A stretch of DNA of 64,000 nt from Zygnema circumcarinatum SAG 698-1b (GCA_037447605.1 CM074820.1:2237779-2301778); one strand, 5' to 3'; shown: positions 1-64,000, counted from the first letter of the stretch. A program made the numbers and translations. Notes: generated by a model from the letters alone, not told the origin.

Positions 1-39
1 CCCACCGCGGTGGAATGTTTGCAAATTGATTGATGTCAG

Positions 40-174
40 GATGAGCAGCGTAGCGATATTGAAAAAGCAATCGGCCCTCGTGCTTTGGACGCGCCAAGGA
101 GCGCCACCTCCGGAAGCACACGCACTCTCCTAGATGGTGCTGTCATCTTCCAGAAGGAGAAGCGTTTCCAGTAG
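40..174 (+). CDS. Possible terminal exon of an upstream gene (DEQRSDIEKAIGPRALDAPRSATSGSTRTLLDGAVIFQKEKRFQ*), product unknown
   Basis: AG acceptor (gatgtcag) at 38-39, followed by a 44-codon open frame ending in TAG at 172-174. No homology recognised. Confidence 0.25.
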   Translation, partial: DEQRSDIEKAIGPRALDAPRSATSGSTRTLLDGAVIFQKEKRFQ

Positions 175-647
175 ACAAAGCATCTGCCTCGCAAGTGCGA
201 AAAGATGTGGGATGCCCTCACACACACCAATCCCGTTTGCAGGGGACTCAGGAGAGCAGAGCTCAGATGGAGCTTGCCCAACTCCCGCTGTGCCAATAGC
301 TCAGCCAATGCAAAAAACCGCACCATTTTTAACAAAGCTGCCGGCTACTGCCTTGAGCCGGGCACCGTTGGGGCACCCTACCCTACACTACAATTACAGT
401 ACAGTACAGTCTACACTCTAGCCTACCGCTGCTCTGCGCTATTGTCGCAATGCCGCACGCTAAACCTTGCTTCTCGATCAAAACGCGCTGCACACTGCGG
501 GCAGGGCAGGCGACTCGCACACTGTCCACTGAGTAAAAGAATTCGTTTGCGTTGATGAGCCAGACAAGGACCTAGCCTCTCCAGATATCACAGTCAACTC
601 AACCAATCCTGAGACCTAAGTAAAAGCACACGAAAGAGGCGAATGCC

Positions 648-3600
648 TTAAGCTGAAGACTTTTCTGACTCTGGCGCCGGAAGTGCCGGCGTTGAAGCCT
701 CGTCCGGTTGAGCTGCCGACAATTCGAGTTGAGGGAGGGTGGCTTCAGGCGGAGGCGGTGCCTCTACCTCCTCTGAGGAGGCCTCGAGCACAGCCCCTCC
801 GCCGCCCTCCTCCCCGGTGCTGCCCTGCCCCTCATCGGAGAGCGCCCCTCCCGCCCCCTCCGCGGCCGCAGCGAGGCGCGGACCCTCCTTGCCGGCGCCG
901 TCGATGAGGCCTCCCACCCACATGGCAGCTGCTGCCGCGAATGAAAGCGGGCTCAAGAGAAACCTGCACAAAAGGTAGTCGCACTACGCAGTGGGTCAAA
1001 GGGCAGCCTCCTTTTCGCCATTATGATTGACTGGATACACGAGCGGGAGGTATTTTCACAATCGCGTGTGGAGGGGACAGTAGATTAAAGACATGTGTCG
1101 CCAGCGTCTGTACCAGCTGTCAATCTATATTCTACTGTAACATGTTATTTACGTTATGCAGGCGTTGTCTGGTCATGCAAACAATAATAAACAACGTTAA
1201 GGCGAGATATGGTTAGTGACACATCCAAATCCATGCAATTTGAGAGGAGTGCCGTACGTTGGTCATAGGAAAACAAGTGTCCTGTTCAGAGGGTTTACAG
1301 CTGCATTGATCACTTACAGAAGATCCGCCTTCACGTCCTCGACTGAGTCGTATGATTGGAACCGCGAGTACAAGACCTGCAAAAAGCCGTCAAAATGCAC
1401 AGCAATTTATTGGTGGTGTTCATCAAAAGCTGGATTATTCACTTAAATACGTGCCGCACTGGCAAGCCAAAACCATAACAAAACTACACTCTTATGAAGG
1501 CGTGACAAAACTCATTCTTCCCTTTGCAACTATCCGAACACATCCCTCGTCCAAATGCACCGTGTGCATCACACGCGACAAGATCAGAGCCTCACCCGCG
1601 CAATCGCCACAATGCCAAGAAGCTGCAGCGACTTCTCCCACTCTGCTCACAAACAGACCGTTCAGGTTAAGTCTCCGCCCTCTAGTGACAGGTGCGATGT
1701 ACACTGCGGCGGAGAGTTGTGTCGCTATGGACATTTCCCATGACACACTAGCGGGGACTTTACTGGACTGTTGGGTGCAACAAATGGCTCCACTCACAAC
1801 CTGACCTTTGTAGAAAAAGGAAAAAGCAACTGCTACTCAATAACGAAGGATTGGAGAGGCATACACCGATGTTCAGAAGACCTAACATCATGCTAATGAA
1901 CTGATTATACCGACGAACCCAACAAAGGACTGAAAATGAAAGTACAACGGCAACCAACCTGTGACAGCATATGCAGCCAGTCCGATGCCCTGCCCAAGAA
2001 CAAAAAGCAAAGCGAAAAGTCTGTTAGGCATTGAGCCCCCAATAGATATCCGAAGCCTACGAAGATAAGCTATGGATTCTGATAATAGGCCTCAGAACAC
2101 TTAAACCGTGATTGGGTTCACGGTAGGCAGAGAGTGAATGTCTAGCTTCAATCGAGTTAATTATCGGGCAATCACAACACAATACCTACAGCTAAATGGA
2201 ACCAATCAGTAGGAAACAGCTGCTGAACACTGTGCTACGTTGCACACTGCACATTTGGGTTACCGAACAGCGCAGTCGAGCCTGCCCACCACTGAACCTA
2301 ATATGCGTTTGGATAGCCAATTCATTTAGCCGCATTCTAACCCATGACAAGGCGAAACACAGGCTCCTTCACAGAGGGGACATGAGAGCGACTTGTTCCT
2401 ACTTTACGAAGTAGGAACAAGTCGCTCTCATGATCAGGAAGGCATGGAAGCATTTGCCACAGAAACCGTCTGAAGGTGCTAACCTCCATCCAAACAACAA
2501 TGAGGAGGATGACGAGGTCACAACCACTACGAAGCAGTGTCAAGTTCACAACTGGGGTCACAAGAATTCAAGGTCATACAATCTTCTCCAATTGCCGTCG
2601 ATTCCTTTAAAAAATCATGGCGCATCGAGAGGGCAGAACGCCGTGGATCGAAACCGAGCAGAGAATCAGAGGCAAGCACGCGGGCGGGTACTTACAACGG
2701 CGACACTTGCCACACCGAGAGGTGTTGGTCGCACTTCCTCCACAAAAGCCTCCGCCTCCTGCAAGACGCGCCACGCACCTCCCTCGTCACCGCCCTGGAC
2801 ATGATGGTGGAGATGCCACGATGGAGGGTATCCCTGGTCTCCATAGCTCGTTCCCTCCCCTTCCCCTCCCGCCTTCCTTCCTTTCTTCCTTTTCTTCCTT
2901 TTCTTTCTTTCTTCCCTTCCTCCCTTCCTTCCTTTCTTCCTTTCCTTTCCCTTCCTTTCTTCTTCCCCTCCCTCCGCAGCTCACCTGCTTGAGCAGCACC
3001 GCGATGGACTCCGGCGCGTCCGGCTTCGTGCGGAGGGAGCGCGCCCACGCCTGGAAGCCTCCGCCCACACGGTACGACCTCTGCTCCATGCCCCCCCCCC
3101 CCCCCCNNNNNNNNNNCCCCCCCCCCCCCCCCAAGCGCACAGGACATAAGGCACGGGTCCGGCAGCGACTGAATGCACTGTTTCAAGCTTAGGACGGTGA
3201 TAGCCTTCCAGAGCAAGCCTTAGGTCTCGTAATGTGGACCAAAGCCATTAAGACCAGTGGCACTCGCGAGTCTGATGCACTGTTTGTACATCTGTTTGTA
3301 CTGTTTGTGCTTCGTACTGGCTGGAATACCCTCCTTAGGGATTTCGCAGGACCGCCACATTGTAGTCTTTTCTACTGGCCTGCAAATTCTTCAACCCTGC
3401 TCAGCACAACAACCGTTGATTGGGCGGGGAAGTTCACACAAGTTTCACAGCGCTCTTTCCAAAGCCCACACTGCCAGTGTCGCTTCACCAGTGAGCCGTG
3501 GATCCAACAGTCCTTTATGGATCCACTGTTTCCCAAACATACTCAATATCATACTTTGCAGGGCGGCTGTTCAATTGATACATGCAGAAGCACGCCGTGG

Positions 3601-6600
3601 CGGGTACATAATCACAGAGGTTGAGGAGCCGTTCCGTATACCGGCAAAAGCCGCTCAAACACACGATACTTGGGATGTATGGCCAACCCCAGACGGAGTC
3701 ACTCGCTTGCGCTGCCTTATTCATAGCTACCACGGTACACATCAGAATTCCTTTCGGCTCGCATCCAGACATTCCAATTCATCCACCTTTACATGGCAGG
3801 TGAGATGTAATGGTTGACTAAAGGGCAATCCTTTTTTGTACAGCGTTAGTTTTCCGGAGCCCTGGTGCAGCCTTACCCCAAATCCTCCGTACTTCCGCAG
3901 CGCACGGGCCACCTCGCGAGCTTCGTCGCTTCCGGCATCGTCCATTACCAGCACCTTGGCGCCCGCCTGTCCGTACACGCCACGTCAGCGCATAGAGTCA
4001 GCACACTCTTGTTTACTGAACTACTGGACAGGGAAGCTGAGCTCAAGTTACCCGGCTTCCACCGAAGCCCGCATGACAATAATTTAAAATTCACAAATGC
4101 CCGGGAAAGAAGAGAACAAGATCTCACTCCAACTCCCTTGAGGCCGCGCACTTTTGCAGCCATGACTTTTGCGTCGACCTCGTCCGGATTGGTCAGCAAA
4201 CCTCTTACGGGCCCCGAAACCTGCGGAGGTTCGCATAACACACGTTGCGCTTACGCTGACGAAGGAAAATCTGGTGGGGAGAGCATAACCAACTGAATGG
4301 GAAGGAATAAAAGTGACATCAATGAAGCTGACACAGGCAAGGACCATCCTTTTGAGAATGTTGAGTACCTCGGCAAAGCATAACCATTTCCCATGTCAAC
4401 TAGAAAAGTGATGAGTCATGCATCATGCTGAACAATGTAGGTTCAGGGTATTTAAGGGTTTTAGGGTTGTAGGCCAAGGCCCGACGTCCCTCTGGTAAAA
4501 TGAGCATGACGAACTGCTGAGTCACATTCTGCCCAAACTCGACACGGTACAGAATGGGCCAGTGGTTGCCAGTCTGTTGCCGTCAACGTATGAGTTGCAT
4601 AGGGGAAGAAATAACGATGGCACCGCCAGAGGACTGGACTACGCGAGAGACCTTTTCAGATTGGCTGAGAAGGTGCCCCATTTCTAACCTGGCAGTCTTA
4701 CTGTGTATGAAAGTACAATAACAAAATCACAGTGCAATCTGATTCAACTTGTGATAACTCGGGCCAATTCGCACCAAGAAATCCTATCAGGTAACTACAC
4801 CTTTCTTCCAGACAGGCTTCACATCTAGCTCGCCCAAGTAAACCTTCCTGCCCGTTTAGAGGAAGCATCCCTTTCAGCCCTACCCCGGCCCATGGGTCAC
4901 GACACGTACCCGTTCAAACTCCACGGAAGCGTCTTTGAAGCGAGCCCCTCGTCTAAGGTCGGGAATGCCGTCCTCGTCCCGCAGGCTCTGCAAGCAGATC
5001 AATCGGTGGACATAATGGTCACTTCATTTATCAAGAAAGCCATTAACTTTACCAATGAAGGCCTGTACCGATGTCAATCTAGCAGTCCTGGTCACTAATT
5101 TTGCATCCTGCTCAAGAAAGGCTCGGTTAACAAATACACCTTCCACCAATGCTTTCGCATTTGACTCTAGGTGATGGGGGCAAAAACTCTCGTCTATATG
5201 CCACCTTCCTGGGTGATCCCTAGTCGGTAAGCAGAGCTTGCTGTATCCCATAGTTCCGGTCGAGCACAGTAAAGGCATGGCAATGTAACACGAGACTAGA
5301 ACCGCTGTACCACGGATGGAAGAGCTCAATACCACCACAGTACACTATCACTCATTTGAGTAAGGTTACAGCTGACTTGCTACTCTGCCTCAAACCATTC
5401 CAGCTTGATCAAGAGTCATAAGATACTAGGGGATTGATGACACCTGTGCGGCATCAAAGGCCAAGTGCTCTGCAGACAAGACCACCGAGACAGCAGACGA
5501 AGAGAACACGAACGGGGGCATCAAACCTGCGGACGGATATCGAGGAGTAGCGCATCAAACTCTTCCTTGAGAAGTTGCAACGAATCCTCCGGTGACAGAT
5601 CTCCAGAATATCCTGCGGCCTGGGCTCGCTGGTAAAAGAATCTGTGACACAAAAGGAAAGAATCTCAGACGGACCCAACACTGTGTTGGAGCTCAAAGGA
5701 TGTAATCAATACGATTTCCAAGAAAAATGCACTGACCAGGACTCCAGCTTTCAGCAATTGTAAGGTATACTCTTATAACAATGGAGTTTTGTGTTTTCTT
5801 CCCATAAAGCGAATCATTACAGCAAGTATGCTATAAAAAAAAACGATAAGTGCTAACTGCCGATAGGCTATGACACGTAACTCCATTTGACTGTAGAAGA
5901 CATAGGGCCATCCTCCATCTCTGCTGTAGTGCGTCCTCACATTCACTATGGGACCAGGCTTTGTCGCTGACAATTTTATGCGGGAGAGAGTGCTCCTGTG
6001 CGCGATGGACGCACTCACATGAACACGGCGGTGCCACCGGCGACCACAATGGATGCTGCGACGGGGGCGATGAGGGGGTCGTCGGGATCAAGGCCCACAA
6101 GGACTTCAGCCGAGCGAAACGCAGTGTTTGCAGCTGCTCCAAGCTGAAGCACAGCATAGCGTACCGGCAGCCCAGGGGTACATTAAAGGACAGAAAAGCA
6201 CCATGTCTGTTTTGCCAATAAGGTGGAGAATTCCAACTAATACAACGTAGAAGCCAATGAGACCAACTCCGATTAGTAACACAGACCTTCATCTGAGGCC
6301 AAAAGATGAAACGACAGGCTAGTGATTTGCGACTGCTGCATGTCCCTAAAGTGCACTTACACCAATATCATACTCCAGCTTCCAAATGGCTCTTTTCATT
6401 CATTCACGAGCGCTTTGGAGTTTGTCGGAAGCTCAATTCATCATCGGTTACAGCACATGCAGTTGCTGCTTTAGAGAGAACAGCTCTCACATAGGCTGAA
6501 ACGATTGCATACCTGCAACAAAGCCTTCTTGATAAAGATGGTGGTAGGACCTGACGCCTCCTGAACCTTCTCCTCTACCACCTCCAACACTGACAATGCT

Positions 6601-8982
6601 TCGGGTGGCAGCTGCTCCTTAATGGTGAGGTAGAGCTTTCCCGCCACCTGTCCTGTCGCTGTCCCCACCTGCGAGAACGTGGTGGCTGCAGCCTGCGATG
6701 TTGTACTGAGCACAGCCTCGGCCGCATTAACAACTTCCGGTGGGAGATCAATCCGTGGAATTGGGGGAGGAGAAGGTAACGGGGGTAAAGGTGGCAATCC
6801 CAGTTGCTCCGCTACTCCACCCACTGCCGCTTTGCTGCTTTCCACAGACCTGCTCAGAGCCTGTTCGGATGTCTGAAGGACACCATTGACAGAGTCAACT
6901 ACCGAGTTAACAATAGAACTTAACGACTCCTTTCCAGTATTCACAGCTCCAGTAACGGCTTCGTTTACGCTAGTCACCGCATTGCTCAGCGCTTCTTGCG
7001 CTGCAACAATTGGATTAACGTCTGGTAAAGGTGCCTCTTTTGCAGGCTCACTACTGCCTCCGCCCAGCAGCTCCCTATACCGATCTGCAGCGGACTTCAA
7101 TTCACTTACGGTCTGTTCTGCGGCATCTGTAGGCGTTTCGCTCAAAAAGCTACTAGGTGCGTCTAAGCCAGGGCTAGTTGTCGCATCCAGCAACGCAGAC
7201 GTCGGATCCCCTACACTTCCTGATGCATCTCTAATCGACTCCTGTGCGGCTTCAGCATCACTTAGCGCACCCTTTGTAACTGACTCGAATACTTCTGGAG
7301 GGCCTGATTCCTCTCCTGCTTGGAGGGTTCCTGTTACAGCGACATTCAGCAAGGTGACAGGCTCAACCTCCAGGGGAGCAGAAACACTGCTATCCTCTAC
7401 AGCCGATAGGTCAGCTTCTGCGACTGAAGTTGAGAGCCATGCCATGGATGAGTCGAATGGGAGTACACTTTCAGTGAGTGGCAGTCGACTGAAACTGCCA
7501 TCTAGTCCAGTCAGAGTTCCTTCCTCGGCGAAAGCTGGTTCTGTTCCAAACAGACAGAAACCTCAACCCAGAATTCAATAGCAAACATCGGCTATTCACT
7601 TTTCACACATCACGAATTGTTTTGATGGTCCATTTATAATTAGGATATCTTCAAGTTGCGCTTGCTGAGCCAAACGAAGTTCACAAAACCCTCGTCTAGA
7701 ACAGGTATCTCTTGTTTGAGTGCTTCATTTTCCTTCACGATCGTCAGTGCCCTTGTGCTCAAGTATGCCACCCGTTGGCTTTCTCCTTTCCTAAATCTGC
7801 TTAACGATACACAGGGTGTGAACAATTCGCTAGTTGTCAACAGTTTCTTACCTGTGAGTTCGTGTAGTGTTAAAAGGCTTCCAGCAACGACTCTTGTTTT
7901 CACTGTTGGCTGCAGTCGCCTCTTCACTTCTAGTCTTGAATGGGTTGTCGATCTCCACCGCTCCGCAGAAGTCGTAACGTTAGTCCGCGTCACTGTTGCT
8001 GTCCTCCTTGTTCCGAGAAAAGATGGCTTCAGGACCCGAGTTATGGCAGCCTGCATAACCCCGAGCTGCCGGAGTTCAATCTCACATTGTAACATATGCT
8101 CTGCTGCGCACAGGGCTTAGGCGCACAGAAGATTTGTGCTAAGAAGGAGACTGCTGTGAAAGGAGCAAGAGACAGGAGGGACAAATGGGAAGATAGGTTG
8201 GTCCTGGGGAGGTTCAGCGGAGTAAAAACGGACCTCCATCCAAAGGTTGCAGGGAAACATGACGGCTCAGACTAGCCTTTCTAGACGCATGCTGCCATGG
8301 CAATGCCTCACGAACAAAAGAGGCTTCGTGCGTGCATCTATTTCTGAACAACCATTGTGTCTCGCATTGATTCTTACAGCTTCCGCCACAAAGGGAATAA
8401 ATTTGCTGGGGCATTTGCAAGGGGAAACATCATTCTCAATACTTAGCGGCCTCTGGAGATATCAGACGAGGAATTATTTTTCCTTTTAAACTTAGCTGAA
8501 GTTGCAACCACAGGGAAAACCGAAAGGTCTAGTTCACACAGACAGCGCTCAGCCATGGATGCGGATGACCACATCAAGATGTAGACGACAGCTAAGGTTA
8601 AGACTATTTCAGCTTGCATAGCTGCATTGTCAAAGTAGACACGTAAAAAATGAGTGAGGAGGATGCACGAGTGATTCTTCTGTCTGGAACAATTCATTAC
8701 TCCACACCTCACCTCTCCAAAAAAACTGCTGGACACAAACGTGGAGGATATGGAAAATGCACTATGAGAAATGGCGACGTCAAGGACGAGAACCAGCTTC
8801 CGTGCAAAGGCGCCAGCTGTCTGCTGCAGGTCTCCAGGCGGCGCCCGACAGCCTGCCTCCACGAGCTGCGAGACAGGCCGGAGAGCAGGGCACGCGGGGG
8901 GTGGGAAACTCACAGGCGGGGGCGCCGCGCAGGGAAGGGCGGAGCCGCGGGCGGCCGCGGCGGCGGGGGAGCGCATGGCCAT
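648..8982 (-). CDS. Chloroplast rhodanese-like domain protein, At3g59780 / calcium-sensing-receptor(CAS)-like family, multi-exon
   Basis: GT-AG exons I translated on the minus strand: ~8095-7690 (transit-peptide-like), 7540-6513 (acidic low-complexity), ~6143-6019 (GLDPDDPLIAP), ~5641-5528 (GYSGDLSPEDSLQLLKEEFDALLLDIRPQ), ~4987-4910 (DGIPDLRRGARFKDASV), 4220-4128, 3966-3877 (KVLVMDD), 3080-2985 (SYRVGGGFQAW), 2758-2696, 1989-1959, ~1643-1596 (WEKSLQLLG), ~1377-1318, ~965-648 (TAA). Motifs are collinear with the At3g59780 family as I recall it. The start is uncertain (ATG at 8982, 8095 or ~8056). Confidence 0.85.
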
Positions 8983-9927
8983 GGCCTCCTCGGCTCGCCT
9001 CGCCTCGCCTTGCTCCTCTCCTTTCTCCTCTCTCCTCTCTCTCCTCTCCGCTCTGCCCGCCGGAGGGAGCTGGAGCCGCACCCCCGTACAGACGGACGGA
9101 CGACCGCCGTATGAAACCGTACTGATTGTACGGAATGTGAAGCGGCCGCAGTCCGTACGGCCCGCCTCGGCCTCGCCCTCGCCCTCGCCCACGGCCACAG
9201 ACAGACGAAGGGGAGGGGAGGCGGAGCCCTGCGCTCGCTCGCTCGCTCCTCCTCCCCTCGCTCGCTCGCTCGCGGCCTGCAGTGCATTGCAGTGCAGTGC
9301 AGAGCAGTCTGAAGCACCGACCAAGTCCGACAAGGACTGCCGTATGCTTTTCCTGGAATTTGCATGGAGAAGTTGCAGACATCGCAAGCATACTGTCTAC
9401 ATAGATAGCTGTCTTTCAAGAAGCAGGACAGCAGTGTGTTTTGTCTTTTACAGGTACAGCTATGAATTGCAAGAAATTTCGAATTATTTTCTGTCACTCG
9501 ACATTATTCAATATCGCTGGTCGCTGATTCGCTGATTGAAGTCATGGGATGTCATATTTGACTTTCACTCTCTACCGTGTTATTTGCTGTATGCTGGGCG
9601 GTTCACATGATTTTGTTTATCCTTACAATGTACAGATTTAGCAAGCAAACAGAGGATAAAAGACCGAACTTCACGGTTTCGCGTTCAGCCTATGGAGTAT
9701 TCACTTTTCAAAACAGATATTTTCATTACGAAACTCGATACTCCGACCGTTATACACATCAACCGGCAGCGAATTCAGCAAATGCTACACCACTAGGATT
9801 CCGAAGAAACTCAATTTATTCTGTTTACGGTCCACGACACAATTTGACATCAACAATCACTCTGTCTATCGCCTAACCTTTAAAGGAAAAATGTTATACA
9901 ACTTTAAGGCATGCAGTCATCCCTCGG

Positions 9928-13863
<3,936 letters not shown>

Positions 13864-13985
13864 TCAGAGGCTGCTAGCGGCAAAACAAACGGCTAGGCTC
13901 TAAGGTCAGCGGCAGGCAGGGAGCGAACGGCGAAGTGGCGAGGAGGGAGGCGCGCTATAAGGGGGGTCGAAGGGGGGCGCGGGGC

Positions 13986-14174
13986 TTCCAGAGGCTGACC
14001 AGTCCAGGCCCTTTCCAGAAGGGAACGGAAGGGAACCCAAACTTTCCAGAAGCGAACCAACCAACCGCCCTCCCGCCGGTGGACGGCGGACGGCGGAGAT
14101 GCCTCGGCTCGCGCGGGGCGCGCGTGCAGCCGTGGATCGGCGGCGTACGGCGCGGGCCCGCGAGGCTTCTAGAA
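13986..14174. promoter_or_regulatory. Heat-shock element cluster upstream of HSP90
   Basis: nTTCnnGAAn units at 14013-14020 (ttccagaa), 14044-14051 (ttccagaa) and 14167-14174 (ttctagaa), plus an imperfect unit at 13986. They lie 130-320 bp upstream of the HSP90 ATG. A TATA-like motif is at 13956-13960. Confidence 0.75.
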
Positions 14175-14779
14175 CACCGCGCCGCGCGTCGCAGTCAACC
14201 CTTTGCCGGTCGGCACCGCTCCGCCCGGCCGCCGGCAGACGCGTACGGCCGCCGGCTACCGTACAGCCCGCCCGGCGCTTCCGCGTCACGAATCACGCTG
14301 TTGATCGGCTTGGTCGAGTGCGCCACTGAATGACTGACTGATCGGCAGCTTGACTGACTGATTGCCTGTTTGACTGACTGACTGGTTGACTGACTGCCTC
14401 TGTTTGATTGACTGTTTGACTGACTCGTCCGTCCGTCCGATGGCCTTGCGGGCCGGGCCGGGAGCATTGGAGCTACCGCGAGCGAGTGAGCCGCGCTCCG
14501 TCCGCGCATGTGCGAGTACATCAACTCCGCCGCGTGCTTTGTTTGTTTGTTTGTTTGTTTGAAGCTGCGCTGTCCCAACAATCTCCTCCGCACGCACGCA
14601 TGCCATCACAAAGAGGCCCGTCCGCAATGTGCAAGTGTCCAAGGAGCACTCAACATTTCGATTCCATACATTAGCAAGCTCAATAAGGTTGTCGATTATA
14701 CCCAAAAAAACAACAACAGCGGCACACAGGTCCATCGATACAGTTGTCGCGCGCTCTTGCAGAGCATAGCACTATTCAG

Positions 14780-17700
14780 TCAGTCAGTCAGTCGGCGCGC
14801 GAGCGCGGCCTCCATCGCGAGGCGGCGCGCGGCGAGGCGGCCGTACGCTCTGCGCAGGTCGGCGCCGCCCGCGGGCTGCGCGGGCCGGAGCGCCGCCGCA
14901 TTGTCGGCCTCGCCCTCGCCCTCGCCCTCGCCCTCGCACGCGCGGAGGAGCGCGGCGAAGGGCACGAAGGCCCCGCGCGCGCGGCAGAGCCACCCGTGGA
15001 AGGCCCGCAGCGCCGCGCCCAAAGAGGCCGAGTCTGCGCCAGAGAGACAGGCAGGCAGGCAGGCAGGCAGGCAGAGGGTCAGTGCACAGGAGGGCGCCCC
15101 AGCCTCTCACCAAACGAACACCACACCTGTGTCCTATTCATGGAGGATTTCCTCTACAAACTTCTCGATATTATTCATATTCCCATCCGTTTAGTTAAAG
15201 AGCAGGAGGCTTCATCTTAGGAACAAACAGCTTGCAATTGCATTATCTTAAATACACAATCCATCAACGCCTTGCGCTCATGCCCTTTGTCCCCAATTAC
15301 CAGGCAAGCTATCCAAAGGAAGGAGCAATCAACTTGGAGTTTTGCACCACTACAGGACCTGCTCGGCCATTCAATTTACTCTTCGAGTGCTCTTCTCATG
15401 ACGAACTCGACCCCAAACGAATCATATATGCAATGATTAATAAAGCATAGCAATTTGAAGATGGCTATTATGGCAAATAATTCATCGACTTGGATGCATT
15501 CATATAAAAAAAAAAAAAAAAAAAACCCACACTTCTTAACAAAACGGCATGAATGACAAGACTTGAGGACACCCCGGCCATGCCCCTCCCGCACCCCCTT
15601 CTCGTTCGTTCGCCCCTCACAGAGGAGGAGCCGCGCGTACCCGAGCGGTCCGCGGTGTAGACGGGGCACCCGAACACGAGCGCGGCCTGCTCGAGGAGCC
15701 GCGCGTTGCCCGACCCGCCGCCGGTCGCGACCACGCGCGCGGGGGGGCTCGGCAGGCCCATGCGCTCCGCGTGGCCGCGCATGGCGACCATCTGCCCCTC
15801 CACAAGGGCTCGCACCTGAACCACAAACAAAAAAAAAAAATTCAGATTCGGGCCCCGCTGCCTGTGCCCCCAAGCAGTCAAAATGGGACGGTGAAGCAGT
15901 TTTGCTGGTCAGATGATTCTTTTAATTCTGCATTTTATAAGAGTGGTCGTACGGAGATACAGAAAACAGGCAGATTACAAAGACACTCCCATCACAGTCA
16001 CGACTTTGGACGCGTGTTCATCCAAAAGCAAAACAGACGTGATCTCACCTCTCTTGCAGGAGTGAAGTCAGAAACCGGCTTGGCTTCACTAGAGCTGCCA
16101 TTGCTCTCTTCCACAATGAACCGATGAACACCGGCTGCAGATGTCACATCGGAGTAAGGCTGCTAAATTCAGCAGAACATGTGAAGCAAGTGGCACGCTG
16201 GACACATCGTAGATTCAGAACAACTTTGAGGGGCAAGTTGGCACCTGGCAAAGGGGGTAATATCTCTGAGTCACGATAGTAAAAGCCCACGTAGCCATCT
16301 GCAAGCGTAAAACCAACATGCAAAAAGAAAATCCTTTTCAGAAACGAAAGTCAAACTGCTACATATTGTTGTACTGTCTTAATGCCCAAACCATCCTCGA
16401 GAAAATAAAAAGAAATGCAGAATCAGTGGAACCTTCCTGTAGACAACACTTACATAAATCACTATACACCGATACATGAATGAGCACCCTTACTTTTAAA
16501 AGTTGTCACAAGAGAGAAGTTAAGCATTTGTATGCAGCCATCATTCCTTGATTCTCAGCTCACTTTGCCATTACATACAGAGCTCGATGCTGTTAGTTGT
16601 TCCATGTTTCATAGAAGTGTGTAGAATGCGTTTCAACAAGGTAATGTTGAAGGGAGGGCTTCAGGCATGCCAACCATTAAGGGGCGGCGTGGCCGCGAGG
16701 AGGTCGTTGAAGGTCTCCCACGAGCCCTCCGCCACGCGGTCGCGCACTTCTGCCAGCGCGGAGGGCATGCTAAATCCATAGATTACTAAAAGCATTTATG
16801 AATCATTTAGCTGTGGGACAGCTGATTGGGCTCTGCTATTGAGTACAGAAGGTCGAAATGAAGAAGTCGTGAGTTTCAAGCCCCGTTCTTTTGAACAGTC
16901 TGCACAGGTCTTGCTGACCTTGGCGAGCTAACGAGCCGTTCTTGTAGCAGAGCATCGCCATGAAGCTGCCCGGGTCCACCGGGTTCGGGAACACGTGTCC
17001 CTCCGTCCCCGGCTTTGGCTCACGGACAACTCCGAACACCTGTGAGATAAAGTGAGAGTCAAGCGTTCTCCCAGCCGTGCGAGCGGATATCCATGTAGTG
17101 GAACTGAATGAAAGGAAGCAGCACAACGTAAGCCTGAAGTTTCCCAGTCTGCCAGGCTACCGTGTCACTTGTTCCAAAGCTGATGGCCAGGTCACCGGGT
17201 CGATCCAAAGCCAATCCTGAGAAGAGCAAACCCAATAGGGTATCTCACCCCCATTGTATGCTTTCTCGCTCTGCATCCACTAAAACGTGACACCATTTTT
17301 TCTTTTTGGCATTTACCTATACTACCTGGAAAGGAAAAAAGAAGAAAAATTCTTTGCTGAATATGCTGATGTCTTGAAGCTGACCTCAAAGGTGCACAAG
17401 AGAGTTCGTACCGGCCAGGCTGCAAGGGTTATCGCCTGACCAAGTTACAACTTCGCACTCCGGGTTGAATCCGTATCTGACAGAATGATGTTTCCATCAA
17501 AAGGGGAGCACAGGCAAATAAATCGTTTAGAAAACCTGACAGGCCGGTCTGCAGTTATCTTGGTCTCACGCATGCCTGCCAGGGGTCTATTTATTTGTTA
17601 TGGCTCGTTGCACATCACATTTCAAGGCGCGACAGTCTTCATTAAATGCCTATCTCACACGAAACAGGCCTCCATATTCTACCCTTTACTTGGACGGCTT

Positions 17701-19452
17701 GAAGGGAGGCCACAGGCCAAATGGACGTGAAAGTGAACCTCTCTACAAAAAAAGGGTGTATACGGCCTGCCACGCTGTGAGACGGTGCGAGAGGACCCAG
17801 CCGGCCTTCCAGACCAGGAGCTGTAGCCTGCATGCCCTCCAAGCCAAGATTGCAGAAATGGATCGGGCTCGGTCGGACCAATCAAACAATTGAACAAGGA
17901 CAAACAATGGAACAAACAATGCTAGAGGAACAATCTGGCAATCTAGCATGATGGCAACAATCTTAAAACAGAGGCCTTCAGAGCATTCACAAATGGGCAT
18001 GCAAGGAAAACAGTTGTAAAAAAGCAAACGTCTATATGCTCCAGATATAAGAATAAAACCTACATCTAGCGCCGCGGCCGCCCATCGACGTCCGTGGAGA
18101 TCCATGAGGTTCATTCCCGCTCCATCACTGTGATCTATTGCAGCATAGTCACCGATCAGTAACGACGCCCCAAAGGAGCTCACCAACGAAATCCTTTCTG
18201 TGGCATCATAGACTTCCATTTCGTCCTCGTACATCTTTCGGATCTGGGGACCAGTGAACCTCTCATATGCTCTAGAACCAGTGAGTGCAGCCACAGTTGC
18301 TGGACCTCCAAGGGACCGTTCTATGTCATGACACTGCTTCGATGTGCTGCTGTCCATCCACACGGGACTCTTGCTGGTGGAAAATGCTTCCGCCAGCTGA
18401 GTCACAAGGCTTTCAGAGGCGCGCAAATTGTTCAAGAGCGCTCTGGCGCCCTTCCTCCAGTAGACACTGCCGTGCTGCTGACCGCTGCCAGAGATGGCGA
18501 TAACTCGGTGAAAAGGGAAGGACGCGGCCTTCAGGTTGTCAAACACAGTCTCCACCGCTTCCATCCACATTTGCGGAGGTGCTGTGATTCGATTTTTGTC
18601 GTGAGGATCACGATGCACGCCATCCTTTGTGCCGTAATGGGGTAAAGCCGAGTCGTATTGAATTGCCTCAGATGAAAATATGCGAAGCTGTGAATCGAGT
18701 GCAGTTACCTTCATGGACCTGTCGGGAGGTTTAGGACACAAGAACAATAATGAGACTTTGTAAAAAGGGACTTAATTGCCTTGTCCTGCACGTTTTTCAA
18801 CAGGCTTGTATACTCCACCGCCGTCTTCATGTTATTTCTGTGTTACGTCGCTTTCAAGTGGCCTGTTCTTCCACCTCCAAACAACGTGCTGAGCATGGGC
18901 TTTGGCTGGCTTCAACCCAACCAAAAAGCATTCTCAGCACATTGCGCGATACAAAATTAGCGAAAGGTTTCTCCTACTCTCAAATTTTCCGCATTACTTA
19001 CTTTCTGCCTTTGCTGATTGCAAGTGCTAAAATTGCTATATCCACTTGCATTTGTTCGCAAATTTCTCATGAATTTCTCATGGATTCTCATTTATTTCTC
19101 ATGGATTCTCATTTTTCATTTCTCAATTCCAAAACTTGATTTTATTTCCTATTTCAGAGACCTGTTCCAAGAGGTTTTAGCGAATATCAATTCCCGTCGC
19201 ACACCAATATTAGCATCAGCGAAGATAAGGAGCACGGCTAAATGAATTAAATATTAACAGCTTCTCACTTTCCAAACAGGCAGCACCTCCATCCTTAAGC
19301 TTGATGCAGCAACAGAGACGGTGAAGTGAAAAGCAAGCGAGCGACAGCAAAGGGGCAAGCAAGGGGCGGGCGAGAGAGAGAGCGCACTGCGTGGAGCAGT
19401 CGAGGCCCAGCGCGAGCCCCTCCGCCGGCAGAGCACGCGCCGCACCCGCCAT
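14780..19452 (-). CDS. XK2: Xylulose kinase (FGGY family, plant XK2 / XYLB-like), 11 coding exons
   Basis: Exons 19452-19388 (MAGAARALPAEGLALGLDCSTQ), 18718-18064 (SGSGQQHGSVYW, WMDSST, GSRAYERFTGPQIRK), 17827-17739, 17477-17412 (WSGDNPCSLAG), 17217-17160 (AISFGTSDT), 17039-16919 (GHVFPNPVD), 16749-16675, 16298-16245, 16134-16049, 15815-15641 (ATGGGSGN), 15033-14780 (SASLGAALRAFHGW...RRLTD*). Confidence 0.95.
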
Positions 19453-19783
19453 GCCCCCGCCCTGCCCCCGCCCTCCGCTCTCCTGCTCTCTCTCAGCGCC
19501 CCGCCCCGCCCTGCTCAACACCGCGCGCTCTACAAGGACCCGCACGCGCACGCGCACGCGCACTCGTACTCGCTCGGCGACCTTCGCGGCTGCTTGGAGG
19601 GAAGAGGGAGGGCTTGAAGCGTTGTTGAGCCGAGGCGGAGCTTTTTTTCTTTTGTCCTTAGATCGTAAGTGACCAGTTCCTCGTAGTTTGGTTCCCCATG
19701 ATGATTTGTCCATGCACATTTAATGGCATCGCCATCGTGAGATCAATGCCACACCTTCCTTCGCTCGCCCGCTTAAACTCACA

Positions 19784-20086
19784 ATCGAACTCGATCTCGA
19801 ACTCGATCTCGAACTCGAACTCGATCTCGAACTCGAACTCGAACTCGAACTCGAACTCGAACTCGAACTCGAACTCGAACTCGAACTCGAACTCGAACTC
19901 GAACTCGAACTCGAACTCGAACTCGAACTCGAACTCGAACTCGAACTCGAACTCGAACTCGAACTCGAACTCGAACTCGAACTCGAACTCGAACTCGAAC
20001 TCGAACTCGAACTCGAACTCGAACTCGAACTCGAACTCGAACTCGAACTCGAACTCGAACTCGAACTCGAACTCGAACTCGAACTC
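19784..20086. repeat. (CTCGAA)n hexanucleotide microsatellite, ~50 units
   Basis: Nearly perfect tandem gaactc/ctcgaa run with three ctcgat variants at the left end. Confidence 0.98.
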
Positions 20087-20095
20087 ACACTAGCA

Positions 20096-20160
20096 CATCC
20101 CATCCCCATCCCCATCCCCATCCCCATCCCCATCCCCATCCCCATCCCCATCCCCATCCC
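20096..20160. repeat. (CCCATC)n microsatellite, ~10-11 units
   Basis: Read directly; lies just upstream of the SABRE ATG. Confidence 0.95.
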
Positions 20161-20218
20161 GCTCCCGCTGCCCTGCCCTGCCCTCTCCCCCGGCGCCCGG
20201 CGGTCGGGGCGGGCGGCC

Positions 20219-20335
20219 ATGGCGCTCTCGCCGGTGGCATTCGTGCTGCTCTTCCTCACTCTCGCAACAGGCGCGTGGCTCCTCGCCAAGTGAGCTCAGC
20301 CGCCTCTCCGGCCCGCTCTTTTTTTTTTTTTTTTT

Positions 20336-20379
<44 letters not shown>

Positions 20380-23300
20380 AACTGTCTCTGCCTGCTCAGC
20401 AGGCTCACCCAGGAGATGGCCATGGGCTTCTCTGCAGGTCCTTTGCTCGGATCATCGCGCTTGCTATCAGCATTGTGACAGGAAACACAGTCAGTTTCCG
20501 CGTTTTGGGTTTACTGCGGCTGAAGGATGTTGCGATCAAGTTCAAAAAAGTGCGCGCGCTACCTCCTTCTCCTCCTTCTCCTCCCCTTCCTCACTTTTGA
20601 AGAGGTGGCATCTCTGATATGGCTAGTCCATGGAGAGAATTGAGTAGCAGGTCGCGCAAAATTTAAGTCATCATATCATGGAGGGTGTGGCATACACGAA
20701 AACCTGGATCGTCGCTGACCACAATTAGATGGCTTAGCTGCATGGGAGCACGGAGTCATGAGTATGATGCAATGTCGTAGTCTAGCGGTAATATCTTTGG
20801 TAGGAACGCAAGCAATTCGCTCAATGGGGACACTCCTTGATAATGGTTGTTTAAAATTTACGTTGGCGTATATCATTGCTTAAACCTAGAGTGCAGCATG
20901 TTTCCATGCTTGAATCTAACGATTTGAGGGATTTTTAAGTAGTGACTTAGCCTAAGTTTTTTGTTCGACTTTTTATGTTTTCTCTGCTGTTCGAGGAAAC
21001 ACTATGACTCTTTATAAATCAAGTAGTTATTGTGAGGCACAGGGCACGTGTTAGATTTCAGTGCAAACACCGTACGAATGACAACTGTGGCAGATGACAA
21101 GGATGTGTTGACCTTAGAAACTTGACAAACCTCCAAATTTTTTTCTCGCTTTCAGCTCGAGTCACTTAATTCAAGCATCTTCTAGCAGCTTGTATTTGGA
21201 AAGCCTTCTTCTCTCCGTTTGGCTGTCCCCTTTCTGCCTTGTCCTGTCTGTCTCCTCTTGTCATTGTTCCTCCTTCACGTGTCCAGATTCCACCACTTGC
21301 TGTGCTTCTGACTGCTTTTCACTCCGATCGCTTACCTTCCAGTGTTTTCCTTTATCCTGAACCCCGCCTTCTTTTCTCATTTTCTTTGCTGCCCCCGTTC
21401 TCCATGCAGGGTAGCCTCGAATCAATCTTTGTTCATGAGATGCGGGCTAATTTTTCGCAGTCCTTGCATCTGCGACTCTTACTGGCACCGTCGAACTTCA
21501 AGCTGCATCTTCAACTTCGGGATGTCGAAATCGTGGTGCGGCCCTCCCCTCCCCGCAGAGGGGCGAGGCGCAGAGGCGCGCCGGGCGGCGGCCGCGGAAA
21601 GTGGCGCCTGCTCGCGGGCCTCGCAAGGGCGCTGCACTGCTCCGCCAGCGACGTCGTTGTGCGCACCGCGCAGGTGAGCCCACCTCGCAACGATCGGGAA
21701 CCGGGGCATGGCATGCAGGCATTGGTCGATTAGCCACGCTAGCTAGCCGCTCTACGGCAAGGTATTGCGTCCTCTCTCATATGCTTCGTTCCAGCCTCTC
21801 AGTATTATCGCAGTCAATGAACACAAACTTCTCCGATTACGCTGAAAATGCTTTTTCGAGTGAAAGTCTTGTCTCTCCCATGGTTTGGCATCCTACTGAA
21901 TTCCAATTTGTTAGGTTTAATGAGTCGTCGAGATGTTGTAATATCTCAAAAATGCACCTCCATTCTTTTTGTGTTTAAATTCTGTGAATTTGTTGCGGCT
22001 TGAAAAGCTTACATTCTGCTGTAAGTCCAACATCCCGAGCCTTCACTACCGAGCACAAGAATATCCTTCTGTTTCTCCAACAGTTTGCAGAGCGCTGGAG
22101 AGCGGGAAAGCATTGTTGCCCGTAAGCAGGAGGCGAGTCTCTGCGGGTGCAGGTCGCGGAGGTATGGCTGCACGTGCGCGAGGCGGAGGCGGGTGCGCGC
22201 AGGGACGGCCCCGGCCTCGCGGTGGCGCTGGACGTGGCCGCCGCGAGCATGAGTGTGCTTCTAGACGACGGGGGGCGGGCCGCGGGGAGGCCGCTCTTCG
22301 GGCTCGGGCTCGGCCTCTTCCTGCGCCCGCCCGCCGCCGGGGAACTCTCCCGCCTCGTGGCCGTCGAGCACCTCGCCCTCGACCTCACCCTCGACCACGC
22401 CAGGTAAGGCCAGGCCAGGCCAGGGGGACCGTCAGGGGACCGTCAAGGGACCGTGAGGGGACCGTCAAGGGACCGTGTGGGGACCCACCTGAGGAGGTGG
22501 ATGCCGCCTATGTGTGAATCCGAGGCATGCTGAGCGTGGGTATGCAGAAAGAGTATGCTTCAGCATGGACTAGGTCACTGCACGCTGTTGCCCTTCTGTT
22601 GGAGAGCAGCTACTTTCGGATATCTGCAGTTATTGGGTCGACCCACGAGCGGGACTTATGACGCCCTCCCTCCTGTCTGCAAGGATCTGTATGTTAGGTG
22701 TTCGATCTGGTATGATTGACAATGAGTGCAGAGTTCAAGAGGCTCATAGGGGTGCGAGTTTTAATGAATGTCCAAAAATATATGCTCATAATGGAAGTGA
22801 AAGTGTCATGTCCTTTTTTGTGTATCTTTTACTTTATTGGATCCGTAACAATAATTTTACTGACTTTATGCAAAAAAGTTTTACAGTCGCCGCCTGGGCT
22901 CGATTGCCTTCATGAGGTAGTGAACCGGTACCACTCTCATCTCTGACTGCTCTGAGCAGATTGCTCCCTTTCTGAATCCTCCATTCTCGATTGCTCCTGG
23001 ACGAAAAGGAGTAATTTTATTCCCTCGCGCTGCGCTGCAGGGACGTGGGCGTTGTGCTCAAGACAGCCAAAGTGGCCTGCGGAGCCGTCGACCTGGACCT
23101 CACGGAGCAACTGCTTGACGTGAAGCTGCAAATGGCAGCGAAAGAGAAGGAGCCAAGTCGTGATGCCGAGGGAGAGGATGCGGTCGGAGTAGGAGATGCA
23201 CCAGCGCCGAAAAGAATTCCGCTTCAAAAGGTTCCTGAGAAGGTGAGAAGGTGGCCTGTCTGTGCAATTGTCGCTGCTGTACGTGTCGTGACATCTGTGC

Positions 23301-26300
23301 TGCAGTTAGCCTGGTCGTGCATTTCTCAGTCTCACTTTCTCCGTCGGAGTAGTTGCACTTCATCGTGTGATGTTCACAAAAAGAAATTTCCCCTGTCCTT
23401 GTTCTCATCAATGCTTTAAGCACGAGCCACACCGAGAGATTGAGCTTCCCTTGGCATTATACTTCAACAGAGTGATTTCTCCTTTTCCGATTCATCGCTA
23501 TTTTTCGGAGAGAGGACTCATTGCGAGTCTTCATTCTGTTCTCACCTGTCCCGCCGTAGGAAGCTCAACCCTGCATAACGTTCTGTAGGCCACAGTGCGA
23601 CCGCCGTAAGAGTTTACTGCTTTTGAACGCAAAAAATTCCCGAGGACTTCGCACTGTTTTGCTTTGCCGATGAGTAGAGATGCATTCGTGGGAAACTTTC
23701 GGATTCCTCGTCACATTGTTGGGTGCTGACTGGCCAATGGAAGCCAACACATCCTGAATGAGTGTGCATGCAGGTGGACTTTTCCCTCGCGGCCATCACC
23801 ATCCGCTGCGCCCTCAAGCGTGCCGACCTCGCCATGGAGCACGCGCTGCGGGGGCTATGGCTGCGCGCCGCGAAGGGCGGCAGCGGCAAACTGGACGTGG
23901 CCGCGGGATGCGGGGAGATACACGTCAGTTTTCCTGTGCCTTTCTTCGTCGTCACACGTGTCGTTCTCTCTGTGTCCCTAAACCGCTGACCCTGGCCTGG
24001 TTGTGCTCCGGCCCTGGTTTAGCGCTTTCAGAAGGTTATTGGAGGGAGCTGGAATGGCATCTTGGCGTGTTTGGACGTAACTGCAGACTGCTGACGGTGC
24101 TATTGTCGCTCGTGTGGCCAGCTGATGCGAGGAGCAGAAGGCTGTTTGCTAGAGATTGCGAAGATTGTGACGCAAACCACCATGGAATTCCCGTTTCAGG
24201 TGCACCACACATCTTCACCTTAGAGAAGCTGCGAAGCATTTTCATCCTTGTAGACTACGCTTTCATTCATTCATGATACCACTTGTGGTGGACCTCACCA
24301 GTGTCTGTTGGGTTCCCCCCACAACGCAGGGTGGTGAGCCGGGCCGTGTAGAGGCACAGGCCACGGTCCAAGGCCTGCGGGGGCGCGTGCAGCCGGCGCG
24401 TTTGGAGCCATGGCTGCGGGCCGCGGCAGAGGAGAGGCGGAGGCGGCCGGGCAGCCAAAAGACTGCGAGTGTGCCCGCGAAGGGGAAGAAGAGGAGGGCC
24501 GGAAGGGCACCCGTCGTTGCGTGGGAAGTGAGTGTCTCAGTGCCGGAGGCGGAGCTCACCGTCTGCAGCTGGGAGGGCGAGAATCTGTATCAGGTGAAGT
24601 CTGACACCCGCATCCTACAGCAACGTTTTAGATTTTTCGGCAGCTATAGTTATCTGAGAAAGGAATTAGTATCTGATCTGTAGTCTTTTTGTATTGGAGC
24701 CGTGCAAGGTTTGAGATGTCCGGTTCATGACCTTCACTGTCAGCGAACTGGGAACCTGTCGCTTGGTCTTTGTTGTGCTAAGAATGTTACGCCAAATGAC
24801 GCCTTCTGCAATAGCATGGTGGCCTTATCGTTGTCTGCCACTGAGCTTTTGCTTTTTTGACTTTTCAATAAAATAGTTTTGGAGTTTGGCTGGCAGGTGC
24901 TTGCACGACGAGGGAGTATGTTCGGGAAGGGGAGACCAACGGAAAGACTGCAGGCTCAGGCAGAGATTTGCGATCTGCAAGTTCAAATGCTCGACGTGGA
25001 GGCGGCCTTGCAGCCTTCAGAATCCCAAGGGCGGGGACAAGCGGATGGCGGCGTTGGGAGGTGCGCAGAAGAAGGGGAGGAGTGGAGGTGGAGGCGGCTG
25101 TTTGACATGCGGCGGTTGGGGGCAGAGTGGGGCCTTGCAGGGCCGGATGAGGGCGATCAAGGGGGCGACGAGAGGAAGGAGCTGAAAGAACAGAAAAGGT
25201 TAACTCTTCAGATCGGGATTTCACGTCCCCACCTAGTTTTGAGTCTCGCAACGTTGTGCACTCTACTGTCACATGCGTCAGCTGTTCAGCGGCACTTGAA
25301 AAAATTATCAAAGAAGGAGGCAGGCAGCAAAGGGAAAACGTCAACTCCGGGAGGGAGAGGAGGCTGGAAGGGAATACAGAGACTCAAGGTTGTCTGCGAT
25401 GCTATTACTGTGGAAATGAGGCACCGCATGAAAGTGGCACAGACGGATATATCTGACCCGAAAAAGATCAATTTTGGGAATCAGGGTGGAGAGGTTCTGT
25501 TCATGACCACTCCTGAAGGACTGCCACGACTTGCAGAGCTCAGACTCGCGGAGTTTAACGGCAGGTCCATGGCTGAATATGAAGTTCAGGCAAGACTCGA
25601 GTTGGCAAAAGTGACCGTGTCGTCAGATCTGGAGGACGACTGCGTTCGAGGCCGCCTTGAGAGGTGCTCTGCTGTTTACTGCGAGACCAGCCCAACTGGG
25701 GAATCTTTGGCGGAAACTCGTCTTATCGGCATCAGAATGGGCTGGCTAGTATATCAGAAAGGGCTGAAGGAGGCGAGCATTCCGGGGAGTGTGCTGATGA
25801 CTGCGCAGGGCCTCGAGGCGCGCTGGGAGCCGGACGCGCACCTCCTCCTGCAGGAACTGGCAGCCGGCCTCCGCCTTATCTGGCGAGCACAGAAGGAGCC
25901 GCCCAACCTCCGCCCTCCCTCTCCTCCCTCTGCTCCCTCTGCTCCCTCTCCTCCCTCTCCTCCCTCTGCTTCCTCTCCTCCCTCTGCTTCCTCTGCTCCC
26001 TCTGCTTCCTCCGCTGCGGAAGGGCTCGAAGGGCTCGGGGAGGGGCAGCTTGAGGGCCGTGGAGACCCCGTTCCGGGGGGGGGGAAGAAGTATGCTGATG
26101 GGCAAGGACAGCCTGCTGCGCCCAAGAAGCCGAAAATGGCTGTAGCCATCGACTTGGAGGATCTGCAATGTACAGCCATGGCAGCGGATGGCGTTGAGGC
26201 TCATCTGCGCATACGGTCGGCATTTTCTGAAGACATCGCAGTGGGTGTTCTGCTAGAAAATGTAGTTACGGGGTTCAATGCCGCCGATGTGTTCCGCAGT

Positions 26301-29300
26301 AAATCTTTACAGATGTCACGAGTACCCGCTGGGACAGAGCTGTCCGAGCTTGCGGAAGGCTCAAACGATGGCGAAAGACAGAGGGGCAGTAAAGAGGCAG
26401 AGGAGGCTGTGTGGGATGTGGTGGTATTGGGGCAGGAGGTGGAGGTGATTGTCCCTCATCGAATGGAACTTCGGGCCATCGATGATGCTATCGAGGACAT
26501 GATTAGGGTGCTGAAATTGACAATGGCTGCACATACATCAGAATTCGGGAGTGTTCCCGCAACGAAACGGAAGTTGAGCAACAGAGGAGTAAGAAGAAAA
26601 GGAGCAATCCGATTTAATCTGCAGAACGTGAGGATAGAGGTGGAGGAAGAGCCAATGCAAGCATGGCTTGATACTCATCTGCGTCTTATGAAGGAGGTAG
26701 GAAAAGAGTTTTTGGTAAGAGAGAGGCTCCTTGCAGAGCGACAGAACGAGGCAACCTCCCAGAAGTCCGGGCAGCTCGGGACAGGGAAAAGGTCGAGTGG
26801 AGAAATGGACGATATGGAAGGGAGCGGCGTCGGTTGGATTTCGGCTAAAGCATCGACTGAAACCGCAGGCGAGACTTTGGATGAAGGAACCTTCAAAGAG
26901 GCCTGGGAGAGGCTGCAACAACAACGCTTCTGTGCGTACAAAGCTGAAGTCGCAACTCTGAGCAAGTATCCTGGTTCGGGGGCAGTCAGCGAGGGCTTCC
27001 AATCGGGCTTTAGTCTGTATGCGACGAGGCGTTCACTCATGAGCGTCACATTCTCTGCACTTGAACTTGTCCTTTCCCCAATCGAGGGAGGGAGAGAGTC
27101 TGTGATAGAGAGAGTTCGTGATATGGATGAAGTGGGTCCTGCCGAGAAGATTCCCTTCTCGAGACTCTATGGCCGGGAGGTGGAGCTGACATGTTCCGAC
27201 CTCAGGTGGGAGCTGCGGAATTTCCCTTATCCTCTACTGGCAGCGAAGTCAGGCAAATGCAAGGGGGTGGCGATCCTGGCTGCTCAGGTGCGCTTTGCGG
27301 CACTTATCTCACACGAATTTATCAAATGTGCATTTTGCAAGCATCTTGCTTCTCCATGAAAGCTTCAAGGAATTCTGCGATGCTTAGATGTCTACAGGAC
27401 ATGGGATGTGGCATAAAGTTGCAGCCGCCGTTGAGTGAAGTCGCTCTGGGTGGGACTGTCCTTTGTCCGGCAAGCAGAACAATTAAGCGAGATGCCCCCT
27501 CCATCAGCCTTGCATGTTCTATGCAGCTTGAGAGGGCCTGCAGCGAGCTGGTATTGAAGTCTGAGCGTTCCCAGTACGGCCGGTTGCCTCACTCACTGCT
27601 GACTCTGAGCGGCCCTGTCCTCCTTCCGCAGGCCACAGTTTACCAGCCACAGCAGCGAATAGATGTCTTTCTTGGCCGTTGGCGCAAAGTGGGAGTCCTG
27701 CGCTCCATTAGCGGCTCCAACCCGCCCCTCAAATTTTATTCTGATGCAGTAATGGAGTTTGAAAATGGCGAGCTGTCATACGGGGTGGGTTATGAGCCTG
27801 TCCTCTACAATGATTTCAGCAATGCTATCTCTGTCGCAATAAGGAAGGGTGACTTTGGCAGGAGAAAGGAAGGTTTAGCCTCGCAGGTTGAGACAGCAGT
27901 TCGTCCGAGCGACGTGCTGAGTGCCCCTCCCGCCGCGAAGGCCAAGGAGCGCAGCCTGCCCTGGTGGGACATCATGCGCTACTATATGCACGGCCGGACG
28001 ACTATCCGCATGAATGACTGCGATTGTTACTTCCTGGCGACAGTGGACCCTTATGAGCACAAGGACCTTCTGCACATCAACTCTTCATCGCTGGTGTTTA
28101 CCGAGACGAAGGGCAACATCTTGCTCCGCTTTGAAGATGCAGAAGTCCGTATCTCCAGCGACATTCAGTCATCAAAATCGAGCTCAGCAGCCGAAAGGGA
28201 GAAAACTCTGGTTATAGACTCGCCAGTGTTTGAAATGCAGATTACCTTGGGGTGGGAATGTGGTTCGGGAAATCCCAACATGCACTATCTTCATGCTCTC
28301 CCTCAAGAAGGTAGACTTCGCAGTCAACTGTATGACCCGTTTCGCTCTAATGGACTAAACATGAGCTGGGAATGGCGCTTTACGGCAAAGGAAGGCGAGG
28401 ACGGGGCTGCTGCGGAGTTTTCAAGCAAGTCTGCTTCTGGAAAGCTGGGCTCCGAAAGGCTCCTGCAGCCGCCGTTTCCAGGGCAAGAATACCGTCGCTC
28501 GCATCCGCCATCTTCTCGCGGGTTGCCTTTCGCTGAAATGGAGAGCAGCTCAAGGGGGCAGGAGAAGAACAGAGTCCCCGCGGTCTATTTGAAGGGTCGA
28601 GATCTTGCGTGGATTTTGCGCTTCTACAAACTCATGTATTACCCTCCACATAAGTTACGGTCATTCGGACGCGCTAAGAGATTTGGAATTCCGAAAAGGC
28701 CGCGGTCGGGAAATTTCAGCTTGAGTCAGACATTATCGGAGATGCTCATCCGAGTGGACGTGTCCCCGGGATATCTCCGACGCCATGTGTCGCTCGATAG
28801 CGATGACAGTGCTGACGAGCTGGCATGGCACATGGATGGCTGCAAATATGAGCTGTGTTGGAGCAGAAATTTGAGAGCGTGGGACGGGACTGGGAAAAGG
28901 CCGTCTCTTATAACGGCTTATCAGGGCCTGGATATTGCTCGGCTACGCGTGGTGCTAGAAGAGAGTCTTTTTGATATGGGACTATCAGATGAAGATCCCC
29001 ACTCGACTCTTCCAAGGATCGAGAAGCTGAGGGAACTGCTAGGCTTTCCTGACACACTGAGATTCGAGGACGTGATTGGGAAAGGGAATGACGAAACTCT
29101 GGAGAGGCCCGACGACAAAGGCTTCCTCTTGGCTACAGACTGCGTGGCTATCCGAAAGCAGTCTCCAAAAGCTGACAACCTGCAGCTCGGGATATGGAAA
29201 GTAGGTCGGCAGTATTGGGAGGGTCGCGGCCGACAAGGCGCTCCCCTGCCTGTGGAGTGGACCGACGAAGAGGAGGTGATGTGGTCTGACGGTGCCGGCG

Positions 29301-32059
29301 AGGGCGGGCTGACCGTGTCCCTTCCCGACAACTGTTGGCGCGTCCTCGTGCACGGCCTCAAGGTCCTTTGGACGCTGCCGAACCGCGACGCGCTGTGGGC
29401 GTGGGTCGCGGACATGGCGGAGGGCGTCGCCGCGAAGAAGCCCTCGCCGGCGAGGCAGCGCGCCGCGCGGAGGAGGATGGAGGCGCTGCAGAGGAGGGCC
29501 AAGCTCGCGGCGGAGGCAGGCGATGGGGGAGGAGGGGGGGAGGCACCCAAACGAGGGGCAGGCGCATCCGCGGCAGGTGAACGAGCCACTCTCCATCGAC
29601 CTGTGTTCTCTGCGTTCTCCGTTTGTCCTCGTGCAGAACGAGGAAATTTGTGAAAGAATCTTGGGCTGACATGCGTGTAATGTCTTCAGTTATCGCTCTG
29701 AAAGGGTGTCATGGGCTGTTGAATGCACACGTCGCTGCAGAAGCGGCAGGGAAGGTGGAAGAACCCACCATGAAGTTCATCATTAGCATCATTCAGCCTC
29801 AGTTCAACCTGCATTCAGAAGATGCCAAGGTGGGTGTAGCATTTGGATTGCATTTGGATCCAGTATTTCTTGTTGTGTACATTTTTTTATGCTAGCTAGT
29901 AGATGACGTTTTAGCGTGTTTCCTTGTCGTTATGTTTGCATTGGTTGCGGGCTGCTTTCAGTGATGCATGTAGCTGAGACCACTCTACGGTACGGTGGCG
30001 TATCTGGTGACTGTTACTCACAGTATCATCATCACGTATTTCTTCCCTATCGTGCAACCTCTTCGATGTTGCCACAGTTCCTCCTCATGGACCTCTCTGC
30101 ACATCAGCATATCCTGCTTAAGCCCTCTAGCAGTGCGTATCATCCTGGACACAGAAAGAGCTGAGGCCTGTTTCTGAGCCCCGGTTTCCTTTTCCAGGGC
30201 CGCTTTCTGCTGGCCGCGGCAAGCGGGCAAGTGTTGGCCCGCACCTTCCACTCCCTCGTGTACGCGGGGGCGGAGCTGCTGAGCGGGTCCATGAGCCGCG
30301 ACGAGGCCCTGCAGGTCGGCGGGCAGTCCTCCCTCATCACGTGGAAGAAGCACGAGCTGTCGGTGCTCCTCGAGGACGTGCAGGCCCACGTGGCCCTAAC
30401 TGACGTGGACCCCACCGCCCCCATCCAGTGGCTCCCGAAGGTGCCCACGGGCGGCCCGCCGGCCGGCGAGGGCGGCCGCCTCCTGCGCCGCGTCTTCCGG
30501 CCCTGCGCGATGTACTTCCAGTTCGCGCGGCACAAGGGAGGGGGAGATACCGCCAAGGTAGGGGGGACATCCACCCACCCAGAAGAGCATATGGATGGAT
30601 GGATGGATGGATGGATGGGGGGCTTCAACTATAGAGGGCAGAGGGCGCGTGGGCTCGTTCCTGACGGCTGCATGTGGGTGATTGATTGCTTCTGTGTTCG
30701 GAATGCAGGTGAAGCCTCTGACAGAAATCTCCTTCAACTCTCCAAACATCGCCGCCACTATGGATTCACGCCAATTCCAGATTCTCGTTGACGTGATCAG
30801 CAATCTCATTTTGGCACGCCTCCCCAAGTACATGGCTATCCTACTGAAAGCTTTGTATTCTCATGAGCGCGGTTGTCATTAGATTTTAACTCGTCAGGGC
30901 ACTCCTGGAAGACTGTCAAGGTGGTAATCGGAACGAGGGTGCCATCTTTTTTTTCCATTACTAAGCTTGGAGTCAGACCTCTGCATATGTGACGTGCTGC
31001 AGGAAATCAAAGGCGGGTTTTGCGAGCGGAGAGGAGGAAGATGGCGATGATGTTGCGCCCGAAGTGATGCCGGAAGGCATCGAGGAGGTGGAATTGGCGC
31101 GCATCGATGTGGAAAAAGCAGAGAGAGAGGCGAGACTGCTTGTTCGCGACATTGAGCACATTCACGAAAGGTCGCTCGCAGATGGTGGAAGCCATGGCGA
31201 ACTTTCACATTCTGGAAACTCGAGAGGGGGACGTTTATGGATGCTGTCTTGCAGCAGGCAGCAGCTTGTGAGCTCACTGCCTCCAGTCTGTCTTTCCCAT
31301 GTGCTCGTCGGGTGAACCATGGGTGCATTTAAAGGTGCTAAAGCAGTGAAATGCCCTGAAACTGCTGAATAGAGGTCAAGTTATGCCCTCTTTGCTTGCC
31401 TGCTCTCTATTCTCCTACTGAGGAGGAGGAGGCGAGAAAAGAAACAAAGTAAATAGAAGAGAGTAGAGAAAGTTATGGAAAGTAAAGACCATTTTTGGGA
31501 GTAATAGGCGATGGAGACATTCCCTGGCTATCTTTGGAGAGGCATCCGTGACCGGTCAAGTTGGAACGTGCTGCTTGCTGGGAGCAGATGACCCGCCTGG
31601 AAATGGAGCTGCAGAGCCGGCGGCGAGTGCGGCAGGAGGCCTGCAGCGGCCTGCGCAGCGTTGTGCAGCAACACCAGGAGAAGCAGAAGAGCCCGCGAGC
31701 GGCCATGGCTATCTCGTGGGCCATTGACAAAATCGTCTGGACTCTTTTAGACGGCGAAGCTTTCGCGGAGGCGGAGATTAGTAGAATGGTGGGAACACCA
31801 CCGTTCGACATGTTTCCATGCTTTTTGTCCCCTGCCCTGCCCTGCCCTGCCCTGCCCTGTTTCCCTCACTCTGAAAGATGTCCTGGTTGTGTTGTCCATG
31901 ATGGCAGATTTTGAACGTGGACCGCGACTTCAAGGACGTCGGCAAGGCGGAGTTCGTGGTGCAGGCCGTCGCCGTGCGCAACCTCGCGCCGGGCGCGCCC
32001 ACCGCGCTCGCCGCCTGGAACCCCCCCCCCGACTGGGGCAGGTGCGCTGCGTGGCGGGG

Positions 32060-32110
<51 letters not shown>

Positions 32111-35100
32111 GAGATCGATTCCCGGGCTTATTGAGCTGCAGAATGCTTGCTTGCAGGCGGTGTTCAATCACCGTGGCTCGCATTTCACCAACACTTCGTT
32201 TCTGCAATTTGTCTTATTCCTGACTTTTTTGGGTTTATGGCTCTAAAATGAAATTGCTCATTATCAACATTCTTGTTTGATTCGGCGATCATTAGGAGGC
32301 AGTTGACTCTGACAGTATTTTTAAACTTATGAAGCCGGATCCATTGAGCTAACCTCCTTTCACATGATGAAATGGCTCCGAGTTTGTGGTTGCACCCTCA
32401 TTATGCACCCATGGTTCCGCATCTGCACATGCCGCAAGCGGTTCTTTCTGCCCGTTGAACGATTCCTTGGATTGTTTCCACCGGTTGTTGTGAAAATGCA
32501 AAGGTCTGACCAAATTATTGAACACGAGTGAGCGTGCTTTCTTGACGTCCAAACAGTTTGACTTGTTGGCACGCTTCTGATGCCCTTGTCCGGGTCGTTA
32601 TTCGCGGTTGTTGAAATGTTCAGCACTCCTGTCGGTGTGTGTTGAAGTCAGTGTACTATGTGATGCAGTGAGCCTGAGTGAGTCTTGTTTTGCGCGTTGC
32701 CTGCCGCAGAACCTCCATGGTGAGTGTAGTCGGTAACTCCGGAGCGCCGGTGGAAGGCGTCGCGCCCATCCAGAGCTTCGAGGTGCGCCTAACCCTCCCC
32801 TCCCCTCCCCTCCCCCGCCCGCCGCCTGTGCGCTGTGAAGCGAACCGCATGGGCGGAGGAACACCTGTCGCCTGTGTGCTTTGGAGGGACTAAGCGGCCG
32901 CTGGATGGTCTGCTTCATGGCTATGTTGGAGCTTCCGGCTTGTTGCGACAGACAAACCGCTCACTTTTACAGAACATTCAAATGGAGTGTTTGTCGCTGT
33001 CGGTAGAACAAGGGCCAGGCGCTGATAATGTGCTGACTGCAGTGATAGCTTGTCTCCCGCCATGAAATGATGCCCAAAGGAGTGATTGGCGTGTATGTGG
33101 CTGTGGGGGGCAGGTGGAGATATATCCGCTGAAGATTCACCTCACGGATGCGATGTATCGTCGTACATGGCAGTACCTCTTTCCCAAGGATCTGGACCCA
33201 CAGGTTGGGCAGGTACGGCTTACCAAATGTGAACTTGCAAAGAAGATTCGCCGCTACGCTCTACTGCAGCTTCACCATCAGGATTTTTTCCGTACTTTGA
33301 TATGGTGGAGTCGATGACGATGCTCTGTGCATTTCCAAACTACTAGGAACGTATTTGTGTGTTTTCTTCCCGTTGCATGATGACTCCTTGTTGTTTTTTT
33401 ATTTGACATCACTTGTTATGAGCCGATGACTCTTAAGGTGTCCGCAGAGCACAACTTTCTCTTATAGTGCCTTTTTTTTTTTTTTTTTCAATTGCGTAGC
33501 GTTACTTGTCTCACGTCAATGATAACGTTTGGGTTGAGTTGAAACATGCTCGTCCCTTAACCGGGTGGGGCTGGAAGATATGTGATGTACAGGACCGAGT
33601 GGGTGGTTTTAAGGAGGTTAATTTCGGGTTTCTGACTGATGACGGACTTGGAGTTGTGTTTTTTATTGATTTCTTCCAGGAGACTTATCGACCTACTTCG
33701 TCAAAACGAACCTCAAAGAGAAAGATCTCAACAGGAGCATCTGGGCCATTGTCGGGGACACTCGGACGGACAGACTTGGAAGCCCTCACACCCGCTCATC
33801 TGGAAGCCTTTGGAGCTGACCTTATGGCAACGCAGGACACCCAGGTATGAAACTCTTCATTCTTGTCTCTGGCTCGTTGTTAATCCGGAGTCGCACCATT
33901 CAAGCGTGTTGACAAATGTATTCTCCTTGACGTGATACTCCATTCAGTTTCTTGCTTCCTTTCTCAAAAGAAACTCAAACTCTACTATGGTTTCTTTTGC
34001 CTCGAGAGCGCCTGTCGTGATTGGGGAAAGGAAACGGATCCCCCCCTTCCCCTTTGCCCTCCTTCTCCCCCCCCCCCCTTAAAAACCCTAAAAACCCTAA
34101 AAACCCTTAAAACCCTAAAAACCCTAAAAATCCTAAAAACCCTAAAAACCCTAAAAACCCTAAAAAGTGATGAAGTGATCCACCTTCCGCCCTTCATTCC
34201 CCTACCGCAGGCCGGCCGAGTTCGCGAGGCAGCGGGGCCGTTGGCCTCTGCGGCGGAGAGCGGGAGTCATCTCGATTCCCATTTCCTGCGCAGCATGAGC
34301 AGCCCCTCCAGCATAGAGGCCGCCGCCGGGCCCTCCCCTCCGTTCAGCGACGAAGCGCGCTTTGGGAAATTCCTGAGCGACTCGACACCCGCCGCTGCGC
34401 TGCCCCCATCTCGCCACGCGATCTCGGGGACGGGGCCTGGAGGGGCGGCAGGCGAGGCTGAGGGATCGGCATGGAGCGGAGAGAGAGAGATGAGAGTGCA
34501 GAGAGGGAGGGAGGGGGACGACGGCAAGCCGGGGCTTAAACATGTGAGGAGAGGGAGCAGAGGGGGTCAATGGGAGGGGGGGGGCAAGGAGAAAGAAAAG
34601 CTGGAAGGGAAGGGCGGGAGGAAAACAAACAAGCTTGCCAAGCAGGATGAGCGCGTGTTTCGACAGGAGGAGAAACTGGCAGAGAAGCTAAGGACAAGGA
34701 GGGCGATGCTAGAAAAGCAGAGGGCGGAAAAGGAACAGAAAAAGCTGTTATATATCAAGTACATCAAAATCAGCCGGGTAGGAACTCTCTTTCGCTAGAA
34801 AGTCTTGTGCTGCTTTGTCTGTCCCTTGAGGGGAGATACTGTAGGGGATAGGTTTTGCTTTGGAGAAGCTGATTTTTTACCAAACCACGATTTTGAAAGT
34901 TCTCTGATAGGTGAGCACAAGCGGGGCCTCCTTGATTTGTCCGTTGGCTTCAGTTGCTCTAACCCGTGCTTGTTTGGGTCGAGCAACAGGTAGAGCTTCT
35001 TGTCACGTACAAGGGGAGTCGTTATTCTGTGACAGAACTCCGGCTGCTGTTAGATACCTTCACCCGAAGTGAATTCACGGGAACATGGCGCAAACTTTTT

Positions 35101-35911
35101 GGGAAGATAAAGAAACACGTCATATGGGGCGTTTTGAAGTCAGTTGCGGGAATGCAGGTGCAGAAATCAAACTTTACTGCCATCCCCCTATCTGTTGTTT
35201 TGCTATTGTCCCTTCAGCAGTTGCCCTTACGCCTTCGCGGCTGTGCAGGGCTCCAAGTTCAAGGACCGCGCGCAGCCTCCGCCGGCCGGCAGCGAGGGGG
35301 GCAGCGGCCCGGAGAGCGACTCGGACAGCGAGACCTCCTCTCTGGGCCAACGGGCGGCAGTGCCGGCCCACCACTTCAGTCTGGCCAGCCTCAAGAAGCA
35401 GTCGGATAGGGCGGGGGAGGGCTTTGTGTCGTCAATTAAGGGCCTCTTTAACTCCCAAAAGAGAATAGTGAAACCCTTTCTTCGGCGGGCACACACTGAA
35501 GGCTTGAACAGAGAAGGAAGCGATGGGGAGGGAGGAGACACAGTTGCGAGCACTTTAGGCAGCAGAGACGGAAAGGAAGGTTCTGTGACCAAGACGAAAG
35601 GATTTTTGGCTTTTGGAAAACCTATGATGCTGCGTCGACCATCTGGACGTCTCAAAGGTATAATATCTCTTTCAGCTACTTCCCTGATCCGCATGCAACC
35701 CAGCATTTCAGATGCAATAAGTAGATGTAGGCAAATCAGATTCTTGCACCTTCCCTCGACCCCAAAAAACCCTAAAGTCAACTTGTTGTGCAAATACTGT
35801 GATCAGGGAGGTACGAACTGGAGCATGCCGCAAGTCCATCGCAGGACTCTGTTGATCCTGCCTCCGACGAGTCAGCGCACGAGGGCATGGGGGCGGAGGC
35901 CGCATCCATGA
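20219..35911 (+). CDS. SAB: SABRE / KINKY POLLEN-like bridge-like lipid transfer protein (BLTP2/FMP27/Hobbit family), ~20 exons
   Basis: Exon 1 20219-20289 encodes a hydrophobic N-anchor (MALSPVAFVLLFLTLATGAWLLA). Then 20438-20549 (VSFRVLGLLRLKDVAIKFKK), 21410-21673 (GRGKWRLL), two giant exons ~24897-27286 and ~27631-29577 (NFGNQGGEV, LPWWDIMRYYMHG, YDPFRS, RSGNFSL), and later exons (FNLHSEDAKGRFLLAA, MDSRQFQILVDVISNL, AWNPPPDWG, EIYPLKIHLT, YIKISRVELLVTYKGSRY, TWRKLFGKIKKHVIWGVLKSVAGMQ, AGEGFVSSIKGLFNSQ). These match the Arabidopsis SABRE motif order as I recall it. The exact 3' end is uncertain. Confidence 0.93.
22423..22487. repeat. Intronic ~11-bp minisatellite (gggaccgtca/g), 5-6 copies
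   Basis: Read directly at the 5' end of a SABRE intron. Confidence 0.85.
34081..34166. repeat. Interstitial telomere-like 9-mer repeat (AAAAACCCT)x9 = (TTTTTAGGG)n
   Basis: Nine tandem units, two with single changes, inside the SABRE intron ~33845-34209. Confidence 0.9.
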
Positions 35912-36480
35912 TGACAAAACACTGACTCGGTGCTCAAGCGCTTAACGACTAGCATTGCCTTGCACTTCTTAGAATAAAATTTGTATTGTCCTAGTACATT
36001 CACTTTTCTTCACAGTGCTTCCAGCCGGTCACAATAGCTTGAGAATGTAGTTGACACTAGAACCAGCTTGTTGACCTCAAGTTCTTTAGCATTTCATAGC
36101 CATTGCTGTAGTCATTTTGCAGGTAATGGCTACTCAGGCCATACATCCAGCGAGATGAACCTTGAAGATTACTACGTAGTATTTAGGACTGCCTGACCCA
36201 TGCTTTGTACATTACTAAGCAGCCTTACTGTAATTACTTTGTGACAAAATGCACTTGGAATGCAGTGGAAACAGCGCGGGTTAGGGTTTTCAGGGTGTCG
36301 TTGGGTGTTTTTGGCTTTTTCAGGAAGTTTTAGGGTTTTTTGGGTTCTACGCTCAGGCTTCATGGCTAACCGTTTGCACAAGGCGGTGACTGACTAAAGC
36401 CAGCAAAGGCGCAGAAAAGCCTCAACCATATGGTTAACCATCAGCCAGCCAACCAGCCAGCCAGCCAACCAGCAAATAGT

Positions 36481-36678
36481 TTGATTTCAAATTCTCGTTC
36501 TCCAAATTCAGTTTTGGACCTTTTTGAGTTGTGACACCCGCAACAGGACTGCTGACCTATACACACATATTCCGTTATTTATAACTTTTTTGTATTTTAC
36601 CTTTTTCGACCGGTTTTTTTTTTTGAATCTAGCTACAGTGTCTGCCCTATCCACAAATCGTTTAATTTCAATTTCTCG
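36481..36678 (-). repeat. Diverged, inverted copy (~1.1 monomers) of the 174-bp satellite
   Basis: Aligns by eye to the reverse complement of the monomer: cgttctcc..ttcag..tggac..gtgacac..gcaa..cctatacac..ccgttat.tataacttttttgt.ttttac..ctacagtgt..cacaaa..tcaattt..cgttctccc. Confidence 0.8.
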
Positions 36679-38461
36679 TTCTCCCAAATTGACTCAAACT
36701 TTCTGTGCATACGGCGGACACACTGTAGAGTAACGCTGAGAAATTTCGGTGCAAAAAAGTAAAAGACAAAAACGTTATATATAACGGAGTGGACGTGTGT
36801 AGGAACGCAACCTATTGCACGTGTCACAAAAACGTCCATATCTGAATAGGGAGAACTCTTAACAGACTCAAACGTTTTGTGCATACGGCGGACACACTGT
36901 AGAGTGACTCTAAGAAATTTCGGTGCAAAAAAGTAAAAGACAAAAAAGTTATGTATAACGGAGTGGACGTGTATAGGAACGCAACCTATTGCAGGTGTGA
37001 CATAAACGTCCATATCTGAATAGGGAGAACGCCAAATTGACTCAAACTTTTTGTGCATACGGCGGACACACTGTAAAGTGACGCTGAGAAATTTCGGTGC
37101 AAAAAAGTAAAAGACAAAAAAATTATATATAACGGAGTGGACGTGTACCGGAACGCAACCAATTGCACGTGTCACAAAAACGTCCATATCTGAATAGGGA
37201 GAACGCCAAATTGACTCAAACTTTTTGTGCATACGGCGGACACACTGTAAAGTGACGCTGAGAAATTTCGGTGCAAAAAAGTAAAAGACAAAAAAGTTAT
37301 GTATAACGGAGTGGACGTGTATAGGAACGCAACCTATTGCACGTGTCACAAAAACGTCCATATCTGAATAGGGAGAACGCTTAACAGACTCAAACGTTTT
37401 GTGCATACGGCGGACACACTGTAGAGTGACGCTGAGAAATTTCGGTGCAAAAAAGTAAAAGACAAAAAAAGTTATATATAACGGAGTGGACGTGTATAGG
37501 AACGCAACCTATTGCACGTGTCACAAAAACGTCCATATCTGAATAGGGAGAACGCCAAATTGACTCAAACTTTTTGTGCATACGGCGGACACACTGTAGA
37601 GTGACGCTGAGAAATTTCGGTGCAAAAAAGTAAAAGACAAAAAAGTTATATATAACGGAGTGGACGTGTATAGGAACGCAACCTATTGCACGTGTCACAA
37701 AAACGTCCATATCTGAATAGGGAGAACGCCAAATTGACTCAAACTTTTTGTGCATACGGCGGACACACTGTAGAGTGACGCTGAGAAATTTCGGTGCAAA
37801 AAAGTAAAAGACAAAAAAGTTATGTATAACGGAGTGGACGTGTATAGGAACGCAACCTATTGCACGTGTCACAAAAACGTCCATATCTGAATAGGGAGAA
37901 CGCTTAATTGACTCAAACTTTTTGTGCATACGGCGGACTCACTGTAGAGTGACGCTGAGAAATTTCGGTGCAAAAAAGTAAAAGACAAAAAAGTTATATA
38001 TAACGGAGTGGACGTGTATAGGAACGCAACCTATTGCACGTGTCACAAAAACGTCCATATCTGAATAGGGAGAACGCCAAATTGACTCAAACTTTTTGTG
38101 CGTACGGCGGACACACTGTAGCGTGACGCTGAGAAATTTCGGTGCAAAAAAGTAAAAGACAAAAAAGTTATATATAACGGAGTGGACGTGTATAGGAACG
38201 CAACCTATTGCACGTGTCACAAAAACGTCCATATCTGAATAGGGAGAACGCCAAATTGACTCAAACTTTTTGTGCATACGGCGGATTCACTGTAGAGTGA
38301 CGGTGAGAAATTTCGGTGCATAAAAATAAAAGACAAAAAAGTTATATATAACGGAGTGGACGTGTATACGAACGCAACCTATTGCACGTGTCACAAAAAC
38401 GTCCATATCTGAATAGGGAGAACGCCAAATTGACTCAAACTTTTTGTGCATACGGCAGATT
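36679..38461 (+). repeat. 174-bp tandem satellite array, ~10 monomers
   Basis: The landmark GAGTGGACGT occurs at 36787, 36961, 37135, 37309, 37484 and 37658 (spacing 174, once 175). Monomers are highly similar. Confidence 0.98.
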
Positions 38462-39538
38462 TGTTAAAGCAGGGGTCTGCTCCCCGCTTCCGGCTCCACC
38501 TTGCGTGTCGCCCTCCATTGGAACTTGAGTTCCCACTGATGAAGACATTTAACTCTCAAAGCTCTACCTTACTTCACTCATCGCCCATAACTACAGAATG
38601 AAGCTTCAAGATAAGCACAGCGGAAATCACAAAGAGAGAGTGTTAGGAGAAAGCTCACAGCTCTAAAACTCCTTATAATAAAATGTCTTCCCCACAATGA
38701 AATTCTTCCACTACTTCAAGGTCCCTCTTACTCACTACCTCACGACACAAGTGTAGGCAGCCTAGCAGCACGAGCAGGTTCTGAATAAGACCCAAGACTA
38801 TGATTGAGTAGTGTACGTGGGTTACTTCCCATAATAAAACTACGCACTATATAATATGGCATCCGTGACGTGACACACATGTCACGTCCCGTCCGCCATT
38901 GCAAACCCATGCACCGAGTCTGAGTGGGCGCACTAAAAAATAGCGACTAGCTAGCTGCTTCGTAAACCTACGGCGGCGCCGACCTAGTTCTTGTCGGATC
39001 GTACATCCGTCCGTACTGTTTCGNNNNNNNNNNNNNNNNNNNNNNNNNNNNNNNNNNNNNNNNNNNNNNNNNNNNNNNNNNNNNNNNNNNNNNNNNNNNN
39101 NNNNNNNNNNNNNNNNNNNNNNNNNNNNNNNNNNNNNNNNNNNNNNNNNNNNNNNNTTAGTGTGTGCCATACAATGTCTAACTATCATACACTAACACTA
39201 ACAATCCCCCTCTTGGGACTCAGTTCCTCATGGGCCCTAGCCCAATCAACCTGCTGTTCACTAGTAGTGTCTCCCCGCTGACCCCCTTAGTCAACATGTC
39301 TGCAGCCTGCTCTTTTGTTCCTACAAACTTCACCACTATCATCCCTTCCTCTACCAACTCTCGCACATAATGATATTGCACCCTAATGTGCTTGGTTCTT
39401 TTATGGAATACAGGGTTTTCCATAAGAGCTATAGATGACTAGTTGTCCGTAAAAAGAGTCAATGGTGTTTGTGGTCGCTTACATTCATCAAAGAAATGTT
39501 GGAACCACATCCCCTCCTTCGCTGCGTGGCACGCTCCC
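38462..39538 (-). mobile_element. Ty1/copia family A: 3' LTR (38462-39203, contains N gap), PPT and RNase H end, interrupted at 39539 by a family B LTR
   Basis: LTR termini TGTT...AACA; purine tract aagaggggga at 39204-39214; ORF 39220-39423 PVFHKRTKHIRVQYHYVRE...ADMLTK is the copia RNase H tail. Confidence 0.9.
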
Positions 39539-42500
39539 TGTTGGTGCAGGGACTCCTCCACTGCTGCCGTCCGTTCCTCCATTCGGGTCACCCTCCATCG
39601 GAGTTCGCGTTCCAATTGATGATGACATTTCCAAATCCCTCACATTCACTCATAGCCCATTTTACTCACAGAGTGAATCACAGCAATAATGCACAGCGGA
39701 ATAACAGAGAGAAAAGGATAGGAGAAAGCTCCTGGCTCTAAAACTCCTTAATAGTGAATTCACTCATACATTGAGAGACCCCCTCTCAAATCGGCCGCTC
39801 AGCAATCTCACAGCTCACTACCTCGCAGCACGAGCAAGTGTAGTGTCGCAACACGAGCGAACAGCATAACAGAGACTACAACAGCCTGAATGAATTGTTG
39901 ACCTACACAACAAAAACAAACCTTAAATACTATGTCACTTCACACGTGACAACATGCTACGAAGCTTCACAACATCGACTAGCGGCCTGCAAGGGCCCTA
40001 TCCCGATCCTAATCNNNNNNNNNNCGCTACCGAGTCCTGCAACTTGGAGCTCCACGAAATCGCTCCACCTCCATACAGGTAAATGAAACCTGAAGTCGAG
40101 CGCGATGTATCTACATCACCACCCCAATCTGAGTCTGTATAGCCAATCACCCTGGTTGGCCCCCTCTCGTACCTGATCCCATAATCAAGCATCCCTCTCA
40201 CATATCTGAATATCCTCTTCACGGCCTCCCAATGCTCGAGGCCCGGATTCTCCATGAATCGGCAGGCCGAGCTCACTGCTTTCGCCAGGTCCGGACGCGT
40301 TCCAATCATAAGGTACATCAGACTCCCAATCGCAGACCTGTAAGGCACTCCGAACATCTTCTGCGCCTCTGCTGCACTCGAAGGTGACATCTCCTTCGAC
40401 AATCTAGTGCCTATCTCCATCGGGCTGGAGCATGGCCTAGAATCCTCCAAATGGAACCGGGCAAGGACATCCGATGCATACTTCTTCTGACACAAGAATA
40501 AGCTGCCATCCTGCCCCCTCTTCAGCTGCATCCCAAGCAGATACTGCGCCTCACCCAAATCTGACATCTTGAAGTTTGCCTGAAGCAACTCCTTCAAGGA
40601 ACTGATTCTTTCAAGCGAGAGGCTCACCATTATGAGATCGTCAACATAGATCCCGACGAACATGATGTCCGCCCCCTCTCCTTGACGGTACACGGAATGA
40701 TATGTTTCGAATCGGTTGAAGCCATTCCACCTCAGAAGATCATCTATCTTCTCGTACCACACTTTGGGCGCCTGCTTCAAACCATATAGGCTTTTCACTA
40801 GTCGACAGACTAGGTGTTCCTTTCCTGGGACCACCTTCCCCTCTGGCTGCTCCATGTAGATCTCTTTCGTTAGATCTCCGTACAGGAATGCCGTCTTGAT
40901 GTCCAGCTGATGGACATGCATTCCTTCAGCCGCTGCAATGGAAATCAAGGCTCTCAAGGAGTTGAACTTTACCACTGGAGCGAAAGTCTCCACGTAGTCA
41001 ACTCCATACTTCTGGGCGTATCCCTTCGCCACTAACCGCGCCTTGTATCTGTCCACGCTTCCGTCTGCCTTCCTCTTGACTTTGAAGACCCATTTGCAGC
41101 CAATAGCTCGCCTCCCTTGAGGCAGCTTCTCCAACCTCCACGTGCCGTTCTCTATCAAGCTGTCCCACTCGCTATCGATCGCCACCCGCCATTTGTCGCC
41201 ATCGACTCCGTCGTGCGCTTCCTCAAAGGTCTGTGGCTCCGTGATCATAAAGCAATGGGCAATTCCCACAAGNNNNNNNNNNCGCTACCGAGTCCTGCAA
41301 CTTGGAGCTCCACGAAATCGCTCCACCTCCATACAGGTAAATGAAACCTGAAGTCGAGCGCGATGTATCTACATCACCACCCCAATCTGAGTCTGTATAG
41401 CCAATCACCCTGGTTGGCCCCCTCTCGTACCTGATCCCATAATCAAGCATCCCTCTCACATATCTGAATATCCTCTTCACGGCCTCCCAATGCTCGAGGC
41501 CCGGATTCTCCATGAATCGGCAGGCCGAGCTCACTGCTTTCGCCAGGTCCGGACGCGTTCCAATCATAAGGTACATCAGACTCCCAATCGCAGACCTGTA
41601 AGGCACTCCGAACATCTTCTGCGCCTCTGCTGCACTCGAAGGTGACATCTCCTTCGACAATCTAGTGCCTATCTCCATCGGGCTGGAGCATGGCCTAGAA
41701 TCCTCCAAATGGAACCGGGCAAGGACATCCGATGCATACTTCTTCTGACACAAGAATAAGCTGCCATCCTGCCCCCTCTTCAGCTGCATCCCAAGCAGAT
41801 ACTGCGCCTCACCCAAATCTGACATCTTGAAGTTTGCCTGAAGCAACTCCTTCAAGGAACTGATTCTTTCAAGCGAGAGGCTCACCATTATGAGATCGTC
41901 AACATAGATCCCGACGAACATGATGTCCGCCCCCTCTCCTTGACGGTACACGGAATGATATGTTTCGAATCGGTTGAAGCCATTCCACCTCAGAAGATCA
42001 TCTATCTTCTCGTACCACACTTTGGGCGCCTGCTTCAAACCATATAGGCTTTTCACTAGTCGACAGACTAGGTGTTCCTTTCCTGGGACCACCTTCCCCT
42101 CTGGCTGCTCCATGTAGATCTCTTTCGTTAGATCTCCGTACAGGAATGCCGTCTTGATGTCCAGCTGATGGACATGCATTCCTTCAGCCGCTGCAATGGA
42201 AATCAAGGCTCTCAAGGAGTTGAACTTTACCACTGGAGCGAAAGTCTCCACGTAGTCAACTCCATACTTCTGGGCGTATCCCTTCGCCACTAACCGCGCC
42301 TTGTATCTGTCCACGCTTCCGTCTGCCTTCCTCTTGACTTTGAAGACCCATTTGCAGCCAATAGCTCGCCTCCCTTGAGGCAGCTTCTCCAACCTCCACG
42401 TGCCGTTCTCTATCAAGCTGTCCCACTCGCTATCGATCGCCACCCGCCATTTGTCGCCATCGACTCCGTCGTGCGCTTCCTCAAAGGTCTGTGGCTCCGT

Positions 42501-45500
42501 GATCATAAAACAATGGGCAATTCCCACAAGGTCAGCTGAATCTGAAGGCACTCTTCGATGAGGCTTGCCCCTTGTACAATACCCATCTGGTCGCCTGCCG
42601 GAAGCTGTGGGCTTGCTCCCTACCTCCGCGCCACTTTGGGTGTCACCCCATTGAATCCTTGAGTTCCTAATGATGAAGACATTCAAACACTCAAAGCTCT
42701 ATCTTACTTTTACTCATCGCCATAACAATGTAATGGAAGCTACAAGACAAGCACAGCCGAAATCACAATGAGAGAGTGTTAGAGAAAGCTCACTACCTAA
42801 AACTCCTTATAATAAAACCGCTCTTCCGCTTAATGAAGTTCTCCCAATACTCAAGCAACCTCTCACTACCACCACGACACAAGTGTAGCAGCCAGCAGCA
42901 CGGAAAGGTGCAATGTAATAAGACCCGACGGTGACAAAGTAGTGTGGGTGGGTTACTCCCATAATAAAAACTACGACTATATAATATGGCGTCCGTGACG
43001 CGACACACATGTCACGCCGCGTCCGCCATTGCAAACCCATGCACCGAAGTCCGGAAAGTGGGCGCACTCGTGAATAGCGAATCGCTAGCTGCCTCAGAAA
43101 CCTACTTCTGCTAGCCGCCGTAATTCTGAAGTTCTTGTCGCTCGCATCACCGTCTGCATAAGATCGCCAAGCCGGGCCACATCTTCCCGCCGCCGCATAC
43201 CTCGCCGTGAAGACTGGGAATCCTCGCTGACCCACATTGCGAGTGGTCCACGGGCGCATTCCGTTCGGGCCGCCAAATATCTTCGCGTCAAGCTCAAGGC
43301 CAAGAACTTTGCGCTTCTCCGCTAAGCTTTCGCGCCGCTGGCCATTAATTCAATCAAAGTCCTCAAGGTTCTGCATTTCATAATCCGCTGCCGCCGACTC
43401 ATCAGTTGCGCCGTCCGCTCAAGGCAAGACATTACATGTGTCAGCTGCCAAGGTTCAATCGGGCCAGCCGTTTCATACTCACAGCATGGGCGCACTCACC
43501 CGGAAGTCGAAAGTAACCCCATTATTCCTAAATCTAAGAGCACTACGCCTAGCGCATCTCATGTTCTACAAACCGAAAATTCACAACAAGTTAGTGTGCC
43601 ATACAATGTCTAACTATCATACACTAACACTCAACAATCCTCTCTTGGGACTCGCCTCATGGCCTCTAGCCCAATCAATCATTGCTCACTAGTAGTGTGT
43701 GTCTCCTCACTCACCCCTTTTGGTCAACATGTTCTGGCAACCGCTTCTTTTGTTCCTACAAACTTCACCACTATCATCCCTTCCTCTACCAACTCTCGCA
43801 CATAATGATATTGCACCCTAATGTGCTTGGTTCTCTTATGAAACACAGGGTTCTCCATGAGGGCTATAGATGACTGGTTGTCCGTAAAAAGAGTCAATGG
43901 TGTTTGTGGTTGCTTACATTCATCAAAGAAATGTTGAACCACATCCCTCCTTCGCCGCATGGCACGCCCTTACGTATTCCTTCGCGTTCTACGCCACCTA
44001 ATCTTGTAACTTCAGCCCATGAGATCGCTTCCTCCGCTCAGAAATTATTAAATCCTAACGCCGATCGCGGACGGTCCACATCACTCCCCAATCGTGAGTC
44101 GTAATTCATCACTCCGTTGGCCCCTCTTTCAAATCCGAGATCGTAATCCAAGGTCCTTTCATTTAACTGCAACTGGCCACTCTTCCCCAATGTTCGTGAC
44201 CGATTCTCCATGAACCGAATACTTGCCGAGTTTCACTACGGCTAAGTCGACGCAGTACCTATCATCGATACATTAAACTTCCCCGGGATGCCGACCAGAC
44301 GGTAATTCGCACATTCTCGCATCCGCGACTGCCGCCGCATCATATCTCGACATCGTGATTCGACCATCGGATTCTCAACAAGGACGCACTCCTCCATTTT
44401 GAACCTGGCAAGTACATCTGCGGAGTACTTCTTCTGTCAATGATATAAACTGCCGTCCTGCCCCCTCTTCAACTGCATTCATAAGAGATACTGCGCCTCC
44501 CCTAGATCCGACATTTTGAAGTTAGCTTCCAAACGCCGCTTCAAATCATTGATTCTCTCCAATGAGAGGCTCACCATTATGAGGTCGTCCACGTAGATCC
44601 CAACGTACATGAGATCCGCCTCTTCTCCTTGTCGGTACACGGAATGATCCGTCTCGAATCGCGCAAATCCGTTACTCCGCAGGAGGTCATCAATTTTCTC
44701 GTACCAAATCCTGGGCGCCTGTTTCAGTCCGTACAGACTCTTCACAAGACGACAAACGATGCTCTCGCCGACAACTTCTTCGGTCGTGTCGGTGATCTCC
44801 TCGGTGATCTCCGCATGTAAACGCCAGCCTTGATATCGAAGTTGATGTAATGCAGCATCCCCTGGGCCGCCGCGAATCGATATTAGGGGTACCGAGGGAG
44901 TTGAATCTCACCACGGGCGGCCCCGTGTAGTCGATTCCGTACGCTCACGAAGTCTTCGCCACCACCGCTTCTTTGTATCGTCGACTTCGTCTCGCTTTTC
45001 GCTTCACCTCGAATAATCTAATTTGCATCCAATGGCCCTCCTTCGACAGCCTCAAGTTTCATGTGCCGCTTCCTCCAAAGAACCGTCCCATTCGCCGCCA
45101 TTGCCGCCGCCACTTCTCTCTCCATCGCACTCGCCGTATGCCTCAAAGGTTTTATGTTCGGGTGATCATAAACAGCAAGCGCCCGCGAGGTCCAACAGTT
45201 CAGAGGGCACTCTTTCCCTGCAGACTAGGTTAGTTCAAGGGCCCTGTAGTGATCAGGCCTCCTCACCACACGGGTGCTCCTCCGAGGTCCTTGCGCCTCC
45301 GGCTCCTCGTGTTGAAGAAAATCCCCGGGACAAACCCGGGAGGCATGCTCGACAACATAGCCTCTCTCACCGCCTCCAAATCCTCGCACTCATGCCCATG
45401 CAAAGGTACAGCTGCCTATTCTCCTCGGCCGGGACGTGTGAGTGTGTAGTGGTGCCGCTCGCCGGTTGGGTGCTCCCGCTTGCGCTCTGCCCAACTCCCA

Positions 45501-48500
45501 CGCCGCCCACGCTCGGGCTGCTCGCTCGCCTCGGGCTCAGCGTGGCCGATTCCTCCGGGTTGACCTCGAGAGGCGCCCATGCCTTCTTTGCCGGTTCCAC
45601 ATCCTCGCATACGTCCAAATTCCTCGCTTTGGGGTGCGGGTCTCACTCTAGCCGAGTCACCGCCCTCTCGCCCAATCGTAACGCCTCGAAGCTCGCGACT
45701 TCGCTTGCTCGAGGGTTCCACACCCGTAGGTGCGATCGCCCATGTTGTAGCCGGTGAAGGTACCCTTCCACGCTCGGGGTCGAACTTTCTTTCTCGCCGC
45801 TTCGCACTGCCGCACGCCAGCCGCCCAGCGTCTTCGTGGGACACCGTGGGTTTCCTCACACTCCACACCTCTTCAGGAACCTGATCCTTAAGCACAGAAG
45901 ATGGGCATCTATTTCTAAGGTAAGTTGCGGTCATCACCGCCTCTCCCCAAAAAGATGCCGAGAAGGGGGAATCTATCAAGATGGTCCGCTATGTCCCCGG
46001 CCCTATTGACCCTCTCGCCAGCCTATTACTTTGAGGGAGTAAGGAGCGTAAAATTATGCCTTATTCCGCTGAAAGCCTTCAAGTACCCGGGCCAAACCTC
46101 TTTCTGATTCTGACTTCTCCTTGTCCGAAAGGCAGCTGTTTTCGCTTCTCAATCGCTTCTCGGCTTCCATCTCGAAGTTCTGCCAATCTCCTAACGCTCC
46201 TCAAAGCTCGTGATTTGTACTTCAGAATTTTCACCCAAATTTTCTCCTCAAAAATCGCCGAGGAAGGTGATGAAGTAGCGAAGCTCCTCCACTCGTTGCC
46301 GGTGTCACGGGTCCACACAAATCGGTATGAACCAATTCCAGTTTCTCTTGCGCGTGAAATGACTCCTCTCCACTCCTCGAGAAAGGTCTCCTGTGCGCTT
46401 TCCCCTCTACACACACTTTGCAAAAGCCTAGCCTCTTCTCAACTACGCCAACGCCTAACCCAAGCGGACTAGCCCTTTGCAAAGAAGTCAAGCAGTGTAA
46501 AATTCCCTATGGTTTAGATGACTGCTCATTTATGCCAAAGATTTATCAAGACCCTCGCCATGCCTATCACACCCTCATCTTTCTCTCCTATAATGAAGGT
46601 AATACGTGCCTCCCTTCATACCCTCAATGTAAACCGCCTCCCCGGACTCTAGGTGAGTAGCGCTACACAAGACTTCTCCTTAAAGGTGACTTCGCACTCT
46701 CTTACATACTTGACTCAATGTATGAAGTTCTCGCTTTCGTGTCGAGGTATGAAGTACGCCACCGGCGCACACAACCGCTTCTTTCTTCTTCAGAGATGAT
46801 AGAGTCACTCAGGATCATCTTTAGCTACACTTCCTTTTGTAATCGCCAATTCTCTCCGTTGCCGAAAGTGAATATCCGTCCTTCCAAGGTGTCCAGCCGT
46901 AGAGAATATTCGGCTGTCGCCACACATGCGGGAAGCGCCAGAAATGACGCCTATACGCTTCTGCATCCGTAACCCGGATCTTCCCAACAAAATCGGGACA
47001 GCCACAAGATGAGATTCGCTTCCACCGCCACTCTGCACTGCGGTTTTGTGGCCTCGCTTGCATTTAAAGTGTATTCCCTTGAATCCCTTTCTAACGGATG
47101 ACGCATGCTCTCCACCCCATCTTGGGTGTTCTTGTTTTGTAATACGTCGAGAAGTGGGTCTGCCTTGCCAAGACGTAGTAACACGCCCCCGCTAGGCATG
47201 CCTCCCCACGGTTCCGCTTCTCGCGCACCTCCTCTTCAATCCTTGTCGTGGAGTGCGCTGCCAACACCTTCTCCCTAAGTGCCTCCAACGTTCGACAGTT
47301 GTTCTCCTCTTGATCCTCCGCCACTTGCTCAAGGGTCACGTTCAAGTAGGAATGTACCCCAAGAGCCGCGAACTGCTACATCAAATCGCCGTGCAGTCCC
47401 CTGGGAAATCAAATATTGATTTTATGGTTCCTCTAATTCAAGTGGTAGCTGCTATAAATCTTCCAGTATTAGAGTATCAAATCTGACCATATATTCACTC
47501 TTCCGGGAGGACATCTTCATTTTCCCAAGCTGCGTGTAAAGGCTGACTATCGTTACGTTATCCTTTACATCATACATCTCCTCTAAGCATCTCCACATAG
47601 CATGTGAAGTCTTAAGGTCATACAACATGGAAGAGAGGACTTCCCTCACGCCATGACGACCGTGAGGGCCTTGTTGTCCTTGGTCTCCTCTATCCGGCGA
47701 AGGCCGTGGTCAACTCCGGACCGCCCGCCAGGCTCCTCCGGCCGCATCACCGTGCCTTGATGGTGCCGGGCTAACGTATTCAACGCCTTGCCCACGAAAG
47801 CAAGCGGGAAATGCCAAAACGCCATTCCCACCCCTTGTAGTCCAACCATCAACGCCGATGAACTTCACGCGGTCTTCCCTCGCCACCTTGGCTGATACCA
47901 CTTGTTGAAGCAGGTTTACTCCCACTTCCTCGCGCCACCTTGGTACGCCTCCATTGGAACTTGAGTTCCCAATGATGAAGACATCTAAACATCACAAAGC
48001 TCTATCTTACTTCACTCATCACCATAACAATGTAATGAAGCTACAAGACAAGCACAAATGGAAATCACAATGAGAGAGTGTTAGAGAAAGTTCACGGCTC
48101 TAAAACTCCTTATAATAAAACTGCTTTCCTCCCAATAATGAAGTTCTCCTTCCACTACTAAGGTCCCTTCACTCACTACTCACGTATTACTGCGTAGGGC
48201 AAAACTTAAGAAGACGAAAGTGTGCACACTGTAATAAGACCCGGTGACTATGACAAAGTAGTGTGGGCGTGGTTACTTCCCTATACAAAACTATGACCAG
48301 AGGGTCAGAGTGAGGCCTGCGACGTGACACACATGTCACGCCGCTGGGCCCAGCCATTGCAAACCCATGCACCGAAGTCCGGAGGGGCGCATCAGTGAAT
48401 AACGACCGCTAGCCGGGCCAGAAACCTACGCAGCAGCCGCCACCTGTTCTTGCTCTGCCGCATACCCGTCTCTGCATAAAAAGATCGCCAAGCTGGGCCG

Positions 48501-50570
48501 CTTCCTTCCCGCCGCCACACACCTCGCCGTACACTCAACTCAAGCGGACCCACATGCGCAGTGGTCCGGGCGCATTCCGCTCGGGCCGCTAAATATCTTT
48601 CTATAAATGCTTCAAGGCTTAACTTTGCTCGCTGTTGCAAGGCCACGCTTAATTACAATCAAAGTTAAGTGCTACGTCTCTGCATTGCCATGAATCTGCG
48701 TATCGCCACACCAATCAAAGTTGCGCGGCCCTCGCTCTCCTCGCCAAGACATGTGTCGGGCCATGCCGCTGGTCTAATCAGCCAGTTGTACTCACAAGAC
48801 CGCGCACTCAATTGAAAGCCGAAAGTAACTGCATATTCCTAAATCTAAGAGCACTACGCTTCATGCATCTCATAAGTGTTCTAAACCGAAAATTCACAAC
48901 AAGTTAGTGTGTGCCATACAATGTCTAACTATCATACACTACCACTAACACCTCCTGTCCCGACTGCTCTTCCTTACCTCTTTCACGCTTCGTCCTCTCG
49001 GATAGAAGTAGAGTCCGGGTACAAAACCTGGAGGCATGTTCGCTAACATTGCCTCTCTCTAGCCGCCTAAGGTCCTTCGACTTGCGTGTACAACACTATC
49101 TCCACGAGCCTTCTCCACCGGATCGAAAGTGTGCAAAGTGGGAATCGCCTCCGCCGTAATTTTGCGACTCCTCCTCAAGATGCTCTTCCTCGGGCGACTT
49201 TCCAACATCAGCTTGCTTGACGCAGCCTGCTGGCTCGGCTCTTCACTCGCGGATGTGTCGCACTCGCGACAAAGGACATCACGCCCACTGCCTCTCCCTC
49301 CTCATACACGCATCCGAAATCCACTTTCGCCGAGGTGAAAGATCCGAGATTCCAACACGCCCAACAAAGACTTCCCTCATCAACCGGTGAATGTCCCTCG
49401 TGCTCGTGACCTCTCCGCAATGAGAGGGTCTCCACACCATATGTGCGGCCGGTGTTATAGCCGAGAACAACCCTCCACCGCCGTCAAACTTCTTCTCGCC
49501 GTGCCTTGGGCGCGCGCCTCAAAGATCGCTGCGCCAAAGGTCCTCGTGGGAAATCAGGGCTTCCTCCCACTCCACATTTGCTCGGGACCCGTCTTTCAAA
49601 AACGTAAGACTACATCATTTCTAATGTACGCATCAAAGAGGAAACTTCTCCCAAAGAAAGTTGGAGCGGGGGAATTGTCAACATATACCAGCCATGTCCC
49701 CAATGTCCGGACATTTCACCGCCACCGCTTCCATTGCTCAGGGGAATAGGGTGACTCATGCCTATACCGCCGTTCTTCAGTATCCGCCGAACTTCGATTT
49801 TGAATTCGCCGCCATTGTTCTGGTGCGTAAAGCCTTCGCCCGACTGCCTCACAAGTTCAAACGGTCGAAGCAGTTCAAAGCCTCCCGGAATTTGCTCCTG
49901 AGGAGCTGCATCCAAATCTTCTCGAGTAATCGCCGCAGGAACGACAAAGTAACGCAGTTCGCCAGCGGTCGCCGGTAATTGGGCCACACAAGTCAATGTA
50001 CCACCCTTAACTCTCTGGCGCCGAGCAGATACTGCTTCACTCATCTAATGGTTCTCAGGTGTTTGCTCCTCCACACACTCCTCGGGTACTAAGTTTCCTT
50101 TCTCCACTACACCTGTCTAGCCCACGGACTAACCCCTTCACAGCCAACTGCTGCATTCCTCTATGGTGTAAGTGACCAAGTCTTCTATGCCATACATCTA
50201 CGGCATTCTCTGAGATTGCATTGACATGCTCATAATTCTCCCTTTTGTAATCAAGAAAATACAGCCCTCCACTCTCATAACCCCTGAACAACTGTCTCCC
50301 AGTTTCTGTATGGATGGCCACGCATGACTTCTCCTCAAACAGAACACTGTATCCTTTCTTACACACTTGGCTAACAGACATGAAATTCTGCTTTAGCTCA
50401 GGGGTGTGAAGAACGTCACCAATTGACAACTTCTCTTGTATGTCTTCTTCATTGATGACCGAGCCGTCTCCGAGTACCATCCTCACGGCTCCACCTCTCG
50501 TCACGGTGACTCCTTCACCGGTTGCTGAATGGACTGAGCGTGTCTTCTCAAAGTTGTCGAGCTTGGAGTG
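39539..50570 (-). mobile_element. Ty1/copia family B element (3' LTR 39539-~40014; RT 40025-42595; integrase/GAG-pre/protease 48951-50570), split by a nested family A element
   Basis: RT motifs CKWVFK, KARLVAKGY, QLDIKTAFL, LYGLKQ, YVDD, GYTDSDWGG. WHRRLGH GAG-pre-integrase motif at ~50170. The LTR-to-RT link crosses an N gap, so it is inferred. Confidence 0.75.
42596..48950 (-). mobile_element. Full-length Ty1/copia family A element (~6.35 kb; LTRs 42596-43636 and 47903-48950)
   Basis: Two ~1.04 kb direct LTRs; tRNA-iMet-type PBS (tggtatcag) at 47891-47900; PPT at ~43637; gag-PR-INT-RT-RH fragments in copia order. The sequence is noisy. Confidence 0.85.
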
Positions 50571-50833
50571 TTAGTGTTAGTGTATGATAGTTAGACATTG
50601 TATGGCACACACTAACTTGTTGTGGTACTCAGTTTGTAGAACATGAGATCTGCTAGGCGTAGTGCTCTTAGATTTAGGAATGTCGGTGCTCTGACTTAGG
50701 TGAGTGCGCCGCGAGTGCGCGGAGTACGAACGAGCGGCGCTGATTGGACGCGGCGCTGACACATGTGCGCGGAGAACGGACGCGCAACTTTGATTGGTCG
50801 AGGCGCGGCCGCGGATTCGCGAAGTACGGACGC
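50571..50833 (+). mobile_element. 5' part of a family A LTR in + orientation, inserted in the protease region of the family B element
   Basis: Begins tgttagtgttagtgtatgatagttagacattg, the reverse complement of the A-LTR terminus; ends at an N gap. Confidence 0.8.
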
Positions 50834-50843
50834 NNNNNNNNNN

Positions 50844-51731
50844 CATGTGTTGAGGTAGAGGAGGAGTTCATGGAGGCAGTAAGTGCTTGGCTACTGCAGT
50901 CGGGGTGTAGGCTATCAGAGAATAGGATAGCGCTCATGTGAGGAGGAGAATCTAGCATAAGGGATTATGTAGATTTCCTCAAAGAGCTTGTATTACACTC
51001 TTGAAGTTTAAGGAGTTTTATGGCCGTGGGCTTTCTCCTTATTACTGCATCATTTATCATGTGAGTCCTCGTGTTGGATTGACGTGGTGGATGAGTGGAG
51101 GCAGCCATTGTATGGGCGGTGTGTTGCTCCACACGAGGAGATCATTGGAGGAGCGTGGACTTGAGGAGCCGAGACCATGGAGGAGTTGAAGTGTTCTTGT
51201 AGGTGTCGCTTTTAGTTTTCCGCTGTGCGCACCTGGCAAGGGGTGGATGGAAGGCAGTTTGTGGAGGAAGCGGTATGTGGCCCAAGTGGAAGATGAAGAA
51301 AGTTTTGAGCTTCATCCGGGCATGTATTTATCCCTTCCTTGAAGTCTGCCCTCTGGGCCCCTTGCACCAACAAGTGGTATCAGAGCTAACGGTTGAAGTC
51401 TTGGAGCATCTAGTGCTTAAAGTTCAGTCTTAGAGCTTATAGTTGTAATCCGAAAGAGTACCAAGTGAGAGTGAGGGTCTTGGAGCATACTAGAGTGGGG
51501 GGTTGCAGATCCTTGAGAGTATGAGTTCCAAAGGGATAGATCCTTGACTAGAGAAAGAGCTGAAGATGTAGTTCTTTGGGGGAGCTGAATAGTTGGCTCA
51601 ACGGTACTCAAGAGGATAGCTATGGTCAAACTCGGAGTCACGTTTTTTGGTTTCGTTTGTAGCAAGCAAGTTGCTGGAATACTCAGTTTTGAGTAGTCAC
51701 AAGGAGAGGATGCGTTTGGAGTACTAGTCTT
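50844..51731 (+). mobile_element. Third LTR type (C): LTR 3' part ending ...gcaccaaca (51372), PBS and non-coding leader
   Basis: TGGTATCAGAGC (tRNA-iMet PBS) at 51375-51386 after CA+AG. The sequence is unlike the A and B LTR bodies and is bounded by N gaps. Confidence 0.7.
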
Positions 51732-51741
51732 NNNNNNNNNN

Positions 51742-54700
51742 GACGGATGACGATGCTCCTCCACCCCGATCTTGGGTGTTCTTGTTCTTGTAACAGTCGG
51801 CCGAGAAGTGGCCCGTCTTGCCGCACGTGTAACACGCTCCCGCAGGGCGTTCCCCACGGTCTGCTCTCGGCGCACCTCCTCTTCGAACTTGTCGTGAGTG
51901 CAGCGCCAACACCTTCTCCTCGGTGCCCCCAACGTCTGCATCTGCTGTTCACTAGTAGTGTCTCCCCACTGACCCCCTTGGTCAACATGTCTGCAGCCTG
52001 CTCTTTTGTTCCTACAAACTTCACCACTATCATCCCTTCCTCTACCAACTCTCGCACATAATGATATTGCACCCTAATGTGCTTGGTTCTCTTATGAAAC
52101 ACAGGGTTCTCCATGAGGGCTATAGATGACTGGTTGTCCGTAAAAAGAGTCAATGGTGTTTGTGGTTGCTTACATTCATCAAAGAAATGTTGGAACCACA
52201 TCCCCTCCTTCGCTGCATGGCACGCTCCCATGTACTCTCCTTCGGTGCTCGACAGCGCCACCGAATCTTGTAACTTCGAGCTCCATGAGATCGCGCCTCC
52301 TCCGTTCAGGAACACAAATCCTGACGTCGATCGTGACGTGTCCACATCACCTCCCCAATCCAGTGATTGTACTGCGTCCGCTCTGGTTGGCCCCCTCTCA
52401 AATCAGAGACCGTAATCCAAGGTCCCTTTCACGAATCTGAAAATCCGCTTCACGGCCTCCCAATGTTCAAGACTGGGATTCTCCATGAACCGACTTGCTG
52501 AGCTCGCGGCTTTTGCCAAGTCAGGACGAGTACCTATCATCAGATACATTAAACTCCCGATTGCCGATCTGTACGGCACTCCGTACATTCTCTGTACCTC
52601 CGCATCTGTCGCCGGCATCATATCTTTCGACAATCGCGTTCCGATTTCCATCGGACTCGAACAAGGACGGCACTCCTCCATTTTGAACCTGGCAAGTACA
52701 TCTGCGGCGTACTTCTTTTGACAAAGAAATAAGCTACCGTCCTGCCCCCTCTTCAACTGCATTCCTAGAAGATACTGCGCCTCCCCTAGATCCGACATTT
52801 TGAAGTTAGCTTCCAAAAGCTGCTTCAAATCATTGATTCTCTCGATGAGGAGGCTCACCTGTTATGAAATTAGATCCGCGTAGATCCCCAGCGTACATGA
52901 GATCCGCCTAACTGCTCGCCCCGGCCGATTTGCGGAATTGATAAGTCTCGAATCAGCGCCAAATCCGTTACTCTGCGGGGAGGGTCATCAATTTTCTGCG
53001 TGCAAATCGCAGGCGCTTTTGTTTCAGTCGTACAAGAGCTCTTCACAAGGCGACAAACGAGATGCTCTGGCGGGACAACTTTCGCCGGGCTGTACCATGT
53101 AGATCTCACCGGCGAGATCTCGCGTGCCGAAGCTTAGCGGTCGCGATGCTCGAGTTGATATGCGTGCATCCCTCTCGGCTAGCTGCGATGATATTAGAGA
53201 CGCGGAGGGAGTTGAACTTCACCGCGAGAAGGTCTCAGGTGTAGTGGAAGTGTTTCCGTCGCACGCCTGGGCTGAAGCCCTTCGCCACCAGCCGCGCCCG
53301 CTTGTATCGATTAAAACACTCCGGAGTCCGCCTTTAACTTCACCTTGAACACCCGCCTCGATGGCCCTCCTTCCGGCAGCTCCTCAAATTAAGCCATGTG
53401 CGTTCTCCGGCAAAGCTGTCCACTTCGGCCGATTCTTTGCTCACCACTTCTCTCCATCGACCCGTCATTAAGCACCTCAAAAGGTTTGCGGTTGGGTGAT
53501 CATAAGCTTGGTGGCTGACTCATAGTCGGTGAGTCTGTAGGCACTCTTTCTGTACTAGGTTGAGCCTGCGAAGGCCTGTAGTGATCAGGCCTCCCTCACC
53601 TACAGATTGCTCCTCGAGGTCCCTTGCGCTCTCGACTCCTGCGTGTTGAAGAAAATCCACGAGGACAAACCCGGGAGGCATGCTCGACAACATAGCCTCT
53701 CTCTCGGTAGTCTCCAAATCCTCGGACTCTGCCCATGCAAAGATGCAGTTTGGCCGAGTTCTCTCCTCGTCGGACGGTGAGTGTGTAGTGGTCGCGGAGT
53801 CTCGAGATGCGAAGGTTGCTTGGCTCCCCGGCTTCGAGTTCAACTCCACGGCCGCCTCCCGTTCGGTTGCTTAAACCGGCTCCTACGCTCTCGAGGCGTC
53901 TTTGATCCTCACGGAGCTAGGACACGAGGCGTCCATGCCTTCTTCGCTGGTCTCCACATCCTCGTACACAATTTCCAAACCTGCCTTTGGGGTGCGGGTC
54001 TCACCTAGCAGTCACGCCCCCTCGTCCAAATGCGTCTCTCGAGCTCACACTTGTTTGCTCGAGGGTTCACCGTGGAGTCTTATTTGTCCATGTTATGTGG
54101 CCAGAAGGTACCCTTCCCGCGGCTCGAGATCAAACTTTCTCTCTACGCGCAAGCCCCGGCGCACAATGGAGCCAGCGCTCAAGGTCTTGGTGGGACCGCG
54201 GTGTTAAGGTTTCTCCCACTCCCACACATAGCCAAGAACCACGATCTTTAAGCCTGAGAAGATGGGCATCTATTTCTAAGGTAAGTTGCGGTCATTACCG
54301 CCTCTCCCCAAAAAGATGCCGGGAAGGGGAATCTATCAGCATGGTCCGCGCCATGTCCCCCAACGTCCTATTGACCCTCTCAGCAGCTCCATTACTTTGA
54401 GGGGAGTAAGGAGCAGAAAATTCATGCCTTATTCCGCGAGCCTTCAAGTACCCGCCGAACTCCTTCGACTTGAATTCCCTCCGTTGTCGGCGCCCGGCGT
54501 CTGATTTCGACCGCTCTCTTCGCTCCATAAAGATGCATGCCAATCTTTGAGCGCTCCAGCTTGAGATTTGGCAGAATTTTTCTTTAAATTTTCCTCGAAA
54601 AATCGTAGAGGAAGGTGATTAAGTAGCGAGCTCCTCCGCTCGTTGCCGTTGTCACGGGTCCACACAAATCGGTATGTACCAATTCCAGTTTCTCCTGCGT

Positions 54701-57266
54701 GTGAAATGACTCCTCTCCACTCCTCGAAAAGGGTCTCCGATGCGCCTTCCCCTCTACACACTCTTTGCAAAAGCCTAGCTCCTTCTCAACTACGTCAACG
54801 TCTAACCCGCGGACCAGCCCCTTTGCAGCAAGCTGTTGCAGTCCCCTATGGTTTAGATGACCAAGTCTACGATGCCAAAGATTTACTGCACCCTCAGTTA
54901 CAGCCATCACACCCTCATCTTCTTCTCTCACATAATGAAGGTATCACAGGCCTCCTTCTCATACCCCTCAAACAGCCGCTTCCCCGACTCCAAGTGAGTA
55001 GCTACGCAAGACTTCTCCTTAAAGGTGACTTCGTACCCCCTCTTACATACTTGACTGACTGACATGAAGTTCTGTTTCAGATCAGGGGTGTGAAGTACGT
55101 CACCGATGCACAACCGCTCTTCTCTTTCTTCTTCGTAGATGATAGAGCCGTCTCCGAGGATCATCTTTACTACACCTCCTTTTGTAGCTGTCACTCCTCT
55201 CGGTTGCAGTGAGCAGTCTGGGTCCTCTCAAGGTGTCGGCGTAGAGAACATTAAACTGTGCGCCACACGTATGCGTGGAGGCGCCCGAGTCGTCGACCAT
55301 GGCCGCCGGATCCGTAACCTGGATCTTCCCAACAAAATCAGAATGTTCAGTCAGCATGAGATTCGTCTCCACCGCCACTCTGCAATCTGTGCTCTTGTGG
55401 CCTCGCTTCTTGCATTTAAAGCAGATTCCCTTGAATCCCTTCTTGACGGATGACGATGCTCCTCCACCCCGATCTTGGGTGTTCTTGTTCTTGTAACAGT
55501 TGGCCGAGAAGTGGCCCGTTTTGCCGCACGTGTAACATGCTCCCGCAGGGCGTTCCCCTTGGTCTGCCCTCGGTGCACCTCCTCTTCGAGCTTGACGTGA
55601 GTGCAGCGCCAACACCTTCTCCTTGGTGCCTCCAACGTCTTGGACAGTGTTCTCCTCCTTGATCCTCCGTTTCACTTGCTCAAGGGTCATCACGGTGTTC
55701 GTTAGAACAGTCCTAAGAGCTCCAACTGCTACATCAAATCGGCCAGGTAGTCCCCCTAGAAACTGGCTGATTTTATGGTCTCCCTCTAACGGTTTTTGCA
55801 GCGCTATAAATCTCTCCATTAGAGTATCAAATCTGACCATATATTCACTCAGCTTCTCTTCCGAGGACATCTTCATTTTCCCAAGCTGCGTGTAAAGGCT
55901 AACTATCGTTACATTATCCTTTACGTCATACATCTCCTCTAAGCATCTCCACATAGCATGTGAAGTCTTAAGGTCATACAGCATGGAAGAGGGACTTCCC
56001 CTCACGCTCATGACGATCTGGGTGAGGGCCTTGTTGTCCTTGGTCCTCCATCTGGCGAGGCAATGTGAACTCCATTGCCGCTCCGTGGCTCCCTCGGCTG
56101 CGGTGCCTTGATGGTGCGTCAACGTACTAGCGGCCCTTGCACCCACGAGCAAGGAACTAGCCGCCATCTCCACCTTGTAGTCCGAACCATCGAACGCTGG
56201 GATGCTGAACTTCACGTGGTCTTCCTCGCCACCTTGGGCTCTGATACCACTTGTTGAAGCAGGGGTTTGCTCCCCACTTCCGGCGCCACCTTGGGTGTCG
56301 CCCTCCATTGGAACTTGAGTTCCCACGGATGAAGACATTCAAACACTCAAAGCTCTATCTTACTTCACTCATCGCCCACTAACAAGAATGAAACAAGACA
56401 AGCCGCGGCCGGAAATCACGATGAGAGAGTGTTAGGAGAGAAAGCTCACGGCTCTAAAAACTCCTTACTATAATAAAAGCTGTCTTCCCACAATGAGAGT
56501 TCTCCCACTTCTTCAAGGTCCCTCTCACTCACTACCTCCACGACCTGAAGTGTAGGCAGCTAGCGGCCTGGCGAGGCCGCAGAGGCAAGACCCGAGACTA
56601 TGACAAAGTAGTGTGGGTGGGACACTTCCCATAATAAACTATACCTTTATATAATATGGCGTCCGTGGCTATTGACACACATAACCGCGTCGCGTCATAA
56701 ATGCAAACCATGCAGTGCGAGTGGGCACTACGGGGAATAGCTGACCGGCTAGGCGCCTGCGTAAACCTCACGGCGTAGCCGACCTAGTTCTTAATGCGTA
56801 CCATTGTCCGTGCAGTATAAGCCATTGCGCCCGGCGCTCCTTCCCGGTCTTAAGCCCTTGAGCACCTCGGCCGTACACTCGAACTTCAGCGGACCCACAT
56901 TGCGAGTGGTCCACGTCGTATTCAGGTTCGCCGAATATCTTCTATATTACCGTTTCAGCCTTAACTTTCGCGCTCAGCGTTCAGCGCCCGCGCGCGTTTC
57001 AATCAAAGTGCGGCGTCCGTGCCAGCGAATCAGCGGCGGCGCTCGGTAATCAAAGTTGCTGGCGTCCAGTTCTCGGCGCGTAATGTGTGGCCGTCAATCA
57101 GCGCCTTCGTTATTCCTCCGGCGCGCTTTCAGCGCACTCTTTGAGTTAGAGCACCGACATTTCGTCTAAGAGCACTACTGCGCGGATCTCATGTTCACCA
57201 CAAGCGGAGTACCCGCAACAAATTGAGTGTGGTACCCATACAATGTCTAACTATCATACACTAACA
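51742..57266 (-). mobile_element. Ty1/copia family A element (5' LTR 56252-~57266, PBS, gag-PR ORF 55100-56338, INT, RT, RNase H); 3' end missing or joined to a gag fragment at 51742-51935
   Basis: PBS tggtatcagagc at 56238-56249; gag with UBN2-like region and two CCHC knuckles; protease DSGAS; INT LVHTDLCGP; RNase H SSTEGEY...ADMLTK. Confidence 0.88.
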
Positions 57267-57269
57267 CCA

Positions 57270-60200
57270 ATGTAGCCTTCCACTAACACGAATGCATTTG
57301 TGCCGCGACTATCCGTGCAAGATGCCGCAGGCCGCTACTCAAAGGGTTCTCATACATTCAGCCTTCCGGCCGAGCAACCCAATCGGCAAATAAAACCTTT
57401 GGAGGAACTCGCATCAACAAGGTCACGCTTGTGACAGTGGTCTCTGGGTTGAGAGGAACGCCGGGCTGGCGGTGGTCGCTGACCGCCGGTGACTGGCTGC
57501 CCCTCTAAATAGCACCGCCATGTCCTCGGGAGCGTGGACCAATCGCAGCGCCTCGCTCTCATGCGTAATAGTTGGCGCCAACGGATTCATTTTATGCTTT
57601 CATACTAAAGGTGTCAATGGAGAGATTTATACGCCGCAAAAACCGGGTAGAGGGAGATCATAAAATCAGCCGCTTCTAGGGGATCGTCTCGGCCGATTTG
57701 ATGCAAGAAGGTAGCCTTAGGATCAAGTTTCTAACGAATACCGTGATGGCCCTGAGCAAGGGAACGGAGGATCAAGGGTGAGAACACTGCCCAAGACGTT
57801 GAGGCACCGAGGAGAAGGTGTTACGCCGCGACTACCTACAAGTTCAAGAGGAGGTGCGCCGAGAGCGCATCATGGGGAACACTATGAGCGCAGTTACACG
57901 GCGCAAGACGGGCCACGCCGCATCGTTACAAGAACAAGAACACCTAAGATCGGGTGGAGGAGCATCGCCATCCGCCAAGAAGCGGATTCAAGGGAATCTC
58001 GCTTAATGCAAGAAGCGAAAAGGCCACAAGAGCACAGACAGGTGAGTATGGTGGAGACTAATCTCATGCCGATCAACATTCCGATTTTGCTGGGAAGATC
58101 CGTGCTACTTGACCAAGCGCCATGGTCGACGACTCGCGCTTCCACGCGACATGTGGCGACAAGCCAATGTTCTACGCCGACACCTTGAGTAGGGACTGTG
58201 ATTCGCTCACTTCAAGAAATCGGAGAGGGAGTGACAGCTACAAAAGGAGGTAGTAAAAGATGATCCTGAGACGCTCTATCATCTGCTACTTAAGAAGAAA
58301 GAGAAGAGCGTTGTGCATCGGTGACGTAATTCATACTCCTGACATGAAACAGAACTTCATGTCTGTTAGTCAAGTATGTAAGAGGGGGTACGAAGTCACC
58401 TTTAAGGAGAAGTCTTGTGTAGCTACTCACCTAGAGTCGGGGAAGCGGCTGTTTGAGGGGTATGAGAAGGGAGGCCTGTATTACCTTCATTATAGGAGAG
58501 AAGAAGATGAGGGTGTGATGGCTGTAACTGAGGGTGCAGTAAATCTTTGGCATCGTAGACTTGGTCATCTAAACCATAGGGGACTGCAACAGCTTGCTGC
58601 AAAGGGGCTGGTCCGCGGGTTAGACGTTGACGTAGTTGAGAAGGAGCTAGGCTTTTGCAAAGAGTGTGTAGAGGGGAAAGCGCACAGGAGACCTTTCTCG
58701 AGGAGTGGAGAGGAGTCATTTCACGCGCAAGAGAAACTGGAATTGGTTCATACCGATTTGTGTGGACCCGTGACACCGGCAACGAGTGGAGGAGCTCGCT
58801 ACTTCATCACCTTCCTCGACGATTTTTCGAGGAAAATTTGGGTGAAAATTTCAGTACAAATCAAGCTGAGCGCTCGTAGATTGGCGTAATCAGACATGAG
58901 CGAGATGTCAGAACTCAAGACGCCAAGGCTGACAACGGAGGGGAATTCAAGTCAAGGAGTTCGGGCGGGTACTTGAAGGCTCATGAATAAGGCATAATTT
59001 TCTGCCTCTACTCCCCAAAGTAATGAGCCGCCGAGAGGGTCAATAGACGCCGTGACATGGCACCCACCATGCCGAGCAGATTCCCCTTCCGCATCCTTTG
59101 GGGAGAGAGGCGGTGATGACCGCAACCTTACCTTAGCCAGATGCCCATCTTCCAGGCTTAAAGATCAGGTTCCTCAAGAGGTGTGGAGTGGGAGGGAAAC
59201 CCACGGTGTCCCACCAAGACCTTTTGAGCGCGTCAGCCGGGTCGACAAGGCCAAGGCGGAAAGTGCGGTGAAGAGAAAGTTCACCCACGCAGCCGTGAAG
59301 GGTACCTTCGGCTACAACATGGACAGTCGCACCTACCGGGTGTGGAATCCTCGAGCAAACGAAGTGCAGAGCTCGAGAGACGTTACGGTGGACGAGAAGG
59401 GGGCGGTGACTCGGCTAGGTGAGACCCGCACCCCAAAGGCAGGTTTGGAAATTGTGTACGAGGATGTGAGACCAAGAAGGCATGGACGCCTCCTCGTGTC
59501 CCAAGCCGAGGAGATCAAGACGCCTCGAGAGCTTGGTGGGAGTCGGTTTAAGCAACGCCAACGTGGAGGCGGCCGTGGGAGTTGAACCCGAGGAGCCGCA
59601 AGCGGGGGAGCCGCAACCTTCGACGGGGACGGCGCGACTACACACTCACCTGTCCGACCAGGAGAACTCGGCCGAAACCGTACCATTGCATGGGCAGGAG
59701 TCTGAGGATTTGGAGACGGCTGAGAAAGAGGCTATGTTGTCGAGCATGCCTCTCGGGTTTGTCCCGGGGATTTTCTTCAACACGAGGAGCCGGAGAGCGC
59801 AAGGACCTCGGAGGAGCACCCGTGTGGTGAGGAGGCCTGATCACTACAGCCTCGCAGACAACCTAGTACAGAAAGAGTGCCTACGCATCGCCGACTCCGC
59901 TGAGCCTAATCGCTTATGATCACCTAACCGCTAAACCTTGAGGAAGCCGCCATCTACTCAGGTCGGCGGAGAGAAGTGGCAGCGTTAACTCCATACGAAA
60001 GTGGACAGTTTTGTCGAGAACGTACATGGCGACTTGAGGAGCTGCCGAGGGGAAGGAGGGCCATTGATGCAAGTGGGTGTTCAAGGTGGTTTTGGGCGGA
60101 TCGAGTGTCGACCGAGCATAAAGCGCGTTGGTGGCGGCGGGTTTCACCAGTACGGAATCGACTACACGGACCTGCCCTCGGTAGAAGTTCCAACTCTCCG

Positions 60201-60829
60201 CGTTCTAATATCGACGGGTAGCTACCGAGGGGATGCACGTGACATCGCAACCGGAGCATCAAGACTGTTTTCAGACGGGAGATCTCACTGGTGAGATCTA
60301 CATGGTACAATTTCAAAGGAAAGTTGTCCCGCGTGAGCATCTCGTTTGTCGTCTTGTGAAAAGTCTGTACGGACTGAAACAGGCGCCCAGGATTTGGTAC
60401 GAGAAAATTGATGACCTCTTGAGGAGTAACGGATTTGCGCGATTCGAGACGGATCATTCCGTCTACCGACAAGGGGAAGAGGCGGATCTCATGTACGTTG
60501 GGATCTACGTGGACGACCTCATAATGGTGAGCCTCTCATTGGAGAGAATCAATGATTTGAAACAGCTTTTGGAAGCTAACTTCAAAATGTCGGATCTAGG
60601 GGAGGCGCAGTATCTCCTAGGAATGCAGTTGAAGAGGGGGCAGGACGGTAGCTTATTTCTTTGTCAGAAGAAGTACGCCGCAGATATACTTGCCAGGTTC
60701 AAAATGGAGGAGTGCCGTCCTTGTTCGAGTCCGATGGAGATCGGAATGCGATTGTCGAGAGATATGATGCCGGCGACAGATGCGGAGGTACAGAGAATGT
60801 ACGGAGTGCCGTACAGATCGGCAATCGGG
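57270..60829 (+). mobile_element. Partial Ty1/copia family A internal region in + orientation (gag remnant, INT, RT)
   Basis: ORF 58260-58889 WHRRLGHLN...LELVHTDLCGP...FLDDFSR; ORF 60233-60829 LYGLKQ...YVDD. The left part is very noisy. Confidence 0.85.
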
Positions 60830-60839
60830 NNNNNNNNNN

Positions 60840-62420
60840 CGACGGAGTCGATGGCAATAAGTGGCGGGTTGCGATTGATAGCAAATGGGACAGCCTGATC
60901 GAGAACGGCACGTGGAGATTGGAGGAGCTGCCTCAAGGGAGGCGAGCTATCGGCTGCAAATGGGTCTTCAAAGTCAAAAGGAAGGCAGACAGAAGCGTGG
61001 ATAGGTACAAGGCGCGATTAGTGGCGAAAGGATACGGCCAGCAGTATGGGATTGACTACATGGAGACGTTCGCTCCAGTGGTAAAGTTCAATTCCGTGAG
61101 AGCCTTGATTTCCATTGCAGCGGCTGAAGGAATGCACGTTCATCAATTGGACATCAAGACGGCATTTCTGTATGGTGATCTCACGGAAGAGATTTACATG
61201 GAGCAGCTGGAGGGGAAGGTCGTCCCCGGGAAGGAGCACCTAGTCTGTCGACTAGTGAAGAGCCTGTATGGCTTGAAGCAGGCGCCGAGAGTGTGGTACG
61301 AAAAGATTGACGATCTTTTGAGGAGGAATGACTTTGCTCGGTTTGAGACAGATCATTCAGTGTACCGTGAAGGAGAGGGGGCAGACATCATGTTCGTAGG
61401 GATCTATGTCGACGATCTCATCATGGTGAGCCTCTCCCTTGAAAGAATCAGATCTTTGAAGGAATTGCTACAGGCAAATTTCAAAATGTCAGATCTGGGA
61501 GAGGCGCAGTATCTGCTGGGAATGCAGCTGAAGAGGGGGCAGGATGGAAGCTTGTTTCTATGTCAAAGGAAGTATGCTTCAGATGTGCTTGCCCGNNNNN
61601 NNNNNCGGACGCGGCCGCGGAGCGAATTGAAGAATTGGCGCGACGCGCGAATCTGCGCGCGAATCGGAAGTGACGCGGCGCGGCGTCAACCTTTGGATTG
61701 GACGATTCGGACTTGACACGATGCAACGTCAAAATGTCGGCGCGCGATTCATCATTGTACGGAGCGGCGTCAAATGTCGGTGGCGTGCGACGACGCGGAG
61801 TTTGACGCGTCATCTATCTTGGAGGCGCGGTCAGATCCTACGGCGCAAGACGTGGATTAGCTTAGAGGCCGAGTCGGATCTGACGGAGGAAACGTACGGG
61901 ATCCGTGTGAGCCGACGAGGATCCGACGGCGCAGGATTAGGATCGGGATAGGGCCCTTGCGGGCCACTAGCCGGAGTTGTGAGCTTCGTAGCATGGTAGT
62001 GTCACGAATGTTGTGACAAAGTATATAGTGTGTTGTTTTTGTATGGTTGTTATCTTAACTTCTGGATCACCAGCGTAGCTATTGTAGACTCTGAGAAGCT
62101 GTTGCTCGTGTTAATTAACACTACACTTGCTTGTGCTGCGAGGTAGTGGGCTTTTGAGTTTATTGGGCTAGTTGAGAGAGGGTCTCTCAATTGTGGTGTT
62201 AAGATCATTATTAAGGAGTTTTAGAGCCGAGAGCTTTCTCCTATCCTTTTCTCTCTGTTATTCCGCTGTGCATATTCTGTGAGGTTCACTCTGTGAGTAA
62301 AATGGGCTATGAGTGAATGTGAGAGTTTGGGAAATGTCATCATCGATTGGAACGCGAACTCCGATGGAAGGTGATGCGAGTGGAGAAGCCGGCAGCAGTG
62401 GAGGAGTCCCTCCACCAACA
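60840..62420 (+). mobile_element. Ty1/copia family B: RT fragment (60840-61595) and 3' LTR (~61606-62420) joined directly to the satellite
   Basis: RT resembles that at 41283-42530. The LTR ends ...ggagtccctccaccaaca, immediately followed by satellite aaaagtaaaagac. Confidence 0.85.
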
Positions 62421-63260
62421 AAAAGTAAAAGACAAAAAAGTTATATATAACGGAGTGGACGTGTATAAGAACGCAACCTATTGCACGTGTCACAAAAACG
62501 TCCATATCTGAATAAAGAGAACGCCAAATTGACTCAAACGTTTTATGCGTACCGCGGACAAACTGTAGCGTGACGCCGAGAAATTTCGGTGCAAAAAAGT
62601 AAAAGACAAAAAAATTATATATAACGGAGTGGACTTGTATAGGAACGCAACCTATTGCACGTATCACAAAAACGTCCATATTTGAATAGGGAGAACGCCA
62701 AATTGACTCAAATTTTTTGTGCATACGGCGGATTCACTATAGAGAAACGCAGAGAAATTTTGGTGCACAAAACTGAAAGACAAAAACGTTATATATAACG
62801 GAGTGAACGTGTGTAGGAATGCAATCTATTGCACGTGTCAAAAAAACGTCCATATTTGAATACGGAGAACGCCAAATGGACTCAAACTTTTTGTGCATAC
62901 GGCGGACACACACTAGACACACGCGGAGAAATTTCGGTGCACAAAACTAAAAGACAAAAACGTTATATATAACGGAGTGGACGTGTGTAGGAATGCAACC
63001 TATTGCACGTGTCAAAAAAACGTCCATATTTGAATAGGGAGAACGCCAAATTGACTAAAACTTTTTGTGCATACGGCGGACACACAGTAGAGTGACGTTG
63101 AGAAATTTCCGTGCATAAAACTAAAAGACAAAAAAGTTCTATATAACGGAGTGGACGTGTATACGAACGCAACCTATTGCACGTGTCACAAAAACGTCCA
63201 TATCTGAATAGGGAAAACGCCAAATTGACTCAAACTTTTTGTGCGTACGGCGGACACACT
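62421..63260 (+). repeat. Second block of the 174-bp satellite, ~4.8 monomers, same orientation as the first block
   Basis: Same monomer, with extra variants (gtgcacaaaact, aggaatgcaa, gtcaaaaaaacg, atatttgaat). Confidence 0.97.
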
Positions 63261-63293
63261 TGTTGAAGCAGGGGTCTGCTCCCCACTTCCGGC
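63261..63293 (-). mobile_element. 33-bp 3' terminus of a family A LTR joined to the satellite
   Basis: tgttgaagcaggggtctgctccccacttccggc matches the A-LTR ends at 38462 and 56252. Confidence 0.85.
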
Positions 63294-64000
63294 TGTTGGT
63301 GGAGGGACTCCTCCACTGCTGCCGGCTTCTCCACTCGCATCACCTTCCATCGGAGTTCGCGTTCCAATCGATGATGACATTTCCCAAACTCTCACATTCA
63401 CTCATAGCCCATTTTACTCACAGAGTGAACCTCACAGAATATGCACAGCGGAATAACAGAGAGAAAAGGATAGGAGAAAGCTCTCGGCTCTAAAACTCCT
63501 TAATAATAATCTTATCAACACAAAATGAGAGACCCCCTCTCAAATAGCCCAATAAACTCAAAAGCCCACTACCTCGCAGCACAAGCAAGTGTAATGTTCA
63601 GCAACACGAGCATCAGCTTCTCAGAGTATACAATATCTACTTTGATAATCAGAAGTTAAAGATTAACAACCAAACAAAACAACACACTATATACTATGTC
63701 ACAACATCCGTGACACTACCATACAACGGCTCCCAACATCGCTAGCGGCCCGCTAAGGGCCCTATCCTCATCTCATCCTGCTGCCGATCCTCGCCGCTCA
63801 CACGGATCCCGTGACGCTTCCTCCGCCACGCCCGCCACTCGGCCTTCTGTTAATCCACGCCTTGCGCCAGGATCCACCTCGCCCAAGATTGATGAGACGC
63901 CATTAAAACTCCGCCGCCGCGACGCCACCCCACATTCACGCCTGCATAATGATGCCAGAATCGCTAAGGCCGACATTTTGACGCCGCGATCGCGCCAAGT
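63294..64000 (-). mobile_element. Family B LTR inserted into the family A LTR, running off the window
   Basis: Starts tgttggtggagggactcc; the first ~200 bp are the exact reverse complement of 62221-62420. Confidence 0.9.

Follow-up and report, generated by a model that had tools for sequence, protein, structure and literature searches.

In Rhynchospora, the 172-bp Tyba satellite together with CRRh constitutes a repeat-based holocentromere, and moss centromeres are, to our knowledge, based on transposable elements (TEs), without a dominant satellite. The Bryco copia elements of mosses offer a precedent for centromere-seeking retrotransposons (cited in bioRxiv 10.64898/2025.12.07.692804). In Dictyota dichotoma and Schizocladia ischiensis, centrophilic copia clusters are found at centromeres that were located by Hi-C and contain no satellite DNA (bioRxiv 10.64898/2025.12.07.692804). 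For the Tal1 element, targeting was established through de novo insertions, CENH3 over-expression, and swaps of the integrase C-terminus (PMC11735389).

Zygnematophytes, which form the sister group of land plants among the algae, are reported to be holocentric (PMC7392213; PMC13519894), so that their chromosomes may lack one regional centromere each. For part of this class, old cytology described diffuse centromeres, and the only recent hint is the dispersed 128-bp repeat of Spirogyra. In Spirogyra pratensis, this repeat (TR-128) forms 2-kb arrays every 256 kb, which the authors consider holocentromere-like (PMC13519894).

The present analysis concerns a 64,000-nucleotide stretch of Zygnema circumcarinatum SAG 698-1b DNA (the window), where a 174-bp satellite is interrupted by Ty1/copia elements. 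The locus looks like a plant-type centromere region. It had been put forward as an undescribed satellite-copia system, and within the searchable literature no prior description was found.

The 174-bp Satellite

Tandem Repeats Finder (TRF) delimits two blocks with a period of 174 bp, at 36684-38456 (block 1; 10.2 copies, 95% matches, score 3257) and at 62420-63260 (block 2; 4.8 copies, 89% matches). Mapping of the monomer consensus places the satellite at 36684-38459 and 62420-63260, both on the plus strand, and at 36473-36685 as an inverted relic, the rest of the window being free of it. On the final feature map, block 1 (36684-38459, plus strand, 10.2 monomers) has its last base at monomer position 35, and block 2 (62421-63260, plus strand, 4.8 monomers) extends from monomer position 71/72 to position 41. 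The relic (36473-36685, minus strand) is a degenerate piece of ~1.2 monomers that matches the reverse-complemented monomer at 72% identity, and it forms the outer edge of the array, immediately behind a (CAGC)n microsatellite. The period, found in 15 monomers across both blocks, corresponds to about one nucleosome. The monomer has a GC content of 41% and contains A6, A4, A6, and A5 tracts plus one T5, in agreement with the A-tract-rich 174-bp satellite of the original prediction. Its dyad symmetry exceeds that of shuffled sequences (z -2.67, 2/200).

According to segmentation and an identity matrix, the monomers of block 1 are 89-99% identical to one another. As its flanking monomers are 94-99% alike, homogenisation of the array is still ongoing. 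A variant is common to monomers 2 and 5, and partly to monomer 8; beyond this, an exact higher-order repeat in block 1 was not confirmed. Block 2 has diverged further, with 84-92% identity among its own monomers. Derivation of the satellite from these copia elements was rejected for the window, where no copia part resembles the monomer. A 24-nt satellite word did not occur in JGI metagenome contigs, and no chromosome-end repeat lies beside the array within the window. The sole telomere-like run, a 9-nt variant at 34080-34166, is located within gene-like DNA, 2.5 kb from the array.

The Copia Elements between the Satellite Blocks

The two blocks are separated by ~24 kb of nested, decayed Ty1/copia DNA made up of at least 8-11 pieces. 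Their LTRs fall into two types that are related to each other, type A of ~1.03 kb and type B of at least 0.7 kb, and the RT sequences of the A and B elements are ~75% alike in DNA. Type A LTRs end in TG...CA (TGTTAGTG...CTTCAACA). The PBS (TGGTATCAGAGC complement), presumably of the initiator-Met tRNA type, lies one base off the LTR at 56252 and has a 2-nt deletion in the copy at 47903; purine runs adjoin the 3' LTRs. Between 39998 and 61716, the ORFs give Pfam matches to RVT_2, gag_pre-integrase, SH3_retrovirus, and Retrotran_gag_2, the last accompanied by zinc knuckles; PF07727 (RVT_2) is found on four of them (E 1.5e-75, 2.1e-75, 1.6e-71, and 1.7e-36). The domain order on the plus strand is of copia type, with integrase (58788-59396) followed by RT (60068-60829), and the minus strand reads gag (56338-55100), integrase (54477-54331), and RT/RNase H (52891-51968). 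All classified TE pieces belong to one copia clade, while ~2.3 kb of the pile is unclassified; Pfam and tblastn revealed no gypsy, MITE, DNA-transposon, or other TE protein domain in the window.

The leftmost piece is the type A 3' LTR of element A1 (38462-39203, minus strand), whose outer terminus TGTTAAAG joins the satellite. It contains a 133-N gap (39024-39156) that, given the colinearity of this LTR with 42614-43636, hides ~430 bp. The internal 3' end of A1 follows (39204-39538, minus strand), with a PPT-like run beside the LTR and a tblastn match to the end of copia RNase H. Nested in A1 is the type B 3' LTR of element B1 (39539-40014, minus strand), with its terminus TGTTGGTG at 39539. 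It is 80-81% identical to 61935-62420 (inverted) and 63293-63767, and is cut by the gap at 40015-40024. The RT/RNase H region of B1 (40025-42600, minus strand) gives RVT_2 matches at E 1e-75 on both of its ORFs. Within it, 40025-41272 and 41283-42530 are 99.9% identical and bounded by 10-N gaps; this ~1.25-kb repeat is an assembly duplicate, a single sequence entered twice.

Copia Y (type A, 42601-48950, minus strand) comprises a 3' LTR at ~42601-43636, a decayed interior with weak tblastn matches to RT and integrase, a PBS by 47903, and a 5' LTR at 47903-48950, the LTR pair being 74% alike. It is followed by DNA with no self-match and no Pfam match on any ORF (48951-50054), and by a fragment (50055-50504, minus strand; gag_pre-integrase and Pol_BBD) from the protease/pre-integrase part of a third copia, more distantly related; the fragment is 71% identical to 54783-55198. 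The first 265 bp of a further type A LTR, Z (50569-50833, plus strand), match 57013-57270 in inverted orientation and are cut by the gap at 50834-50843. Another unclassified segment, free of self-matches and Pfam matches, has a gap on each side (50844-51731), and behind the gap at 51732-51741 lies an isolated gag fragment (51742-51937, minus strand) with 94% identity to 55445-55640.

Copia X (type A, 51942-57288, minus strand) consists of an interior (51942-56251) and a 5' LTR (56252-57288), its 3' LTR being missing. The interior retains an RT remnant, an integrase remnant, an intact 412-aa gag ORF (55100-56338), and the PBS (56238-56249). The A-like copia W (57616-60829, plus strand) retains the gag end and integrase, with RT reaching as far as the gap at 60830-60839, and is 81% identical to X in inverted orientation. 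Copia B2 (60840-62420, plus strand) starts with an RT piece (60840-61595, RVT_2) that is 88% identical to the B1 RT, lacks its RNase H at the gap at 61596-61605, and ends with a type B 3' LTR covering at least 61711-62420. Beyond block 2, the first 33 bp of a type A LTR, A4 (63261-63293, minus strand), are joined to the satellite; their alignment with the A1 junction continues across the joint. Nested in A4 is the type B LTR of copia B3 (63294-64000, minus strand), an 86% inverted match to 61711-62420 that runs past the window end.

Seven gaps interrupt the pile, one more (61596-61605) than had initially been listed. Two of the joins (60830-60839 and 61596-61605) either break colinearity or lack ~700 bp: at one, RT position 627 is followed by RT position 335, and at the other, RNase H is missing. 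Scaffolded across these gaps, the inner order of the pile is unreliable. As both ends of the pile consist of satellite joined to an LTR, the entry of copia into satellite does not depend on this order.

The copia copies in the pile are old: their LTRs are 74-86% alike, their reading frames are broken, and target-site duplications are unrecoverable. Copia Y, the only element with both ends in the window, is flanked by TCGCC and CCTCC, which do not match; for the remaining elements, truncation, nesting, or an end beyond the window limits the target-site duplication test. Where the window differs from the family majority in one public run (X1), it has A/T for a majority G/C at 20 places and the reverse at 7, so that deamination-type changes are in excess relative to this majority. 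The integrase tails in the window are frameshifted. No tRNA gene or Rfam family was found in the window, and tRNA-gene-directed integration is thus no explanation for the pile.

In the neighbouring 36 kb on the left, neither a blastn self-comparison nor a tblastn search with copia proteins (0 matches) detected any copia, consistent with what had been noticed initially. An exact-product look-up of the gag ORF yielded no identical product on record. A word-index search with the gag protein gave none at E 1e-10, probably owing to the choice of candidates, since Pfam recognises the domain. The RT search retrieved distant outside relatives (57% at best), with no same-genome copy among the matches. 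The contig of the best RT match was rejected as a relative, being an unrelated copia of 40% GC without the 174-bp satellite.

Junctions between LTRs and Satellite

Three junctions, all within gap-free stretches, were read directly. On the left, the satellite extends to 38459 and is followed by TT, then by the LTR-A terminus at 38462. At 62420/1, an LTR-B terminus (...CCAACA) at 62420 is followed by satellite, and at 63260/1, satellite up to 63260 is followed by an LTR-A terminus at 63261, this LTR ending after 33 bp at the inverted LTR-B at 63294. The junction at 38461/2 is also spanned, with 0 mismatches, by a 103-nt contig of run X1 with a word depth of 38, that is, at single-copy level. Within the monomer, type A is inserted at position 35-41 and type B at position 71.

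The three LTR termini on satellite that were originally pointed out are thus base-precise and gap-free, although they represent at least two independent events: both LTR-A junctions (A1 and A4) align across the joint and may stem from one ancestral event. This leaves two sure independent insertions into the satellite rather than three, and makes the evidence for site choice thin. Type A and B LTRs also sit within other copia copies (39539, 63294, and ~42601), so that any preference would be for the region, and not for the monomer sequence. Targeting of the satellite by copia families of its own, as originally suggested, is a candidate reading. Copia elements of one clade have entered the satellite at least twice, and each other repeatedly.

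Gene-to-Satellite Edge and Abundance in Public Runs

The array starts ~200 bp beyond unique, gene-bearing DNA. This edge is present, with 0-1 mismatches, in long contigs of four public runs from three studies, and the inverted relic (36473-36685) is crossed from the gene side by long contigs of the four runs. All four runs consist of pre-assembled contigs, and a 4.5-kb stretch was compared with contigs at least 90% alike. Per run, the number of contigs that fit this stretch ranges from 942 to 21,913, mostly on repeats and mostly at more than one place. The summed word depth, which differs from copy number and makes the high-copy call a qualitative one, reaches 2e4-1.4e6 for the satellite and 3e3-1.3e5 for LTR-A, and 26-76 for the neighbouring gene. 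Thousands of variant contigs in the four runs match the satellite and LTR-A, which indicates that both are high-copy genome-wide; the low-copy satellite considered as a counter-possibility at the outset does not hold.

The DNA ~200 bp from the array is carried by runs that resemble transcriptomes, and is apparently expressed. An edge near seemingly transcribed DNA is as compatible with an array margin or with dispersed arrays of the holocentric type as with a regional centromere.

Interpretation of the Locus

We consider it about evenly balanced that the window holds the true outer edge of a high-copy 174-bp satellite chromatin block, of a centromeric or pericentromeric plant-type nature, in which copia elements accumulate in this streptophyte alga with a small genome. 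Such a block would be plant-type centromeric or pericentromeric chromatin. The copia clade would accumulate in it with an integrase steered by local chromatin, as Tal1 is via CENH3, and/or through insertions that are not purged, and the satellite and LTR joints would then have been duplicated along with the array through unequal exchange. Passive retention accounts for the pile equally well. Counting against the centromere reading, the arrays as assembled measure no more than 1.8 and 0.84 kb and adjoin DNA that is apparently expressed.

Subtelomeres and knobs, too, can harbour TE nests within satellites of 170-180 bp. Non-centromeric heterochromatin (subtelomeric, knob-like, or a silent repeat), where copia piled up passively under low recombination and without targeting, is unlikely but deserves serious consideration: the elements are old, decayed, and devoid of target-site duplications, the presence of both LTR types in copia copies implies that the monomer sequence is not the target, and the satellite directly adjoins genes. 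However, the array has no chromosome-end repeat beside it, the 9-nt telomere-like variant being 2.5 kb off, and the pile contains one copia clade only, unlike the unselective build-up expected if other TE classes are common, as reported in Zygnema (PMC11096116). The shortness of the arrays (1.8 and 0.84 kb), ~200 bp from gene-bearing DNA, would also suit a holocentric-type unit, with numerous short 174-bp arrays distributed over every chromosome, each of them serving as a minor site of kinetochore loading, as in Rhynchospora. This recalls the 128-bp satellite of Spirogyra pratensis, with its 2-kb arrays per 256 kb (PMC13519894), and the reported holocentricity of zygnematophycean algae (PMC7392213). 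We nevertheless regard it as quite improbable, as array lengths are unreliable in a gap-ridden, short-read-style scaffold and may be collapsed, and the arrays described for Spirogyra are short and clean, unlike a 24-kb nest of TEs.

A scaffolding artefact, in which real satellite and copia contigs were misjoined and the interrupted satellite is not one physical locus, is suggested by the seven gaps in 24 kb, the 1,258-bp sequence duplicated across a gap, and the two non-colinear joins (RT 627 then RT 335; RNase H missing). We accord it a small probability: the three junctions and the gene edge are gap-free, the gene edge and the 38461/2 junction are carried by independent contigs, and with satellite-to-LTR joints at both pile ends the inner order is immaterial to the core claim.

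Going beyond the edge of a centromeric or pericentromeric block, the 174-bp repeat might be the kinetochore DNA of zygnematophytes, in one domain per chromosome or dispersed as in holocentric chromosomes, and be sought by the A/B copia clade; we hold this to be possible, though doubtful. If true, the algae that are sister to land plants would gain their first centromere known at sequence level. It would also imply that the architecture of a satellite with centromere-seeking copia predates land-plant origin, and would provide a probe for deciding whether centromeres in the class are localised or diffuse, an old question of cytology. The 174-bp satellite and its copia companions are an obvious probe for FISH or CENH3 mapping to distinguish regional from holocentric organisation, and such mapping could reveal whether the centromere-seeking copia of mosses and Arabidopsis predate land plants. 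What the window contributes at present is the anatomy of the locus and a hint at copy number rather than a function.

Comparison with Known Systems

Rhynchospora Tyba and Spirogyra TR-128 likewise form short satellite arrays near genes, Spirogyra belonging to the same algal class, whereas no 24-kb copia nest such as the one found here is described for TR-128 (PMC13519894). Dictyota and Schizocladia share with this locus the presence of single copia families in discrete clusters tens of kb long; their centromeres are satellite-free and Hi-C-located, whereas the locus described here has a satellite and is read from sequence. In the moss Bryco/RLC5 clusters, one copia lineage likewise occupies discrete loci in a streptophyte near the land-plant root (cited in bioRxiv 10.64898/2025.12.07.692804; see also PMC7466625). 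Unlike in moss centromeres, the matrix here is a high-copy satellite.

The Arabidopsis system associates CEN178 with Tal1 (ALE4 lineage) and ATHILA (PMC11735389). Its arrays are Mb-scale, versus kb-scale in the assembly here, and targeting has been proven experimentally for Tal1, whereas the present system is known from sequence alone. In both cases, the satellite is of nucleosome scale (178 bp versus 174 bp here), LTR termini lie directly in monomers, and the invader is a Ty1/copia element without a chromodomain.

Satellite Arrays and Neighbouring Genes

The 174-bp satellite was delimited by Tandem Repeats Finder in two blocks, at 36684-38456 (10.2 copies, 95% matches, score 3257) and, with the same unit, at 62420-63260 (4.8 copies, 89% matches). 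A monomer consensus, built from five monomers of the window and mapped back onto it, covers 36684-38459 and 62420-63260, both on the plus strand, as well as an inverted relic at 36473-36685 (72% identical), and this mapping gave no further satellite matches in the window. The monomer has a GC content of 41%, against 50-56% in neighbouring DNA, and carries A6, A4, A6, and A5 tracts plus a single T5, which bears out the nucleosome-length, A-tract-rich satellite of the original prediction. An imperfect dyad in the second half of the monomer makes it fold, as single-stranded DNA, better than 198 of 200 shuffled sequences (z -2.67). Inter-monomer likeness is 89-99% in the first block (97-99% for the central monomers) and 84-92% in the second. 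There are hints of a three-monomer period in the first block, where a variant is common to monomers 2 and 5 and partly to monomer 8; a clear higher-order repeat is not seen. The inverted relic lies directly 3' of a (CAGC)n run and stands head to head with the first monomer of the plus-strand array; this boundary looks like an old inversion.

Ordinary genes occupy the left 36 kb, among them one for a lipid-transfer protein of the Hobbit/SABRE/FMP27 family at about 24.9-29.7 kb (24879-29653, plus strand); its two open exons are very long (826 and 820 aa) and match Pfam PF10344 (E 7e-73 and 3e-68). As originally claimed, this part is devoid of copia pieces: neither pile matches (blastn self-comparison) nor copia protein matches (tblastn) were found in it. 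It also contains, within 19785-20160, a TCGAAC hexamer array (50 copies, 97% matches), directly followed by (CCCATC)x10, with (TC)x18 located 180 bp beyond the latter. A telomere-variant 9-nt repeat, TAAAAACCC, occupies 34080-34166 (9.7 copies, 94% matches); it is not a chromosome end and is surrounded by gene-like DNA, some 2.5 kb to the left of the satellite.

The Copia Pile

Between the satellite blocks, Pfam identified RVT_2 on four ORFs, gag_pre-integrase on three, a retroviral SH3-like integrase tail on one, and, on a 412-aa ORF that is intact (55100-56338, minus strand), a gag of copia type that includes two zinc knuckles. Comparison with outside copia proteins (tblastn) shows the gene order of Ty1/copia, integrase before reverse transcriptase (RT), on the plus as well as the minus strand. 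Self-comparison and inspection of the termini defined two LTR types. The type-A LTR is about 1.03 kb long (sense strand TGTTAGTG...CTTCAACA), and one base beyond it lies the primer binding site, the complement of TGGTATCAGAGC, which we take to be of the initiator-Met tRNA type. The type-B LTR measures at least 0.7 kb and its terminus reads ...CCCTCCACCAACA. The pile comprises at least 8-11 fragments, namely type-A pieces (A1, Y, Z, X, W, and A4), type-B pieces (B1, B2, and B3), and a protease/pre-integrase fragment of a more distant copia, so that the predicted ~24 kb accumulation of at least 5-6 related copia elements stands. The RT regions of types A and B are about 75% alike in DNA, and all pieces, therefore, belong to one clade.

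The nest is old and decayed. Likeness among copies is 71-89%, with two short stretches reaching 94-96%; element Y, the sole one with both ends, has LTRs that are 74% alike, and no target-site duplication was found at its flanks. In element X, the ATG of the longest gag ORF lies 87 nt inside the 5' LTR (56252-56338), and the reading frame continues across the primer binding site (56238-56249), a downstream start codon being a possible alternative. About 2.3 kb of the pile is unclassified, with no protein-domain match (Pfam on ORFs). Two stretches, 48951-50054 and 50844-51731 (about 2 kb), have no match elsewhere in the window; they may represent host DNA trapped between insertions, an LTR of unknown type, or an element that is non-autonomous.

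Assembly Gaps

Seven gaps interrupt the pile rather than the six originally listed, the additional one being the 10-N gap at 61596-61605, where the order is correct and about 700 bp of RNase H of a B-type element is missing. The gap at 39024-39156 interrupts a single type-A LTR, whose orientation is unchanged across it, and, from colinearity with 42614-43636, hides about 430 bp, not 133. At 40015-40024, the order is also correct (B LTR, then RNase H/RT, minus strand), with part of the LTR and the RNase H end missing. The 10-N gap at 41273-41282 separates 40025-41272 from 41283-42530, which are 99.9% identical: these 1,248 bases are one sequence given twice, an assembly artefact due to an unmerged contig overlap, and the ORFs 39998-41269 and 41223-42686 are, therefore, one RT gene counted twice. 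The gaps at 50834-50843 and 51732-51741 enclose an unclassified 888-bp piece. The join at 60830-60839 is not colinear, passing from about position 627 of an A-like RT to position 335 of a B-type RT. These defects make the inner order unreliable; no gap falls at the gene/satellite edge or at any of the three satellite/LTR junctions, all of which lie within gap-free stretches. The combination of 10-N gaps and duplicated overlaps is consistent with the SPAdes/Platanus scaffolds described for two Zygnema strains (PMC9915684).

Satellite/LTR Junctions

At the left junction, the satellite stops at 38459 (monomer position 35); two bases (TT) lie between it and a type-A terminus at 38462, which is where a minus-strand element has its 3' end. 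On the right side of the pile, satellite starts at monomer position 71/72 immediately after a type-B terminus at 62420. At the far right, the satellite continues to 63260 (position 41) and adjoins a type-A terminus at 63261; only the first 33 bp of this LTR are present before an inverted type-B LTR interrupts it at 63294. A single insertion into an uninterrupted array would not give phases 35 and 71; elements of type A and type B therefore entered the satellite separately, each at least once. All three predicted joins between LTR termini and satellite are direct and gap-free, although the two type-A junctions may be one event: they share their orientation, lie at most 6 phase positions apart, and can be aligned across the joint (about 92%, with a single 4-nt indel), a likeness that may reflect one ancestral insertion copied along with the array, not two strikes at a favoured site.

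Public Sequencing Runs

Sixteen public runs of one organism, all of them pre-assembled contigs, contain the stretch, and four runs from three studies were compared with 34500-39020. In all four, the transition from gene-side DNA to the first monomer is carried by long contigs with 0-1 mismatches, which shows that the array edge is real. The left junction is found without mismatch on a 103-nt contig of run X1 (38432-38534), whose word depth of 38 matches the single-copy level in X1 and which has 28-30 nt on the satellite side, slightly below the 31-nt rule.

Contigs matching the compared stretch at 90% or more number 942-21,913 per run, the majority fitting more than one place, and summed word depth, which is not a copy number, reaches 2e4-1.4e6 for the satellite and 3e3-1.3e5 for LTR-A, against 26-76 for the gene. 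Satellite and LTR-A are both high-copy and variant-rich; a low-copy satellite, which would have spoken against the original prediction, is not what these runs contain. Where the window differs from the family majority in run X1, it has A/T for G/C at 20 places and the reverse at 7, the kind of bias that deamination of methylated cytosines would leave if this copy was silenced. The runs with 33-51 Mb of contigs contain 33-42% of the sampled words, and unique sequence, to the left of the satellite, makes up 40% of the compared stretch, so these runs are probably transcriptomes containing the neighbouring gene, a guess from the numbers.

Centromeric Reading and Known Systems

Overall, the observation of a satellite colonised by copia elements is confirmed, with corrections for the seven gaps, the 1,248-base duplicate, and the possibly shared type-A event. 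A centromeric identity, the pericentromeric case included, is plausible from the sequence, and we would place it midway between likely and unlikely. A holocentric reading of the 174-bp arrays is possible as well, the arrays being short and adjoining genes; holocentric chromosomes have been reported in zygnematophycean algae (PMC7392213). As for the nest, satellite targeting by the copia clade would be one of two equally good explanations, beside passive retention, in which insertions there are simply not purged. Type-B ends also lie inside A-type copies, at 39539 and 63294, and an A-type element inside a B copy at ~42601; if there is a preference, it would therefore concern the region rather than the sequence of the monomer.

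The words centromere and satellite are absent from both Zygnema genome papers (PMC11096116, PMC9915684), and nothing was found in the searchable literature on a 174-bp satellite in algae or on Zygnema centromeres. Centromere-seeking copia elements as a class are already established: Tal1 integrates into CENH3-bound CEN178 arrays, with the integrase C-terminus as determinant (PMC11735389). In a preprint, moss centromeres are described as marked by Bryco copia elements, and single copia families cluster at centromeres in Dictyota and Schizocladia (bioRxiv 10.64898/2025.12.07.692804). In Spirogyra pratensis, of the same algal class, a 128-bp satellite forms 2-kb arrays every 256 kb, read by its authors as holocentromere-like (PMC13519894). 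Given these precedents, the kind of system is already known, and the novelty, if the reading is true, would be the presence of such a satellite-plus-copia system in the zygnematophyte lineage.
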